Shown one piece after another: positions 1 through 64,000 of a DNA stretch of 64,000 nucleotides. A program made the position numbers and the translations under genes. The stretch's first letter is position 1; the number at the start of each line of letters is the position of its first letter. Under the pieces are notes generated by a model. The model was not told where the DNA came from. It did no database searches and saw nothing but the letters and a program-made list of their open reading frames with translations. Origin of the DNA: Candidatus Multivoradales bacterium. Lineage in GTDB: Bacteria; Acidobacteriota; Thermoanaerobaculia; Multivoradales; J023. The stretch covers positions 2,016,001 through 2,080,000 of the forward strand of contig CBDFLE010000005.1 of assembly GCA_965248925.1 (NCBI GenBank). Reading direction: 5' to 3'.

Positions 1-2
1 CC

Positions 3-2327
3 TGCGCCGTCGATCCGCCGCCACCAGCACCGCCGGTGCAAGCGCTGCTCGATCTGTGGCCGCGAGTCACTGTCGAATCGCCAACCCCGGCACAGCCTCG
101 ACAGCGCAGCGAGATCCGTTTTGATGGCTCAGGGACCCTCGACGCGAGCTTTGACGCCCAACAAGGGATCGACGGACTCGAAGTGCGCGCCGGACGCCTG
201 GTGGGACGCAGCAACTCGACCTCCCCGGCTCTGCTGCTGGAGTTCCCGGCGCCGGTGGGAGGCGGCGACCAACTGTTCGCCGTCGAGCTGCGCCTGCGCG
301 TCTCGGCGGGTAGCCGCGGCGCCGTCCAGCCAGTGCTGCAACCCGGCCCGCCGCTGCCGGCGGTGCTCGGCCGGATCGACGCTTGGCCGGTCTCGAGCGC
401 TCTTTTGCCCGGCGAGGAAATGCACAGCTACCGGGTGATGCTCGACCACGTCTTTCTACTAGAAACGCCCACCGCCACCGCCGATATTCGCCAGATCCTG
501 ATCCGGCCTACCGATGTCGCGGGGGCCGAGTTCGAGATCGAATCGCTGCGCCTAGTGTTCGACCGCGAGCGCCTTGCCGCGCTCGACTCCGGACCCGGCT
601 GGCACGGCCTGGGGGAGATCTTCCGCGAAACCTTGGTGGCGCGAGCGCCCGAGAGCCTACGTTTCGACCTCACTTTGCCTGAGCGGCCGGTGCTACTGCT
701 TGCCGTCGGCACAGTGGAAGATCCGTCGCCGAGCTTTCGCATCAGCGTGGCACGCCCCGGAACCCCGCCCGTAATCATCGCCGAGCTACGGCCAGCGGCT
801 GGGCTTTGGCTGCCGAGCCGAGTCGATCTGGCGGCCTGGGCCAGTCAGCGAGTCGAGCTGCGGCTGGAGGCCAGCGCCGAGAAAGCCGGCACTCTGGCGC
901 TGTGGGGAGCGCCCACCGTGCGCCAGGCCAGCGCCCCCGATCCGGCTGCTGAACGCCCGCAAGCGGTGGTGGTCTTCCTCGCCGACACCCTGCGCGCCGA
1001 CCACCTGCAAGCTTGGGGCTACGAGCGTGACACCGCACCTCATCTGACCCGGCTGGCCAGCGAGGGAGTGCGCTTCGCGCTGGCCATCTCCCAAGCTACC
1101 TGGACCAAAGGATCAGTTTCGTCGATCCTCACTTCGCTCTACCCTTCGACCACCGGCGTCGTCGATTTGCATGACCGCATTGCCGCCGGCGAAACCACTC
1201 TCGCCGAGGCTTTTCGGGCGGGCGGTTATGCCACCTTCGCCACCTCCTCGGTGCCGTTCACCGGCCAGCTGACCAACCTTCACCAAGGGGTCGAAGTGCT
1301 GCATGAGACCGGTTCGATCCCCAGCAGTCCGAGTGGTTTCAATTCGAAAACCGCCGACACCTGGGTCGAACGCTACCTCTCCTGGTTGCAGCTCCATCAC
1401 GACCTGCCGACCTTCGCTTTCATCCACGTCATGGATCCGCACAGTCCGTTCCGACCCCGTGCCCCGTTCGATGGCATGTGGGCCAACGAAGCCGACGCCG
1501 AAAGCTTCGCTGAGCAGGCGGAGCAGGTCCGGCCGCTGATCGAGAATCCTCTATTGCGCCGTTTCATGGCGCCGAGCGGTGAAGAACTGGCTGCCGCCGG
1601 GGTCGACGCCAGTAGTTTCGTCGCCCACGAGCAGGCCTGGTATGACGGCTCGATCCGCGGCCTCGACGAGGCTTTCGGCAGACTCTTGGCGGGCCTTGAA
1701 CTACAGGGCCTCAGGGGCAGCACCCTACTCGCCTTCCTCTCCGACCACGGCGAGGAATTTCTTGAGCACGGCAATCATTGGCATGGCCATTCGGTGTACG
1801 GCGAAGTGACCCATGTGCCGTGGGTGCTGTGGGGCCACGGTATCGATCGGCCGCAGGTGGTCGAGCACCCCGTCGAGACCCTCGACCTGATGCCGACCCT
1901 ACTCGACCTCGCTGGCCTAGAAGTCCCACCACGGGCCCAGGGCAGCAGCCTGGCAGCGCTGCTCGCCAGCACTGGAGCGACCACTGAAAAGCACGCCCTG
2001 GAATCGGCCCCGGCCTTTTCCGAACACACTGAACCCGGCCCCAAGGGCCCATCCAGCTACGCCATGTACGACCGCGGTTGGAAGCTGATCTGGCATCGCA
2101 ACCCGGCGCCGGGCAACCCCGAAGTCGAACTCTTCGATCCGGTTACCGACCCCCTCGACCAGCACGATGTCGCGGCCGAGAATCCGGCGGTGGTCGCTAG
2201 CTTCCGCCCGGCCATCGAACGTTGGCTGAGCTGGGCCGAAAGCCAGCGCCTCGACCCTGAGGCCGAGCAGGCGGCGCTCAGCGCCGAGGATCTGGAACGG
2301 CTGCGCAGCCTGGGGTACGTGAACTAG
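3..2327 (+). CDS. Sulfatase-like / alkaline phosphatase superfamily protein with N-terminal beta-rich domains, 5' end outside the window
   Basis: The frame is open from position 3. Motifs LADTLRADHL, HVMDPHSP, YDGSI, LSDHGEEF..HGH and TLDLMPT are present, and the C-terminus is the typical LERLRSLGYV. Confidence 0.85.
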   Translation, partial: CAVDPPPPAPPVQALLDLWPRVTVESPTPAQPRQRSEIRFDGSGTLDASFDAQQGIDGLEVRAGRLVGRSNSTSPALLLEFPAPVGGGDQLFAVELRLRVSAGSRGAVQPVLQPGPPLPAVLGRIDAWPVSSALLPGEEMHSYRVMLDHVFLLETPTATADIRQILIRPTDVAGAEFEIESLRLVFDRERLAALDSGPGWHGLGEIFRETLVARAPESLRFDLTLPERPVLLLAVGTVEDPSPSFRISVARPGTPPVIIAELRPAAGLWLPSRVDLAAWASQRVELRLEASAEKAGTLALWGAPTVRQASAPDPAAERPQAVVVFLADTLRADHLQAWGYERDTAPHLTRLASEGVRFALAISQATWTKGSVSSILTSLYPSTTGVVDLHDRIAAGETTLAEAFRAGGYATFATSSVPFTGQLTNLHQGVEVLHETGSIPSSPSGFNSKTADTWVERYLSWLQLHHDLPTFAFIHVMDPHSPFRPRAPFDGMWANEADAESFAEQAEQVRPLIENPLLRRFMAPSGEELAAAGVDASSFVAHEQAWYDGSIRGLDEAFGRLLAGLELQGLRGSTLLAFLSDHGEEFLEHGNHWHGHSVYGEVTHVPWVLWGHGIDRPQVVEHPVETLDLMPTLLDLAGLEVPPRAQGSSLAALLASTGATTEKHALESAPAFSEHTEPGPKGPSSYAMYDRGWKLIWHRNPAPGNPEVELFDPVTDPLDQHDVAAENPAVVASFRPAIERWLSWAESQRLDPEAEQAALSAEDLERLRSLGYVN

Positions 2328-2334
2328 CTGCCTG

Positions 2335-2386
2335 AAAAAGACCGCCGAGCATATTCCCTGCTGAGTTGGGAGGACGCTCGGTGGTC
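2335..2386 (-). terminator. Putative intrinsic terminator for the 2396-3127 gene
   Basis: gaccgccgagc (2340-2350) pairs with gctcggtggtc (2376-2386). The adjacent A5 run reads as U5 on the minus strand. It lies between convergent genes. Confidence 0.5.
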
Positions 2387-2395
2387 AGCGATACC

Positions 2396-3127
2396 TCAAG
2401 TCGGGTCGTCGTGAATCACGGCACACAGTGGGCAGGAACGCGGCATGCTGCTGCAGCCGGTTCCACTGCCCGTATCCTCATTGACGTAGATCACATTGTC
2501 GGCTTTGCTGATCGCCCAAGCCGAGGCGTAGGACGAACAGGCCGAGTAGCCGCCAGTCAGCTGAATCGTCGAGGCCGCCAAGCCCCAACCCGCCACTAGG
2601 TCGTCGCGGACGTAGTTGGTCTGGGTTCGCTGCCCACAGTCGCGGCTAGCCTGAGAAAAAGCGTAGAGGCTGAACGGACCGGTGCAGTTGCCGTTGTTGA
2701 TCGCATAGGCATTGGCCGATGCCTGATTGCCGCATGCCAGCGCCTGGGTGAAGCCAGTACCACCGTAGTCTGCGCCTTGGGTGCAAGCCGCCGTCGCCTC
2801 GGCGCCACTGCCACTGAGTTCGCGCACCTGATCGAGCAGGGATGCCAAAGCCGAAACCAACTGGAAGGACTCCTCGGTCGGACTGGCCAGGTGAAGATCC
2901 TTGGCACGGGCTTGCCGTGCTGCCACCAGCGGCGTGATCTTGGCCATGCCAGCGCTGCTTCGGGCTAGATACTCCGTAGTGCGGTCCCCTTCGCGACTGT
3001 AGAAACCTTCTGCCTCCTGGGTCCAGCCCTCGGCGGGACTCTGAGCCAACACCATTGGACTGAAGCAAAGTGCTGACAGCAGCAGCAAGGCCAGGATCTG
3101 CGGAGTTGCGGTTGTGGGTAAGTTCAT
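2396..3127 (-). CDS. Secreted hypothetical protein with a Cys/Gly/Ala-rich C-terminal domain
   Basis: Hydrophobic signal peptide (ILALLLLSALCFSPMVLA) and 8 Cys in the mature part. Confidence 0.7.
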   Translation of the reverse strand: MNLPTTATPQILALLLLSALCFSPMVLAQSPAEGWTQEAEGFYSREGDRTTEYLARSSAGMAKITPLVAARQARAKDLHLASPTEESFQLVSALASLLDQVRELSGSGAEATAACTQGADYGGTGFTQALACGNQASANAYAINNGNCTGPFSLYAFSQASRDCGQRTQTNYVRDDLVAGWGLAASTIQLTGGYSACSSYASAWAISKADNVIYVNEDTGSGTGCSSMPRSCPLCAVIHDDPT

Positions 3128-3446
3128 CGGTCGTTCCTCATGGTAGTTGCCTCATCGAAGAAGCGTGGTGTTCGTCACTGGGGAACGCGCAATGAGGGGA
3201 CCTGGTGGCTCACCAGGGTTTGTCGGCCGGCGGCGAATCGGCTGAACCAGCGCTACAACTTCCCGAGAATTTGTCACGACGTTGATCCCGATGCCGAGTC
3301 AATTCGCGCCTTCCGAGACAAGCAGCGCACGACTGAAACAGCGGCCAATCATCGGAGTCCGGTTCACCTGCAGGCCGAAGTTGACCGAAGTTTTCATGGA
3401 CCGCGCTTCAGCGTCCGTTGGGAATGTCAGACAAAGGAGGCAATCG

Positions 3447-6104
3447 ATGTCGTTGAGTAGCAGGACTTATCGCTACGGAACCAGATTTCGGTCCCTGGCA
3501 ATGCTCGCCGTTTTTCTGCCCGCGCCGATCGCAGCGCAGTCAGGAAGGGAGGCGATAGAGTTCATATTGCCAGAAGTTGCGACTTACCAAACCCTCGTAC
3601 CTCACCTGAAGATGCTCAACGAATTTGAGAGCCGGCGCCGCTTGAATACATTTTTCGACAACGAGCAGCCACTTTTCCGTGGTGCTCAGGTAGGCTTTGT
3701 CAACGTCGGCGCGGGGAACCTCACTTTCACTCGCCGCGACCTAGTCGCCGTCGGCCGGATGCCGCTGCTGTTGGCACGGGTCTATGATTCCTCCCTTGAG
3801 ATCGACGGCGGCTTCGGTAAGGGCTGGCATCTAGCAGCGGCTGAATCGATCGTCGTCGAGGGTCATGCTTCGGCTAGCTTGCAAGACGAATCCGGAGTTT
3901 GGGCCCCTTTCATTCGCCAGGGTGAGCAATGGGTTGCCGAGCGCCCCGCGCCCACCGATATCACCGACTTTCGCCAGCTTGATAGGCAGCATTTTCAGCT
4001 GCGCTTGAAAAGTGGTTTGACCAAGGAATTCAGCCGGGTCCAGACCCTCGACACCGCCAACTCGGCCAGCAGTGGGCGGTTCGTACTCAGCCGAGTGGTG
4101 GATCGTAACGGCAATGCGGCAAGGTTATCGTACAGCGGCGGCAAGCTGATTCGCCTGCAAGGTTCATCCGGCCGCGAGGTGATGATCTCCCGGGATCAGA
4201 GCGGACGAATCACCACCATCCGCGATGACCAGGGTCGCAGCGTCGACTATCGCTACGATAACCGCGGCTTGTTGAACGAGGTGATCGATATCGGTGGCAA
4301 CACTTGGCACTATGAGTACGATCCACACGCTCGCCTGATTAAAGTGATCGATCCCATCCCTTTGGCAAATTTGCGGGCGCGCTACGACCCCCAAGGGCGG
4401 GTGATCGAGCTGAAGATCCCCAGCGCAAGATACGAGTTCGCCTACAGCGCCGGCAAGACCTTGGTCGCCGATGCCGCGGGTCGACGCAGCGAATATCACC
4501 AGAACGCCGAGGGTATTACCACCATGGTGCGCAACGCCCTCGGCATCGAGACTCGCATCGAACTCGGGGTGAATAACCTTGTTCGCCGCCTATGGCGCGG
4601 CGGAGTGCTCCAATCCGAGCTCAAGTACGACCGCCGGGGCCGCTTGGTCGCTCTCCACCAGTCGGATGGCGAGGCCACCAAGGAACGTACCTACTCCTAC
4701 AACAAGGCGGGCCTGCTGGCGAGAATCGCCGGTGACTTCGAGCTGGCTCTCGAATATGACTCGCGGGGAAACCTGACCGAACGCCGTGACGCCGCGGGCC
4801 GGACTACTTACGGCTATAGCAAGCTGGGGGACCTGATCTCCCTGCAACGTCCGGCGCTGCTCACCTCGACCTCGGTGCCGGGAAAACGTTCGGCCGGCCC
4901 CACGTACCACTTCGGATTCGATCGGGACGGCCAGATCACCTCGGTGGTCGGCCCGCGAGGGAAGACCGCCCTGCGCTACCACTCTGACGGCAAGCTGCTC
5001 GCAGCTCGCTTCGCGGACGGCTCCGCGCAGACCTTCGACTACGACGGTCTGGGAATGCGCCTGGCGCGTCACTACGACGATGGCGGTGAGGTGGAGTATG
5101 AGTACAGCAGCGTCGGCAATATCCTCGACGTGCGGGTGACCACCGCGGATGGGCTGAGCGGCGGCCAGGCCCAGATCCTCGATCAGGACCAGCGGGTGAC
5201 GAGGGTGCAGGACAGCACCGGCCGGGAAATGACGATCTCCTACGATCAAGTCGGCAACGTCACCATGTTGCGTCACCGCCAAGGGGCTAGCCTGTTCCGC
5301 TACGACTCCCTCAACCGACTCTCCGAGGTGGTGACTCCCGAAGGCCGCTGGCTTGGCTACACCTACGCCAAGGGAGAAGCTGATCTGCGGGTGCAAGCGG
5401 ATCGCAAGACCCGCGGAATCCCCGCTGCCAGGATCTCCTCCGGGCTCACCTTCGCCCCGAGTAGCGAGGTGCTCTACAGCCGCACTACCCGCAGCGACTT
5501 TGGTCCGGTAAACCTCGACTCGGCACTGGCCGAGTACCAGCTGACCACTGAAGCCGGTCCGGTGCTGCCGAATGCAGTGCTCCTCCAAGCCCTGGCTAGG
5601 ACTCGGCTTCTCGACGCCAAGCCGAGCGGAGCCCAGAACTTTGCCGAACCCTCCAACGTGCTCTTCGTACCGCCGGAATATGCCTCGCTGAACTGCTGTA
5701 TCCCACTACCTTGGTGCTCTTTCTGCGATCCCAACCCCCGCGGGCGCTGCTTTGTCGATCCCGGCGGTGGAGGCGGCGGCGGTGGTGGCAGCTTGCCGGT
5801 TGATTTCCCTACCTGCTGCGCCGTCGAGTGCGGCAAGTGTCAAACCGCAGGAACCACGGCGAGAAACAATGCGCTAATTCTGTTCATCGCCGCCGAGGGC
5901 GCCTGTCAGGCGGCGGTATGCGCAACCAACGGCCAGGGTTCGGCTCAGTGCATCGCCTGCCAGGCTACGGCACTGACCCTCTACCTGCTGAGGCTGCAAA
6001 ACGCCGACAGTACATGTGGCAGCTGCGTCGGCGCCAGAACCAACATCTGCCGTGCCCAGGTTTCCGGTTCCTCTACTCTGAACTGCGGAGCCTGTTCGTG
6101 TTAG
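3447..6104 (+). CDS. YD/RHS-repeat protein with a DUF6531-like N-terminal region and a Cys-rich C-terminus
   Basis: AAGGAGG at 3434-3440 precedes the in-frame ATG at 3447. VNVGAGNL..DL..LARVYDS..GFGKGW is DUF6531-like, followed by many YD repeats (YRYDNRG, YEYDPH, YDRRG, FRYDSLNR). Confidence 0.85.
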   Translation: MSLSSRTYRYGTRFRSLAMLAVFLPAPIAAQSGREAIEFILPEVATYQTLVPHLKMLNEFESRRRLNTFFDNEQPLFRGAQVGFVNVGAGNLTFTRRDLVAVGRMPLLLARVYDSSLEIDGGFGKGWHLAAAESIVVEGHASASLQDESGVWAPFIRQGEQWVAERPAPTDITDFRQLDRQHFQLRLKSGLTKEFSRVQTLDTANSASSGRFVLSRVVDRNGNAARLSYSGGKLIRLQGSSGREVMISRDQSGRITTIRDDQGRSVDYRYDNRGLLNEVIDIGGNTWHYEYDPHARLIKVIDPIPLANLRARYDPQGRVIELKIPSARYEFAYSAGKTLVADAAGRRSEYHQNAEGITTMVRNALGIETRIELGVNNLVRRLWRGGVLQSELKYDRRGRLVALHQSDGEATKERTYSYNKAGLLARIAGDFELALEYDSRGNLTERRDAAGRTTYGYSKLGDLISLQRPALLTSTSVPGKRSAGPTYHFGFDRDGQITSVVGPRGKTALRYHSDGKLLAARFADGSAQTFDYDGLGMRLARHYDDGGEVEYEYSSVGNILDVRVTTADGLSGGQAQILDQDQRVTRVQDSTGREMTISYDQVGNVTMLRHRQGASLFRYDSLNRLSEVVTPEGRWLGYTYAKGEADLRVQADRKTRGIPAARISSGLTFAPSSEVLYSRTTRSDFGPVNLDSALAEYQLTTEAGPVLPNAVLLQALARTRLLDAKPSGAQNFAEPSNVLFVPPEYASLNCCIPLPWCSFCDPNPRGRCFVDPGGGGGGGGGSLPVDFPTCCAVECGKCQTAGTTARNNALILFIAAEGACQAAVCATNGQGSAQCIACQATALTLYLLRLQNADSTCGSCVGARTNICRAQVSGSSTLNCGACSC

Positions 6105-6215
6105 GTCGGCTCCTCACCGACGCCACTTACCCGATCCGCTGCTCGACAGCGCGAGAGAGGTGCCATAGCACTTGCGCCGCCATTCGACGAACTTGATTTC
6201 CACAGAGGTCTGCGA

Positions 6216-6518
6216 ATGTTAAGAAGAAACTCAGTCACGTATCTTCGTTGGGTCGCCGTCTTGACCGGTTCCACCGCCTTCCTGGTGACCGCCGCCCTGC
6301 AAGTCGCCCAACCCCAACCCGCCGCGGCCAACCCCTGGACTCGCGGCGGCAACTGGACGATCAGCTTCGTCAACCCTTGTATCTCGCCGAAGGTCTGTGC
6401 CGATTGGTATGACTCCAGGGGCTATGTCGGCTCCTGTTGCCTGTCGACAGAGGCGGTGGATTCCGGCAGCCTGGACGCCTGTGCCAGCGGTTTGCGGCCA
6501 CGGGCGCTGTTGCCCTGA
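6216..6518 (+). CDS. Small exported Cys-containing protein, possible partner of the RHS protein
   Basis: Signal peptide ending PAAA, 5 Cys in the mature part, directly downstream of the RHS gene. Confidence 0.55.
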   Translation: MLRRNSVTYLRWVAVLTGSTAFLVTAALQVAQPQPAAANPWTRGGNWTISFVNPCISPKVCADWYDSRGYVGSCCLSTEAVDSGSLDACASGLRPRALLP

Positions 6519-6533
6519 GCCGAGGATCGCCGA

Positions 6534-9095
6534 TCAGTCGCCGTCCGGTAGAGGAAGGTCCAGGTCTTCTGCCAGGCGGCCTCGGACCTCATCGAGATCC
6601 GCCAACCGAGTCGCTGCACGGCGGGTTCGTCGATGGGTCGAGCCGAGCTGTTGCTCGAGAATCCGATGGCTTCGCTCGAGCAGCAGCGCGGCTTCTTGGT
6701 AGCGTCCTTGCACCATCAGACACTCCCCCAACGCCCCTTCCGCCAGGGCCAGGAAAGGACTGTCGGCTGCCAGGCGTTGGCGCCAACCGACGAGAAATCC
6801 TCGCAGCAGCTGCTCCGCCGCTGGCGCCTCGCCGCTCTCATTGAGCGCCGCCGCCAAGCCAACCGCCGAGCGCAAGGTGTGGGAATGATCTCGGCCCAGC
6901 AATCGACTGGAGAGTTCGAGCGCCTCGCGGTAGCTCTGCTCGGCGGCCTCAAGCTCGCCCCGCTCGCGCAGCACCGCGCCCAGGTTGGCCAGGCTGTGGA
7001 CCACCGCGGGATGCTCCCCGGCGTAGATCCGCCGCCGCAGAGACAGCACCTCACGATGGATCTCCTCTGCCGCGGGAAGATCCCGCTGGCGATGCAGGGC
7101 CACCGCCAGGTTGTTCAAGATGTTAGCCACTTGAGGACTATCGTCCCCCAGCAAGTAACGCTGCACGCGGAGACTCTCGCGATACATCTCGACCGCGGTC
7201 TGCTGATCACCTAGCTGACTCGCCAGGTAGGCTCGGTTGGTAACCGCAGCGGCAAGTTCCGGGTCGACCTCGCCGAGCAGCTGACGGGCCTTGGCGAGGG
7301 CTTCGGTGGAAGCTACCAGGGCGTTGTCGAAGTCCTCCCGATAGCACTGCACGGTGACTAGATTATTGAGCGGCTTGATAATTCCAGGATGTTCATTGCC
7401 CAAGCGCTGGCGACTCAGCGCCAGAGCTTGACGGGCAAGTTCTTCGGCTCGCTCATAGCTACCCTGCTCGCGCAGCGCGGCGCTCAAAGCCCGTAGGCCG
7501 TCAGCGGCCTCCGCCGAGTCTGCACCATAGAGTTCGCGGCGCAGATCGAGAGAGCGGCGCAAGTGCAGCTCGGCCTCCACCGGCAGCCCTAGATTGAGGT
7601 AGATGGTGCCGATAGTGCCGCGCAGTGTGGCATCGACATAGGGCTGGCCGCCAAGCCGCCGATCGATCAGCTCGCCCCCCCGGTCGAGGGCCTGGCGCAC
7701 GGTCATTTCAGGGTCCCCTTCTTCCGGATCCGCCGCCTTAAAAATCTCCTCGACCAGGCCGATGATCTCGGTTTTCTGATCGCGATCGAGTCGTGCTTGA
7801 TCGCGCTCCTGCGCCAACCGCACCGATTGCTCGACCAGCAGCCAGCCGAACAGCACCATCATGCTGGCCAGCAACAAGGCCGCCAGAATCGCCCACCGAC
7901 GACGACGCAACAGCATGCCTAGCAAGTAGGGCGGAGTCCGTGGGCGAGCCACTACCGGCCAGTGGTCTAGTGAGCGCTGGAGATCTGCGGCCAGCTCTGC
8001 GGCCGAGCCGTAGCGCCGCTGAGCCACATTGTCGAGCGCCTTGGCGACGATGGCGTCTAGGTCGCCCCGCAATAAACGGTGCAGCTGCTTCGGCGAAGCC
8101 GAGCGCGCGCGGCTGATCACCGCTAACTCAGCAGCAGGAACGGAGGTCGAGCCGGGGGCGAAGACCCGGCTCGGCAGACAGCTCTCCGCAGTCGCCAACA
8201 ACTGATCGATCTGCTGCCGCGACAGCCCTTCGTAGCGACGCGGCAAGCAGCCGGTGAGCAGTTGGTGCAACAACACGCCGAGGGAGTAGACGTCGCTAGC
8301 AGTGGTCACCGGCTGGCCGCGCAGCTGTTCCGGACTGGCGTAGTGCGGGGTCAGCACACCGAGTCTGTGGGAGGCAGTCTCGGCATCGCGCGCCACCAGA
8401 TCCGGCTTGAGTACCTTGGCGATACCAAAATCTAGCAGTCGCGGCTCACCAACGGCATTGACTAGAATATTCGACGGCTTGAGATCGCGATGCACCACCA
8501 GGTTTTGATGGGCATAATGCACCGCAGCACAGACCTTGGCGAACAACCGCAAGCGATCGGTGAGCGAGAGCTCATTGTGATCGCAGTAGGTTTCAATCGG
8601 TAGACCCTCGACATACTCCATCACAAAGTACGGCAGACCCTCGCTGGTGGTGCCACCATCGTAGATCTTGGCGATGTAGGGATGATCGAGGCCGGCTAGT
8701 ATCTGTCGTTCGGCGCGCAAATGCTCGGCAAGTTGGCTATTGCCGAATCCCCAAGGAATGATCTTGATCGCCACCTGGCGCTTGAAGACATCGTCATCAC
8801 GCAGCCCGAGATAGACCGTGCTCATGCCCCCTCGTCCTACTCTGTGCAGTATGCGGTAGGGGCCGAGCCGGCTGGCGGTGAGAGGTAGCGCCGACTCGGT
8901 GGACTCCGTTTCGCCCCTCAGCAGCCCTTCCATCACTGAGCCGGCCGAGTCTGCATCGAGTAACGACTCGACCGCATGGCGCAAAGCGGCGTCGTCGTCG
9001 CAGACCCGGTCAAGGGCCGGTCGGCGTTCCTCGACCGGCAGCTCAACCACTTGGTCAAAGATCTCGTAGAGTCGCTGCCAGCGCTCAGAGCTCAA
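6534..9095 (-). CDS. Ser/Thr protein kinase with a transmembrane helix and C-terminal TPR repeats
   Basis: GRGGMSTVY, VAIK, HRDLKPSN, DFG, YASPE; a TM segment; TPR-like repeats (ANILNNLAVAL, HSLANLGAVL). Confidence 0.95.
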   Translation of the reverse strand: MSSERWQRLYEIFDQVVELPVEERRPALDRVCDDDAALRHAVESLLDADSAGSVMEGLLRGETESTESALPLTASRLGPYRILHRVGRGGMSTVYLGLRDDDVFKRQVAIKIIPWGFGNSQLAEHLRAERQILAGLDHPYIAKIYDGGTTSEGLPYFVMEYVEGLPIETYCDHNELSLTDRLRLFAKVCAAVHYAHQNLVVHRDLKPSNILVNAVGEPRLLDFGIAKVLKPDLVARDAETASHRLGVLTPHYASPEQLRGQPVTTASDVYSLGVLLHQLLTGCLPRRYEGLSRQQIDQLLATAESCLPSRVFAPGSTSVPAAELAVISRARSASPKQLHRLLRGDLDAIVAKALDNVAQRRYGSAAELAADLQRSLDHWPVVARPRTPPYLLGMLLRRRRWAILAALLLASMMVLFGWLLVEQSVRLAQERDQARLDRDQKTEIIGLVEEIFKAADPEEGDPEMTVRQALDRGGELIDRRLGGQPYVDATLRGTIGTIYLNLGLPVEAELHLRRSLDLRRELYGADSAEAADGLRALSAALREQGSYERAEELARQALALSRQRLGNEHPGIIKPLNNLVTVQCYREDFDNALVASTEALAKARQLLGEVDPELAAAVTNRAYLASQLGDQQTAVEMYRESLRVQRYLLGDDSPQVANILNNLAVALHRQRDLPAAEEIHREVLSLRRRIYAGEHPAVVHSLANLGAVLRERGELEAAEQSYREALELSSRLLGRDHSHTLRSAVGLAAALNESGEAPAAEQLLRGFLVGWRQRLAADSPFLALAEGALGECLMVQGRYQEAALLLERSHRILEQQLGSTHRRTRRAATRLADLDEVRGRLAEDLDLPLPDGD

Positions 9096-9678
9096 TCGTC
9101 ACCCCCTCCACCAAATAGCGATACAGCCACGCCTTGAGCACTCGCCAGCGACGGGTCACGGTGGCGCTCGAGATGCCCAGCACCGCACCGATTTCTTGTT
9201 TGTTGAGACCACCAAAGAAGCGTAGCTCGACCAGCCGCGCCAATTGCGAATCCTGGCGGTTCAGGTCAGTGAGAGCATCATCCAGAGCGAGCAAGTCGTC
9301 GGGCCGGCTGAGGTGGATCGGGTCGAGTTCGGCAAGCACCTCCAGCGACACCTTGCGCAACCTGCCGCCGCGTTTGACATAGGCGCGACCGCGGGCATGA
9401 TCGACAAGGATGCGGCGCATCATCCGCGCCGCCAGGGCAAAGAAGTGGCTGCTGTCCTGCCAATCAGCACCTTCGTGACGCACCAGCTTCAGGTAAAGCT
9501 CGTTGACCAATGCCAGAGTCTGCAACGTGTGGTCGGCACGCTCGTGACGCAAGTAGCCTGCCGCCAGCCGGCGTAGACGATCATGCACCAGCGGCATCAA
9601 GCGCACCAACGCCTCGCCATCACCGCCCCCCCAGGCGGCCAACAGCCCAGTGATGTCGCTGTTTGGAGCCTCTTCCAT
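9085..9678 (-). CDS. ECF sigma factor (TIGR02999-like, kinase-associated)
   Basis: ITGLLAAW, HTLQTLALVNELYLKL, MRRILVDHAR and VELRFFGGL; overlaps the kinase start. Confidence 0.92.
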   Translation of the reverse strand: MEEAPNSDITGLLAAWGGGDGEALVRLMPLVHDRLRRLAAGYLRHERADHTLQTLALVNELYLKLVRHEGADWQDSSHFFALAARMMRRILVDHARGRAYVKRGGRLRKVSLEVLAELDPIHLSRPDDLLALDDALTDLNRQDSQLARLVELRFFGGLNKQEIGAVLGISSATVTRRWRVLKAWLYRYLVEGVTIEL

Positions 9679-9767
9679 GGCAACCAGCCTATTGTAGCCG
9701 TGAATCGACCTAAGGGCCTGCTGCTGGTAAACGAGTCGCTACTGCCCGTAACCGCGGCGAAATCTGC

Positions 9768-11654
9768 TCAGCCGACTAACTCTTCGAGTTCGGTCCAACG
9801 CTCGAAGGCTACTTCGAGCTCGCTCTCGACCTGCGCCAAGCGGTCGCGGGCGGTACCGGCCGCGGCGCCATCACCGGTGCGGTAGAGCTGTGGATCGGCC
9901 AGTTTGGCGTGCAATTCGCCTCGTTCGGTTTCGAGCGTGTCGATACGGGCCGGCAAGGCCGCGAGTTCTTGTTTCTGCCGATAGCTGAGCTTCTTCGGTC
10001 GCTCTTTTTTGGCCGCCGCGGGGAGCTTGCGAGCCGTCTTCTTCTTCGCCGATGACGACTCGGGTTGGGCGCGTTGCTCCAACCAATCGCTGTAGCCACC
10101 GGCGTACTCACCCACTCGACCGTCGCCTTCCATCACCAGCGTGGTGGTGGCAACGTTGTCGAGAAAAGCGCGGTCGTGGCTGACCAGCAGCAGGGTGCCG
10201 TCGAGTTCCACCAGCAATGCTTCGAGCAGCTCCAGCGTCTCGACATCGAGATCGTTGGTGGGCTCGTCCATCACCAACAGATTGAAAGGGCGGGTGAAGA
10301 GTCGCGCCAGCAGCAGTCGGTTGCGCTCGCCCCCCGACAGAGAACTCACCGGACTGCGGGTTTGGGCGGGAGGAAAGAGAAAGCTCTGCAAGTAGCTGAT
10401 CACGTGCCGCGGCTGGCCACCGACCACAACTTTGTCATTGCCGTCGGCAACGTTGTCGGCCACCGACTTGCTGTCGTCGAGCTGCTCGCGCAACTGATCG
10501 AAGTAGGCCACTTGTAAGCGCGTGCCGTGATGAACCCGCCCCTCTTTGGGCTGCAGATCGCCGAGCAGCAGCTTGAGCAAGGTGGTCTTGCCCGAGCCGT
10601 TGGGCCCCAGGATGCCGACCTTGTCACCGCGCAGGATAGTGGTCGTGAGGTCCCGCACCAGCGGCGAGCCGTCATAGCCGAAAGTGAGCCTGTCGGTCTC
10701 GAGGACAATCTTGCCCGAGCGCCGTGCGTCTTCGACCCGCAAACGTGCCTGACCGCCCTGCTGGCGCCGCTGACGGCGTTCTTCGCGCAGCTTCTCGAGC
10801 GCCCGCACTCGTCCTTCGTTGCGGGTCCGCCGAGCTTTGATGCCCTGGCGGATCCAAACTTCTTCTTGCGCCAGGCGCTTGTCGAACTTCGCCGACTGAT
10901 CGGCCTCGACCTCGAGTTGATGGCGGCGGCGCTCCAGGTAGCGTCCCCAGGCCCCAGGCCAGTCGCTGAGTTGGCCGCGGTCGAGTTCAAAAATGCGGTT
11001 GGCGACTTGCTGCAAAAAAGCGCGGTCGTGAGTGACGAAGATCAGCCCGCCGGCGAAGTCCAGCAGCAGCTCTTCGAGCCACTCGATGGCCGGGATGTCG
11101 AAGTGGTTGGTGGGCTCGTCGAGTAGCAGCAGGTCGGGCTCGGCGACCAGGGCACGGGCCAGCAACACGCGCCGCTTGAGCCCTCCCGACAGGGTCTCGA
11201 AGCGGGTCTCCTCGGGCAGCCGCAAGCGCGACATCACAGTCTCCACCCGGCGCTCGTGATGCCAAGCGCCAGCCGCCTCGATGCGCTCCTGCACTTTCTC
11301 CAGGCGAGCCAGATCGATCTCCCCGTCAGCGGCGTGGCTCAGCCGGTGATACTCGATCAGCAATGCCCCATGCCCGGCGACACCAGAGGACACCACGTCG
11401 AAGATCTCACCCTCGATATGACGCGGCACCTCCTGCGCCAAACGCCGCACCGTGCTGCCCGGCGCCAGGGAGACCTCGCCGTCGTCGGCCGGTAGATCGC
11501 CGGCCAGCAGTTTCAGCAAGGTCGACTTGCCGCAGCCATTGCGGCCCACCAAGGCCACCCTCTCGCCAGCCTCGACCTGAAAGCCGATGCCATCGAGCAG
11601 CGGCGCATCGCCACCAAAGGTCAAGCTGAGATCGCGGACGCCAATCAGCGCCAT
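9768..11654 (-). CDS. uup: ABC-F family ATPase Uup
   Basis: Two ABC domains (GRNGCGKST/LSGG/DEPTN and GPNGSGKTT/LSGGE/DEPTN), WIRQGIKARRTRNEGRVRAL linker, C-terminal KLSY coiled coil. Start placed at MALIGVRDL. Confidence 0.92.
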   Translation of the reverse strand: MALIGVRDLSLTFGGDAPLLDGIGFQVEAGERVALVGRNGCGKSTLLKLLAGDLPADDGEVSLAPGSTVRRLAQEVPRHIEGEIFDVVSSGVAGHGALLIEYHRLSHAADGEIDLARLEKVQERIEAAGAWHHERRVETVMSRLRLPEETRFETLSGGLKRRVLLARALVAEPDLLLLDEPTNHFDIPAIEWLEELLLDFAGGLIFVTHDRAFLQQVANRIFELDRGQLSDWPGAWGRYLERRRHQLEVEADQSAKFDKRLAQEEVWIRQGIKARRTRNEGRVRALEKLREERRQRRQQGGQARLRVEDARRSGKIVLETDRLTFGYDGSPLVRDLTTTILRGDKVGILGPNGSGKTTLLKLLLGDLQPKEGRVHHGTRLQVAYFDQLREQLDDSKSVADNVADGNDKVVVGGQPRHVISYLQSFLFPPAQTRSPVSSLSGGERNRLLLARLFTRPFNLLVMDEPTNDLDVETLELLEALLVELDGTLLLVSHDRAFLDNVATTTLVMEGDGRVGEYAGGYSDWLEQRAQPESSSAKKKTARKLPAAAKKERPKKLSYRQKQELAALPARIDTLETERGELHAKLADPQLYRTGDGAAAGTARDRLAQVESELEVAFERWTELEELVG

Positions 11655-11867
11655 GGGGCTAGGCTCCGATGACCCGAACCAATACCGGGATCGGTCAGCG
11701 GTGAGATCAACAGGCTGACGGACCGCAGGATGAGCAACAGAGTCTTTTTCATGAGCTACTCTTGAGTTTCGAAATTCGGCGCCTAGAATAACTCGCCGAG
11801 CACCCATAGCTCGAAGAGCTTCAGACCTGGGAAGGAAGAGCACGCGGAGGGATCAACGGTCACGACC

Positions 11868-12086
11868 ATGAGAATATACACCTACACCCAAGCCCGAGAA
11901 CGCCTTGCGGCCGTCTTGGAAGAGGCAAAGCGGGACGAAGTGATCATCAGACGCCGTAATGGCGATCAGTTCAGAGTCGCCCTGCGAGAGCCGAGCAGCT
12001 CTCCTTTTGACGTTCCTCCAGTCCGCACTCGGGTGACCACGCGAGACATCCTCGAAGCGCTGCGCGACTCGCGCGAGCGGCACTAG
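11868..12086 (+). CDS. Phd/YefM-family antitoxin-like protein
   Basis: MRIYTYTQARERLAAVLEEA..EVIIRRRNG matches the Phd N-terminal pattern; a GGAGG RBS lies upstream. Confidence 0.75.
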   Translation: MRIYTYTQARERLAAVLEEAKRDEVIIRRRNGDQFRVALREPSSSPFDVPPVRTRVTTRDILEALRDSRERH

Positions 12087-12341
12087 CCAGATCGACCACG
12101 TTACCCCGAGCACCGAACTTGCCCAAGCAAGCCGTCGGGCGGCAATTGCGGTGCAAGAAGATTTTGCTAGCTGCAAAACCGTGCCGCGCTTGCAGCGCCT
12201 GCGCAGCGTGCTCCCCCGAGCCGCGACTCCTGACCAAGGAATCTGTCTTCGGCAAAGAATTCGCGAAGGATCTGCCTTGTTGGTGTCTCATCTATTTGCG
12301 TAGAGTTGTATCCGCAGGCCAAGCACACCAAAGTGAACAGC

Positions 12342-13364
12342 ATGAAACACCACCCAACACCTCACAGCATCATCTTCCCCTTGCTGCTGATCGCCGCTGC
12401 ACTACCCGCGGCCCTCGCCGCCGAGACAGTGAAGAACAGCCGCAGCAAGATGGGGTCGCGCTTCGACATCACCGTGGTGGCCACCGACCCAGCAGCGGCT
12501 GAGCGCGCTATCGCCGCTGCCTGGGCTGAGATCGACCGCATCGAAGCGCTGATCTCAAGCTGGCGCGAGGATTCAGAAACCAGTGCCGTCAACCGCGCCG
12601 CCGGCCAGCAGCCGGTGGCGGTCTCGGACGAACTCTTCGGCCTGGTACGACGGGCACTCAAAATCTCTGAACTCAGCGACGGCGCTTTCGACATCACCTT
12701 CGCCTCTCTCGGCCGGCTGTGGGATTTCCGTGCCGAGCAGCCGGTGTTGCCGGACCCCGCCGAGCTTGAGCGGCGGCTGGCAGATGTCGATTGGCGACAG
12801 GTCGAGCTCGACCCGGCGGCCAAGACGATCCGCCTCGGCCGCGCCGGTAGCCGGATTGGGTTCGGCGCCATCGGCAAGGGCTATGCCGCCAACCGCGCGG
12901 TGTTTATTTTGCGCGAACAAGGCATTCGCCATGGCGTGGTTTCGGCCGGCGGTGATTTGGTGGCCTTTGGCAAGCGTGAGAATGGACGGCCCTGGTCGAT
13001 CGGCATCTCCGATCCACGCCAACCCGACAAGGTGTTCGCCTCGCTCGATCTCAGCGACACCGCGGTGGTGACCTCGGGCGACTACGAGAGTTTCATCGAG
13101 ATCGACGGCAAGCGCTATGCGCACATTCTCGACCCCCGCACTGGCTGGCCGGTGGAGCATCTGCGCAGCGTCACCGTGGTCTGCCCCGATGCCGAACTGG
13201 CCGATGCCCTGGCCACTACTGTCTTTGTGCTCGGACCTGACAAGGGTCTGGCGCTGATCGATCGGCTGCGCGGCATCGAGGGGATGCTGGTGACACCGAG
13301 CGGCGAGATTCTGACGTCCTCTGGCTTCGATTCGAAACGGCTGACTATGGAGAGTTCACATTGA
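12342..13364 (+). CDS. apbE: FAD:protein FMN transferase
   Basis: MGSRFDI, GAFDIT, GAIGKGYA, GGD, TSGDYE, HILDPRTG and ADALATT; signal peptide. Confidence 0.95.
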   Translation: MKHHPTPHSIIFPLLLIAAALPAALAAETVKNSRSKMGSRFDITVVATDPAAAERAIAAAWAEIDRIEALISSWREDSETSAVNRAAGQQPVAVSDELFGLVRRALKISELSDGAFDITFASLGRLWDFRAEQPVLPDPAELERRLADVDWRQVELDPAAKTIRLGRAGSRIGFGAIGKGYAANRAVFILREQGIRHGVVSAGGDLVAFGKRENGRPWSIGISDPRQPDKVFASLDLSDTAVVTSGDYESFIEIDGKRYAHILDPRTGWPVEHLRSVTVVCPDAELADALATTVFVLGPDKGLALIDRLRGIEGMLVTPSGEILTSSGFDSKRLTMESSH

Positions 13365-13603
13365 AGATCCTGCAAAAGCTTCTCACCCGACCGCCGATGG
13401 CCCTTTCGCTGCTCGGCCTGGCCGCTTTGGCCGCTGGCGGCTGCGCCACTGTCCAACCTTGGGAGCGTGATCTGCACGCTCTCGAGCCGATGCAACTTGA
13501 GGTCTGCGCCACCGCTGGCTTCGAGCGCAATTTCGAGGTCTACCGCGAGGGCGCCGTCGGTGCCAATGGCGGCAAGTCGGGAGGTGGCTGCGGATGCTCC
13601 TGA
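13361..13603 (+). CDS. DUF4266-like lipoprotein
   Basis: Lipobox AGGC, VQPWER, REGA and C-terminal GGGCGC. Confidence 0.85.
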   Translation: MKILQKLLTRPPMALSLLGLAALAAGGCATVQPWERDLHALEPMQLEVCATAGFERNFEVYREGAVGANGGKSGGGCGCS

Positions 13604-14802
13604 CAAGGTCAACCCGATACTGGCCGACGGCGGCCACCCTCGCTGGCTTGCTGCTGGCCAGCGCGGCACTGGCTCAAGGTGGATCCGGCAACACCGCTGA
13701 CTTGGAAATCGACACTGGAGAAAAATTCGACATCGATTTCCTGCTCAACTACTACGATCAGGACGGCGAACGCTCGCCGGTGACTGGCGGTCTCGGCACC
13801 GAGGATCAGCAGGTGATCGCACCGGTGATTCGAGTGCGGTGGCAGAAGAGTGATAAATGGTCGCTCAACACCACCTTCGGCATAGACCAGATCACCTCGG
13901 CATCGACCGACAACATCGACGACGAGGTGTCGAGCGCCTCGCGACTCGACACTCGCGCCCATGCCGTCGTCGGCCTGACTCGCACGGTCGGCGGCCAGAG
14001 CATCGGCTTCGATGTCGGCTTCTCCAAGGAGTATGACTACAAGTCGGTCTCCGCCGGCCTGAGTTGGAGCCGCGAGTTCAACCAGCGCAACACCGCACTC
14101 TTCGCCAGCCTGCGCCACTACTCCGACGATGTCGACATCTACCCCATCGATGGCACTCCCAACAATGACGGGCCGGGGAGCGAGCAATTGCTGGGCACCG
14201 AGGGCCGCGACACCACGGATTTCTCCTTCGGCATCACTCAGGTCTTGGGGCGCAAGACCCTCGGCACCCTGGAACTGTCGCATTCGAGCCAGAGCGGCTT
14301 CCTCTCAACGTCGTTCCACGAGGTGATCTTGCAAGACGGCACGCGGGTGGCCGAGCGCTTGCCCGACAGCCGCTCGCGCAGCGCCATTGGCCTGCGCCTC
14401 AACCACAGCTTCAGCCGGCGCATGGTGCTGCGCACCTACTACCGTTACTACGACGACGATTGGGGGGTCAGCGCCCACACTTTGGAGATCGAGCCCCACT
14501 TCAAGATCGGCCAGAAGCGCGACACCTGGTGGTTCCCGATTCTGCGTTTCCACACCCAAGACGGTAGCGACTTCTTCGCTGAACCCTTCACCTTCACCGC
14601 GGCGGACAGGTTTTTCACCGCCGATGGCGACATCAGCGAATTCGACAGTCATAAGTTCGGCATCGGCTTGCGCACCTCCCTCAACGGCGCACCTGGTTGG
14701 TTGGGCCCGTTGCGCCGCCTGGAAACCCGAGTGACTTTCTATGATCGCGACGATGGCTTGGAGGCGTTCTCGGTCTCATACGGCCTGGGCTGGAGCTTCT
14801 GA
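13594..14802 (+). CDS. DUF3570-like outer-membrane beta-barrel
   Basis: DQITSAS, SKEYDY, ERLPDSR, YRYYDDDWGV and a terminal Phe; context between DUF4266 and a thioredoxin. Confidence 0.85.
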   Translation: MLLTRSTRYWPTAATLAGLLLASAALAQGGSGNTADLEIDTGEKFDIDFLLNYYDQDGERSPVTGGLGTEDQQVIAPVIRVRWQKSDKWSLNTTFGIDQITSASTDNIDDEVSSASRLDTRAHAVVGLTRTVGGQSIGFDVGFSKEYDYKSVSAGLSWSREFNQRNTALFASLRHYSDDVDIYPIDGTPNNDGPGSEQLLGTEGRDTTDFSFGITQVLGRKTLGTLELSHSSQSGFLSTSFHEVILQDGTRVAERLPDSRSRSAIGLRLNHSFSRRMVLRTYYRYYDDDWGVSAHTLEIEPHFKIGQKRDTWWFPILRFHTQDGSDFFAEPFTFTAADRFFTADGDISEFDSHKFGIGLRTSLNGAPGWLGPLRRLETRVTFYDRDDGLEAFSVSYGLGWSF

Positions 14803-14803
14803 A

Positions 14804-15559
14804 ATGGGGCGCCCACTCCGGTTGCTGACAGCGCTCCTCGGGCTGGCGCTCCTCGCCGGCCCGGTGGCCGCCGCCGAACTCGATCAACACGGTAAGGCCC
14901 ATCCCCTCGATGGCTCTAGCGGCCGCTACACAGTGGTCGACTTCGCCGCTTCCTGGTGCCAGCCCTGCATCCGCTCGCTGCCCGAGCTTGAGCTGCTGGC
15001 CGCCAGCTACCCGCAGTTTGACTTCGTGGTCATCAGCGTCGACGACCTGGTCGCTGGGCGCGACCGGCTGGTCGAGCAACTCGGCCTCACCCTGCCGGTG
15101 CTGTGGGATCAGGACTACCGCTTGGCCGAACGCTTCAAGCCCAAGGCCATGCCAGCGACTCTCATCGTCGACCCGGCAGGCGAGGTGATCTACCGCCACA
15201 CCGGCTACAACACCAAGGTCTGGCGGGAGCTTATCGACCAGCTAGGCACCCTCGCCCCCATTTCTGGAGGCGGCGAATCGGCGCGACAAGCAATCGCCCC
15301 CCCCTTGATCGTCGGTCGTCGCGCTATCATGGTCTCACCCGCCAGTTACCGACCACGGCTGCAACATCGCGGCCTACCTGGTGCAACGGATGAGAAGACG
15401 ACCGAAACAACTGCTCGCTGGGAACCGGATCAGCCGGGTTGCCCTGCTGGTCTTGCTGTCGCTGCTGTCGCCACACGCTCTCCTGGCAAAACCGTCAGCG
15501 ACCGCAGCGCCGCTCGCCGGCCGGTCACTGGCCGAGGCCCTGGAGCTGCTGCGCGCTGA
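14804..15559 (+). CDS. TlpA-like thioredoxin (C-terminus probably over-extended)
   Basis: DFAASWCQPC motif and AMPAT cis-Pro loop. The fold appears to end near 15270, yet the ORF runs on into the next gene. Confidence 0.8.
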   Translation: MGRPLRLLTALLGLALLAGPVAAAELDQHGKAHPLDGSSGRYTVVDFAASWCQPCIRSLPELELLAASYPQFDFVVISVDDLVAGRDRLVEQLGLTLPVLWDQDYRLAERFKPKAMPATLIVDPAGEVIYRHTGYNTKVWRELIDQLGTLAPISGGGESARQAIAPPLIVGRRAIMVSPASYRPRLQHRGLPGATDEKTTETTARWEPDQPGCPAGLAVAAVATRSPGKTVSDRSAARRPVTGRGPGAAAR

Positions 15560-17957
15560 AGGTCTCGAACTGTTCTTCAGCAGCCGGCTGGTGGGCGCCG
15601 AACTGCAAGTCGCGTTTGAGCCCGACGCCAAAACCCCGCGCCAGCGACTCGAGCAACTATTGAGCCCCCACGGCCTGCGGGTCGAAAACGGGCCAGGAAA
15701 TCGCCTACTAGTAGTCACCGCACCGCCGAGGCTGGTTGGTCAAGTAGTGGGCCAAGGAAGCGGCGAGCCGCTGGCCGGAGTGCGGGTCGTGCTACCCGAG
15801 ATCGGCCGCGAAGCCCGCACCAACCGAGCCGGTGAGTTTCAACTCGCCGATTTGGCCGCTAACAGCTACCGGGTCGAAGTCCACCTGCCTGGCTTCGTCA
15901 TCGGCCAGCTCTCCGCGGTCGAGGTGGCACCAGGCCAGGCCACCCGCATCGACTTGCGGCTCGTCGCCGTGCCCCGGTCAGCGAGTGAAATCGTAGTGAT
16001 GCCGAGCATCCACCCCCCGAGTCAGCCACCACTGCGTCGACATCTCGCTCTACAGCGCAGTGATCTCGACTGGGCGCCTCGTTTTGGCGACGATCCTTTA
16101 CGCGCCGCCAGCAGCCTGCCGAGCACCCTCAACACCGAAGCTTCGGCCGCCTTTGGCGTGCGCGGCGGCCGCAACGACGAAATCCTGGTCCAGCTCGATG
16201 GCCTCGAACTGCTGGTGCCGTACCACCTACAGGACTTCGACAGCGCGATCAGCCTGCTAGCGCCGCAGACCCTCGACTCGGTGCAACTGATGCCCAGTAG
16301 CTACTCGGTGGAATACGGCGACCGCATGGGCGGAGTCCTCGATCTCACCACTTTGAGCCCGGCAAGCTCGATCGAGCGCCGTCTGGGCGTCACCCAGAGC
16401 GAGTTCTCGTTCAGTGCTGCCGGCGCTCTAGCGGAGCAGCGTTTGCGCTGGCTGACCGCTGCCCGCGCCGGCTCGCACCACGATGCGTTGGAGCGCAACG
16501 GCCGCGAAGGCGATCCAAGCTATTGGGACGTGATGGCCAAGGTCGAGTTTTCGCTCGGTGGACGACAAGGGCTGCGATTCAACAGCCTGGTGGCCGATGA
16601 TCGATTCGAGTTTCAACAGACCACCGAGTCCGATGACAATGCCGAGCAGTTCAAGACCCACTGGCAAAATCGCTACTTCTGGCTCACCCACAGTGCCTTG
16701 CTACGGCCGAATTTATCCCTGGAAACGGTGCTGTCCACCGGTCGGGTATCGCACAATCGTAGCGGCCAGGCCGAGGACGAGACCACATTCGACCTGCGCG
16801 ACGACCGCGACCTGGCGTTGGCCGGGCTCAAACAACGCTGGCAGCTCGCCCTCGGCGACCGACACCGCTGGCAAGCCGGCTTCGAGCTGCGGCGCCTGCG
16901 GGCCAACTACAACTACTCTAACAATCGACGCCTGGACAGCCCGTTGGCCGCATTACGCAGCCGCAGCGAGGATGGCAACACGAGTCTTAGCCGTGAGTTT
17001 CCCGGTGATCTTGGCGCCATCTTCGTCGCCGATCAGCTCGAGTTCGGCAGCCTGGAGCTCGAATTTGGTTTGCGCGCCGACCGCAGTCGCCTGACCGATG
17101 ATCGCCAGATCAGCCCGCGCCTGGCCCTCGCTTGGCAGAGTTCCGAGCGCACCGTGTGGCGAGCCTCCTGGGGCATCTTCCATCAGAGTCAACGCTCCTA
17201 CGAGTTGCAGGTCGGCGATGGCGAAAGCGCTTTCGGTCCCGCTGAGCGCGCCGAGCATCGAGGTCTCGGCTTCGAGCATCGCTGGCCCGCCGGAACTCGG
17301 CTTGCGTTCGAACTCTACGACCGCCGCTTCAGCCGCCCCCGGCCACGTTGGGAGAACCTCTTCAGTCCCCTGGAGATATTCCCCGAACTGGCGGTAGACC
17401 GCATCCGCGTGGCCCCAGACAGTGGCTACGCCAGCGGCGTCGAGCTGGGTCTGCAAGGCGCTCCAGGTCACCGCCTGAGCTGGGAGCTGGCCTATGCCTA
17501 CAGCGTCGCCCGCGATCACCTCGATGGCCGCGAGGTGCCCCGCGCCAATGATCAACCACATTCTCTGAGAGCCAATCTTGGCTGGCGCCTGGGCAGCGCC
17601 TGGCAGTTGCGGCTGGCCTGGCAGTATCACACTGGCTGGCCCACCACCGCGCTCTCCGCCAGCCTCGAGACCGCGGCCGACGGTAGCCAGAGCCAGCAAC
17701 CAGTGTTGGGGCCGCTGCGGGCAGAACGGCTGCCCGCCTATCACCGCCTGGACCTGCGCCTGAGCCGCGAACTCACCCTGCCCTATGGTCGCCTGGCAGC
17801 CTACGTCGACTTGCACAACGCCTACAGCCGACCCAATGTCCGCGGTTTCGACGATTTAGAGTTTGGCAGCGATTCAACCGGTCAACCGCTGATCGAGTCC
17901 ACCACTGTCACTTGGGGCGGCTTGCTGCCGACCGTGGGACTGAGCTGGACTTTCTGA
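15390..17957 (+). CDS. TonB-dependent receptor with N-terminal STN-like and carboxypeptidase-regulatory-like domains
   Basis: Signal peptide, LAEALELL..GLELFFSS, plug motifs VRGG..LDG and YGDRMGGVLDL, YHRLDLR, terminal WTF. Confidence 0.9.
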   Translation: MRRRPKQLLAGNRISRVALLVLLSLLSPHALLAKPSATAAPLAGRSLAEALELLRAEGLELFFSSRLVGAELQVAFEPDAKTPRQRLEQLLSPHGLRVENGPGNRLLVVTAPPRLVGQVVGQGSGEPLAGVRVVLPEIGREARTNRAGEFQLADLAANSYRVEVHLPGFVIGQLSAVEVAPGQATRIDLRLVAVPRSASEIVVMPSIHPPSQPPLRRHLALQRSDLDWAPRFGDDPLRAASSLPSTLNTEASAAFGVRGGRNDEILVQLDGLELLVPYHLQDFDSAISLLAPQTLDSVQLMPSSYSVEYGDRMGGVLDLTTLSPASSIERRLGVTQSEFSFSAAGALAEQRLRWLTAARAGSHHDALERNGREGDPSYWDVMAKVEFSLGGRQGLRFNSLVADDRFEFQQTTESDDNAEQFKTHWQNRYFWLTHSALLRPNLSLETVLSTGRVSHNRSGQAEDETTFDLRDDRDLALAGLKQRWQLALGDRHRWQAGFELRRLRANYNYSNNRRLDSPLAALRSRSEDGNTSLSREFPGDLGAIFVADQLEFGSLELEFGLRADRSRLTDDRQISPRLALAWQSSERTVWRASWGIFHQSQRSYELQVGDGESAFGPAERAEHRGLGFEHRWPAGTRLAFELYDRRFSRPRPRWENLFSPLEIFPELAVDRIRVAPDSGYASGVELGLQGAPGHRLSWELAYAYSVARDHLDGREVPRANDQPHSLRANLGWRLGSAWQLRLAWQYHTGWPTTALSASLETAADGSQSQQPVLGPLRAERLPAYHRLDLRLSRELTLPYGRLAAYVDLHNAYSRPNVRGFDDLEFGSDSTGQPLIESTTVTWGGLLPTVGLSWTF

Positions 17958-17970
17958 GCCGGCGCAGGCC

Positions 17971-19950
17971 CTACCAGCGATGTACTACCAAATCGGCGCT
18001 GCTTCCCTCGTCCACCGCTGAATCGAGCAGCAAGCGCAGCGCGGGCCGCGACGCAGGAATGGTGAAGCGGTCGGTGACAAAACTATGCCCCTTGCCTCGC
18101 CGTCGCGTCCACAGCAGGTCGAAGCGTTGATCGCCCACTTGCAGGTCTGGAACCTCCTGCACCTGCCGGGTGGTAGCGTCCGGCAGCCACACCCTCAGTG
18201 AGACCAACTCGCCGGCTGCCAACTCGTCGGACAGCTCGGCTTGCAGGCAGTATTGGCCGCTGCCGCAACGGCTAGCCACCAAGCGCAGCGCTGGGGCCCG
18301 CTCAACCCGCTGATGGGCCAGGGCGATCACCGACGGTCCGCGCAGCTCTAACAACTTGGCGCGGAAGGTACGACGCTGAGCGGCTGGCACCCGGTCGACC
18401 TGCCGCTGGTAGAACGCCGCGCTAGCACCCGCCAGGTTGGCAGCCGGAAACAGCAGGCCATCGCTCAGATCGAGCCGAGTATCATCCAATTCACTAAGCT
18501 GTTCGACCCGGCGCAGTCCAGCCCGACTGCTGGCAAAGGGCTTGGCGCTCTCCCACCTGGTGCGCGGCTGCTGCCAGATCTCTTCGTAAGCGATTCGCCC
18601 CTGCGGCGGTCGCAACATCTTCGCCAGCGCCAGTCGCGCCGCATCGTAAGTGGTCGGCACTATGCTGCGGTAGACGTAGTTGAGGCCAGCCGGGGCCAGC
18701 ACCACCAACGCCAAAGCCACCGCCAGCAATTTTCCCAGCGGACTTCCCAGCGGCGACCAACGGGCCGCCAAGCGGCGCCAAACGGCGACCCCAAACCAGG
18801 CGCCGCAGAGGGCGACCAGGGGCAGCACATGAAGAAAGTTGTTGGGCTTGAAGTAGGCTGTCTGCAAGGCATAGGTGACGACGTAGATCGGCGGCAATAC
18901 TAGCAACATGCCACGTTCGATACGCACCAGCGGAGGCCTACCACGGCGCCAAACGGTCACCCCGAGCAAGACGAAGCCCAGCAACCCCAGAGAGCCGAAA
19001 ACCAAGCCCAGACCGTAGTCGTCGACAATCAATGCGCCCACCTTGCCGGGAATCTCCAGCCGGGTCTGCTCGCTCCAGCCGGCGCGCATGGCGTAGTCGC
19101 GGCGCAAACCCTTGAGCACCGTCACATAGCCGGCCCAATTCGGGTTGGTCAGCACAAAGACCCCCCCGCTGACCACCCCAGCGAGGGCTAGCAAACCGAA
19201 CCTGCGCCTCTCAAAGCGCCACGCCGGCAGCAAGGTGGCCAGGGTCAGGGGCAGGGCGATCAAACCGCCGGTGAGCTTGGCCGACAAGGCAAGGGCGATC
19301 GCCAAGCCGGTACCGACCGCGGCCCGCAATCGCTGCTCCTGGACCACCGCCAGCGAGCCGTAGAAAGCCAACAACACTGCCGTGGTGAGCAGGGCATCGG
19401 GTTTGAAAACCGCCGACGCATGGATATGCCAGGGGCAGAAGGTCATGGCCAGAGTGGCCAACAGACCCACCGCAGGCGAGAACATCCGTCGACCGATCAA
19501 GAAAACCAACAGCAGGCCAACGGTGCCGTAGAGCGACTGCAACCAGCGGCTGATCAAATAGCCAGCGGGCAGGAATGAACCCTCCTGGTGCACCTTGAAC
19601 GCTTCACGACCGGTGTGCTGGTAGATCGCCTCGCTGACCCTCATCAGCAATGCTGGCGGCAGCGAGACCACCGGTGACGGGTAGTAACCGCTAACCACCT
19701 GGAAGCTACCGTCGATCAAGATCGGCCGCACGTTGTCGAGACTGTAACCTTCGTCCCAGAAGCGCCCGGAGTTAGGGGTAGCGCTGGCATACCAAACCCG
19801 CAAGGACAATCCAGCCACCAGCAACAGAGCCAGCAACAGCCACTGACTCCGAACCCAGAAGCCACCGCGGGGCGCCGCGGGGACTGGCTGGTGGTGGGAA
19901 TCTGCGGCCGCGCGGTGCGGCGACTGGTCAGTTCCAGATGGGCTCGGCAT
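17971..19950 (-). CDS. GT39/ArnT-like membrane glycosyltransferase
   Basis: Multiple TM helices, FWDE loop, KPD and ALSAK motifs. Confidence 0.8.
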   Translation of the reverse strand: MPSPSGTDQSPHRAAADSHHQPVPAAPRGGFWVRSQWLLLALLLVAGLSLRVWYASATPNSGRFWDEGYSLDNVRPILIDGSFQVVSGYYPSPVVSLPPALLMRVSEAIYQHTGREAFKVHQEGSFLPAGYLISRWLQSLYGTVGLLLVFLIGRRMFSPAVGLLATLAMTFCPWHIHASAVFKPDALLTTAVLLAFYGSLAVVQEQRLRAAVGTGLAIALALSAKLTGGLIALPLTLATLLPAWRFERRRFGLLALAGVVSGGVFVLTNPNWAGYVTVLKGLRRDYAMRAGWSEQTRLEIPGKVGALIVDDYGLGLVFGSLGLLGFVLLGVTVWRRGRPPLVRIERGMLLVLPPIYVVTYALQTAYFKPNNFLHVLPLVALCGAWFGVAVWRRLAARWSPLGSPLGKLLAVALALVVLAPAGLNYVYRSIVPTTYDAARLALAKMLRPPQGRIAYEEIWQQPRTRWESAKPFASSRAGLRRVEQLSELDDTRLDLSDGLLFPAANLAGASAAFYQRQVDRVPAAQRRTFRAKLLELRGPSVIALAHQRVERAPALRLVASRCGSGQYCLQAELSDELAAGELVSLRVWLPDATTRQVQEVPDLQVGDQRFDLLWTRRRGKGHSFVTDRFTIPASRPALRLLLDSAVDEGSSADLVVHRW

Positions 19951-20034
19951 TGGGGCAGACTATACGGCTACCGATAGGGTCCGCCAGCGCTGGTTGACAG
20001 CGCTTCGCTTTGGCCACACGATGGCCTGAGAATC

Positions 20035-21042
20035 ATGGAAAAAGATCTACCAACGCTCCCCCTCGAACCACCAACAAGCGACTCGCGACCCGCGGCTGCC
20101 TTCGCCGACTACATTGCCTTGGCGCGGCCGGACCACTACGTCAAGCATGTGTTCATCGTCCCCGGCATCGTCTTGGCACTGGTTCTGCACGGTCGCTCAC
20201 CGGCAGGCAGCCTGCTATCGATCGTTGTCGGCTTCCTCTCCGCCGCCGCCATCGCTTCGGCAAATTACGTGCTCAACGAGTGGCTCGACGCCCCCTTCGA
20301 CGCTTTCCACCCGTCCAAGTCCACCCGCCCGGCGGTGGCCAAGTGGATGTCCCGCGGCTGGGTGTGGACAGAGTACCTGCTGCTAGCCGGCACTGGCCTT
20401 GGTCTGGCGGCGGCGGTATCCCGCCCCTTCCTGGTCACCTCGGTGCTGTTCCTGCTCGGCGCGGTGGCCTACAACGTGGCACCGATTCGCACCAAAGACC
20501 GGGTCTACCTCGACGTCCTCAGCGAAGCTATCAACAATCCCATCCGCCTGACCCTGGGCTGGGCGATGATCGACGCTACCACCCTGCCGCCGAGCAGCTT
20601 GCTGCTAGCCTACTGGATGGGCGGCGCCTTCTTGATGGCGGTCAAACGCTTCGCCGAATACCGCGCGGTCAGCGCCAGTGGCGAGTTCGCTGCCCTGGCC
20701 CTTTATCGGCGCTCGTTCCACGCCTACAGCGAGAACGGCCTGTTGGTCTCGGCGGTGCTCTACGCCCAGATGGCCGCCTTCTTCCTGGCCGTCTTCCTGA
20801 TCAAGTATCGGGTCGAGTACCTGCTCTCCTTACCCCTCTTCGCCGCTCTGTTCGCCTCTTACCTGCGGGTGGGGCTGAAAGAACACTCGACGGCGCAAAC
20901 GCCGGAGAAGTTATTTCGCGAGAAGGCCCTGCTAGCGACCGTGGTGCTGCTGGTGGTAGCCTTGGCGCTGCTGACCTGGATCGATCTGCCGATCCTCGAC
21001 CGGCTGACTACAGCACACTATATCCAGCTGTCGGGCGACTGA
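20035..21042 (+). CDS. UbiA-family prenyltransferase (decaprenyl-phosphate phosphoribosyltransferase-like)
   Basis: ARPDHYVKH, NYVLNEWLD..FD..HPSK..RP and KRFAE; polytopic membrane protein. Confidence 0.88.
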   Translation: MEKDLPTLPLEPPTSDSRPAAAFADYIALARPDHYVKHVFIVPGIVLALVLHGRSPAGSLLSIVVGFLSAAAIASANYVLNEWLDAPFDAFHPSKSTRPAVAKWMSRGWVWTEYLLLAGTGLGLAAAVSRPFLVTSVLFLLGAVAYNVAPIRTKDRVYLDVLSEAINNPIRLTLGWAMIDATTLPPSSLLLAYWMGGAFLMAVKRFAEYRAVSASGEFAALALYRRSFHAYSENGLLVSAVLYAQMAAFFLAVFLIKYRVEYLLSLPLFAALFASYLRVGLKEHSTAQTPEKLFREKALLATVVLLVVALALLTWIDLPILDRLTTAHYIQLSGD

Positions 21043-21046
21043 TCCC

Positions 21047-21472
21047 TCAGTCCAGGTCGAAGCGCCGCCGCAGCTCCGGCGGCAGCAGCGGGCAGGCGGT
21101 CGGCGGTGGGGTGAACAGCCGGTGACGTATCTTTGCGATGCCAACGTAAACAGCGTCCCGTAGCAACGCCGGAACCAGGCCACCGACGAAAGCGACCGGC
21201 CGCCAAAGACCACCCAGGCGGGCGGTGGCGTGCAGCACGGCCGTGGAGCGGGTGAGCAAACGGCCCTCGCTAGTCAGCACGACGATGCTGTCTGGCAGAT
21301 CAACACGTTGGGCCGGCGGCACCAGACGGAGAAAGGCTTGGCTGTCGAGCGGCGCGAAGCGGAACAGCTCGCCACTGGCATCCCGCGCCAGTAAAAAGCG
21401 AACAGCGCGGTGGCAAAGACCGCAGTGGCCATCGTAGAAGACGTACTCCCTAGCTGTCAGCCCGCTCGCCAT
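21047..21472 (-). CDS. DCC1/DUF393 thiol-disulfide oxidoreductase
   Basis: YDGHCGLC, FAPL and LRDAVY..IA..RHRLF. Confidence 0.92.
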   Translation of the reverse strand: MASGLTAREYVFYDGHCGLCHRAVRFLLARDASGELFRFAPLDSQAFLRLVPPAQRVDLPDSIVVLTSEGRLLTRSTAVLHATARLGGLWRPVAFVGGLVPALLRDAVYVGIAKIRHRLFTPPPTACPLLPPELRRRFDLD

Positions 21473-21477
21473 CGCCC

Positions 21478-22248
21478 TTACCTCGCCACTAAACTTGGCA
21501 GCTCAAAGCTCTGCTCTTCGAATTCGTCCGGCAGTGTGTGATGGCGCTGTGAGCCGCAGCGGCAAACGGTTGGAGCGTCTCGAGGGATAGCCTCGTAACG
21601 TCGCAGGTCTTGTAGCGCTCGCCGGGCATCAGCTCGCAACTGCTGGATTGCCCGCAGCAGATCGCCAAACCCTTGCCGGTTCAGCTGCCGCAATTCATCC
21701 GCTAGGGCCAGCAGCTCAGGAATCCTTTGTCCTTCCAATGCGGCCAGCAACCGCAGACGGTCGTTGATCAGCTCTCGGCGACCTCGCCGACGCTCTACTT
21801 TTCGCGGATCATCCAGCTGATAGGCGCGATGGGTGTACGCGGCATCGAGATCTCCTGCCTCTGGTTGCAAACGGTTGCCGGCGGCGATGAAGTGCCGGTG
21901 CCACCCATCTCGGGTCGGATCTAGCAAGCGAGCGCCTTGGTGTTGCGGCGGCTTGGCTGAGCGGGATCGATTGCAGAAGCGGCAGGCGTAGAGACAGTTG
22001 TCGTAATCACCCTGCCGCGAAGCGTCCGCGCTACGCGCGATGGCATGTTCGACAGTGGTGCCACCCAGCCCTTCGCCGGACTCTCCACCAAATAGATCGG
22101 CTTCGTGCAACAGGCAGAAGCCACAAGTAAAGCCAAAGTCCCAGCGCAAGCACGAACGGTAAGCCTGCCAACGCTCAGTAGGTCTGGGCTGGTGCCGACG
22201 CAACGTCGGCTTCTTCGGCGGCAGAGTCCGCGGCGGCAGAATCTTCAA
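21478..22248 (-). CDS. HNH endonuclease-like protein
   Basis: LRWDFGFTCGFC, TVEH, YDNCLYACRFCNRSR and LLDP. A TTG start at 22248 follows a GAGAGGGA RBS-like sequence. Confidence 0.8.
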   Translation of the reverse strand: MKILPPRTLPPKKPTLRRHQPRPTERWQAYRSCLRWDFGFTCGFCLLHEADLFGGESGEGLGGTTVEHAIARSADASRQGDYDNCLYACRFCNRSRSAKPPQHQGARLLDPTRDGWHRHFIAAGNRLQPEAGDLDAAYTHRAYQLDDPRKVERRRGRRELINDRLRLLAALEGQRIPELLALADELRQLNRQGFGDLLRAIQQLRADARRALQDLRRYEAIPRDAPTVCRCGSQRHHTLPDEFEEQSFELPSLVAR

Positions 22249-23458
22249 GGTATTCCCTCTCGGCGTACACAGGTTCCGACACATCGGCGGCGGCGGCAGG
22301 GCGATTTGCGGAGATGAGATCTGCGACCTCTTCTCGTAGAACAGCTGCCCGATCAAGGATCTGCTGGCCAGCATCGATCGGCATATTCAGGCCAGTTTCG
22401 AATCTCTCGCGAAACTGCGCCGCCTCAGCCTGTTGCAACTCCAGGAGATGGGCCCATTTTCGATCGATCTCCTCTCCGCAGCTCAAATCGTCCGCCGACG
22501 CTTCCCGAGTCAGAGCGATGATCTCGTCATAGAGTCCCTCAATCTGCTCTTCGACAGATCGAGATTCTACGATCTCCCCACCAACTGAACTGGGCACCGA
22601 GCCATTGGTGAGCACTTCTAGCTCGCTCACCACAGCTGCCGCACTCTGCGGCCGATCTTGAGGCTCCTTGGCAAGCAGTCGGTCGATGAGCGAGGCGAGG
22701 GCCGGCGTCACAGCAAGGTTGAGTTCATTTGCCGGCAGAGGGTCCAGGCTCAAAATGCGACAGAAAGTACCGAACTGTGTCGAATCCTGAAACGGCGATT
22801 CCCCTGTCAACATCTCGTAGAGCAGTACGCCGAAGGAAAAAAGGTCGGATCGCAGCGAGACCAGTTCCCCGGCCACCTGCTCGGGCGATAGCGCCCGATA
22901 CACCCTGGCCGCCGCACTTTCCCTCGCCTGGCTAGAATCGATCTCCAGGCTCTCCGCGATCGCTACCATACCCAAGTCGAGAAGATTGATCTTGCCATCC
23001 GGCTCGACCAAGACGCTCTCGGCCCGCAGGTCTCTGTGCAAAAAACCACTCGCATGTAGTTCCACTAACGCCCTGCCGACCTGGAGTCCAATCGGCAAGG
23101 CTTGCTCGATCGGCAGCGCTCCCGCTGCCAGCAAGCGCGACAGGGGGGAGCTGGACTTCGTGCCGTTGCCGGTCTTCAACCGTGGAAGTAACCGATTCCA
23201 TGCCTCTTCGACCTCGATCTCGGAGTTGGCCCTCTGACCACCACCGTCATCGAATTCGATAACGCCAAAGAGCAGCTGTACTGAACAGTCTTCACAAACC
23301 GCCACATGCTCGGCGATCTCTTCTCTCTGCTCGTGGGTCAACGTACCCTGATGATACGCAGCGAGTTCAGGGAGCGTAGCGTGCCGACGCTGCTGCCGGC
23401 GCTCTTGGCTGTACGCCGCTAGCGCCGCCCTGAAGTCGTCGCGAATTTCTAGTTCCAT
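22175..23458 (-). CDS. Zinc-finger anti-sigma (HxxxCxxC) fused to a kinase C-lobe and an acidic helical tail
   Basis: HVAVCEDC; HRDLRAESV, DLG, SPEQ and DLFSFGVLLYEMLTG. No Gly-rich loop or VAxK lysine is visible. Confidence 0.75.
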   Translation of the reverse strand: MELEIRDDFRAALAAYSQERRQQRRHATLPELAAYHQGTLTHEQREEIAEHVAVCEDCSVQLLFGVIEFDDGGGQRANSEIEVEEAWNRLLPRLKTGNGTKSSSPLSRLLAAGALPIEQALPIGLQVGRALVELHASGFLHRDLRAESVLVEPDGKINLLDLGMVAIAESLEIDSSQARESAAARVYRALSPEQVAGELVSLRSDLFSFGVLLYEMLTGESPFQDSTQFGTFCRILSLDPLPANELNLAVTPALASLIDRLLAKEPQDRPQSAAAVVSELEVLTNGSVPSSVGGEIVESRSVEEQIEGLYDEIIALTREASADDLSCGEEIDRKWAHLLELQQAEAAQFRERFETGLNMPIDAGQQILDRAAVLREEVADLISANRPAAAADVSEPVYAEREYLEDSAAADSAAEEADVASAPAQTY

Positions 23459-23567
23459 TGCTAAGAAGTCCCCTGGCTCGGCTGATGAAGTCGATCCCCT
23501 CTACCTATAAAGACACCCTGGCCAGAAGATTGTTCGAATACCAGAGTCGCACCCACCTGATCCGCCC

Positions 23568-24167
23568 TCAACTGGCCCCGAGATCAGGGAAATGGGCAGC
23601 GAGCTTCTCCCTGAGCCGCGCCTTGGCCGAATGTAGCTGCGACTTCACCGTGCCGAGTGGGACGCCGGTAATCGCCGCGATCTCGCGGTACCTCAGGTTC
23701 TGGCCAAGCGACAGCAACATGCACTGGCGCATCTGTGCCGGCAGCTCTTGCAGAGCCTGTCGCAGGAGCTTGACCCGTTCCTGGGTCAGGATTTCATCGA
23801 GCTGGCCGCGAGTGGGGGAAGGCGGCCCCTGCTCGCCCGGGGCAACCCCGTCGGCCAACTGGCCGTGGAACGTTGGGTCATCCAGGGAAGCCTCTGGGCG
23901 ATTTCTCTTTGCCGCTGATCGCCGACGCAGCTCGTTGCGGTAGATGTTGACCGCAATCTTGAACAGCCACCCTCTGAAACTGCCCTCACCGCGAAACTGA
24001 GCCCGACTGCGAAAAGCGTGCAGGAAGGCTTGCTGGACCAGATCGTCGACCTCCTCGGAGCCAAATCCCCTGCTGCGAAAGAAAAAGACAACAGCATCAA
24101 AGTGGCGCACGAAGAGCCGCCCAAAGTCTTCCTCGTCTGCTGCCAGTTGCGTTCCGGTCTTGCTCAA
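23568..24167 (-). CDS. ECF sigma-70 factor
   Basis: DLVQQAFLHAF..FRGEGSFRGWLFKIAVN (region 2) and YREIAAITGVPLGTVKSQLHSAK (region 4). Confidence 0.92.
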   Translation of the reverse strand: MSKTGTQLAADEEDFGRLFVRHFDAVVFFFRSRGFGSEEVDDLVQQAFLHAFRSRAQFRGEGSFRGWLFKIAVNIYRNELRRRSAAKRNRPEASLDDPTFHGQLADGVAPGEQGPPSPTRGQLDEILTQERVKLLRQALQELPAQMRQCMLLSLGQNLRYREIAAITGVPLGTVKSQLHSAKARLREKLAAHFPDLGAS

Positions 24168-24308
24168 GCACGGCCTCTAATTTATTGCCCAAACCAATTC
24201 TACAGCAGAGCGAACCACCTCCTGGCCACAACGGGCGCTTCCATGACCGCCCTCACTCTCATATAATAATTTGCATATCGAGAGAATTGCCAGACTGGAG
24301 AGAAGCCT

Positions 24309-27300
24309 ATGCTGGACTTCGTCAAACGAAGCGTCAAACGAAGCTGTCGGAACGCTACTGAGAAAACCACCATCTGGGCCTTCGGCGTAGCGCTGCTGGT
24401 GCTGCTTTCAGCCGCCGCTCAAGCCCTGCCGGCGGTCGATTACGACATCGTCTACGTCCGCCAGCCGCGCTTTGGCGATGACATCAACACTCTGTGGCCG
24501 GAGGTCTTCCATCCGGCGCGGCTCGAAGCCGGGGCGGATCTGATGCTGCTGCATCCAGATGGCAGCGAGGAGGTGCTGGTGGCCGGCGGCATCGGCTCGG
24601 TGAGCGATCCGTTCATCTCCTTCGACGCTGAGTGGGTCTACTACAGCTACTTCTATGATCTACAGCCGCAGAGTTTGAACTCGCAGCGCGGTGATTTGCC
24701 CCACGCTGGGGCCGATATCTTTCGCCTGCACCTCGGTAGCCGTCAGATCGAGCAGCTGACCGACGGCGAATTCACTCCCAACACCGGTGCCGGCAACTGG
24801 CATCCAACCAATCCCCTCGATCCGCCTTCGCAGTACAACCGGCTGGGTTATGGCATTCTCAACCTCGGTCCTTGCCCTTTGCCCGGCGGCCGGCTGGCCT
24901 TCACCAGCAACCGCAATGGCTTCGTGCCTCCCAAGGGCTTTACCAATCCGACCTTGCAACTCTTCGTTATGGACGAAGACGGCGCCAACGTCACCCCGAT
25001 CGCGCCGATGACCATCGGCAGCGCCTTGCACCCGACGGTGCTGCGCGATGGCCGGCTGATGTTCTCGACCTACGAAAGCCAGGGGCTGCGCGACCGGCGA
25101 CTGTGGGGGATCTGGTCGATCTATCCTGATGGCCGCGGCTGGGCACCAGTGATCAGCGCCTTCAAACAGCCTTCGGCCTTTCACTTCATGACCCAGCTCA
25201 GCGGCGAAGATCTGGTGGTGGTGGACTATTACAACCTGAACAACAACGGCTTCGGCGCCCTCTATCGCTTCCCGATCCGCCCACCCGCGGGTACCCCTGC
25301 TTTCTTCAGTGCCTACCTGAGTGACAATCCCGAGGTGCAACAAACTGTCAGTGACGGTTTTCTCTACCCTTTCCGGATGCCCTTCACCCCTTGGGGTATG
25401 TACTCGATCTCGCCCTTCACCCACGGCAACGACAACGCCGCGCCGATCGGCGACGACGGTACCACCCGAGTCGGCAAGCTGACCCATCCCTCAGCGGCGC
25501 CGGCCGGCGATCTGCTGGTGGTGTGGACTCCGGGGCCGGCTAACGACCTCAACCGCCCTACTCCAGACCCACGCTATGACAGCGGCCTCTATCTGCAACC
25601 CGGCGGCGATCCGGCGTGGGATCCGGCTGAACTGGTGGAATTGAAGAATGACCCAGCCTGGAACGAAGCCTGGCCACGAGCGGTGGTGCCCTACCGCGCG
25701 GTCCACGGAGTCGACGCCCCGGCCGAGATCCCTTGGCTACCTAACGACGGCAGCGAGCACCCCCTGCTAGTGGCCGGTACTCCCTTTGGCCTGATCGGTT
25801 CTTCGAGCTTCTACAAGCGGGAGAGTTTTCCCGGCCAGGTGACTTCATGGTCAGACACTTTCGACGGCCTCGACGCTTTCAACACCAGCGAAAACGGCCA
25901 GAGTAGCAATTGGGGCGCCCAAGGGGCCGACGCCGGCAAATACTCCAACAGTGAGATCTGGGCGGTGCGCCTACTGGCGATGGAACCCAACACCCATCGC
26001 AGCTATGGCCCCAACAACGGTCGCCACTTCGAGAATTTCGCCAACGAGCGGCTGCGTATCCTGGGCGAGATCCCGCTGCGCAAGCTCGACGGCAGGGGCG
26101 ACCCGCTGCTCGATGCCGAGGGCAACCCGGACACCAGCTTCCTGGCCAAGATCCCCGCCGACACCCCATTTACCTTCCAAACCCTCGACCGCGACGGGCT
26201 GGTGCTGAACATGTCGCAAACCTGGCATCAGCTGCGGCCCGGCGAAGTACGCACCAATTGCGGCGGCTGCCACGCCCACAGCCAGCAGCCCCTCGATTTC
26301 GCCTCGACCGCCGCCGCCCAGCCCGAATACCAGGTTTGGGATCTGGCCAACACCACCCCTCTACTGACCCGCGACACTCAGGGCCAGCCGGCGTTGCGCA
26401 TCGAGGCGGGCGGGGTGGCCAATGTCGAGTTCTACCGCGACATCCGGCCCCTCCTGGGGCGCAGCTGTGTCAGCTGCCACCGTTCCAGCGATCCTGATCC
26501 GCCGGGCAATCTGGTGCTCGACGACCACACCCTCTACGGCGGCTTGCCGGGGGACTACAAGCGCCTGGCCGACGATAACGACGCCACTTGGGGCTATCCG
26601 CCAGTGATCAGCAACGGTATTTGGCGACAGACCAACGCCAGCCGCTATGTCCGCCGCTTGCAAAGTCGACGCAGCTTGCTGATGTGGAAGCTCCTCGGTC
26701 GCCGCAGCGACGGTTGGTCAAACGCCGACCACCCCACCGAGACGGTGCCGGGAGACGCCTCGACCTTACCCGCGGGAGCAGCGGCCAACGAAGCAGATCT
26801 GGACTACAGCGGTAGTCCGATGCCGCCACCAGGACAGGGAGTGCCGCTCTTGAGCGTCGACGAAAAGATGCTCTTCGCCCGCTGGATCGACCTCGGCTGT
26901 CCCATCGATAGCGCCTTTGGCACGGCTGATGAGGCCTACGGCTGGCATCTCGACGATCTCCGCCCCACCCTTGCCTTGAGCTCGCCCCGAGCCGGCTACA
27001 ACGCCGGGCCGGTCGATCGACTGCGGCTCGGAGTGGCCGATGCTTACAGCGGCATCGACCTGGCAAGTCTTTCGTTGGTGGCAGATTTCGCCGTCGCTGG
27101 CCGCAGCGCCGGGGCCGAGCTAGCGGATCTGCTGCAAAGCAGCGGCGACGGCATCTGGACTCTCGATCTGGGTTTTTCCTTGCCGCCGCTGATCGACGCC
27201 CTAATCTTTGCCGAGGTCGCCGATCAACAAGGCAATATCACTCGTGTCGAACGGCGCTTCTCCACCGTCACCCAGGCGATCTTCGTCGACGGCTTCGAGT

Positions 27301-27335
27301 CCGGAAACACCACCGCCTGGTCCGGCAGCAACTGA
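24309..27335 (+). CDS. Exported HzsA-related beta-propeller / diheme cytochrome c protein
   Basis: Signal peptide, TolB-like propeller motifs, SFLAKIPADTPFTFQTLD..RPGE..CGGCH, a second CVSCH, RWIDLG, and C-terminal IFVDGFESG. Confidence 0.78.
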   Translation: MLDFVKRSVKRSCRNATEKTTIWAFGVALLVLLSAAAQALPAVDYDIVYVRQPRFGDDINTLWPEVFHPARLEAGADLMLLHPDGSEEVLVAGGIGSVSDPFISFDAEWVYYSYFYDLQPQSLNSQRGDLPHAGADIFRLHLGSRQIEQLTDGEFTPNTGAGNWHPTNPLDPPSQYNRLGYGILNLGPCPLPGGRLAFTSNRNGFVPPKGFTNPTLQLFVMDEDGANVTPIAPMTIGSALHPTVLRDGRLMFSTYESQGLRDRRLWGIWSIYPDGRGWAPVISAFKQPSAFHFMTQLSGEDLVVVDYYNLNNNGFGALYRFPIRPPAGTPAFFSAYLSDNPEVQQTVSDGFLYPFRMPFTPWGMYSISPFTHGNDNAAPIGDDGTTRVGKLTHPSAAPAGDLLVVWTPGPANDLNRPTPDPRYDSGLYLQPGGDPAWDPAELVELKNDPAWNEAWPRAVVPYRAVHGVDAPAEIPWLPNDGSEHPLLVAGTPFGLIGSSSFYKRESFPGQVTSWSDTFDGLDAFNTSENGQSSNWGAQGADAGKYSNSEIWAVRLLAMEPNTHRSYGPNNGRHFENFANERLRILGEIPLRKLDGRGDPLLDAEGNPDTSFLAKIPADTPFTFQTLDRDGLVLNMSQTWHQLRPGEVRTNCGGCHAHSQQPLDFASTAAAQPEYQVWDLANTTPLLTRDTQGQPALRIEAGGVANVEFYRDIRPLLGRSCVSCHRSSDPDPPGNLVLDDHTLYGGLPGDYKRLADDNDATWGYPPVISNGIWRQTNASRYVRRLQSRRSLLMWKLLGRRSDGWSNADHPTETVPGDASTLPAGAAANEADLDYSGSPMPPPGQGVPLLSVDEKMLFARWIDLGCPIDSAFGTADEAYGWHLDDLRPTLALSSPRAGYNAGPVDRLRLGVADAYSGIDLASLSLVADFAVAGRSAGAELADLLQSSGDGIWTLDLGFSLPPLIDALIFAEVADQQGNITRVERRFSTVTQAIFVDGFESGNTTAWSGSN

Positions 27336-27347
27336 ACCCAAGGGAAC

Positions 27348-27518
27348 CTGGCTCGCCGGATTCTGTAGGGGCGCAAGGCTTGCGCCCGTCTTTGATCGCC
27401 GCGCCAACGGGCGCACGCCGTGCGCCCCTACAAGAATCTCTTCCCGGGCTCGCCAAAGAGACTCAGGGGGTAAGCCTGCTCACCGGCCGGTTGTCGACCC
27501 ACAGCACACCGTCACGAA
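27348..27518 (+). repeat. ~170-bp imperfect direct repeat, copy 1; contains a GTAG-type REP doublet (27365-27431)
   Basis: gtaggggcgcaaggcttgcgccc ... gggcgcacgccgtgcgcccctac. It aligns by eye with 30272-30441. Confidence 0.85.
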
Positions 27519-27666
27519 CTGCCTCCCCCACCCACAGCACCCGATCTCCTCATTGGATCCCAGCCGGGTAGGGGGTTTATTCGGCCAGTTTCCTGTTCAG
27601 GCTCTGTTCAGGTCTCTCGGCCACAATAGGCATGACATGACCGGTGAGAGAAAAGGAGAGCAACCT

Positions 27667-28425
27667 GTGAGCCAACCGTGGTCGAGTTCCCTCGTAGTCG
27701 CATCGTTTGGAGTCATAACCTGGCGAGTCGTCACCTTCGTCCAACTTGTATCCGGACAGATGGAGGGCGTTGTCGAGGACCCCGCTATCCTCGTGTTGCT
27801 GCGGGGTGGGATGGGACTCCTCCTTGTAGCCTGCGGGCTCGCGATGGCGCACCGGGAACTACTATGGGCAAAGGCCTTTGGCTGGTATTGCGTGACTTAC
27901 GGACTGCACTGGGGCGGCCCCATCATCGTTAGCGCCGAATCTCAGGCCCATGCCCCGATCTTCCTCTTCTACTTTCTCGTCAGCGGCGCAGTGGCACATT
28001 CGTGCCTGCTGCTGTGGTTCTATTCGTATCCATCTCGATCTGCTCCAGCTTGGCTCAAACGGGCGGTCCTGGTGCCACCGGGAATGGCGCTCCTCGCCGG
28101 CGGGCTCGGGCTCAGCTCGGGCTCGGCGGCCCTAGTCGGAACCGCTCAAGCGATTATTGGCGTTTGGCCAACGGTGGCGACGGTTCTCGGGTTGGTCGCT
28201 CTGTCGGTCTCCGCAAGCCGAGGACCAGCTGTAGCCCGCCAACGGCAACTGCGTTTGATCGGACTCTTCCTGGCCGCCGTCCTACCCTGGGAAATCGCGT
28301 CGGCCTTCGGCTATGACGAGCTGGCAGCGTGGTTGACGCTCCTCTTCTCGGCCCCAGCGGTGGCGACGGTGATCTGGGCCCGTCGAGAACCGCCTTTCGA
28401 GCTCACCGGGAACACAGCCGCGTAG
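27667..28425 (+). CDS. Polytopic membrane protein of unknown function
   Basis: AAGGAG precedes an in-frame GTG at 27667; about 7-8 hydrophobic segments. Confidence 0.65.
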   Translation: MSQPWSSSLVVASFGVITWRVVTFVQLVSGQMEGVVEDPAILVLLRGGMGLLLVACGLAMAHRELLWAKAFGWYCVTYGLHWGGPIIVSAESQAHAPIFLFYFLVSGAVAHSCLLLWFYSYPSRSAPAWLKRAVLVPPGMALLAGGLGLSSGSAALVGTAQAIIGVWPTVATVLGLVALSVSASRGPAVARQRQLRLIGLFLAAVLPWEIASAFGYDELAAWLTLLFSAPAVATVIWARREPPFELTGNTAA

Positions 28426-28437
28426 GGAATTTAGCGC

Positions 28438-29472
28438 TCAGGAACTTGCGGTAGAGCCGATAGGGGATTTGGGGGGCGGGAAGTCCAGTACGACTGCGAG
28501 ACCTCCCAGGTGAGAAACCCGAGCCGTCATGGCGCCCTCGTAGAGTTCGACGAGCGTCCGGACGATGCTGAGACCCATCCCGCTGCCTCCGGACTCATAG
28601 GCCGGTCCTTCGACGCTTGTGCCTCTCACCAGGGCCGAGCGCTCCGCCTCGCGCAGCCCGGGTCCATCATCGTCGACCGCTATGGATACACCACCGCTAT
28701 CCGCCCGGACTTGAATCTCCACCTGTCGAGCGGCCCACTTGCAGGCATTGTCGAGAATATTGCCCAGCATCTCCGCAAGATCCTGGCTATCCATCCGCAG
28801 GGTCGCCCCCTCCTCTACGGCTGCCGAAATCACCAATCCGCGCGACTCGTAGAGCCGCTTCATCGTCCGCAACAACCCATCGACGACCGGTCCTATCGCG
28901 ACAGCCGCCTCTGGTGGTTGAGCGGACCGAGCGGCAGCAGCCCTTGCACGACTCAAATGGACTTCCACATGCGCGGTCATCGCCAGAACCTGACGGTTCA
29001 TCTCCTCGGTCGACGACTCCGCGCCCTCGTTCAGGCGCTGGATCTCGTTGCTGAGAATCGCCAGCGGTGTCTTGAGACCGTGAGCCAGGTTGTCGGCCTC
29101 CACCTTCGAGCGCCGCAATGCTTCCCGATTGCGGCGCAGAAGGGTATTGAGGTCATCTACGAGTGGCTGCACTTCTTGCGGGTAGCTGCCATGAACCTGC
29201 TGCTCCGAGCCCCGGCGTACCGGGTCTAGCCGGCCTCGGAGTCGCTTCAACGGGAGCAGACTGGCGACGACCGTCAGCACTCCTGCAATCATCAGAGCAA
29301 GACCGACCAGGCAAATGGAAGCGAACCAGCCGGCGCTGATCTTGAAGTAGGCGGCTGCCGATGGGATGAGCGCTCCGAAGGCGAAGAGCAGGCCGCCGAT
29401 GAAGATCCAGCCTCGAAGGGAGGTCCACCGAATGCCGACCTTACGGTGGCTCTCCTCCTTGCCGTCGCTCAC
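28438..29472 (-). CDS. Sensor histidine kinase (PhoQ-like core, minimal extracellular loop)
   Basis: H-box LAHGLKTPL, N-box GNILDNACKW, DDDGPG and GSGMGLSIV. Confidence 0.9.
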   Translation of the reverse strand: MSDGKEESHRKVGIRWTSLRGWIFIGGLLFAFGALIPSAAAYFKISAGWFASICLVGLALMIAGVLTVVASLLPLKRLRGRLDPVRRGSEQQVHGSYPQEVQPLVDDLNTLLRRNREALRRSKVEADNLAHGLKTPLAILSNEIQRLNEGAESSTEEMNRQVLAMTAHVEVHLSRARAAAARSAQPPEAAVAIGPVVDGLLRTMKRLYESRGLVISAAVEEGATLRMDSQDLAEMLGNILDNACKWAARQVEIQVRADSGGVSIAVDDDGPGLREAERSALVRGTSVEGPAYESGGSGMGLSIVRTLVELYEGAMTARVSHLGGLAVVLDFPPPKSPIGSTASS

Positions 29473-30149
29473 TGCTCGTTCTCCGCGGAGTCTTCTTTTG
29501 CTACTAGATACCCGAGGCCGCGTACTGTCTGGACCAGATCGCGCCCCAGCTTGCGACGAATCCGAGACACGAAGACCTCGATCGTGTTGGAGTCGCGATC
29601 GAAGTCCTGAGCGTAGATGTGTTCGGTCAGCTCGCTACCCGACACGACTCGTCCGACGTTGTGTAGGAGGTAGCGAAGGATCTTGAGTTCGTACGCGGTC
29701 AGGCGCACCCGCTCGCCGTCGCGGCGTACCTCGAGCGACCGAGTGTCCAGGGTGACCGGACCGTGCCGAAGCTCGGGCGAGCCGGTACCCCGAGCCCTTC
29801 TGAGAAGGGCGCGCAGCCGAGCGAGTAACTCCGCCATCTCGAACGGCTTCGGGAGATAGTCGTCGGCACCCGCATCAATTCCTGCTACGCGCTCATGCCA
29901 GCGTCCACGCGCGGTGAGAATCAGCACAGGTGTGGACACGCCGTTGGCTCTCCAATGATTCAGAACTTTGAGCCCATCGACCTTCGGCAGGCCGAGATCC
30001 AACACGATCGCGTCATAGGGCTCGGTCTCCCCGAGGTACCGTGCCTCCTCGCCGTCCCCAGCCACGTCGACAGCATAGCCTTCCGCGGAGATCCTCGCGG
30101 TCAACTGCTCCGCGAGCCGTTCCTCGTCTTCCACAACCAGCACCCGCAT
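29469..30149 (-). CDS. OmpR/PhoP-family response regulator
   Basis: MRVLVVEDE, LDLGLP, GADDYLPKPF and SNTIEVFVSRIRRKL..TVRGLGY. Confidence 0.95.
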   Translation of the reverse strand: MRVLVVEDEERLAEQLTARISAEGYAVDVAGDGEEARYLGETEPYDAIVLDLGLPKVDGLKVLNHWRANGVSTPVLILTARGRWHERVAGIDAGADDYLPKPFEMAELLARLRALLRRARGTGSPELRHGPVTLDTRSLEVRRDGERVRLTAYELKILRYLLHNVGRVVSGSELTEHIYAQDFDRDSNTIEVFVSRIRRKLGRDLVQTVRGLGYLVAKEDSAENEQ

Positions 30150-30271
30150 CGGCGCAGTATACAAGCCCCGACCGGCTCTCTTCCTTGGTGCCGGTCACCG
30201 CCTGGAGCCCGTTCAGCGGCCAGAGCCCTCCGCAGCGGGTGGCACCCTCTCTGCAGGCACCCTCTCTGCAG

Positions 30272-30441
30272 CTGGCTCGCCGGAATCTCTAGGGGCGCGG
30301 GGCTTGCGCTCGTCTTCGATCTCCGAACCAACGGGCGCAAGCCGTGCGCCCCTACAAGATTCTTTCCACAGATCGCCTGTAAAAATCAGGGATCCAGCTT
30401 GCTCGCCGGCCGGTTGTCAACCCACAGCACCCCGTCACGAA
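30272..30441 (+). repeat. ~170-bp imperfect direct repeat, copy 2; includes the fecR 3' end and a REP doublet
   Basis: ctggctcgccggaatctctaggggcgc...gcgcccctacaaga...ccggccggttgtcaacccacagcaccccgtcacgaa matches 27348-27518. Confidence 0.85.
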
Positions 30442-31414
30442 TCTGGTGAGAAAAACCGCTACCGCGCAGCACCACCTGCAAGGCCTGATCGCGATCGAGC
30501 CCGGCGAGTGATCCGTAGAGCACTGCCGTAGCAGCGGCGCGCTCACTCTCGGCGCTGGAATAGAGAATGCGCCAGCCCGCTTCTTGAGCCACGAAGTCGA
30601 GAAAGGAGGCCAGGGTAGCGCCTTCGATATCGGGCAGCGCAGCCGCCCGCCAAGTCCAGCTCCAGACCTCGTCCCAGGGCTCGGTCGCGCCGCGGTGCAA
30701 TGCTCCGTTGGCGGCAACCTCCAATTCCCCGCCTGCCGCCACTTCAACCGTTTCTCCGGCCGGCCGCTCGAGCAGCACCAAGCCGTCGCGGACCCGCAAA
30801 CGCAAGCCGCCAGCGCTGTCCAGGCGGGCTTCGAAACGGGTGCCGATATCTCGCACCAAGCCGGCTGGAGTCCACAGCTCAAGGGCCGCGGCCGAGCCAA
30901 CGGGTGAATCCACCGCCACGTAGACCGCACCGCGCAGCAGGCGGGCACCACGCCTGCCGGTGAGTTGCAGCTCGCTCGCCGCGTCGAGACGCAGCTCCGC
31001 GCCGCCAGCAAGCTGCAACGCGACATGGCCGGCCGCACCGGTAGTAATTCGCGTTCCGGCCGCAAGATCTTCACCCACCACCACCTGCCCGTCGAGCAGC
31101 ACTTCCCCGTTCACCACTGCCAAAGTTGCCGCTGGCGAATCCAAAACGCTCCGCAGCCACAACACTGTCCCCAGGGCCACCAGCAGGCTGGCAGCCAGTG
31201 CCACCAACGCCGAGCCATACCGCCAACGCCGGGCCGCCAGGCGCTGACGCCAAACCTGGCGGGTGGCCCGCCGAACCTGCTCGACTTCGAATTCCGACAT
31301 AGCGAGAAGCGGCTTGGCAGTTTCAGCGATTCCCCCACCGAGCAAGCTGTCCAAGCGGTGCTCGTCGGCGCTGGTCCAGGAATCCGTGGTGATTTCGTGC
31401 TGTTCCTTCATCAT
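30386..31414 (-). CDS. FecR-family anti-sigma / transmembrane sensor
   Basis: Single TM helix (ALAASLLVALG), LRLDAAS, LLRGAVYV, VRDIGTRFE and VRDGLV. Confidence 0.85.
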   Translation of the reverse strand: MMKEQHEITTDSWTSADEHRLDSLLGGGIAETAKPLLAMSEFEVEQVRRATRQVWRQRLAARRWRYGSALVALAASLLVALGTVLWLRSVLDSPAATLAVVNGEVLLDGQVVVGEDLAAGTRITTGAAGHVALQLAGGAELRLDAASELQLTGRRGARLLRGAVYVAVDSPVGSAAALELWTPAGLVRDIGTRFEARLDSAGGLRLRVRDGLVLLERPAGETVEVAAGGELEVAANGALHRGATEPWDEVWSWTWRAAALPDIEGATLASFLDFVAQEAGWRILYSSAESERAAATAVLYGSLAGLDRDQALQVVLRGSGFSHQIRDGVLWVDNRPASKLDP

Positions 31415-31455
31415 CTTTCTCGATAGAAACTACTGACGTCTTACTACCGGTAACT

Positions 31456-32040
31456 TTAACTACCGGCCCACGTGCCACCGAGTTCGCGGTACTTGCGGCG
31501 AAAGGCCAACCGCGCGCGGGTCAGCAGCGACTCCACCGCTTTAGCTCCGCTCTGCAGACGCTGGCTGATCTCCTTGACTGCCAGCCTGTCGGTGTACTTC
31601 CACTGCAACACCTGTCGGTAGTGATCAGGCAACTCAGCCAATGAACGGCGGACCCTCTGCGAGCGATCACGGCGCTCAAGATCCGCTGCTGGATCGTCCA
31701 GCTCGACGGAGAAGGCATCGTCACCCGAGCGCCGCTCGAGCACATCCTCCGCCGACTCCCCGACAAAGCGGCCCTCGCGGCGCCGATAGGCACTGATCTC
31801 GAAGCGACAAACCGCCCGCAACCAGCTCGCCAGCGGGGCCTCACCACGATAGGTGTGAAGTTTCTCCACCGCCTTGCAGAAAGTTGCTTGCACCAGTTCG
31901 CGAGCGAGCTCGCGGTCATTGCCGACCTGCGACATGGCATAAGCGAAGAGGCGCTGCGTGTTGGCCTCGAAAAGCTGCTCGAAAGCAGCTTCGTCACCGC
32001 TTATCACCCGCCGAGCCAGGGAGAGATCCTCATGCGCCAT
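31456..32040 (-). CDS. ECF sigma factor, FecR partner
   Basis: ELVQATF..YRGEAPLASWL and KEISQRL..KAVESLLTRAR. Confidence 0.92.
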   Translation of the reverse strand: MAHEDLSLARRVISGDEAAFEQLFEANTQRLFAYAMSQVGNDRELARELVQATFCKAVEKLHTYRGEAPLASWLRAVCRFEISAYRRREGRFVGESAEDVLERRSGDDAFSVELDDPAADLERRDRSQRVRRSLAELPDHYRQVLQWKYTDRLAVKEISQRLQSGAKAVESLLTRARLAFRRKYRELGGTWAGS

Positions 32041-32209
32041 CTTCTAGATCGTGCTCCGAAATCGGCTGTTCTACAACTGAGAGTCGCAACTGCTGGAAAT
32101 CCTCTGTTCGAGCCTAGCCCGATTTGCTACCGCAGGGCAAAGTAAGCCCGCCGCCAGCTACAATCTGCGCTAAGATTGCCCCCCCCCCCAACCCGCCCGG
32201 AGGCAGCGG

Positions 32210-33430
32210 ATGGCCCGCAAGCTCTATCCCATCATCAGCATCGACCAAGCCGTGCGCTTGTGGTTCGAGCGTCAAGGTCTGAGTCAGCCGCGGGGCAGTA
32301 CACCGCTGAGCCGGAAATCGCTCAACACCCACCTCGAACGCACCGGCGCGCTGCAGCTCGACTCGGTCAACGTACTTGATCGGGCACATTACCTGACCCT
32401 GTGGAGCCGCTTCGGGAACTACTCCCGCCAGCAGCTCGACAGCTGGCTCTATGAGGACCAACTGGGCTACGAGTATTGGGGTCACGAGGCTTCAATTCTG
32501 CCCATCTCCCAGCTGCCGATCAGCCGGCGACGGATGCGACGTTTTCCGCCAGCGAGCTGGTGCGACAGTTCCTGGTGGTCGGTCTACAGCACTTCCACGG
32601 CATCCAAACGGCGAGTTCTGCGACGGCTGCGCGAACACGGCGCGCAGGAGAGTTCAGATTTCAAGCGCCGGCCGGATGAGAATGGCCAGATCCTGGGCTG
32701 GGGAGCGCCGGTGACCAAGGAAGACAAGCGCACCCTGAAACTTCTGTGGCACGCCGGCAAGGTGGCGGTCGCCGGACGCCGTCATTTCCGCTGCGTCTAC
32801 GATCTCGCCGAGCGGATCTACCCTGAAGGCGAAGCCCGCAGCAGCACCGAGCTGGCCGACAATTGGCTACTGACCGGCCTGTCAGGCAACGGCATCGCCA
32901 GCGAACGTCAGCTGATCAACTACTTCACTGAATCCGAGCCGAAGAAAGAGCAACGGCGGCGGATCCTGACTCGCAACTTGAAAAGTGGCCGCATCGTCGA
33001 GGTGCGGCTCAGCGGCAGGCCGGAGCCTTACTTCGCTCTGCCCGAGCACCTCGAAGGACTCGACCAGCTACCGCCGCCCCACGGCACCACCCTGATCTGC
33101 CCCTTCGACTCCCTGCTCTGGCAACGCCGCCGCGCCGAAGAGCTGCTGGGCTTTACCTACCGCGTAGAGATCTACGTACCGCCAAAAAAGCGCCAGTACG
33201 GCTACTACGTTCTGCCCATCTTGCACCAAGGTCGGCTGGTCGGCCGGCTCGATCCCAAGCTGCGTCGCGACCGCGGTGAGCTGGAGATCAAGGCGATTTA
33301 CCTTGAGCCCGAGGTGGACCGCGATCGGCGTCTCGATCAGGGTCTGGCCTCTGCCCTTGACAGCCTGCGGCGGTTCAGCGGCGCGGAGCACTTGCGACTG
33401 CCAAGAGGCTGGCGCCAGCTCGATCGCTGA
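32210..33430 (+). CDS. ycaQ: YcaQ/AlkZ-like (HTH_42) DNA crosslink glycosylase
   Basis: LQLDSVNV (QxD), EYWGHEAS, PFDSLLW.R and YRVEIYVP..KRQYGYYVLPIL..GRLDPK. Confidence 0.88.
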   Translation: MARKLYPIISIDQAVRLWFERQGLSQPRGSTPLSRKSLNTHLERTGALQLDSVNVLDRAHYLTLWSRFGNYSRQQLDSWLYEDQLGYEYWGHEASILPISQLPISRRRMRRFPPASWCDSSWWSVYSTSTASKRRVLRRLREHGAQESSDFKRRPDENGQILGWGAPVTKEDKRTLKLLWHAGKVAVAGRRHFRCVYDLAERIYPEGEARSSTELADNWLLTGLSGNGIASERQLINYFTESEPKKEQRRRILTRNLKSGRIVEVRLSGRPEPYFALPEHLEGLDQLPPPHGTTLICPFDSLLWQRRRAEELLGFTYRVEIYVPPKKRQYGYYVLPILHQGRLVGRLDPKLRRDRGELEIKAIYLEPEVDRDRRLDQGLASALDSLRRFSGAEHLRLPRGWRQLDR

Positions 33431-33506
33431 GCGACCGAACCGACCGACACTTGGTACCGACGTGCTAAACTAGTCGGCGGTTGTCACTGAACCGAGGCCG
33501 CTTTCC

Positions 33507-34598
33507 ATGCGTCGAATCTCTGCCAAGAAACAGGGCTCAGAGCCCGCGCGCAAGCCGACCTCCGCGACCCGCCATACCCCCTTCGACCGATCAGCCGCCT
33601 CGGCACCGGACCTGCTCCTGCGCCGGGCCGAGTACCTGGGCCACCACGTCCGGCCAAATCGCCAGAGTCAGGATTCACGGCTACAACGTCAGCCGGTGTA
33701 CCACAAGCCACTTGCCGGTATCGCCAGCGACAAGACCGAGGAACAAGGCCTCAAGCAAGCCAAGCTGATCGACAAGCAAGTCGACAAGGCTTATGAAGAG
33801 TTCATGGGAGGCAACTACAAAGGCGCCAGCGATGCCCAGATTGAACTCTACTTGCTGCGCAAGCATCAGTTAGACAACGGCGAGAAAACGATGCACCCAT
33901 CGACCGCTGCCGGCTATGTGATCGAAGGCAAAGTCAACTCAGTGATCGAATCCTGGAAGGGTGTCAGCACCCAGGTCACCGACGCCCTGCCAGGCACCCG
34001 CCCGGATGTCAGCATCGACCTCGGCGACGGTGTTTTCGCCTTAGTCGACATCACCGCCTCGAACAGCGCCGGACACATCCTAAACAAGAAAGGAAATTGG
34101 CTGAACCATAAGAATATCCCAGTGGTCATCGAGTCGGTCTATCCGAGCATCGATTTCAGCACGATGAAGAAGATCAAACTGTCCGCTGAGCAACTCGAGC
34201 AAGTACATAAGCGAATCGCCGAAGACAAAGAAGCCAAGGCCCTCGCTCAAGCCGAACTCCAGGCGCAGATGGAGCAAGCCCACACTGAGCGCCAGAACGT
34301 GCTGATCAACAAGCTGAGCGAAGCGATGATGGCCTTCAGAGTCCGCAAGCGAGGCAACCGGACCGAGCTTGAGATCAAGAAGAAGGGTCGCACTCAGGCA
34401 CTGTGGAACGCCTGTGGTCTGGTGGTCGAGATCAATACCCGCGCGGGTTTCACCGACCTCGGCTCACCCAAGGAATGGGACGCCCAACGGATCCCTTACG
34501 CAGACTGGATCGATACCGTCGAAGATCGCACCGAATTGCGGAAGAAGGCCGCGCTCCTGCTCGGCGGTCTCAACCGGACACTTCGCCAGCTGAATTGA
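33507..34598 (+). CDS. Hypothetical protein; candidate eCIS cargo with a PD-(D/E)xK-like nuclease motif
   Basis: Clean 363-aa Lys-rich ORF with a disordered N-terminus ending LGHH...LQRQP, then GYVIE...TRPD...VDIT. Confidence 0.6.
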   Translation: MRRISAKKQGSEPARKPTSATRHTPFDRSAASAPDLLLRRAEYLGHHVRPNRQSQDSRLQRQPVYHKPLAGIASDKTEEQGLKQAKLIDKQVDKAYEEFMGGNYKGASDAQIELYLLRKHQLDNGEKTMHPSTAAGYVIEGKVNSVIESWKGVSTQVTDALPGTRPDVSIDLGDGVFALVDITASNSAGHILNKKGNWLNHKNIPVVIESVYPSIDFSTMKKIKLSAEQLEQVHKRIAEDKEAKALAQAELQAQMEQAHTERQNVLINKLSEAMMAFRVRKRGNRTELEIKKKGRTQALWNACGLVVEINTRAGFTDLGSPKEWDAQRIPYADWIDTVEDRTELRKKAALLLGGLNRTLRQLN

Positions 34599-34736
34599 AA
34601 CCGCGCTGACACCTCGAGCCTTCCCCCTGCCAAGCCAACGAAGGTATCTTCGGCCACAATCTGGAGATCTGAGCCCACGAAGTCGCACCGACAACAACGC
34701 TGCCGGCCATCTGATCGGCAATGAAAGGCCGACAGA

Positions 34737-35189
34737 TCAGGTAGTGTTGCCGTCCAACAAACGCACTTGCAAGCTGTCGTCCGCCGGTCGCCGCTGCAGG
34801 ATCTGGCGCATCTTCTGGTCAGCTTGATCGCGACTGGCATAGACGCCGATACGAACAACGTAGAGCACGCTGGCGTCGCCTTGCTCAACTTGCACGATTG
34901 ACGGCGAGAACGATCCCAGCTCACGCTGGCGGGCAGCCGCGTTCTGCCAGTCCGAGTAGGCGCCGGCCTGGATGGTGAAATCACCACTAATCGACGGATC
35001 GAGGCCCGACCAGGCGGCGATCGGCAAAGCCTGTACCGGTGAAGAGCTGGTGGTCTCGGCGGGCAACAAGGTGCGCTCGACATAATGCTGCCCGATCAAG
35101 AAGCCACCGGTGAACAGCACCGCACTGCCCAGCAGCAGGCCTACCGTGACCCTTGCCAAGGATCGCTTGTCGAAGACGAAGGCGTACAT
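34737..35189 (-). CDS. Membrane-anchored SPOR-domain protein
   Basis: One N-terminal TM helix; FTIQAGAY..NA and YVVRIGVY.SR..A SPOR motifs. Confidence 0.8.
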   Translation of the reverse strand: MYAFVFDKRSLARVTVGLLLGSAVLFTGGFLIGQHYVERTLLPAETTSSSPVQALPIAAWSGLDPSISGDFTIQAGAYSDWQNAAARQRELGSFSPSIVQVEQGDASVLYVVRIGVYASRDQADQKMRQILQRRPADDSLQVRLLDGNTT

Positions 35190-35635
35190 TCAGGATACTC
35201 GCACTTGGAAAAATCTATCGCTATTTCCCTATATACAGCGAATTCTCCCCACCAGGGAAGATCAGCTAGCGACGGACCGAAAGCCGGTGAAATCAGCGGC
35301 ATAGCACTCCGCGAACTGAACCAACATAGCGCAGCATTGTAGAGCATCTGGCCGCCGACGCCTAATAGACCAGCAACCTTCGCCGTCCCTCACGAGTCTT
35401 ACCGTGGATTCGAGCCTCCCCCGCGGTCCGCTCTCCAACATGAGGATTGAAGCCCGAAGAGTAGATCGAGGAGTCTCAATATCTTGGAGATTGGACCACT
35501 AGAAGTTCTTGAGATACACCTTTAATAGCAAACTCCACTGTGAATGCCAACATATTCGCAACTACCGTCACGCCAAGGGCGCTGTGTAGGTTCTCAGAAG
35601 AATCTACAAAAAAGGCCCAAACACGCTCCATGCCC

Positions 35636-35665
35636 TTGACGAGATTCGTTGCTAAGTAGGATACT
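35636..35665 (+). promoter_or_regulatory. Possible sigma-70-type promoter of the eCIS operon
   Basis: TTGACG at 35636, with TAGGAT (15-bp spacer) or GATACT (18-bp spacer), in a lower-GC 600-bp divergent intergenic region. The spacing is not optimal. Confidence 0.3.
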
Positions 35666-35797
35666 CGCCCACCTATTCATAGGTAGGCGAGCAATCCTGA
35701 AGTGCTGGCGAGAGTTCTCGCATAGGCAACTCGGTGGGTGAGACGGGCGGATGGAAACTGGTACTAGGGATCCTCACTAAACGTCTTTGGAGGACCC

Positions 35798-38700
35798 ATG
35801 CCCATCCGAGTCTCGTACCCTGGCGTCTACGTTCAAGAGATTCCCGGCGGCCAGCCGGTCACCGCCGGTGTTTCCACGGCCAGCACTGCTTTTATCGACT
35901 TCTTTTCCCGCGGACCGATGGAAAAGGCCAAGCAGGTGTTCAGCATGGCCGAGGTCAATCGCAGCTTCGGCGGTTTACATTTACGCAGTGAGGCCAGCTA
36001 CGGCCTCAAGCAGTACTTCTTGAACGGCGGCCAGGAGGCCTGGATCGTCCGCGCCACCGACGGCACCGCGATCAAAGCGCTGCTCGACGTCAAGGTCAAC
36101 ACTCCCGGCTTGGATGTCCGCTTTCAATGGGCAACCGATTCCGCCGACGCCGCCGACAAGGCACAGCAGGCCGCGAAGCGCGCCGCCGAAAAGGCCAAAG
36201 ATGCGCTGACCGCGCTGGCGGCCGCGGTGAACGATCAGCAACGCACCCAGGGTGGCGGCGACTTGCGCAGCGCCACCACCGAGTCCGCCGACGAAACCTA
36301 CAAGGCGACCGCCGCCACCCGAGCCGCCGCCGAGCAGGCCAAGGCATCCAGTGACGAGCTGGCCATCGCCATCGCCGCCTTGGCGGCCGCCTCCGGGCCG
36401 GTCGCCGATCGCACCGCCCAAGCCGCCGAGCACACCGCCCAGGCCGCCGCCGCCTCGAGCGATGCCGCCAAGACCACTCCGGCGGTGATCGCCGCCGCCC
36501 AGAAAGCGGTCGAGGTGGCCAAGAAGGGGCTCAGTGCGGGCCAGTCCTCGCGCACCGCGCAAACTGCCGCCAAAACCCTCGCCGACCTGCAAACCGCGGT
36601 CGACGCCGCCAAGGCGGCGATCGCCACGGTTACCGCCGAGGAGACCGCGGTTACCGACGCTGGTGACAACTTGGTCGCTAGCAAGGGTGCCGCTTACAAC
36701 GCCGCGGTCGCCGCCGAGGACGCGGTGGCGCAAGCCGATACCGCTGCTCGCGAAGCATTGAGCGTCGCCAAGACGGTCTACGAGCACCACAAAGCCGCCG
36801 GCAACGACGACGACGCCAAAGCCGCCAAGGAGGATGTCGACGCCGCTAGCGACAGCGAACAAATCACAACCCTGGCGACCGCCGCCAACGCCGCCGCCGA
36901 GGCTCAGCTTGACTCGCAAACGATCATGGAGACGGCCGACGCCACCGCTGCTGCGACCAAGGCCAAAGGCGCCGCGGACCAGGCCAAGTCAGTGATCGAC
37001 AAGGTCGAGACAATCGCCGCCAAGGGTCTCACGTCAGTGCTCACCATGGCCTCCGAGGCCGCCGACACCAGTGCCACGCTGGCGGTGAAAGAGGGTGATG
37101 GCACCGTCGGCGAGGCGGTCAAGGCGGCCAATAAGGAGATCCTCAAGGCCAATGCCGCCGCCAAGGCGGCATTGGTGGCCTGCAAGCTGACCTCCGACGA
37201 CGCTAAGGTCGCGGCCAGCTGCGTCGGCTCGGCAAAGGTCAACCTCGACGCTCGCGGCGCCATCGCCGGAGCCGAGAAAGCCGCCGCCGACACCATCGAG
37301 ACGTTGAAGGCCGCCAAAGTCATCACGGCGCAGCTCAACAAGGCCCTGATCCTTGCGCTCGATTCGACCAAGCCGGCCGTCGAGTCCGCCGCCGCCGCGA
37401 CGGCCGCGGGTGGCAATGCCGACCTCTCGATCAACGAAAAGATAAAGGCCGCGGCGGCTGCCGCCCAAGCGGCGCTCAACGCCGCCAACAACTGCGTCGC
37501 CGCTGCCGAAGCTGTCGAAAAAGCAGCCACCGAAGTGTCGAGAGTCGCTCTTCAGGCGACTACCGCTGCCGACCTGGCGGCACGGGCAGCCAAGGTTGCG
37601 GTCGCCGCCAACAAAGAGGCCAGTCAACCGCCGACCCTGCGCATCGCCGCCGCCAACGAGGGCATCTGGGGCGACAACATCCAGGTCGAGATCAAGGTCG
37701 ACGGGGCTAACTTCTCGCTGGTGGTCACCGAATACCTCACCGAGCGCGGCGTCACCCGCCAGGTGGGACAGGAGAATTACAGCAGCCTCAACCTGGAGAA
37801 GGGCGAGAACACCTACGCCATCCCGGTGGTCAACGACCAGAGCGATCTAGTGTCGCTCGACTACATTGGCCTGATGGTCTCGGGGGCCTACCCCGCCGAC
37901 ATCGATGGCGAGTTCCTCAACGGCGGCGATGATGGCGGCCACGCCGACGCCACCCAGCTGACCGGTGCCGACGGCGCCATGTCGGCGCTTGAGGATATCC
38001 AGCCCTATATCTTCAATCTGCTCAGCCTGCCTTCCGTAGCCAACATGCCGGCCGCCGAGGCCAGCGTGGCCACCGCCAATGCCCAGGTCTACTGCGGCGA
38101 GAAGCGAGCCTTTTACATTGTCGACATTCCGGAAATCGTCGACGATACCGACAAGATGCTCGAATGGGTCAACAGCTACGGCAACGCCCAGGCCTATTAC
38201 ATGGCGGTGTATTACCCTCGGTTGGTGATTCCCGATCCGCTGCAGGACTTCCGAGAACGCAATGTCGGTCCCAGTGGCACTTTGGCCGGCATCTACTCCC
38301 GCACCGACACCGCTCGCGGGGTGTGGAAAGCGCCAGCTGGAATCAACGCCGTGCTGCAAGGTGCCCAGGTGTCGTCCAAGGTCACCGACATTCAGAACGG
38401 GCTGCTCAATCCACGCGGCGTCAATGTGCTGCGGACCTTCCCCATCTACGGCAACATCAGCTGGGGAGCCCGCACACTGGCTGGTGCCGACGCACTGTCG
38501 AGCGAGTGGAAGTACATCAGTGTTCGCCGCTTGGTCAACTACATCGAGGAGAGCCTCTTCCAGAGCCTCAAATGGGCCGTCTTCGAGCCCAACAACGATG
38601 TGCTGTGGGCCAAGATCCGCTCGCAGATCGCCACTTTCCTCTCCAGCTTGTTCTCACAGGGTGCGTTCCAGGGCGCCGGCGAGGGCAGCGCCTACTTCGT

Positions 38701-38836
38701 GACCTGCGACGGCACCACGACCACGCCGGTCGACATCGAACTCGGCATGGTCAATATCGATGTCGGCGTTGCACCGGTCAAGCCGGCGGAATTCGTCGTC
38801 CTCAGAATGCAACAGATCGCTCAGGCCGCCGCCTGA
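35798..38836 (+). CDS. Contractile tail sheath protein with a ~500-aa Ala-rich insertion
   Basis: YPGVYVQE, YFLNGG..AWIVR, YYPRL, PSGTLAGIYSRTD..RGVWKAPAG, WGARTL, KYISVRR, WAVFEPN and GVAPVKPAEFVV. Confidence 0.95.
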   Translation: MPIRVSYPGVYVQEIPGGQPVTAGVSTASTAFIDFFSRGPMEKAKQVFSMAEVNRSFGGLHLRSEASYGLKQYFLNGGQEAWIVRATDGTAIKALLDVKVNTPGLDVRFQWATDSADAADKAQQAAKRAAEKAKDALTALAAAVNDQQRTQGGGDLRSATTESADETYKATAATRAAAEQAKASSDELAIAIAALAAASGPVADRTAQAAEHTAQAAAASSDAAKTTPAVIAAAQKAVEVAKKGLSAGQSSRTAQTAAKTLADLQTAVDAAKAAIATVTAEETAVTDAGDNLVASKGAAYNAAVAAEDAVAQADTAAREALSVAKTVYEHHKAAGNDDDAKAAKEDVDAASDSEQITTLATAANAAAEAQLDSQTIMETADATAAATKAKGAADQAKSVIDKVETIAAKGLTSVLTMASEAADTSATLAVKEGDGTVGEAVKAANKEILKANAAAKAALVACKLTSDDAKVAASCVGSAKVNLDARGAIAGAEKAAADTIETLKAAKVITAQLNKALILALDSTKPAVESAAAATAAGGNADLSINEKIKAAAAAAQAALNAANNCVAAAEAVEKAATEVSRVALQATTAADLAARAAKVAVAANKEASQPPTLRIAAANEGIWGDNIQVEIKVDGANFSLVVTEYLTERGVTRQVGQENYSSLNLEKGENTYAIPVVNDQSDLVSLDYIGLMVSGAYPADIDGEFLNGGDDGGHADATQLTGADGAMSALEDIQPYIFNLLSLPSVANMPAAEASVATANAQVYCGEKRAFYIVDIPEIVDDTDKMLEWVNSYGNAQAYYMAVYYPRLVIPDPLQDFRERNVGPSGTLAGIYSRTDTARGVWKAPAGINAVLQGAQVSSKVTDIQNGLLNPRGVNVLRTFPIYGNISWGARTLAGADALSSEWKYISVRRLVNYIEESLFQSLKWAVFEPNNDVLWAKIRSQIATFLSSLFSQGAFQGAGEGSAYFVTCDGTTTTPVDIELGMVNIDVGVAPVKPAEFVVLRMQQIAQAAA

Positions 38837-38870
38837 TCTCGGATCCAAGAAAACCAAGGAGGTTTTATCA

Positions 38871-39455
38871 ATGGGTACTCCCAAGAACCTACGTTCGACC
38901 ATCATGGATCCGCTGCTGAACTTCAAGTTCATTGTCAGCTGGGGCGAGGCCGGTTCGGCGAAATACGAAGTAGTCGCCGGGGTGAGCAAGTTCGGCCCGC
39001 TGTCGCGCAACACGGAAGTTGCCGAATACCGCGAAGGTGCCGATCCCTTTGTCACTCGTAAGATCCCAGGGCAGGTGAAATACGACGACATCAACCTCGA
39101 GCGCGGCATTATTCTCGATGTCGCCTTCGAGCAGTGGGCCAATAAGGTTTGGTACTACGAGCAGTCCGACGCCCTGGCCTCCAACCAGGTGTCGCTGATC
39201 GACTTCCGCAAGGACGTGCAGATTCAGCTCTGCAACCAGGCCGGCCAGATCGTCAACCAATACCTGATCTTCAATTGTTGGCCCACCAAATACCAGGCGG
39301 CGCCCGATCTCGACGCTTCGGCTGGCAACACGGTGGCGCTCGAAACCTTGACCTTGGCCAACGAAGGCTGGGTCCGTGACGACACCTACAAGGCCGTCAA
39401 GTATCCGACCTACGCCTTGCCGGATTCGCCAACAGGTGGCTTGCCACCCTCCTGA
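38871..39455 (+). CDS. Tail tube protein (T4 gp19 / Afp1-5-like)
   Basis: AAGGAGG RBS; DPLLNFKF, EYREG, KIPG..Y..I.LERG, CWPTKY and VALETLTL..EG. Confidence 0.93.
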   Translation: MGTPKNLRSTIMDPLLNFKFIVSWGEAGSAKYEVVAGVSKFGPLSRNTEVAEYREGADPFVTRKIPGQVKYDDINLERGIILDVAFEQWANKVWYYEQSDALASNQVSLIDFRKDVQIQLCNQAGQIVNQYLIFNCWPTKYQAAPDLDASAGNTVALETLTLANEGWVRDDTYKAVKYPTYALPDSPTGGLPPS

Positions 39456-39460
39456 TCCAT

Positions 39461-40207
39461 ATGCACGCCCTCACCGCCCAAGAAGCGCTGGCGGCTTGGG
39501 AAAGAGGCCAGCGACTCGACCCTCTGGGCCGATCGCTGGCCTTTCTTTCGGTCGCCCTGCCGGCCGTCGAGCGCCTACGCATTCTGCAGCTGCCGGTAGG
39601 GCAGCGCGACGCTCTGCTACTGCGCTTGCGTTTCCGCACTTTTGGGCCGGGTCTGCGAGGTTCGGTCAACTGTCCATCCTGCAACGTACCGCTGGAGTTC
39701 GCAGTCGATCTGCGTAGCTACGACGCGATCGGCCACCTACAACGAGAGATCGGCGCCCGCGAGCTGGTCGTCGAGCCCTACCGAGTGGTCTTCCGCCTAC
39801 CCAACAGTGAGGACTTTTCCGCCATCGCCGAGGGCTGCGTCGACGCCGAGAGTGGCCGCGAAGTCCTGCTCGACCGCTGCCTGCTGCACGCCTTCGAAGG
39901 CAATCAGGAAATCGCGCCGCAGCAGCTCCCCGCCGAAGTTTTGGCTCAGGTCGCCGCTGAAATGGAGAGTCTCGATCCTCTCGCCGAGCTACCGTTGGCG
40001 ATCGATTGCGGCCGTTGCGATCACTCCTCCCTGGTGCTCTTCGACATCGGCCAGTTTCTTTGGCATGACATAGCCGCCTCCGCCAGAAGCCTGCTCGAAG
40101 AAGTCCACGCCTTGGCCACCGCCTACGGCTGGGGCGAAGAGCAGATTCTCAACCTGAGCGGGGCGCGCCGCCGCTTTTACATCGAAAAGATCCCAGCCGG
40201 GAGCTGA
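39461..40207 (+). CDS. eCIS baseplate-hub / tail-assembly-chaperone-like protein with two CxxC motifs
   Basis: LPVGQRD..LL.LR..TFG, CPSC, CGRC and C-terminal EVHALATAYGW.E.QILNL..RR.FY. Confidence 0.75.
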   Translation: MHALTAQEALAAWERGQRLDPLGRSLAFLSVALPAVERLRILQLPVGQRDALLLRLRFRTFGPGLRGSVNCPSCNVPLEFAVDLRSYDAIGHLQREIGARELVVEPYRVVFRLPNSEDFSAIAEGCVDAESGREVLLDRCLLHAFEGNQEIAPQQLPAEVLAQVAAEMESLDPLAELPLAIDCGRCDHSSLVLFDIGQFLWHDIAASARSLLEEVHALATAYGWGEEQILNLSGARRRFYIEKIPAGS

Positions 40208-40212
40208 AAGCA

Positions 40213-46625
<6,413 letters not shown>

Positions 46626-46629
<4 letters not shown>

Positions 46630-47921
46630 GCGACTATCGAGCCATCGCGGCTACCACCGTCACGCTGCAAAACATGCTTACCGAAGCGATTCGCGAGGTG
46701 GTGCCCGGAGCCGCTGTCGCCACCGGCACACCGCCCGCGAAGACCGGTCATGAACTCACCGAGGGGCTGATCAATATCTTCCTCTACAAGGTCGAACCCA
46801 ACCCGACTTGGCGCAACGAGGAATTGCCGGTACGCGCCGCCGACGGCAGCTGGATCCGCCGGCCGCAACTGGCGATCAACTTGTTCTTCTTGTTGTCGTT
46901 CTATGGCGATGACGTGAAGCAGATCCCTTCCCTGTTACTCGGTACAACTCTGGCGACCCTGCATGCAGAACCCTATCCCCACCGGCGGCATTTCCCCCAA
47001 GCACGCCCAGACGGTCCAGGGCACAGCAGCTTTATCGACGGCAGTCCCAACCTGGCGGGCTCTGGGCTGCTCAACCAACGCCACGGCCTGTCGTTTTCCT
47101 TGCTGTCCTCCGAGCAAGACGAAGTCATCCAGACCTGGACGCAGCTGCTGCACCAGTCCTACACCCTGTCGGTAGCCTATGTCGCTCGGGTGGTGTTGAT
47201 CGAGCCGGCGGTGGTGCCAGCCGCGGCGTTGCCGGCGCGCCGCACCGATGTTCGCTTTAGCAGCACGCGACAACCGCGCCTAGAGAGCCTGGCTCCAGCC
47301 ATCTTGCCTTTCGCCCCCGCCGCCGAACTGCGGCTGCGCGGCCAAGGACTGACCGCCGAGCATGTGCGAGTCGCTTTCGGCGGCATCGAAGTCGAACCCC
47401 TGATGCGCTCAGCGACCGAGCTGCGAGTGCTGCTCCCAGACCAGCTGCAAGCCGGCGCGCAACCGGTCAACGTGGTCCACGGCGAACAACGGGACGATGG
47501 CCCGCTGCGTTGGAGCATCGCCTCCAATCAACTTTCGGTGGTCATCCAACCAGTGCTGCTGGGGGCCGCTTGGCGAGCCCAGACTTCCGACCCGGCCCCC
47601 ACCACCACCACGGGCTCCACCAGGACTAGCGGCACCATCGAAGTGCAGATGGCGCCGCCAGCCACCGCCCCGACTGATGTCGAGCTACTGCTCAACGCCA
47701 CCCCACCCTCCAACCGCGCGGCAGCACCGCCGGGCTATGTTTTCGCAGCCACGGTCGACCCGTCCCGCCCCGATCGAGTCGACTTCGTGGTGACCGCACC
47801 CCCGGGCCGCTATCTGGCGCGTATCAGGGTGCTCGGCGCAGACAGCCCTTTGACCGTCGACAAAGATCCGTCAAGTCCGAATTACCAACGCTTTGTGGGC
47901 CCCATCGTGGAAATCGGCTGA
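46626..47921 (+). CDS. DUF4255 / Pvc16 (Afp16-like cap) with C-terminal Ig/IPT-like domains
   Basis: MSDYRAIAATT..L, INIFLYKV.PN..WRN, LSVAY..RVVLIE, then PRLESLAP..LRLRGQGL. Confidence 0.85.
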
Positions 47922-49900
47922 TGGCGGACCTATTCACCAGCATCTTGACCGAGGTTCGCTCGGCGCTTCAGCGACACGCCGAGAACGCGCCCTCGGAGAG
48001 CACCGAAACAGCTGCCGCAGACACCGCCGCAAACACAACTCCGGCACCAGCCACAAGCGCCGACGACAGTCAAGTTTCGAGGTTGCGGCAGCTCAGCCAG
48101 CTGTTCGAACTATCTGACTTCGAAGTGCGTGTGCTGGTGCTCTGTGCCGGCCTCGAGCTGGACTCCTCTTTCGCACCACTCTGCGCCAAGGCACAGGTCG
48201 ACCCTAAACGCGCCTACCCTACTTTCGGCCTCGCCATGGCGACTCTGCCGGGAGCGCAATGGCAAGCTCTGCTGCCACAAGCACCGCTGCGCGCCTGGCA
48301 GCTGTTGCGACCCGCCACCGGCGAACCCCTGACCGCCGCCGAGCTGCGTATCGACGAACAGATCCTGCACTACCTTATGGGTTTCGACAGCCAGCCCAAG
48401 GCCCTGGCGCCGCTGATCGAACCGGTGCTAGAGGATCAGCTCGACCTGGTGGCATCGCACCGGCGGCAGGCTGATTTGATCATCTCCACCTGGCGCCAGA
48501 CCCGGGGCAGTAGCGAGTTTCCGGTGGTCGAGCTGCGGGGCGACAACCACGCCGCCAAACGGCCGATTGCCGCCTTGGCCTGCCAACAACTCGACCTGCG
48601 CCTGCAGGCCATCGCCGCCGAATCTCTACCCACTCAGCCCGAGGAACTTGAATCCCTGCTCCGCCTGTGGCACCGCGAAGCACTGCTCGATGGCGCAGCT
48701 CTGCTGGTCGAAGCCGACCAGCTACGACCCGACGATGCCCGCGAGCCGGTGCTGCGCAGCTTTCTCGACCGCAGCCGCACCGCCATGCTGGTTACCCGCC
48801 GCGGTCGCCTGGCCCTCCGCCACCGAGCACTACTCAGCCTTCCAGTCGAGAAGCCCCAACGGCAGGAACAACGCAGCCTTTGGCAGCGCCTGGGAGAAGC
48901 CCGTGGGATCTCACTCGACCCTCAGCAGCGCGTCGCCTTGGCCGATCAATTTCACCTCGGTGCGAAGGAGATTCGCAGCATCTGGGTCGAGGCCCTCGGC
49001 CGGCTACCGAGCGACGGCGAGACTATCGATCAACAGCAGCTGGTGGCAGCGCTGTGGCAAACATGCCGCCAACAGGCACGGCCGGCCCTGGAGGATCTCG
49101 CCGAACATGTAGAACCCAAGGCTACTTGGGACGAGCTGGTGCTGCCCGAGCCGCAGCTCCAGACCCTGCGCCAGATCTCCATTCACTTGCGCCAACGAAG
49201 CACCGTGCACGACAGTTGGGGCTTCTCCAGCAAGAGTTCGCGTGGCCTCGGAATTCATGCTCTGTTCAGCGGCTCCAGCGGCACCGGCAAAACGATGGCC
49301 GCCGAAGTGCTGGCTGGCGACCTCGGCCTCGATCTGTTCCGCATCGACCTGTCGTCGGTGATCAGCAAATACATTGGCGAAACCGAAAAGAACCTCGAGC
49401 GGGTCTTCACCGCCGCCGAAGCCGGCGGTAGCATCTTGCTGTTCGACGAAGCCGACGCCCTCTTCGGTCGCCGCGGCGAGGTCAGCGACAGCCACGACCG
49501 CTATGCCAACATCGAAGTCAGCTACCTGCTGCAACGCATCGAGACCTATCGCGGACTGGCCATCTTGACCACCAACTTGCGCGGCTCCCTGGACAGCGCT
49601 TTTCAGCGGCGGCTCGAATTCATCGTCGAATTCCCCTTTCCGACCCCAGTCGAGCGGGCGGCTATCTGGGCTAGGGTATTCCCCGCCAAAACGCCGACAG
49701 ACAACCTGCATCTTGATCGCCTGGCGCGACTCAACTTGAGCGGAGGCCATATCCGAAATATTGCCCTGAATGGCGCTTTTCTGGCCGCCAAAGACTGCGC
49801 TCCTGTTAACATGAAGCATCTGCTGATTGCCACCCGTCGGGAACTGGCCAAATTGAACCGGCCGCTGCCTGAGACCGAAGTCCAGGATTGGTTGACATGA
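47921..49900 (+). CDS. eCIS AAA+ ATPase (Afp15-like)
   Basis: GSSGTGKT, IDLSSVISKYIGETEKNL, FDEADALFG.R and DRYANIEVSYLLQRIE. Confidence 0.95.
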   Translation: MADLFTSILTEVRSALQRHAENAPSESTETAAADTAANTTPAPATSADDSQVSRLRQLSQLFELSDFEVRVLVLCAGLELDSSFAPLCAKAQVDPKRAYPTFGLAMATLPGAQWQALLPQAPLRAWQLLRPATGEPLTAAELRIDEQILHYLMGFDSQPKALAPLIEPVLEDQLDLVASHRRQADLIISTWRQTRGSSEFPVVELRGDNHAAKRPIAALACQQLDLRLQAIAAESLPTQPEELESLLRLWHREALLDGAALLVEADQLRPDDAREPVLRSFLDRSRTAMLVTRRGRLALRHRALLSLPVEKPQRQEQRSLWQRLGEARGISLDPQQRVALADQFHLGAKEIRSIWVEALGRLPSDGETIDQQQLVAALWQTCRQQARPALEDLAEHVEPKATWDELVLPEPQLQTLRQISIHLRQRSTVHDSWGFSSKSSRGLGIHALFSGSSGTGKTMAAEVLAGDLGLDLFRIDLSSVISKYIGETEKNLERVFTAAEAGGSILLFDEADALFGRRGEVSDSHDRYANIEVSYLLQRIETYRGLAILTTNLRGSLDSAFQRRLEFIVEFPFPTPVERAAIWARVFPAKTPTDNLHLDRLARLNLSGGHIRNIALNGAFLAAKDCAPVNMKHLLIATRRELAKLNRPLPETEVQDWLT

Positions 49901-50223
49901 AAATCGATCTAGAAATCGACCACTTGCGCCTTCCGACCGCCGCCGGCTTGCGCGGCGAGGATCTGGCCACCGCTATCGAGAGCGAGCTCGACCGGCTGAG
50001 CGAAATCTACGGTTTGCCCGCTTATGGTAGCAATGCAGGCGGGGTCGATATTGACCTGGCGTCGTTCCCGATCAACCCTCACGCTTCCATCGACCAACTC
50101 GGCGCCTCGATCGCCCGCTCGCTGATGCAGGGTTTGCATCAGAAGAGCGGCCGGGTTCCGCGAGAACTCGACAGAGGCCCTGACGCGCCCCACGATACTT
50201 CCTCCAACGAGGTAGTGCGATGA
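49897..50223 (+). CDS. Small eCIS-associated protein
   Basis: ATGA overlaps at both ends; IDLEIDHLRL..IESELDRL pattern. Confidence 0.7.
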   Translation: MKIDLEIDHLRLPTAAGLRGEDLATAIESELDRLSEIYGLPAYGSNAGGVDIDLASFPINPHASIDQLGASIARSLMQGLHQKSGRVPRELDRGPDAPHDTSSNEVVR

Positions 50224-50918
50224 GCGCCAGCGGCACCTCCACTTATCCGCCGGTGTTGCCGAAGGTCGCCCAGCGGCCGACTCCCTACAATCTGCAAAAA
50301 CGTTTCAAAGGAGCGCTGGTTTCGGTCACCAAGACCGGTAAGAAAACCACTGTACCTTTCCAATACAACCCGGCCAAACTCGACCGCACTTTGACCCCGC
50401 GAATGTACGACGGCCCCGAGGGCCAAGCCCAATTCGTGGGCGGCGCCAGTCAATCGATCTCCGTCACCGTCGAGCTGCAAGCGGTTGACACTATGGTGGC
50501 GCAGTCAAAGAAGAACAAGCTAGCCAACGCGGCCAAGGGGCTCTACGCCCACCTTGCTGCCCTCGAACTACTGCTCTACCCGGCGACCAAGGATATCGAA
50601 ACCTATCGCAACGACTTGGACAACAACGTCAAGGGCGCGGTACCGCCGCAAGCGCGACCGACACTGTTTGTTTGGGGTCCCCAGCGAGTCCTGCCGGTGA
50701 ACCTGAAGTCGATGGTGGTCAAGGAAATCCTCTTTAACATCGCGCTAAGCCCGGTGCGCGCCGAGGTCACTCTAACCATGAATGTCGAGAACGTGATCGA
50801 CACCGAGGGCGATTCCTACCAATTGCTGTTGGCCCATCTCAAGAACATGGAACAAATGCGCCAAACCCAGGGGGCCGAGGTCTTCGGTAGCAACAAGATC
50901 ACCGGAGCCCAGTACTGA
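50220..50918 (+). CDS. CIS tube-like / tube-initiator protein (Afp7 N-domain-like)
   Basis: FQYNP..L.RTL, LAALELLLYP, LFVWG..RVLPV and P.RAEV.L. Confidence 0.82.
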   Translation: MSASGTSTYPPVLPKVAQRPTPYNLQKRFKGALVSVTKTGKKTTVPFQYNPAKLDRTLTPRMYDGPEGQAQFVGGASQSISVTVELQAVDTMVAQSKKNKLANAAKGLYAHLAALELLLYPATKDIETYRNDLDNNVKGAVPPQARPTLFVWGPQRVLPVNLKSMVVKEILFNIALSPVRAEVTLTMNVENVIDTEGDSYQLLLAHLKNMEQMRQTQGAEVFGSNKITGAQY

Positions 50919-50936
50919 GTCTAAGAGCCAATAAAG

Positions 50937-51212
50937 ATGATCAAGAAATCTAGTCGCTACCACGGCTTCGACCACCATCGGCATCTAACTCCCGGTGGTC
51001 ATGAGATCCTCTATCTCGAACGTCGCTTCATTCCGCGATTGCAGACCTCCGGCAAGACCACCAACGCTCAAAGCGAACGCCTCGACCTGATCGCCGATAG
51101 AACCTTGGGCAATCCGCAGCTCTACTGGCGCCTCTGCGACGCCAACGAGGAGACCAATCCGTTCGTGCTCTCCGAACGATCCGGGCGCACCCTCAAGCTA
51201 CCCAACCTATGA
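50937..51212 (+). CDS. LysM-like small baseplate protein
   Basis: SRY, YLERRFIP and RLDLIA..LGNP.LYWRLCDAN. Confidence 0.82.
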   Translation: MIKKSSRYHGFDHHRHLTPGGHEILYLERRFIPRLQTSGKTTNAQSERLDLIADRTLGNPQLYWRLCDANEETNPFVLSERSGRTLKLPNL

Positions 51213-51225
51213 GCGGCAACCCTCC

Positions 51226-52416
51226 GTGAAGCTAAACCTCAAGGTCGGTCCCGACTCTCCGCAAGGCGCTTCTGAAGAAATGATGGCGGCGCTCAGCGCG
51301 GTCGAGGTGACCCGCGCCACCGCTGGACCGTCGGGCTTTCAACTCAGCTTCGCCACCAGCCGCTACGATCTCGACGACCCGTCCTCGGTCGAGGAGTGGC
51401 CGCTGCTCAGCGATCAGAACCTGCAACCCTGGAGCCGGGTGCAGCTGGAGGTCGACGATGGCGACTCGAAGATCGTGTTGATGGACGGTTTCATCACCCG
51501 TCAGGAAATCAATCTTGACCACAAGAGCGGCTCCAAGATAGTGGTCACCGGCGAGGATGTCAGCCTGAAGATGGATCTATTCGAGGTCTCCGCCGAGTAT
51601 GAGCAGAAGAAAACCTCCGAGATCGTCACCGCCATCCTCGGCAAGTATAGCTCGGCGGGAATCACCCAGAAGGACGTCCAGGCGCCGCAGAATGAAGTCG
51701 CCCCGACCGGCTACGTACCACAGCAGAACTGCACGGATCGCTTCTACGTCCAGCAGCTTGCCGCTCGCCACGGCTTTGAATTCTACGTCGTGCCCGGCAG
51801 CTCGGCGGGCAGCAACAATGCCTATTGGGGACCGCCGGTGACCGACGGTTCGGCGCAGGCCACCTTGATCGCCAATAAAGGACCGAAAGACACCGTGCTG
51901 TCGATGAGCCTGAGCTGCGACGCTCTGGCGCCGACTTTGGCGTATGGCCAGGTGCTGGATCTGACCAAGAACCCGGCCGAGGCAGGCGACATCGCAATTG
52001 GCAGCGCGACGAAGAAACCCGACCTCTCAAGCGGCGGCGCGATCCCTTCAACCCCCAGTCCAGGCGGCCTGGCGGCGACCCCGACAACCTACAGCCAGAA
52101 CCTCGACAAACTCGCCGTGCGCGGTCGGTTGGTGCACTACCCAGGCTTCCCCTTGGCCGAGGCGACCCAATTTGCCCAGGGCAAGACCAACCGTTCGGTC
52201 ACCGACATGGTGACCATCGAGGGAGAACTCGACAGCGACGTCCTGGGCACAGTGCTCAGCGCGCCAGGAGTGGTCGAAGTCGAGGGTTTGGGGGCGATGT
52301 ACTCCGGCGACTACTACATCAAAGAAGTTACTCATAACTTCCGCTTTGAAATCGAAACCTGGTACTACCGCCAGAAGTTTGTCCTGACCCGCGGCGGTCT
52401 GGGACTAAAAAGTTAG
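51226..52416 (+). CDS. Baseplate hub (phage late control D / gp27-like; Afp8 N-part)
   Basis: SGFQLSF, LMDGFIT, VTGED.S..MD, LA.RHG..FYV.PG and YSGDYYI..VTH. Confidence 0.82.
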   Translation: MKLNLKVGPDSPQGASEEMMAALSAVEVTRATAGPSGFQLSFATSRYDLDDPSSVEEWPLLSDQNLQPWSRVQLEVDDGDSKIVLMDGFITRQEINLDHKSGSKIVVTGEDVSLKMDLFEVSAEYEQKKTSEIVTAILGKYSSAGITQKDVQAPQNEVAPTGYVPQQNCTDRFYVQQLAARHGFEFYVVPGSSAGSNNAYWGPPVTDGSAQATLIANKGPKDTVLSMSLSCDALAPTLAYGQVLDLTKNPAEAGDIAIGSATKKPDLSSGGAIPSTPSPGGLAATPTTYSQNLDKLAVRGRLVHYPGFPLAEATQFAQGKTNRSVTDMVTIEGELDSDVLGTVLSAPGVVEVEGLGAMYSGDYYIKEVTHNFRFEIETWYYRQKFVLTRGGLGLKS

Positions 52417-52425
52417 GAATCACCA

Positions 52426-53277
52426 ATGGCCGACAACCACCTGGTCGACGTGCTCAACGATCCGCAGTGGCGCCGCGATGGGCGCTATTTCGGCAAATAC
52501 CGCGGCATCGTGCAGGACAATAAGGACCCCGACAAACTCGGCCGCATCTTGGCGACGGTGCCGGCGATTTCCGCCATGGCGAAAAACTGGGCCCTACCCT
52601 GCTCGCCCTACGCCGGCAAGGATGTCGGCCTATACACCATCCCACCGGTCGGCGCCAAAGTATGGATCGAATTCGAAGGCGGTGACCCGACGTTTCCAAT
52701 TTGGAGTGGCTGCTTCTGGCAAAAAGACGAGCCGCCGACCGAGATCGGCACCAACGCCGACGATCCGTCGCAGGTCAAGATTCTCAAGACTCGAGTGGCC
52801 AAAGTATGGATCGACGACACCGATCAGAAAGGGCAGATGGTAGTGCAGTTCAACGACTCCACCGTCGATCAGCCGATCACCGTCACCATGACCATCGACT
52901 CCACCGGCATCAAGGTTGAATGCGCGGGCGAGAACACCAGCACGGTGATCCAAACCCCCGACGACATCTCCACCGACAGCCAAACCCTGGCCACCACCAC
53001 CGCCAAGGACACCACCCTGACCGTGGAGCAGAATCTCAAAGCGACGGTGAGCCAAGACCTCACCATGCAAGCCGATGGCAAAGCCGATCTGAAGGCCACC
53101 GGTAACTTGACTTTGGAGGGGGACCAGGTGGCCGCCACCGCCCAACAAGCGATCGATCTCAAAGGCATGAACGCCACCTTGGAGGCCACCTCGGCGGTAA
53201 CCGCCAAGGGAGCCACCGCCGAGGTCAATGGCAGTGGCACCACCACCATCAAAGGTGGCATGGTTAATATCAACTAG
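52426..53277 (+). CDS. gp5/VgrG-like spike (OB-fold plus beta-helix)
   Basis: YFGKYRG.V.DN.DP..GR, WALPC.PYAG and VWIEFEGGD..PIW.G, with a Thr-rich beta-repeat tail ending IKGGMVNIN. Confidence 0.9.
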   Translation: MADNHLVDVLNDPQWRRDGRYFGKYRGIVQDNKDPDKLGRILATVPAISAMAKNWALPCSPYAGKDVGLYTIPPVGAKVWIEFEGGDPTFPIWSGCFWQKDEPPTEIGTNADDPSQVKILKTRVAKVWIDDTDQKGQMVVQFNDSTVDQPITVTMTIDSTGIKVECAGENTSTVIQTPDDISTDSQTLATTTAKDTTLTVEQNLKATVSQDLTMQADGKADLKATGNLTLEGDQVAATAQQAIDLKGMNATLEATSAVTAKGATAEVNGSGTTTIKGGMVNIN

Positions 53278-53285
53278 CGAGGACG

Positions 53286-53678
53286 ATGGTGAAGAGCAGC
53301 GATCTCGAGGTAGGTTTTCCGTTCCAGCTCGACACCCGTGGCCGGGCCTTCGATCCGGGCTACGAGGATCACGTCAAGCAATTGATCGAGCTGGTGTTGT
53401 TCACCACCCCCGGCGAGCGGGTCAACCGGCCAGATTTTGGCTGCGGTCTGCTGGAGCTGGTGTTCTCCCCGGAAACCGAGCAGGAAACCACCGTCACCCG
53501 GCATTTGGTGCAAGCGTCGCTGCAACGCTGGCTCGCCGAAGTGATCTCGGTGCGGGAAGTTGAAATCGATGTTAACGACACTAGACTCAATATCCGCATT
53601 GCATACCAACTGATCGACTTCGAAAATCAAGAGCAAGTAGCGACCTTCGAGTTTCGGGACCTGCCATGGGAGATCTGA
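53286..53678 (+). CDS. GPW/gp25 baseplate protein (Afp9-like)
   Basis: FPF and IELVLFT.PGERVNRPDFGCGL. Confidence 0.93.
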   Translation: MVKSSDLEVGFPFQLDTRGRAFDPGYEDHVKQLIELVLFTTPGERVNRPDFGCGLLELVFSPETEQETTVTRHLVQASLQRWLAEVISVREVEIDVNDTRLNIRIAYQLIDFENQEQVATFEFRDLPWEI

Positions 53679-56266
53679 ACCACAGCGATCCGCGTTTCCG
53701 CGATCAACGGCGCAAAGCGGTGGCGGCGAGTCCAACTCTGGTCGGCCTCGATCACATCGACGTCCGGCACCTCGATACCAGCACCAGCAGTGGCACAGAT
53801 TCCGCCAACGAACTGTGGGATCTGAACTTGCACTTCCTGCCCCCCAGCGAGCAGCGCCAGGACCAGCAGTTCGCGGCTTTACCCAGCCTCGTGGAAGCCG
53901 ACAACATCCGCATCGAGTTCGGCGAGAATGCCGACCCGGCGATCCATGTCCGCCAGATCATGCCGCTGGCAGATCATGTTCTGCGGGTGCGGGTAGCCCG
54001 CAACGTCAACTCGGCGACCCCCCCCGCCCACCTGCCCGCCGACCTCCATCTCGCGGCCGGCCACTTGCCGATCTACCGCTTGCGCCTGGTCGACCTGCCG
54101 ACCGTTGACCGCTTTTTTGATCAGGCCCTATTCGCTTTTCGCGACGGCACCACCGATCTCGGCCTGCCCTCTGAGCTGCCCGAGCAGCGACCCACGTTGC
54201 GGCTGCCCGAGATCGACTACCTGTCGAAGGACTACGAGAGCTTTCGCCAATTGCTGCTCGACCGCCTCAAGCGCGAGGTACCGAGCTGGCACGAGCGCAA
54301 CCCCGCCGATCTCGGGGTCACCCTGGTCGAACTGCTGGCCTACGCCGGCGACTATCTGAGCTACTACCAAGACGCGGTCTCGAGCGAAGCCTACATCGCC
54401 ACCGCCCGGCAGCGCATTTCGATCCGTCGCCACGCCCGACTGGTCGATTACCGCATGCACGAAGGGGTCAATGCCCGCTGTTGGGTGCAGATCAAGATAC
54501 TGCCCACCGAGGCCGAGTCTGGCAGCGCGGCCAGCGCCGCGCCAGAGCCCTTTGAGCTACCCGCCGGCACTGAAGTGCTGACCTCCTGCGGCCAAGTGCC
54601 AGCGATCGTGCCGCGGCTGTCGCGCGAGGAACGCAAGGCTCGGGCCGCTAGGCCGTTGGTATTTCAAACCCTATTCCCCGTCCGCCTGCACCCGCTGCAC
54701 AACCGGATAGAGATCTACACCTGGGGCGCCACCACCTACCGCCTGCGAGCTGGTGACACCCGCGCCGCGCTGGTTGGCCACTTGCCTCATTTGCACCGCG
54801 GCGATGTGCTGATCTTCGAGCGGATGCGTCTCGCTGAGACCCTGGGCGGCAACCTGGACGACCTGCCGACATCGCAGCCGGTGCGGCTGGCCCACCACCC
54901 GCGCCTATCCCTCGATCCAACCCTCGGAGATGACGGCCAGACGGTGCCGGTCACCGAGATCGAGTGGCTGGCCGAGGATGGGTTGGACCATGATCTAGAA
55001 GTCTCAGTACGGATCGGAGGCAAGGTGCGACTGCTGGCCTGCGCGCGGGGCAACAACGTCCTGGTCGACCACGGGGAAAGCCGCTATGAGGTGCTACCGC
55101 AGGTGCCCGCCAACCAACGCTACGGGCCGCGGCTGCGCCAACTCGGCCTCACCCGCCGAGTACCCTATGACTCCGAACGCGCTTCGCGCCTACCGGCCCA
55201 CGGCAACTTGGAACAGGACCCTCGCCAAGCGCTGCCGGCGCTGGAACTCTACGAACTGGCGCCGGTAGAGTTCGAGCGTTACCCCGACGGCGTCCCCTTG
55301 GAGGTTCTGGGCCGCACTCAGCGACAGGTCTGGCGGGTTCGTCATGACTTGCTGGCCAGTGATCGCTTCGGCCAAGACCTGGTCGTCGAGACTGACGATC
55401 GGGGCTACGCCCAGCTCCGCTTTGGTGACGATCGCCAAGGGCTCAGTCCCTATCCCGGCAGCCGCCTGCAGGCCGTCTACCGAGTTGGCTCGGGGCCGGC
55501 TGGCAACGTGGGCGCCTATGCCCTGCGTCATCTGGTGATTGCCAGCAGTGAGTTGGAGCGTTGCGCCGACCTCGGGTTGCGCCTCATCGAGGCTCGCAAC
55601 CAGCTCGCCGGCCATGGTGGGTTGGAGTCCGAGAACAGCGAGCTAGCGCGACACTACGCACCGCAAGCCTTGCACAGCGGTAGGCTCCGCCGCTGTGTGA
55701 CCGAGGATGACTATGCGCGGGTCGCCGAGCGCCATCCCGAAGTCGAGCGGGCGGTCTCCAGACTACATTGGAATGGCACCTCCTGGGTGGCCTTTATCTA
55801 CGTCCAACGCCCGGCATTGCGCACCCTCGACAGCCACTTGAAGCGCCGCCTGCTACGCTTCTTCGCTCCCTTCTTGCTGGCCGACTGTGAGGTCGAGATA
55901 CGCTCTCCGCGATGGGTGCCCCTCGATCTCTGTTTCTTGGTACACCCTCAGGGCTCGGCCCCGCAAGCCAGCATGCGCCAGCGCCTGGGCACTCGCGTCG
56001 AGCAGGGAGAGTTGCCCTTTCTGGCGCCGGACTACTTCACCTTCGGCAAACCGCTCTACCTGAGTGAGTTGATCACTCAGATCATGGAGTTGCCGGAAGT
56101 CAGCAGCGTCGAGGCCAAGGTGTTCAAGCGCTGGGGCGAGAGTTCGCAGGGGGAGCTCGAGCAGGGTGAAATTTCCCTCGCCCCGCTGGAAATCGCCGTG
56201 CTGCGCAACGATCCCTCGGCGCCGCATCTGGGTTCGATACAGGTACGCATTGAGGAGGAAGCATGA
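53666..56266 (+). CDS. Baseplate J-like protein 1 (Afp11-like)
   Basis: IDYLSKDYESFRQLLLD, DLGVTLVELLAY.GD.LSYYQD, LRFGD..G, YRVG.G..GNV and RCVT..DY. Confidence 0.88.
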   Translation: MGDLNHSDPRFRDQRRKAVAASPTLVGLDHIDVRHLDTSTSSGTDSANELWDLNLHFLPPSEQRQDQQFAALPSLVEADNIRIEFGENADPAIHVRQIMPLADHVLRVRVARNVNSATPPAHLPADLHLAAGHLPIYRLRLVDLPTVDRFFDQALFAFRDGTTDLGLPSELPEQRPTLRLPEIDYLSKDYESFRQLLLDRLKREVPSWHERNPADLGVTLVELLAYAGDYLSYYQDAVSSEAYIATARQRISIRRHARLVDYRMHEGVNARCWVQIKILPTEAESGSAASAAPEPFELPAGTEVLTSCGQVPAIVPRLSREERKARAARPLVFQTLFPVRLHPLHNRIEIYTWGATTYRLRAGDTRAALVGHLPHLHRGDVLIFERMRLAETLGGNLDDLPTSQPVRLAHHPRLSLDPTLGDDGQTVPVTEIEWLAEDGLDHDLEVSVRIGGKVRLLACARGNNVLVDHGESRYEVLPQVPANQRYGPRLRQLGLTRRVPYDSERASRLPAHGNLEQDPRQALPALELYELAPVEFERYPDGVPLEVLGRTQRQVWRVRHDLLASDRFGQDLVVETDDRGYAQLRFGDDRQGLSPYPGSRLQAVYRVGSGPAGNVGAYALRHLVIASSELERCADLGLRLIEARNQLAGHGGLESENSELARHYAPQALHSGRLRRCVTEDDYARVAERHPEVERAVSRLHWNGTSWVAFIYVQRPALRTLDSHLKRRLLRFFAPFLLADCEVEIRSPRWVPLDLCFLVHPQGSAPQASMRQRLGTRVEQGELPFLAPDYFTFGKPLYLSELITQIMELPEVSSVEAKVFKRWGESSQGELEQGEISLAPLEIAVLRNDPSAPHLGSIQVRIEEEA

Positions 56267-59200
56267 GGGAGCAGCAACCACCGCCCCTCCCCGCCGCGGC
56301 CACCGCGCCGAGCCCCGACTCGCGGTTGGCTAACCCACCAGGGCAGCGTCAGCTGATTCACCGCATCGGCGACTACTACAGCTTCTACGACTCCATGTTG
56401 CACTGCCTGGCCCGCCAGGGCCGGCATCCGTTGACCACCACCGTGCCTTGGGTTGAAGACGCCGAGGACCAAAAAACTCGTGCCGAGCAGCCCCGCAGCG
56501 TCCTTGGCGAACAACGCACCGCCACTGGCAAGGGCCGCATCTGGCTCAACCTGTCGCAGGCCGACAATTGGATCCTCGGCTTACTCAGGTCGTGGGCGAC
56601 GATCGGCGAGATTCTCGCTTTCTATCAAGAGCGGCTGATCAACGAAGGCTACTTGCGCACCGCCCGCGAGCGGCGTTCGGTACACGAGCTGGCGCGATTG
56701 CTCGACTACCGGCCGCGGCCGGCGGTGGCCGGTGCCACCGAGTTGGCCTTCGACACCACCGATGTCGAGGGCTTGCCGCGAGACATCGCACTGGTCGCCA
56801 GCACCCCGGTCGACAGTGTGCCCCCCGAGGGCGCCGAACCGCAGAGCTTCGAGACCTCCGGCCCACTAGTGGCCCGCGCCGACTGGAATCGGCTGGGGGA
56901 AGCCGCGCCGGCTCGCCCCCTACCCTTGGAACTTGACAACGGCGCCAACCGCCTAGGTCTAGCCAACCAAGCGCGGTGGCCCGATATCGGTTCGGGGATA
57001 CTGATCCGCGGCCGGCAAAACAACGAGGAGCGCCTCTTCTACCGCCCGGTCGCGGCGCTCGAAGATCCCGCCGCGAAGCTTCCGGGCAAGGATCTGGTGT
57101 GGAGCGAGGCCGTCGAACTACAGCCCGCGGAACCGCCTCTCGGCGACCTAGAGGTCTACGCCCTGCGCCAAGAGCTGCGCCTCTTCGGCTATGCCGCGCC
57201 ACTGTGGCCAGAGCAATCGCTCGCAGTGCGCCGCCGCTATCGCGACCTGCAAGGCGGCTTGCGGGTGCTCCAAGACGGTAGCTGGCGCGCGACCCACGGC
57301 AGTCTGCCGGAGGCCGAAATCCGCTGCCTGGTCTACAGCCCCGACGGACACCTCTTCGCCGGCACCAGCGGCCAAGGCATCTGGCGCCTGAGCGCGGGTG
57401 AGAAAAGCTGGCAAGGTCCCTCCCGTGGTCTCGAATTGGGCGACATCTGCGCTCTGACCGCCACCGACGACGGCTTGCTGATCGCCGGCACGGCAACCGG
57501 CGGAGTTTTTCACTCGACCGACGGCGGCGATGTTTGGACCCAACTCACCGGCCGCGCCCTGGGCCGCGCCCGCTGGACCCTGGTGCGCCGTTCGCGACGC
57601 CTCGACAGCTTGCCGCAGACGCCGGTGCGAGCCCTCCTATCACTGCCCACCGGCGAGGGCGCTGCCAAAGGCGCCTGGCTCTTCGCCGGCACCGACAGCG
57701 GCCTCTACCGTTCGACCGACCTGGCCAACACCTGGATGCCGTCCAACCGCGGCTTCCCGGCAGTCGACTCGGGCACCGGCGAGACGTCGACCGCGGTCAC
57801 CGCCCTGATCGTCAATCCGCTCAGCGGCGAACTCTTCGCCGCCACTTCCGCTGGCGTCTTCTCCTCCACCGACCGCGGTCGGCGTTGGCAGGCGATCAAT
57901 CTTGGTCTGCCGGAGATGGATCTGTTCAGCGAGCTGCTACCGCGGGGAGTGCGCGACTTGGCCTTGCACTACGATCGGCGGCGGCGGACTTCGACCCTCT
58001 TCGCGGCCACCACCCAGGGAATCTACCGCTCCCGCGACCGCGGCAACAACTGGCAGCTGGCCAGCAGTGGGCTCGAGATCGAGCGTGACGAGCTGCCCGA
58101 GATCACCTGCCTGGCCCTGGAGCGCAACAAAGTCACCGTCACCTCTCGCCTCTTCGCCGCCACTGCTGAACGGGTCTGGTGCTCACTTGACGAAGGGGAG
58201 AGCTGGCGGCCGGCGTCCCTCGACGCCTTACCCGGCGGCCGCGCGCTGGCGGCCAGCAGCAGCCGCGCGACGCTGGCCGCGGCTACCCCTTTCGGCGGTT
58301 TCGCCAACAATCAATGGCCGAACTTCTTTCTCTCCCGCGGCCACATCGATCTGGAACGTGAAATCCCTGCCCTGCCCGCCGACGGCTGGGTGATCCTGGT
58401 GCCCGATGCTGACCAACCGCAACCACCACCGGTGGGCATCTTCCCGCTGCTCAAGGTCAGCACCGTGCGGCGCACCGACTTCACCCTCAACACCAAGATC
58501 ACCCGCCTGCAAGTAGACCCCGACCCGGCTTTGCGGCGCTACGATCTGCGCCGCACCCGAGTGCTTGTGCATAGCGAACCGCTTCTGCTGCAGACGGGTA
58601 ACCGGGTCGATCCCAGAGACACCCTGGCCGCCCTCTGCGCCAGGCTCCGGCAGATGCCCGCCGATCGGCCAATCCTGGCTTGCGCCCTGCACTCTCCGGG
58701 CAACCATGACTCGCCAGTGCACGAAGCGGCGCAGAGCCGCGCCGAGCCGCTGGCAAACCAGGCCGCCTGGCAGTATCTTTCGAGCTCCGCCGCGCAGCTG
58801 TTGGCATCTCTGGAGAAGAGTGCCCAGACCGGCTTATTAACCCTCGCCAGCGAGCCCACCAGTAGCGCCAAGGCAGGTCAAGCGGTCGCCGTTTCGAGCG
58901 ATTCGCTGCAAGTCTTCGCCAACGTCATAAACGCCACCGAAGGGGTCACCATCCACCGCGAGGTGCTGGGCAGCGGCAACGCCGCGCAAACCCTGCAACA
59001 GTTCCCGTTAGTCGAGATACCAGCCTTTCTGCGCGGCTCGCCGGATCCCCGATCGACGGTCGAGATCCGGGTCGGCGATCAGCGCTGGAGAGAGGTGCCA
59101 AGGCTCCTCGATCAACCGCCTGAGCGCCGGGTCTATGAGCTGCGCCGCGATCACCAGGGCTTCGCCACCGTAGTCTTTGGCGATGGTGCCCACGGCGCCC

Positions 59201-60045
59201 GCCTGCCCACCGGCCAAGGCAACGTGGTGGCGACCTACCGCTTTGGCACCAGCCAACGGCCGATTCCAGCAGCCAGCGTGCGGTTGATGCACAGCCGCCC
59301 GCTCGGCCTGGCGGCGGTCACCAATCCGCGACCAGGAACCCCAGGCGCCGCCGCCGAGCCCGCCGACCAAGTGCGCAGCCAGGCGCCCAGCAGTGTGCGG
59401 ATATTTGGTCGCATCGTTTCGTTACGCGACTATGAGGACTTCGCCGCCGGCTACCCCGGCGTGGTCAAAGTACGGGCGCAACGACTGTCCGCCGCCGGCC
59501 AACCGATGGTTCACCTCACCCTGGCCACCGCCGATGCCGAGCACCGCCCACCCCGAGGTAGTTTGTTCAAGTCGCAGCTGTTGGCCGCAATCGAGGCCAT
59601 TAGGGCCGCCGCCGAGCCGGTCGAGATCGCCTCTTTCAAGCCGGTCGGGCTGATCATTGAAGCCCGGATCTTGCTCCGCCAGGGCCTCGAATTCGCAGAC
59701 TTCGAACCCCATCTGCGAGCCCTCCTGGAGCAGCGCTTCTCTTTCGAGCACAGTGACTTCGGTCGCACCATCAGTCCCGCTGAAGCCATCATTACCTTGC
59801 AAGAGGTCGACGGCGTGGCGGCGGTGGATCTGGATGTTTTTCGCCGCGATGAGCCAGCAGCAGACACGGCGAAGAGGGACCCGGAGCCGCCGCGCAACGT
59901 GGTCCCCCGCGAAGCATATTGGGACCCCATCACAGCCGAGTCGCGGCCCGCTGAGCTGGTTCTCTTCCAGCGTTGCCACCTCTACGCCGCCAAGGACGCT
60001 TTGCAGCCAGAGACCCGCAGTAGCCCACCGGAGGCCACACGATGA
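56263..60045 (+). CDS. Baseplate J-like protein 2 with an inserted Asp-box beta-propeller
   Basis: FYQERLINEGYLRTARERRSV.EL, FGDG.HGARLPTG..NV.A.YR and RIVSLRDYEDF, with internal S.D.G..W repeats. Confidence 0.88.
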   Translation: MREQQPPPLPAAATAPSPDSRLANPPGQRQLIHRIGDYYSFYDSMLHCLARQGRHPLTTTVPWVEDAEDQKTRAEQPRSVLGEQRTATGKGRIWLNLSQADNWILGLLRSWATIGEILAFYQERLINEGYLRTARERRSVHELARLLDYRPRPAVAGATELAFDTTDVEGLPRDIALVASTPVDSVPPEGAEPQSFETSGPLVARADWNRLGEAAPARPLPLELDNGANRLGLANQARWPDIGSGILIRGRQNNEERLFYRPVAALEDPAAKLPGKDLVWSEAVELQPAEPPLGDLEVYALRQELRLFGYAAPLWPEQSLAVRRRYRDLQGGLRVLQDGSWRATHGSLPEAEIRCLVYSPDGHLFAGTSGQGIWRLSAGEKSWQGPSRGLELGDICALTATDDGLLIAGTATGGVFHSTDGGDVWTQLTGRALGRARWTLVRRSRRLDSLPQTPVRALLSLPTGEGAAKGAWLFAGTDSGLYRSTDLANTWMPSNRGFPAVDSGTGETSTAVTALIVNPLSGELFAATSAGVFSSTDRGRRWQAINLGLPEMDLFSELLPRGVRDLALHYDRRRRTSTLFAATTQGIYRSRDRGNNWQLASSGLEIERDELPEITCLALERNKVTVTSRLFAATAERVWCSLDEGESWRPASLDALPGGRALAASSSRATLAAATPFGGFANNQWPNFFLSRGHIDLEREIPALPADGWVILVPDADQPQPPPVGIFPLLKVSTVRRTDFTLNTKITRLQVDPDPALRRYDLRRTRVLVHSEPLLLQTGNRVDPRDTLAALCARLRQMPADRPILACALHSPGNHDSPVHEAAQSRAEPLANQAAWQYLSSSAAQLLASLEKSAQTGLLTLASEPTSSAKAGQAVAVSSDSLQVFANVINATEGVTIHREVLGSGNAAQTLQQFPLVEIPAFLRGSPDPRSTVEIRVGDQRWREVPRLLDQPPERRVYELRRDHQGFATVVFGDGAHGARLPTGQGNVVATYRFGTSQRPIPAASVRLMHSRPLGLAAVTNPRPGTPGAAAEPADQVRSQAPSSVRIFGRIVSLRDYEDFAAGYPGVVKVRAQRLSAAGQPMVHLTLATADAEHRPPRGSLFKSQLLAAIEAIRAAAEPVEIASFKPVGLIIEARILLRQGLEFADFEPHLRALLEQRFSFEHSDFGRTISPAEAIITLQEVDGVAAVDLDVFRRDEPAADTAKRDPEPPRNVVPREAYWDPITAESRPAELVLFQRCHLYAAKDALQPETRSSPPEATR

Positions 60046-62138
60046 ATACCCATTCTCGCCTCTACGACCTGCTGCCGGCCTATGTCCGCTTCCAAGACCA
60101 GCAGCGGCGCGATCCGGAGATGGGCATCGCCCCTCTCGAAGCTCTGATCCGCGCGCTCGAAGCCTCGTTCGACGCCATCGAAGAGAACATCGGTACCCTC
60201 TACGACGGCTGGTTCATCGAGACCTGCGAGGATTGGCGGATCCCCTACATCGCCGATCTGCTCGGTGTTCGCGGTCTCGAAGACATCGGCGCCTTGATTC
60301 CCAGCCAGCGTACGCGGGTGGCCAACACCATCGCTTACCGGCGACGCAAGGGGACCCCGGCGGTGCTCGGCCAGGCGGCGCGAGACAACACCGGCTGGCC
60401 CTGCCACATCAAGGTCTTTCGCGACTTCTTGGCGATCACCCAGGCGGTGTCCAGCCCGCGCCTCGACCGCGGTCGTTGGGTCGATCTGCGGCAGCGTCAA
60501 GCGTTGGCCCGGCTGCGCACACCCTTCGATCCCGTGGCCCGCACGGTCGACCTGCGTAGCGGTCCACCGCGGGTCGCTGCCGAGGCCAGCGGCGGCTACC
60601 ATCCCTATCGCCTGGGGCTGACCTTCTGGCGCCTCTCGAGCTACCCCATGCGGCAGCTGCAAGCACGACCCAGCCGCCGCGATCCGGGCCACTTCTACCG
60701 CTGCCATCCGGCGGCGGTAGATTCGCCCCTGTTCAATCCGCCGCGCACCCCCACGGGCACCCCCCGCGACCCGACTCGCTACCTGCCGCTGCGGGTCAAC
60801 CGCGGCCTGCTGAGAGCCGAACTCAGCGCCGCGCGGCTACCCGCCGGCGAGCGACCCACGGTCCGGATCCAGGTGCAAGACAGCCCCTCCGCGGCCCTAG
60901 CAACGGTGCCGAACTCGCGCATCGCGGTCGGCGACCTGAGCACCTGGCAAGTGCCGAAGGCGGAGCTTATGATTGACCCGGAGAACGGCCGCCTGGCCTT
61001 TGCCGAGCCCAACCCAGAGCGCATCGTCAAGGTTGACTGCTGCTTTGGCATGGCGGCCGATCTCGGCGGTGGCCCCTATCCGCGACCCAGCGTGCGCGGG
61101 CCGGTGGAGCCGCAGACCTGGCAGGCGATCATCGATCGAGCCCAGCTCTCTGACGATCTGCCGGAGCGGCAGCAAGTGGAGCGTTTCTCCTCACTGCGGC
61201 AAGCGATCGACGCCTGGCGGGCAGCCGGCAAACCCGCGGCAGCGCTTCTCCGGATCCATGACAGCGACCTGCATCCGATCGGCGATATAGCGCTTGAGCT
61301 ACCCAAGGACTGCCAGCTGACGCTGCGCGCCGAAGAGCGGTGCTGGCCACTACTGGTCGGCAAGCTCGAAATCAGCGGCGACGCGGGCAGCCGTTTGCGC
61401 CTCGATGGCTTGGTCCTCGAAGGCAAAGTACAGCTCGGTGACAAGGTCTCGCTGGAGATCGAACATTGCACCCTGAAACGAGACAGCCGGGCCGCCGATC
61501 AGCCAACTAGTGATCTCTCGGACACCGTGCTTGAGCGCCCTCGCGACGGGGTCGACACGAGGGTCTCCATCCGCCACTCAAGGATCCTCGGCGAGCTGCG
61601 TCTGAGCGCCGAGCTGAACCACCTGGAAATCGCCGACAGCGTACTCGGTAGCGTTGGCGGCGTGGCGATCAGCGGTCCGGACCAGACCTACGGCCCGGCT
61701 ACCACCCTCGAACGTTGCACCTTGCTGGGCACCGTCAAGTTGCACCAGCTGCTGGCAGCCACCAATACCCTGTTCACCGCGGCGGTAAAAATCGAGCGCT
61801 GGCGCGACGGCCAGATCCACTTTTGCTACCTCCCTCACGGTTCCCGAGTACCACCGCGGCAGCAGTCCATGGACGGACCACCGCTGATCACCGGCAGCGC
61901 CCACACCTCACCCTCGGGGGCGGTTTCAGCCAGCGCGTTCATCTCCTTGACCTACGGCCATCCAGCTTTTGCTCAGCTCAGCCTGCAATGTGGGGGCATC
62001 GACCGAGGAGGTGAGCAAGGCAACGAGATTGGCGCCTTCCACGGCCAACGCTTGGGCAACCGGCTCGCCAACCTGAACGCCGCCCTCGACGAGTTTTTAC
62101 CTAGCGGGTTCACCGCCCGAATAGCTTTCGCGACCTAG
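60042..62138 (+). CDS. eCIS baseplate/tail protein (P2 gpI / Afp12-like)
   Basis: LYDLLPA..R..D, LYD.WFIETC..W.IPYI.DLLG, VANTIAYRRRKGT and F.SL.YG.P...QL..E.GAF. Confidence 0.85.
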   Translation: MNTHSRLYDLLPAYVRFQDQQRRDPEMGIAPLEALIRALEASFDAIEENIGTLYDGWFIETCEDWRIPYIADLLGVRGLEDIGALIPSQRTRVANTIAYRRRKGTPAVLGQAARDNTGWPCHIKVFRDFLAITQAVSSPRLDRGRWVDLRQRQALARLRTPFDPVARTVDLRSGPPRVAAEASGGYHPYRLGLTFWRLSSYPMRQLQARPSRRDPGHFYRCHPAAVDSPLFNPPRTPTGTPRDPTRYLPLRVNRGLLRAELSAARLPAGERPTVRIQVQDSPSAALATVPNSRIAVGDLSTWQVPKAELMIDPENGRLAFAEPNPERIVKVDCCFGMAADLGGGPYPRPSVRGPVEPQTWQAIIDRAQLSDDLPERQQVERFSSLRQAIDAWRAAGKPAAALLRIHDSDLHPIGDIALELPKDCQLTLRAEERCWPLLVGKLEISGDAGSRLRLDGLVLEGKVQLGDKVSLEIEHCTLKRDSRAADQPTSDLSDTVLERPRDGVDTRVSIRHSRILGELRLSAELNHLEIADSVLGSVGGVAISGPDQTYGPATTLERCTLLGTVKLHQLLAATNTLFTAAVKIERWRDGQIHFCYLPHGSRVPPRQQSMDGPPLITGSAHTSPSGAVSASAFISLTYGHPAFAQLSLQCGGIDRGGEQGNEIGAFHGQRLGNRLANLNAALDEFLPSGFTARIAFAT

Positions 62139-62151
62139 GAGCCCAAGCCCG

Positions 62152-64000
62152 ATGAAAGGCAGTTCGCAAGGAGATTTCTCACGCCTCCGCTTCGACAGCG
62201 GCAAGCACTACAGCGCGGTCCACATGCAGCAAGGGCGGGTGCAGCTCGATGCTGATTGGAACGAGCAGGTCGACATTCTCAACCACCGCCTGCGGACCGA
62301 GGCGCTGGACGTCATCGGCCAACACGGCGCGCCGGCGGACCACCCCGGTTTCGGCATCGAAGCCGAATGGGGCTTGGAGGTCGGCGCCAAGAGGGGCATC
62401 GTCACCGTGGGCGATCGCGGCGGCTGTCGCTGGCCCCCAGCGATAGCCGGGGACACCTTCACCCTCGAGTTGCGGCTCTTGGCGCAGGGCCCCGGCGTGC
62501 TCTACAGCCGCTGGGTCTCGATCGACGGCAAACTCGAGTACGTCGAAGCACTGATTCTGGGACCAGACGGCAGACTGAAACTCGACCGACCCGGCCAAGA
62601 CGAACTGCTCAGCGAGCCTGTCGACTTCGGCAGCGCGCCGGCGCAGCTGGCGGTGGCCTGTCACGGCTCCGAAGTCACCCTCTATTTCGCCGGCCAACCA
62701 GTCGCTCAGGCTGGTGGTGGCGCGGCCGCGGCCACACTTCAAAACAACACCCTGCTACTCGGCTCCGGCTATGCCGACCAGCCGCCCGAGCCAGCTCTCG
62801 AAGGGCTGCTCTTCGAGGTTCGCCTGTGGGGCTACCGTCTACCCGACGAACTCCTCCTCGGCCACCTCGCCGAACCGCTGGACAGCGCTGGGCTCCTCGG
62901 CCGCTGGTACTTCTCGGCCGCCAGTGGTCAGCGCATCGTCGACCAAAGCAGCAACCACCACGATGCCCGGATCCGCCGCGGAGGAGCCCCGCGGCGGCGC
63001 CCCTATCTGTCGATCACTGCCGGCCGCTACTACGTCGACGGACTGATGTGCGAGAACGACCAAGGGCGAGGATTCGACCAACAGCCTAACCATCCGGCCA
63101 CTCGGCAGCCGCTGCTGGCCGCGGACGATCGAGCCGAGCAGCAGCTGATCTACCTCGAAGTCTGGGAGCGCGAGGTGTCGGCGATCGAAGATCCGCAGCT
63201 GCGCGAAGTCGCCCTCGAAGGACTCACCACCACCACCCGTTCGCAGGTGGTGGCCCAGGTCAAGACCCTGCCGGTCACCGCCAAGGCTGAGCGCCGTACC
63301 CTGATCGCCGAGGTCGCCGAATGGGCCGAGTTTGTGGCCGCGCAGCAACAGCGCGGCCGACTGCGGGCCCGCCTTCAGCCGACCCCGAGTTCAGCGATCG
63401 ACAACCTGCTCTACCGCGTCGAAATCCACCACGGCACGGTTCACGCCAGCGCCACGGTAGAGAAGAAGTCAGTGGAGGAACAGCCGGCGGAGGACGAGTC
63501 CTCCTCGCTGAAGTTGGACAGCTGGGACGATTCCTGGGCCGCCGGACAGACCATCGAGATTGTCGCCGGCGATAGCGCAGCTCTGCGGCTGCGCATCACC
63601 GCCGTCGACGCCGCCACTCGGACTCTCGAAATCGGCGCCAAGCTGGTGGCAAATTTCGGCGACGGGCGATTGGCGGTCGAACGCCTGGCAACTTTCAAGT
63701 GGTCGCGGTCGAATGGCGCCCAAAGCTACCCCGTCGCCCACATGGCGAGCGAAGTCGCCACCCTGACTCCTCGTTTCGAAGGCAGCCTGCAAGATCTGAA
63801 GCCGGGGCGCTGGGTCGAGTTGGTCGACGATGCCTCGGTGCTCAGCGGCCAGCCCCGATCGCTACTGCAAGTGGCCGAGGTCGACACCATGCGGCGAGAA
63901 GTGATCTTCGCCTCTGCCCTGGAAGAGAGCACCGACAGCAGCGATTTGCAGCACCCCCTGCTGCGCGCTTGGGATCATGGAGGCCAAGGGCAAGAGATAC
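62152..64000 (+). CDS. DUF6519-domain tail-fibre/baseplate protein, 3' truncated by the window and absent from the supplied ORF track
   Basis: Manual translation gives MKGSSQGDFSRLRFDSGKHYSAVHMQQGRVQLDADWNEQ, GRYYVDGLMCEN, YLEVWEREV..IEDP.L.EVAL, NLLYRVEIH and FKWSRSNG. No in-frame stop was seen. Confidence 0.88.
   Translation, partial: MKGSSQGDFSRLRFDSGKHYSAVHMQQGRVQLDADWNEQVDILNHRLRTEALDVIGQHGAPADHPGFGIEAEWGLEVGAKRGIVTVGDRGGCRWPPAIAGDTFTLELRLLAQGPGVLYSRWVSIDGKLEYVEALILGPDGRLKLDRPGQDELLSEPVDFGSAPAQLAVACHGSEVTLYFAGQPVAQAGGGAAAATLQNNTLLLGSGYADQPPEPALEGLLFEVRLWGYRLPDELLLGHLAEPLDSAGLLGRWYFSAASGQRIVDQSSNHHDARIRRGGAPRRRPYLSITAGRYYVDGLMCENDQGRGFDQQPNHPATRQPLLAADDRAEQQLIYLEVWEREVSAIEDPQLREVALEGLTTTTRSQVVAQVKTLPVTAKAERRTLIAEVAEWAEFVAAQQQRGRLRARLQPTPSSAIDNLLYRVEIHHGTVHASATVEKKSVEEQPAEDESSSLKLDSWDDSWAAGQTIEIVAGDSAALRLRITAVDAATRTLEIGAKLVANFGDGRLAVERLATFKWSRSNGAQSYPVAHMASEVATLTPRFEGSLQDLKPGRWVELVDDASVLSGQPRSLLQVAEVDTMRREVIFASALEESTDSSDLQHPLLRAWDHGGQGQEI

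Follow-up and report, generated by a model that had tools for sequence, protein, structure and literature searches.

Gene content of the locus

We analyzed a stretch of 64,000 nucleotides (the window) from the genome of a soil-type bacterium that is probably a member of class Thermoanaerobaculia (Acidobacteriota). Judged by its genes, the locus described here encodes an Afp/PVC-type contractile injection system. All window features given below lie on the forward strand. The sheath gene (35798..38836), an ATG open reading frame (ORF) of 1012 aa plus stop, was identified by PF17482 and by fold and sequence matches to solved sheaths. It is followed by genes for a tube protein of the T4 gp19 family (38868..39455; PF06841, E 4e-36), which was syntenic in all related loci examined, and for a T4_baseplate-like protein (39461..40207; PF12322, E 4e-10), which follows the tube gene or genes in eight of nine related loci, the other one (L011) ending right after the tube gene. 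The next ORF (40213..46629) encodes 2138 aa, is repetitive and rich in Pro, Thr, Ser, and Ala, and has just the N-terminal 60 aa or so conserved across related loci; we infer a tape-measure-like protein from gene order only. Further downstream are genes for a Pvc16_N cap-like protein (46626-47921; PF14065, E 5e-30) and an AAA+ ATPase (47921-49900; PF00004, E 4e-25), and then the baseplate and spike genes (50220..63999), assigned with Pfam as CIS_tube-like, gpD-like, VgrG OB-fold, gp25, gp6-like, Baseplate_J/BNR (1260-aa), Tail_P2_I, and DUF6519, the last gene running off the window.

At this locus, PF06841, PF04717, PF04965, PF14065, and PF00004 with PF22977 scored above the Pfam cut-offs, and CIS_tube, GPD, Gp6-like, and Baseplate_J below the curated ones. 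Beside the sheath, the locus holds the eCIS gene set: tube, VgrG-like spike, gp25, gp6/J-type baseplate, Pvc16-like cap, and Pvc15-like AAA+ ATPase. A Pfam scan of 25 ORFs of the window showed no gene for a phage head, portal, or terminase. The original prediction named this as the only sheath gene, which holds for the locus; genome-wide, PF17482 matched two proteins, this sheath and a minimal sheath of 364 aa that lies outside the window, about 152 kb upstream.

Sheath core and insert

The N-terminus of the sheath (MPIRVSYPGVY...) agrees with those of its homologues. The N-terminal core part (aa 1-100; 35798..36097), which extends to the NGG..AWIVR motif, had a mean identity of 71% to 29 homologues and was aligned to residues 6-117 of Streptomyces Cis2 (8bky). 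Past the insert lie a beta-rich domain (37634..37915), with strands at aa 613-706 in the AlphaFold2 (AF2) model, and the C-terminal core (aa 707-1012; 37916..38833); over aa 613-1012, the mean identity to homologues was 64%. The beta-rich domain is a putative counterpart of the surface domain 3, judging from its position between the core halves and from the descriptions of Cis2 and Alg2. Within the C-terminal core, Phage_sheath_1C (PF17482) matched aa 902-1006 (38501-38815; E 9e-13, 48.6 bits against a cut-off of 26.9). The solved sheaths 8bky, 9ezm, and 8bl4 were matched by sequence with E values of about 1e-56, and VIA-align matched the sheath model, over a model range of about 25-882, to 9ezm (Z 23.6, 328 aligned, rmsd 6.1), T4 gp18M (Z 22.8, 299 aligned, rmsd 3.1), and 8bl4 (Z 19.4, 224 aligned, rmsd 2.9). 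The core fold of solved sheaths, built from the N- and C-terminal parts, is present in the model, the last 130 residues of which have low confidence. The subtilisin-like middle domain PF04984 was not matched in the sheath at E ≤ 0.01 with Pfam, and it is also missing from the precomputed Pfam matches of nearly all long-insert relatives, while many shorter relatives have it. Because HMMER still aligned aa 784-1009 to solved sheaths, we read the region of this profile as diverged, the fold not being lost.

Between the two core parts lies an Ala-rich insert (aa 105-608; 36110..37621) that is predicted to be all-helical and has no family match. The original prediction had placed it at 36130-37627 (aa 111/112-610), between NGG..AWIVR and TLRIAAANEGIWGD, and both motifs are present. 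Over aa 111-610, the composition is 33.8% Ala, 8.8% Thr, 8.0% Lys, 7.0% Asp, 5.8% Glu, 0.6% Pro, and 0.8% F+W+Y, compared with 9.1% Ala in aa 1-110 and 11.2% in aa 611-1012, which bears out the description of this region as Ala-rich and nearly free of Pro and aromatic residues. Nor is it a simple DNA repeat, as had also been stated: Tandem Repeats Finder detected a single array (21-bp × 2.2, at 36403-36449), and a BLASTP self-comparison of the insert showed no off-diagonal match. The same BLASTP result led us to drop the idea that a hairpin unit had recently duplicated and so enlarged the insert.

In the full-length and insert-only AF2 models, DSSP assigned 11 helices and zero strands to the insert, in line with the earlier view of a sheath core split by about 500 helical residues. 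Modelled alone, the insert had a pLDDT of 82.6 and a pTM of 0.68, and aa 230-570 had pLDDT values of 81-94 in the full-length model; the underlying alignments are shallow (30 and 7 rows), and AF2 may be over-confident on Ala-rich helices. The inter-domain geometry of the full-length model is unreliable because the pLDDT of its C-terminal core is below 50. The longest predicted helix of the insert comprises 87-88 residues, and the hydrophobic period of 3.46 residues (z 6.2 against 500 shuffles) marks the insert as amphipathic. The insert is modelled as a folded helical bundle of about 500 residues and about 50 kDa. An uncontrolled two-copy complex prediction of insert residues 12-511 returned no answer (score 0.00) and counts neither way.

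The long ORF is almost certainly not an assembly chimera or a fused pseudogene, and nothing was found that points to either. In each of four runs, which represent one sample that is possibly the source, a single Logan contig spans positions 35700-38900, both junctions included, and shows 0 differences and 0 gaps; no RNA run was listed. Furthermore, the parts follow one another in the same order in dozens of homologues (990-1240 aa) from independent assemblies, and long frames of 1042-1093 aa occur in 4 of 18 further genomes from this family.

Relatives of the insert

Searches with the insert matched no described family: there were no matches in Pfam (E ≤ 10), NCBIfam, or PHROGs, no usable match in the ESM Atlas, and just four designed helical proteins in a PDB profile search. 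VIA-align wide returned only generic helical bundles, the best being a designed 127-aa bundle with Z 14.6, a value within the background that VIA-align states for helical models. Foldseek gave TM ≤ 0.19 against the PDB, no match at E ≤ 0.001 against BFVD, and a match to the Umb1 particle with E 0.05 and TM 0.17. The helical families considered were the chemoreceptor signalling hairpin, TolC-like proteins, IpaB/IpaD, talin/vinculin bundles, and UmbC ALF repeats. Insert-only sequence searches returned sheath proteins and nothing else. No stand-alone copy was found at E ≤ 0.001 in 8000 scored candidates (proteins of 30-555 aa), which is weak evidence of absence, as the candidate list was word-based and Ala-rich words are common. 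By tblastn, the insert had no match in 50,697 phage records; with the C-terminal core as query, 1769 phage records were matched, and the 25 of them that were listed include neither AR9 nor PBS1.

Across 29 homologues, the insert was 40% identical, compared with 64-71% for the core, with gaps of only 3%. Such retention of length with drift of sequence is as expected of a folded but surface-exposed domain. The best-conserved part of the insert (aa 160-230; 36275..36487), which contains the motif ...ASSDELAIAIAALAAASGPVADRT..., corresponds to the turn that links helix 2 to helix 3 (87 residues), and its mean identity was 60%, against 31-43% in the rest of the insert. By eye, a motif resembling it was seen in the short-insert proteins P0035, P0040, P0041, and P0048, and a second better-conserved turn was seen around aa 467-486 (DAKVAA..V.S).

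The insert might instead be a low-complexity spacer, largely unstructured or only transiently helical, that is tolerated without being selected and is favored by high G+C through Ala codons. This would fit the G+C of 69% over 36001-37000 (about 55-66% in adjacent kilobases), the restriction of invariant columns in the insert alignment to Ala, and the limitation of fold and sequence matches to designed or generic helical proteins. We nevertheless consider it very unlikely, given that the hydrophobic periodicity is strong, that length is kept across the 29 homologues, that positions other than Ala are still 29% identical among them, that AF2 confidence is high, and that the insert persists across a deep clade.

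This clade was recovered in a core-only tree, in which all 60 clearly Ala-rich sheaths (47 long, 13 short; classified by arbitrary composition thresholds) fell within one 69-row clade (support 99), and the query sheath within a subclade whose 32 rows are all long (support 99). Before the tree was built, four proteins with 19-24% Ala were moved to the helical-insert class, P0031 and P0051 because they align end to end with the query, and P0036 and P0037 on reading their sequences; three further proteins were marked doubtful. The tree sample omitted 20 of 254 proteins that lacked near-complete N- or C-terminal matches and 111 of 167 non-Ala-rich proteins (every third was kept). Since the proteins came from searches seeded with the query sheath, clade frequencies are not population frequencies. 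The insert is no one-off; it is the hallmark of a whole sheath clade from uncultured bacteria, mostly labelled Thermoanaerobaculia, to which it is restricted. The helical insert appears to have a single origin and to have grown since, within this Acidobacteriota-centered clade, from about 130 to about 800 residues.

Within the same clade, one sub-branch (P0079, P0081, P0091, and P0109) carries beta-repeat arrays at the insert site (BNR, fn3, and Kre9_KNH in precomputed Pfam matches), and P0128, on that sub-branch too, has no insert. These beta-repeat sister sheaths, together with those of loci L011 and L017, resemble the query in the site, after NGG..AW.IR, and in size (928-955 aa), but their insert is rich in Pro and aromatic residues, whereas that of the query is poor in both. 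In canonical relatives such as P0084, the site holds only about 25 aa. Because beta arrays or just about 25 aa occupy it in relatives, the site can be regarded as a permissive surface loop. Insert type was looked at in 13 of 80 related loci. In the IMG/VR loci L093 and L091, helical Ala-rich stretches occur at a different surface site of the sheath.

Comparison with known sheaths

Published excerpts on T4 gp18 and multi-domain phage sheaths describe the nested insertion that is also seen in the query, with outer domains facing away from the tube; in T4 gp18, the outer domains are inserted soon past the N-terminal core segment. In the same excerpts, the add-ons of multi-domain phage sheaths are mostly Ig-like or beta-rich, whereas the added mass of the query is helical. 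Among contractile injection systems, the solved single-sheath examples are Streptomyces coelicolor Cis2 (8bky/8bl4), Algoriphagus Alg2 (7adz), Anabaena All3325 (7b5h), and that of Halogeometricum borinquense (9ezm). They share with the query the conserved core (Z 17.9-23.6), a single sheath gene per system, and one or more extra domains between the two core halves, which are described as lying on the outer surface in the solved systems in the passages available. The solved proteins are 484-692 aa long, whereas the add-on region of the query alone is about 600 aa, of which about 500 are predicted to be a pure helical bundle, and no part of the insert aligns to the Cis2, Alg2, All3325, or 9ezm sheaths.

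[quoted passage not shown] Sheath add-on domains are mostly Ig-like beta domains according to a passage of PMC9230969, which also mentions sheaths "encrusted by proteinaceous fibres"; the three sources, as far as these passages go, agree with the premise of the original prediction that sheath add-ons are generally beta-rich and face outward. Its statement that it knew of no characterized sheath with this architecture stood in part. A literature search, with supplementary length tables outside it, returned no published account of an Ala-rich helical sheath insert; against this, the Bacillus phages AR9 and PBS1 have 987-aa sheaths whose add-on domains were predicted to be mainly alpha-helical, as described in part of PMC9230969. 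Compared by that description, they resemble the query in sheath size (about 1000 aa) and in a decoration that is alpha-helical instead of Ig-like, but they are virion proteins of a jumbo phage, whereas the query belongs to a phage-tail-like injection system. The insert is a helical variant among already known sheath add-on domains, and alpha-helical decoration is not wholly unprecedented. Characterized add-ons are reported to be mostly small and beta-rich, whereas the one described here is predicted to be all-helical and is as large as the sheath core.

Possible roles of the insert

On balance, we favor, as somewhat probable, a fast-evolving helical rod that projects outwards and forms a peripheral, flexible steric or protective coat on every sheath subunit. 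The insert sits at the point where the chain passes from the conserved sheath wall into the putative surface domain 3. As the locus has one sheath gene, like all seven related Ala-rich loci examined, each subunit in each ring would carry the insert, as originally proposed. The beta-repeat-insert loci examined, L011 and L017, each carry a long sheath gene in tandem with a second one that encodes about 545 aa; decoration there may therefore be limited to some of the subunits. The particle would have a dense outer corona of helical rods, each about 13 nm long if the longest helix of 87-88 residues sets the length. Flexibly attached and outside the handshake and contraction core, the domain could serve as a steric or protective layer around the sheath and as a surface for interactions. 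The outward orientation, the rod length, and any contacts with the core are deduced from the lengths of the helices and from partial fold matches only, and the passive coat is a putative default reading. The conservation of aa 160-230 hints at a specific contact, as opposed to a purely passive brush.

One such contact would be between rods of neighboring particles, or with a membrane or envelope component, so that the rods act as connectors giving arrays or anchoring in the cell. Ordered arrays are formed by MACs and by the T6SSiv of Amoebophilus, and the Anabaena injection system is described in a published excerpt as thylakoid-anchored; in the query system, the linkage would run through the sheath in place of the baseplate or fibers. 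The insert is large, length-conserved, and on every subunit, and both better-conserved turns could serve such binding. Among the solved relatives, those closest in sequence include the system of Streptomyces, which is described as cytoplasmic in the part of the source consulted, so that an intracellular, organized state is conceivable for the query system. However, the flanks examined contained no identifiable partner gene confined to Ala-rich loci, and the known arrayed or anchored systems link, in the excerpts describing them, via baseplate or fiber extensions. We regard a connector role as unlikely.

Alternatively, the helical domains of axially or laterally adjacent subunits could pack as an outer lattice that clamps the extended state or tunes the energy and trigger of contraction; phage Milano reportedly has a disulfide network, of which such a lattice would be a functional analogue. 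A rod of about 13 nm along the surface would span about three rings by our own estimate, with a ring rise of about 4 nm taken from the 92.4 nm over 23 layers given for AlgoCIS in a passage of PMC8894135. The conserved turn at aa 160-230 is base-proximal, and the Ala-rich helices at another sheath surface site in L093 and L091 suggest a selectable structural benefit. The insert, on the other hand, evolves faster than the core, and the clade includes extra lengths from about 130 to about 800 aa and a sub-branch with beta repeats or, in P0128, none; such variable length and swapped decorations are hard to reconcile with a precise firing lattice, and we consider this arrangement quite improbable. 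Taken more broadly, the rods could be a sheath-borne organizer that interdigitates or binds the envelope, giving sheath-linked arrays or a contraction-gating outer lattice, a proposal that we make only tentatively and hold to be doubtful. If true, sheath-linked arrays or rod-lattice control would be a mode of organization or control new to contractile injection systems.

Under the favored coat reading as well, learning what selects for the 50-kDa coat could reveal new means of stabilizing, spacing, anchoring, or regulating a contractile machine. If the rods project outwards, particles would be about twice the usual diameter and readily recognized in environmental or enrichment tomograms. The insertion site takes about 25 to about 800 residues, helical or beta, and such a permissive site suggests a blueprint for the display of cargo or binders on engineered injection systems. 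This fits a passage of PMC10066040, in which a YPet sandwich fusion in Cis2 domain 3 is tolerated and the sheath can still assemble and contract.

Results and discussion

The sheath ORF (35798..38836, + strand, ATG start) encodes 1012 residues, the final 105 of which match PF17482, the Pfam sheath C-terminal domain (E 9e-13). Its N-terminal 119 and C-terminal 226 residues align by sequence (E about 1e-56) with solved sheaths of contractile injection systems, namely Streptomyces 8bky and 8bl4 and the haloarchaeal 9ezm. Superposition of its AlphaFold2 model on experimentally solved sheath structures gave Z scores as high as 23.6. Within the insert between these conserved core parts, residues 111-610 consist of 33.8% Ala, 8.8% Thr, 8.0% Lys, 7.0% Asp, and 5.8% Glu and are poor in Pro (0.6%) and F+W+Y (0.8%), and Ala accounts for only 9-11% of the flanks. 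At the DNA level the insert lacks simple repetition: a single array (21-bp x 2.2 at 36403-36449) was all that Tandem Repeats Finder detected, and BLASTP of the protein against itself gave no internal self-match. The original prediction of a sheath carrying a ~500-residue Ala-rich insertion, flanking motifs included, was thus borne out by the ORF, its composition, and the repeat analysis.

A chimera or pseudogene was ruled out for practical purposes. Positions 35700-38900 were covered by one contig of 5.7-13.4 kb in each of four public runs, with no differences, gaps, or joints; the runs come from a single sample, from which the assembly itself may derive. Weightier evidence came from a search with only the C-terminal half, which recovered dozens of proteins of 990-1240 aa from independent assemblies (50-77% identity), on contigs as long as 3.5 Mb in some cases, with their parts in the same order as in the window. 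Among 18 further genomes from the window's taxonomic family, 4 also contained long frames (1042-1093 aa). On this evidence, chimerism and pseudogenization were rejected, and the chance that the insert is an artefact is negligible.

The genes downstream of the sheath are, judging from their domain matches, those of a complete Afp/PVC-type contractile injection system. They encode, in order, a gp19-type tube, a T4_baseplate-like protein, the repetitive 2138-aa product of an ORF occupying the tape-measure position (40213-46629, +), a Pvc16_N cap protein, an AAA+ ATPase, a second tube-like protein followed by gpD-like, VgrG-like, gp25, and gp6-like proteins, a 1260-aa baseplate-J/BNR protein (56263-60045, +), and Tail_P2_I and DUF6519 proteins. 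Elsewhere in the genome (8.0 Mb, 6 contigs), PF17482 had only one match, in a minimal 364-aa sheath (PF04984 and PF17482; G000:C5:1899590-1899874 in the window's own genome, locus L082:1495-2589, - strand) that lies ~152 kb upstream and presumably belongs to another tail-like element; therefore, the window locus has a single sheath gene. The order of single sheath, tube, T4_baseplate-like protein, and long ORF recurred in 7 of 7 related Ala-rich loci examined. Related loci carrying a taxonomic label were mostly Thermoanaerobaculia, with one Gammaproteobacteria.

The insert had no match in Pfam (even at E <= 10), NCBIfam, or PHROG, and was not found in 50,697 phage records. A PDB profile search returned designed helical proteins only, and structural matches comprised designed bundles and TolC-like, IpaB/IpaD, talin/vinculin, and trypanosome receptor folds, the best of which (Z 14.6) was within the tool's stated background for helical models. 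Insert-only sequence searches retrieved 13 proteins of similar length, all 13 being sheaths, and none among shorter proteins; within the reach of these searches, the domain appears confined to sheath proteins. In the full-protein AlphaFold2 model (alignment of 30 rows), helices were unbroken across residues 105-608, with pLDDT of 81-94 over 230-570. The insert modeled alone from a 7-row alignment of related loci (pLDDT 82.6, pTM 0.68) contained 11 helices (45, 39, 88, 42, 14, 22, 52, 40, 44, 16, and 64 residues) and no strands, and the strongest periodicity in its hydrophobicity was 3.46 residues (z 6.2 vs 500 shuffles), as expected for packed amphipathic helices. Alongside these predictions, the reading of the insert as a poorly structured spacer is very improbable. 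Partial fold matches fell in three regions (helices 1, 2, and last; insert residues ~150-320; and ~304-513); from these and the helix lengths, we infer a basal four-helix bundle that would continue into two distal bundles, with the 88-residue helix setting an overall length of about 13 nm.

Among 29 close homologues, drawn from a sample seeded with the window's sheath protein, mean identity was 40% in the insert (29% at non-Ala positions), 71% in the N-terminal core, and 64% in the C-terminal part; only 3% of the insert alignment columns were gapped. Conservation within the insert was highest at residues 160-230 (60% identity), around the turn ASSDELAIAIAALAAASGPVADRT, and a similar motif was seen by eye in relatives with 130-350-residue inserts. 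In a FastTree phylogeny of the core only (insert removed, 123 rows drawn from the same seeded sample, local supports), 47 long and 13 short Ala-rich sheaths, classes resting on arbitrary composition thresholds, all fell in a single 69-row clade (support 99), and the window sheath was placed in a 32-row subclade in which every member is long (support 99). One branch inside the 69-row clade bears Pro- and aromatic-rich repeat arrays at the same site, with precomputed Pfam matches to BNR, fn3, or Kre9_KNH, one member (P0128, 532 aa) is without the insert, and in canonical relatives the corresponding stretch is about 25 residues long. The occurrence of all these forms at one position thus marks the site as a permissive hot-spot, where the helical domain was probably gained once and then enlarged. 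The insert defines a previously undescribed sheath clade.

Two Thermoanaerobaculia loci of the sister branch (L011:9935-14399 and L017:515-4705) each contain two tandem sheath genes, a long form (frames of 950 or 852 aa) in which beta-repeat arrays occupy the site of the window's insert and a second form of about 545 aa. Two IMG/VR contigs (L093:580-2227 and L091:920-2792) encode sheath homologues with an Ala/Lys/Asp-rich, probably helical stretch (Ala 34-37% over ~200 aa in L093, shorter in L091), located after the surface beta domain and not before it as in the window, which suggests independent gains of helical decorations. L091 also carries two sheath genes in tandem.

The insert closely follows the N-terminal core segment and stops where the first strand begins in a domain rich in beta structure (aa 613-706), which lies in the "domain 3" position of single-sheath systems. 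In published reports, domains III and IV of the Algoriphagus sheath point outwards (PMC8894135), domain 3 of Streptomyces Cis2 is surface-located and too flexible to be resolved, and a Cis2 YPet sandwich fusion retained assembly and contraction (PMC10066040). A survey of sheath models describes additional domains away from the tube, mostly Ig-like; its exceptions are AR9 and PBS1, Bacillus phages whose 987-aa sheaths are described with mainly alpha-helical additions (PMC9230969). Given the adjacent domain-3 position and these outward add-on domains, we infer by analogy that the helical domain faces outward.

Every subunit would then bear a rod of helices (about 50 kDa) with its hinge at the surface domain, making six rods per ring in the assembled sheath. 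Assuming a sheath radius of about 11 nm and a rise of about 4 nm per ring, as in AlgoCIS (23 layers spanning 92.4 nm; PMC8894135), rough geometry indicates that radial rods would fit both before and after contraction. By the same geometry, a tangential and tightly interlocked coat would need rearrangement upon firing. We consider an outer lattice that tunes contraction quite unlikely. Because the sequence drifts fast, ranges from 130 to 800 residues in length, and can be replaced by beta repeats, peripheral decoration is favored over a part of the contraction machinery. Geometry, drift, length range, and beta-repeat replacement therefore favor a brush-like corona with a steric or protective role and an interaction surface, a reading to which we give somewhat better than even chances. 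The main observation left unexplained by a purely passive brush is the basal turn region, the best-conserved stretch of the insert; that the insert is instead a connector or anchor seems unlikely. A search of the literature, supplementary files aside, turned up no account of an injection-system sheath whose insert is Ala-rich or large and helical. The insert takes a known principle, the surface add-on domain, to unprecedented size and an unusual fold; it is real, conserved, and structurally striking.

Upstream of the locus are ordinary chromosomal genes (sulfatase, RHS-repeat protein, Ser/Thr kinase with TPR repeats, ABC-F, and TonB receptor), among them those for a 940-aa protein with RHS repeats and DUF6531 (3282-6104, +) and a 1008-aa protein with a hydrazine-synthase-alpha-like middle domain (24309-27335, +). 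A 363-aa ORF upstream of the sheath (33507-34598, +), with no Pfam, NCBIfam, or PHROG match, has a counterpart directly upstream of the sheath in the related locus L002 (31% identity, E 1e-21) and may be a locus-associated factor or cargo. Between it and the sheath, on the opposite strand, lies a 150-aa ORF (34737-35189, -) whose first 33 residues share 52% identity with an ORF at the same position in locus L084, and whose C-terminal part, by eye, resembles a SPOR-type domain. The 2138-aa ORF is rich in Pro, Thr, Ser, Ala, and Gln and contains near-identical internal duplications (300-nt probes, 98-99% identity at 1032 and 732 bp spacings) and a (GCCAACGAG)x21 array encoding (ANE)n; its conservation in related loci is limited to the first ~60 residues, and the L017 counterpart is 1667 aa long. 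The middle of the 1260-aa baseplate-J-like protein has weak BNR/Asp-box and sortilin-Vps10 matches, below curated cut-offs, and the baseplate may be decorated as well as the sheath.

Follow-up and report, generated by a model that had tools for sequence, protein, structure and literature searches.

Contractile systems are sorted into released eCIS and membrane-anchored T6SS; where members of the eCIS lineage are known to be anchored, the anchor is one of their own. A 44-kb island in a soil-type bacterium raises the question of how an eCIS-lineage tail operates when its genes adjoin those of a T6SS membrane complex.

An eCIS-type gene row

The locus is an Afp/PVC-type gene row on the + strand, running from position 35798 to the end of the window (the whole 64,000-nt stretch analysed) and beyond; all features given below by window coordinates are on this strand. 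The row is complete, with genes for sheath, tube, cap, ATPase, hub, spike, gp25, two baseplate proteins, a P2-I-like protein and a DUF6519 fibre. It is one of two convergent parts of the island, most of which lies inside the window; the other is a row of membrane-module genes just past the window, and between the two are PAAR, DUF4157 and pentapeptide-repeat genes. A reading made from the sequence alone (the sequence-only reading) had proposed inspecting the downstream contig: PAAR, DUF4157 and fibre genes were found there, the PAAR and DUF4157 genes 3' of the eCIS row and just past the window (eCIS_core (DUF4157), E 5.4e-33, at L001:7604-8554 on the - strand), and the operon is intact. The marker set of eCIS is present: Phage_sheath_1C (E 9.1e-13), Phage_T4_gp19 (E 7e-36), Pvc16_N (E 4.8e-30) and DUF6519 (E 8.6e-57), as well as gp25, baseplate-J-type proteins and a VgrG-like hub and spike. 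We are highly confident that the locus holds a contractile injection system of the Afp/PVC (eCIS) lineage and an adjoining membrane module, kept together in a clade of Thermoanaerobaculia without a T6SS sheath.

The sole PF06841 tube gene (gp19 type, 38760..39455) probably starts at ~38859, since relatives align from residue 34–49 onward. It is followed by a 248-aa protein (39461..40207) matching T4_baseplate (PF12322) and phrog_150 'baseplate hub', found in 71 of 80 related loci; this protein was considered as a second tube and rejected, as it has no BLASTP likeness to the tube protein. Downstream of the cap are an Afp15-like AAA+ ATPase (47921..49900, 659 aa; AAA E 4e-25 and a WHD domain, Walker A at residue 451), a small conserved protein (49888..50223, 111 aa) with homologs in L003 and G005 and no Pfam or PHROG match, a tube-like protein (50220..50918, 232 aa; CIS_tube E 0.0017, under the cut-off) present in 31 of 80 related loci, and a small baseplate wedge-like protein (50937..51212, 91 aa; phrog_7145 'baseplate wedge subunit', E 1.8e-7). 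These precede the gpD/VgrG-related hub (51226..52416, 396 aa; weak Phage_GPD, VgrG_rel E 8.7e-9), the spike (52426..53277, 283 aa; Phage_base_V OB domain, E 6.2e-25) and the gp25 wedge protein (53286..53678; GPW_gp25 E 1.2e-17). The sizes of tube, hub, spike and gp25 are unremarkable, and profile searches of the locus yielded one sheath gene and one gp19-type tube gene, both as first read from the sequence.

The sheath, tube, cap, ATPase, gp25, hub/spike, two baseplate-J-type proteins, DUF4157 and PAAR are shared with lineage II eCIS/CIS (8bky, 7adz, 7b5h, 6j0b, 6rao), whose sheath C-terminal domains align with this locus at E 9e-57 to 4e-22. In contrast to these systems, this locus has a propeller in the second baseplate protein, its tape-measure position is taken by a 2138-aa protein, and a TssJLM module lies next to it.

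Enlarged parts of the tail

The sole sheath gene (35798..38836) encodes 1012 aa, of which only residues 902–1006 match Phage_sheath_1C. Its best solved relatives are eCIS-lineage sheaths of 354–692 aa, the top one being 8bky (E 9e-57), which we take to be the Streptomyces coelicolor CIS; these lack the private helical insert of the present protein. This Ala-rich, all-helical insert (residues 95–613, 519 aa; 36080..37636) is bounded by the only parts that relatives match, residues 1–94 and 614–1008, with L003 as the exception. AlphaFold2 predicts 11 long helices for it (pLDDT 84.5), and Foldseek against the PDB gave no match at E<=0.001. It is shared by 21 of 5.8 billion clustered proteins, the window's own included (19 insert-bearing proteins are of 990–1173 aa and one is of 791 aa). 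The claim that the sheath is enlarged by a helical insert thus holds.

The first baseplate protein (53666..56266, 866 aa; TIGR02243 E 1.4e-57) is followed by a second of 1260 aa (56263..60045), with TIGR02243 at residues 780–1191 and a Baseplate_J match. The latter carries an insert (residues ~215–880; 56905..58902) with BNR, Sortilin-Vps10 and F510_1955 matches at ~416–658, which substantiate the beta-propeller proposed from the sequence. The insert is kept in G013, G007, G015, G020, G002, G004, G005 and G053, whereas six further genomes from the family and order encode a version of 900–955 aa that has no such insert. The P2-I-like protein in the TssG position (60042..62138, 698 aa), which matches Tail_P2_I at residues 34–109 only, is also enlarged, a feature missed earlier; full-length clade relatives have open frames of 735–1211 aa.

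The DUF6519 (eBAP5) tail fibre (1149 aa; E 8.6e-57) starts at 62152 and runs through the window end at 64000 to window-equivalent 65601 (L001:152-3601). Its DUF6519 match falls in three stretches, forming an N-terminal domain with a LamG-like stretch inside, and is followed by a C-terminal head. The same arrangement of N-terminal DUF6519, inserted domain and variable C-terminal head is described for eBAP5 (PMC12923769), a catalogue that lists DUF6519 among tail-fibre anchors, bearing diverse binding heads, and already reports an insertion of about 200 aa in it. The LamG-like insert noticed from the sequence is present at that place, with a weak Laminin_G_3 match (residues 166–231, 20.8–22.3 bits, below the 27.6 cut-off), but is a family trait. 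The head is a Kelch propeller (residues 849–1094), absent from the sequence-only reading; the word 'Kelch' does not occur in the main text of PMC12923769, whose supplements may list such a head. Since the G002 fibre, a 704-aa open frame, is missing the Kelch part, no head domain is universal in the clade.

The cap (46626..47921, 431 aa) belongs to the Pvc16_N family (residues 11–205, E 4.8e-30). It had been read as enlarged by an Ig/IPT-like extension; the alignment reaches at least residue 407, at similar length, for 22 of 50 related loci from several phyla, and 431 aa is typical of the lineage.

The largest protein of the row (40213..46629, 2138 aa) is disordered, with ~56% of its residues being P, S, T, A or Q, and matched nothing in Pfam or the PDB. 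In 50 of 50 related loci, one gene occupies the space between the gp51-like and cap genes, and its product varies from about 240 to 1654 aa with conserved ends and a highly variable middle; the giant protein has both signatures of this family, a conserved N motif and, at the C-terminus, IG...SLxDYL, sharing its ends with the 240–400-aa proteins of ordinary loci. No Pfam family gave a likeness to known tape measures in 10 members or parts, and a C-terminal profile of the family found no match among PDB chains; publications dealing with lineage II and with Streptomyces CIS, in their accessible text, call a typical Afp14 or tape measure absent. Because the family fills the tape-measure position in all 50 loci, we read the giant protein as internal: going by position, conserved ends and variable middle, it would lie in the lumen as a candidate tape measure. 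Its length and repeats had been recognized correctly, and its assignment to the outward-facing parts does not agree with membership of this family. Tape-measure-position proteins of clade members are of 2138, 920, 1654, at least 1203 and at least 1097 aa; long versions are not exclusive to the clade, because L010, from a genome without a PF14331 match, has one of 1210 aa.

Within the giant gene is a tandem duplication of a 344-aa unit (40981..43104; residues 257–620 versus 601–964, 95%), whose DNA copies are 99% alike; as a weak hint, a 1033-nt short-read contig of the unit stood at 1.8–3.8x flank depth in four runs of one sample. Tandem Repeats Finder detected a further array, (GCCAACGAG) x 21, encoding (ANE)n (44725..44917, 99% matches). 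The giant protein may thus be a lumen protein swollen by recent internal duplications, and, should it determine the length of the tail, this would exceed that of ordinary members of the lineage several-fold. The tape-measure-related giant effector Tme of the Streptomyces davawensis CIS (PMC11126660) is likewise the largest gene product and mostly disordered, and a role in the lumen or as an ejected protein is proposed for it there; unlike Tme, as far as it is described in the accessible text, the giant protein has by Pfam or hydropathy no DUF4157, membrane helices or C-terminal endonuclease.

With an ordinary cap, a giant protein in the tape-measure position and a fibre insert that is a family trait, the claim of a systematic decoration of outward-facing parts is not supported. 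The reading of a contractile injection machine specific to the lineage is supported, and its lectin-type modules are the BNR propeller, the Kelch propeller and the LamG-like stretch.

The TssJLM module and its distribution

The row past the window encodes a FadL-like outer-membrane barrel, a lipoprotein with six TIG domains, a TssJ-fold lipoprotein, TssL (DotU) and TssM. The small TssJ-fold protein has a lipobox, and its model (pLDDT 89.9) has TssJ structures as all ten of its best PDB fold matches (probability 1.00, TM-score 0.60–0.67 on the target). TssL matches DotU above the Pfam cut-off (E 2.5e-8) and has a C-terminal anchor at 201–219. TssM (IcmF-like, 1505 aa) matches IcmF-related_N above the cut-off (E 2e-46), with membrane helices at 12–30 and 418–436 and Walker A at 108; the later TssM domains of Pfam found no match in it. 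TssJ fold, DotU family, IcmF-related_N, Walker A and topology are all as in the canonical T6SS complex (6ixh, 3rx9, 3zhn, 4y7o). Unlike loci of that complex, the window's own genome G000 (96.9% complete), in which TssM starts ~5.2 kb past the end of the fibre gene, has TssJ-TssL-TssM and one PF14331 match but no TssB/TssC sheath (VipB), TssK (T6SS_VasE) or Hcp tube (T6SS_HCP), and here FadL-like and TIG-lipoprotein genes are added. VipB was likewise found in none of the five clade relatives tested.

Eight other uncultured genomes have this architecture, seven of them Thermoanaerobaculia by label or kinship and one unlabelled; it is a trait of the clade, whose members are all metagenome bins and, as kin, not independent samples. 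Close loci with the same insertions, which the sequence-only reading had named as refuting it if catalogued or characterised, exist, but all are in uncharacterised bins, and the operon is unbroken. TssM lies on the eCIS contig in six of the nine genomes of this eCIS type (G000, G015, G005, G020, G002 and G053), a count drawn from eight of the nine (all but G004), in two of which, G013 and G007, the context is hidden by contig ends, eCIS and TssM parts being on different contigs. Linked TssM genes are within about 7 kb of the fibre gene, and in G005 the eCIS ATPase and DUF4157 genes are inside the membrane module.

Among 121 genomes of the class, TssM was found in 13 and VipB in 11, all 11 TssM-positive; the TssM-positive, VipB-negative genomes are G000 and G053, where the cap gene is 27–30 kb from TssM on one contig. 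Among 24 genomes of the family, TssM was found in 10 and VipB in 4, and five of the six TssM-positive, VipB-negative genomes have a propeller-type eCIS; G161, also TssM-positive and VipB-negative, showed no eCIS gene on its 15-kb TssM contig. Of the TssM loci, 27 are flanked by TssC, and none of these is linked to an eCIS; T6SS loci that carry TssC in Acidobacteriota, Nitrospinota, Gemmatimonadota and others contain relatives of the TssJ, TssL and TssM genes. In the TssM tree, 8 eCIS-linked sequences and 2 of unknown context form one clade (support 100), with all 15 T6SS-linked sequences on the other side. TIG and FadL matches accompany TssM in 1 of 80 loci, that of G005.

Docked or released?

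Our best reading, to which we assign a probability of about 0.45, is that an eCIS-lineage tail is docked, when it fires, to a T6SS membrane complex that has been co-opted. The particle would be built in the cytoplasm on a baseplate docked to a TssJLM-like envelope complex through the enlarged clade-specific periphery (baseplate propeller, long P2-I-like protein and DUF6519 fibre), and would shoot outward across the envelope and into an adjacent cell, in the manner of T6SS; the tail would stay eCIS-like, that is, capped, ATPase-assisted and measured. A contact between the baseplate and TssL/TssM, with no TssK-like adaptor found, is one that we purely infer. Some observations run against docking: the Kelch and LamG-like fibre heads and the BNR propeller fit outside targets better than the cytoplasmic membrane face, and the cap, the ATPase and the tape-measure-position protein are eCIS traits. 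The same concept, eCIS-type parts in an anchored, contact-dependent or intracellular mode, has been described for the Aureispira/Amoebophilus T6SS subtype iv, the haloarchaeal T6SS and the thylakoid-anchored tCIS, in which, according to the accessible text, peripheral baseplate or fibre proteins are suspected in anchoring. Those anchors are lineage-specific, and the Aureispira system is stated there to have no TssJLM homologs, whereas the candidate anchor here is TssJLM itself.

Somewhat more tentatively, the locus may represent a new class of contractile system, in which an ancestral acidobacterial T6SS lost its tail and an eCIS-lineage tail took over TssJLM. FadL-like and TIG-lipoprotein genes would have been added, the enlarged baseplate periphery and fibre would act in the role of TssK, and the expanded tape-measure-position proteins would give cell-spanning tails.

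The alternative that survives best, although we consider it unlikely, is that the eCIS is of the ordinary released kind and binds glycan-coated targets with its enlarged fibre and baseplate, and that the TssJLM/FadL/TIG row next to it has a separate or auxiliary task, such as envelope passage or release. All hallmarks of such a particle are there (cap, AAA+ ATPase, DUF4157, DUF6519 fibre and PAAR), BNR, Kelch and LamG-like modules have folds typical of binding, and the cataloguing of DUF6519 as a fibre anchor (PMC12923769) fits. However, this alternative leaves unexplained why TssJLM is kept intact beside the eCIS across two families, in genomes with no T6SS tail, and why eCIS-linked TssM forms a separate clade, and the stretch from the fibre gene to the methyltransferase gene beyond FadL showed no lysis genes. 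An injection machine aimed at glycan-coated targets had been proposed from the sequence; the lectin-type modules uphold part of this, but a purely free-floating, glycan-seeking particle is less likely because a TssJ/TssL/TssM module adjoins.

That the row is a decaying T6SS remnant, beside the eCIS by accident, seems improbable. Canonical T6SS loci with closely related TssJ/L/M do occur in the same family and class, and all kin could have inherited a single ancestral arrangement; yet TssM frames of about 1400–1640 aa are without a stop in all 8 eCIS-linked genomes examined, the Walker A residues are invariant in 5 of 5 aligned sequences, TssJ and TssL are likewise kept, and the module has persisted while the surrounding gene order was reshuffled in G005, G013 and G053. 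A cytoplasmic system acting on its producer in regulated cell death or development, as in Streptomyces, has just as little to recommend it: 8bky is the closest solved sheath (E 9e-57), and Streptomyces-type firing needs the membrane protein CisA (PMC12237407), but the Streptomyces clusters, as described in the accessible text, have no conventional tail fibre whereas this locus has a fibre and PAAR, and in this diderm host an outer-membrane barrel and lipoproteins in the module point to an envelope-spanning structure.

Neither 'Acidobacteri' nor 'Thermoanaerobaculia' occurs in the papers searched for these words, and no characterised system from the host group was met with in the literature searched, in line with the first reading of the sequence. 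Such loci fall outside at least one major catalogue because of its own rules: Geller et al. (2021), according to the accessible text, removed loci with a T6SS membrane-complex gene (such as TssM, COG3523) within 10 kb, and TssM is ~5.2 kb off here. The tape-measure-position family, whose lengths run from 240 to 2138 aa between fixed ends, lends itself as a ready-made series for testing what determines tail length in lineage II, and the clade offers a direct test of baseplate docking to TssJLM without TssK. If the docked reading is true, this would be the first sign of a T6SS membrane complex serving a different tail, and the strict divide between eCIS and T6SS, with the filters built on it, would hide a whole hybrid group.

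The eCIS gene row and its enlarged parts

Plus-strand genes of the eCIS, a contractile injection system of the Afp/PVC lineage, are densely packed from 35798 onward, in a genome (G000) of 7.98 Mb in six contigs that is 96.9% complete and in which the window occupies G000:C5:2016001-2080000. From the sheath to the DUF6519 tail fibre, they encode a sheath (1012 aa), a gp19-type tube, a PF12322/phrog_150 'baseplate hub' protein (248 aa, gp51-like), a low-complexity protein of 2138 aa, a Pvc16_N cap (431 aa), an AAA+ ATPase (659 aa), a protein without family (111 aa), a CIS_tube protein with a weak match (232 aa), a wedge-like protein (91 aa), a gpD/VgrG-related hub (396 aa), a Phage_base_V spike (283 aa), gp25, two TIGR02243 baseplate proteins (866 and 1260 aa), a Tail_P2_I protein (698 aa) and the DUF6519 protein (1149 aa, with a Kelch propeller at its end). 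Since the DUF6519 gene, cut by the window edge, is intact in the genome, the operon is unbroken downstream. The 248-aa protein was considered as a second tube and rejected (BLASTP E 16 against the tube; hub-type by PF12322/phrog_150). Neither it nor the cap matched PDB sequences.

Upstream of the row, 28438–32040 holds a histidine kinase and response regulator pair and an ECF sigma factor with a FecR-like partner, 4–7 kb before the sheath gene, which may be island regulators, and 24309–27335 encodes a 1008-aa protein matching the middle domain of hydrazine synthase alpha (HZS_alpha, E 3e-12). Outside the window, a second PAAR match (G000:C5:1884485-1884736) and a second Phage_sheath_1C match (G000:C5:1899590-1899874, in a 378-aa frame) lie ~15 kb apart, some 117–130 kb before the window, and may belong to another tail-like cluster or prophage; Pvc16_N has one match only in the genome.

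The sequence-only reading had claimed ENLARGEMENTS; of this, the sheath insert and the propeller of the second baseplate protein stood, whereas the cap and the giant 2138-aa protein as an outward part did not. Relatives align only to residues 1–94 and 614–1008 of the sheath, so that 95–613 constitute an insert, common to just 21 clustered proteins of 5.8 billion, the window's own included. Nineteen of these are 990–1173 aa long and one is 791 aa, and all are unnamed or labelled 'hypothetical' or 'sheath'; solved eCIS-lineage sheaths among the matches measure 354–692 aa. The insert had been described as helical, and rightly so: AlphaFold2, with the insert-bearing proteins as alignment, predicted 11 long helices (pLDDT 84.5, pTM 0.70), for which a Foldseek search of the PDB brought up generic helical bundles and no match at E<=0.001. 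The sheath's best relatives come from Thermoanaerobaculia bins, and by NCBI labels the host belongs to this class of Acidobacteriota. One related genome (G002) has two consecutive sheath genes (L012:515-4705; 852- and 541-aa open frames), and the insert of the first differs from the window's.

In the second baseplate protein the propeller signal (BNR/Sortilin/F510_1955) is real, and its insert (~residues 215–880) recurs with 31–45% identity in G013, G007, G015, G020, G002, G004, G005 and G053, which together with G000 form a clade of nine genomes with propeller-type eCIS. Without the insert, as open frames of 906–955 aa that match at both ends only, the protein is found in six further genomes from the family or order. 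The cap is of a size normal for the lineage, since 22 of the 50 related loci with a cap match, including Paraburkholderia, Dyella and alphaproteobacterial ones, align to residue 407 or beyond. The fibre does have a LamG-like signal, a Laminin_G_3 match under the Pfam cut-off, but the insert is a family trait. The observation is confirmed in part, and its interpretation as a lineage-specific injection machine with adhesion or lectin modules is partly supported; rather than being unique to this genome, the decorated architecture characterises a clade of uncultured Thermoanaerobaculia.

The giant protein at the tape-measure position

The gap between the gp51-like gene and the cap gene is filled by one gene in all 50 related loci holding both, with products of ~240 to 1654 aa, mostly 240–400 aa. 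For comparison of their ends, 39 of these proteins were aligned with the window's to give 40 rows, leaving out 11 (L013, which has a split frame, and the ten shortest at the list end). By eye, 38 of the 40 rows have a core at the C-terminus, x-I-G-x-[IVL]-x-[VIL], with an SL-x-[DE]-YL tail after it, and an N-terminal D-[YF]-L-x-R-L motif is common to most; a separate alignment of 14 C-termini shows no variation at the I, the G and one L. The giant protein carries both conserved ends. Because it shares these ends and the tape-measure position with the 50-locus family, it is the much inflated tape-measure-position protein of its lineage and not a surface adhesin, contrary to its earlier listing as an outward decoration.

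Between its ends the protein is ~56% P, S, T, A or Q by summed composition and contains recent duplications: residues 257–620 match 601–964 (95% identity), 983–1247 match 1662–1926 (91%) and 1309–1504 match 1553–1748 (89%), and a 9-nt unit in 21 copies encodes an (ANE) run. In short reads from four runs, all of a single sample, contigs break at the repeats of the giant gene and leave 41170–41877 uncovered, with no joints or indels; a 1033-nt repeat contig has 1.8–3.8 times the depth of its flank in the four runs of this one sample, which weakly suggests a genuine duplication.

The tape-measure-position proteins have no Pfam or PDB match. A typical Afp14 is reportedly missing in both lineage II and Streptomyces CIS, and the latter are described as homogeneous, ~230 nm particles. 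The giant protein would measure tail length, yet a role as cargo is a live alternative, with a precedent in the giant, mostly disordered, tape-measure-related effector of S. davawensis (PMC11126660); the conserved ends and position speak for the tape-measure family. All tape-measure-position proteins of the clade are long: complete ones measure 920 to 2138 aa, and two that contig ends truncate reach at least 1097 and at least 1203 aa. That such long proteins are exclusive to genomes with TssM was considered and rejected, as L010, a related locus, encodes one of 1210 aa in a genome without a PF14331 match.

A T6SS-type membrane module beside the eCIS

Past the window, in region L001 (G000:C5:2078001-2098000; window scale equals L001 coordinate plus 62000), the contig contains the end of the fibre gene, a PAAR gene (L001:8406-8792, plus strand) and a DUF4157 (eCIS_core) gene (minus strand), which the sequence-only reading had proposed looking for. 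A DUF3368 gene and two small genes without family (L001:4057-5594) follow the fibre gene and may represent a toxin-antitoxin pair or helpers for cargo. The DUF4157 gene is immediately followed by that for a 665-aa pentapeptide-repeat protein (L001:5591-7588, minus strand), which the system might carry as cargo. Then follow, on the minus strand, genes for an IcmF-related protein (1505 aa, L001:8802-13319), DotU/TssL (L001:13316-14038), a 159-aa lipoprotein (L001:14093-14572), a lipoprotein with six TIG domains (L001:14569-16884) and a FadL-like barrel (L001:16881-18227); stops and starts overlap in this row. On the far side of FadL are genes for a methyltransferase and a DEAD helicase as well as housekeeping genes, and the island is thus ~44 kb long. 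Since only these genes are found there, the presence of a T4BSS (Dot/Icm) or an overlooked T6SS in that stretch was rejected, and co-transcription of DUF4157 with tssM was dropped, the opposite-strand PAAR gene lying between them.

The DotU protein has a C-terminal anchor, and the IcmF-related protein has helices at 12–30 and 418–436 with a Walker A motif between them, a layout which we take to be that of TssL and TssM. By sequence, the window's copy of the 159-aa lipoprotein had no Pfam match and no PDB profile match, and T6SS-SciN matched weakly in just 2 of 70 members (best E 0.035) of its family, which numbers 1181 representatives at E<=0.001. In a PDB search with its predicted structure (pLDDT 89.9), all ten top matches were TssJ (chains of 3zhn, 6ixh, 4a1r, 3rx9 and 4y7o), with IglE at ranks 11 and 13; that it is TssJ-like is settled only by this comparison of a modelled fold. 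PF14331 has a single match in the genome, and VipB (TssC), TssK and Hcp have none; a T6SS tail is absent.

In G000, G015, G005, G020, G002 and G053 the TssM gene shares a contig with the eCIS genes and is no more than ~7 kb away from the fibre gene. The eCIS and TssM parts of G013 and G007 are on separate short contigs, with the FadL and TIG genes of G013 immediately upstream of the sheath gene, and no TssM was found in the 20 kb read in G004. In G005 (L109:7427-10720), the eCIS ATPase gene has left the tail operon and now stands beside tssL, followed by the DUF4157 gene, both being embedded in the membrane module. In a sample of 24 genomes of the family (G000 included; G007 carries the same family label), PF14331 was found in 10 and VipB in 4, all four TssM-positive; five of the six TssM-positive, VipB-negative genomes (G000, G007, G013, G015 and G020) have a propeller-type eCIS, and the sixth, G161, has a 15-kb TssM contig without eCIS genes or TssC. 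Among 121 genomes of the class, where G000 is the only member of its family, PF14331 was found in 13, Pvc16_N in 18 (with the unpublished G044 counted) and VipB in 11. These 11 are all TssM-positive, and in most of them VipB and TssM are on one contig, ~10 kb or less apart. Only G000 and G053 were TssM-positive and VipB-negative. The two represent different families of one order, and G053 again has the complete arrangement on a single contig. In other genomes, the TssJ, TssL and TssM genes belong to ordinary T6SS loci.

TssM loci were scanned with a 5-sequence alignment (a single-protein scan gave just 2 loci), and TssC was present in the flanks of 27 of them, none eCIS-linked. In a FastTree phylogeny of 33 full-length sequences (omitting duplicate contigs, partial matches and frames <1100 aa), the 8 eCIS-linked and 2 Thermoanaerobaculia sequences of unknown context formed one clade with support 100, with all 15 T6SS-linked sequences on the other side; the sequences thus place the eCIS-linked TssM group in a single origin, while the midpoint root does not give the direction of change. 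Full-length relatives of this TssM type also occur in L118 (from G037, a Kapaibacterium, Bacteroidota) and in L144, L147 and L152 (Pseudomonadota), with no TssC in the 10-kb flanks; G037 has no VipB or sheath_1C match anywhere in its genome. These four loci may be further unusual contexts for TssJLM.

Proposed working and significance

With these parts conserved side by side and a T6SS tail absent, we tentatively propose, at a probability of roughly 45%, that the TssJLM-like complex, the FadL-like barrel and the TIG lipoprotein may form an envelope station for the eCIS-lineage tail, which would fire from within the cell in the manner of a T6SS. The clade-specific enlargements of the baseplate rim co-occur with the membrane module and would be obvious docking candidates; the fibre would roughly occupy the position of TssK in the T6SS, and a 'shoulders-like' feature has been noted in eBAP3-5 (PMC12923769). 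Long tape-measure-position proteins such as those of the clade would fit long tails that span the cell, although long versions are also found without TssM. Docking itself presupposes a contact between baseplate and TssJLM that we infer, whereas lectin-type heads fit outside targets better, and the fibre of G002 is without a Kelch head. A released eCIS with an unrelated or auxiliary neighbouring module, to which such heads would be suited, is the less probable second reading, and that the module is a relic, or the whole a self-directed cytoplasmic system, is in each case improbable.

Geller et al. (2021) discarded candidate eCIS operons that had T6SS COGs, for example TssM, no more than 10 kb away. 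Subtype iv of Aureispira is described as having no TssJLM homologs, in contrast to the TssJLM row beside the eCIS here, and the haloarchaeal T6SS has its own anchor. The literature searched describes no eCIS-TssJLM hybrid locus, including for Acidobacteria/Thermoanaerobaculia, though supplementary tables of catalogues, especially the Pfam-anchored PMC12923769, may list such loci. The coupling of this machine to a T6SS-type membrane complex, which is conserved among genomes that have no T6SS tail, matters more than its decoration.
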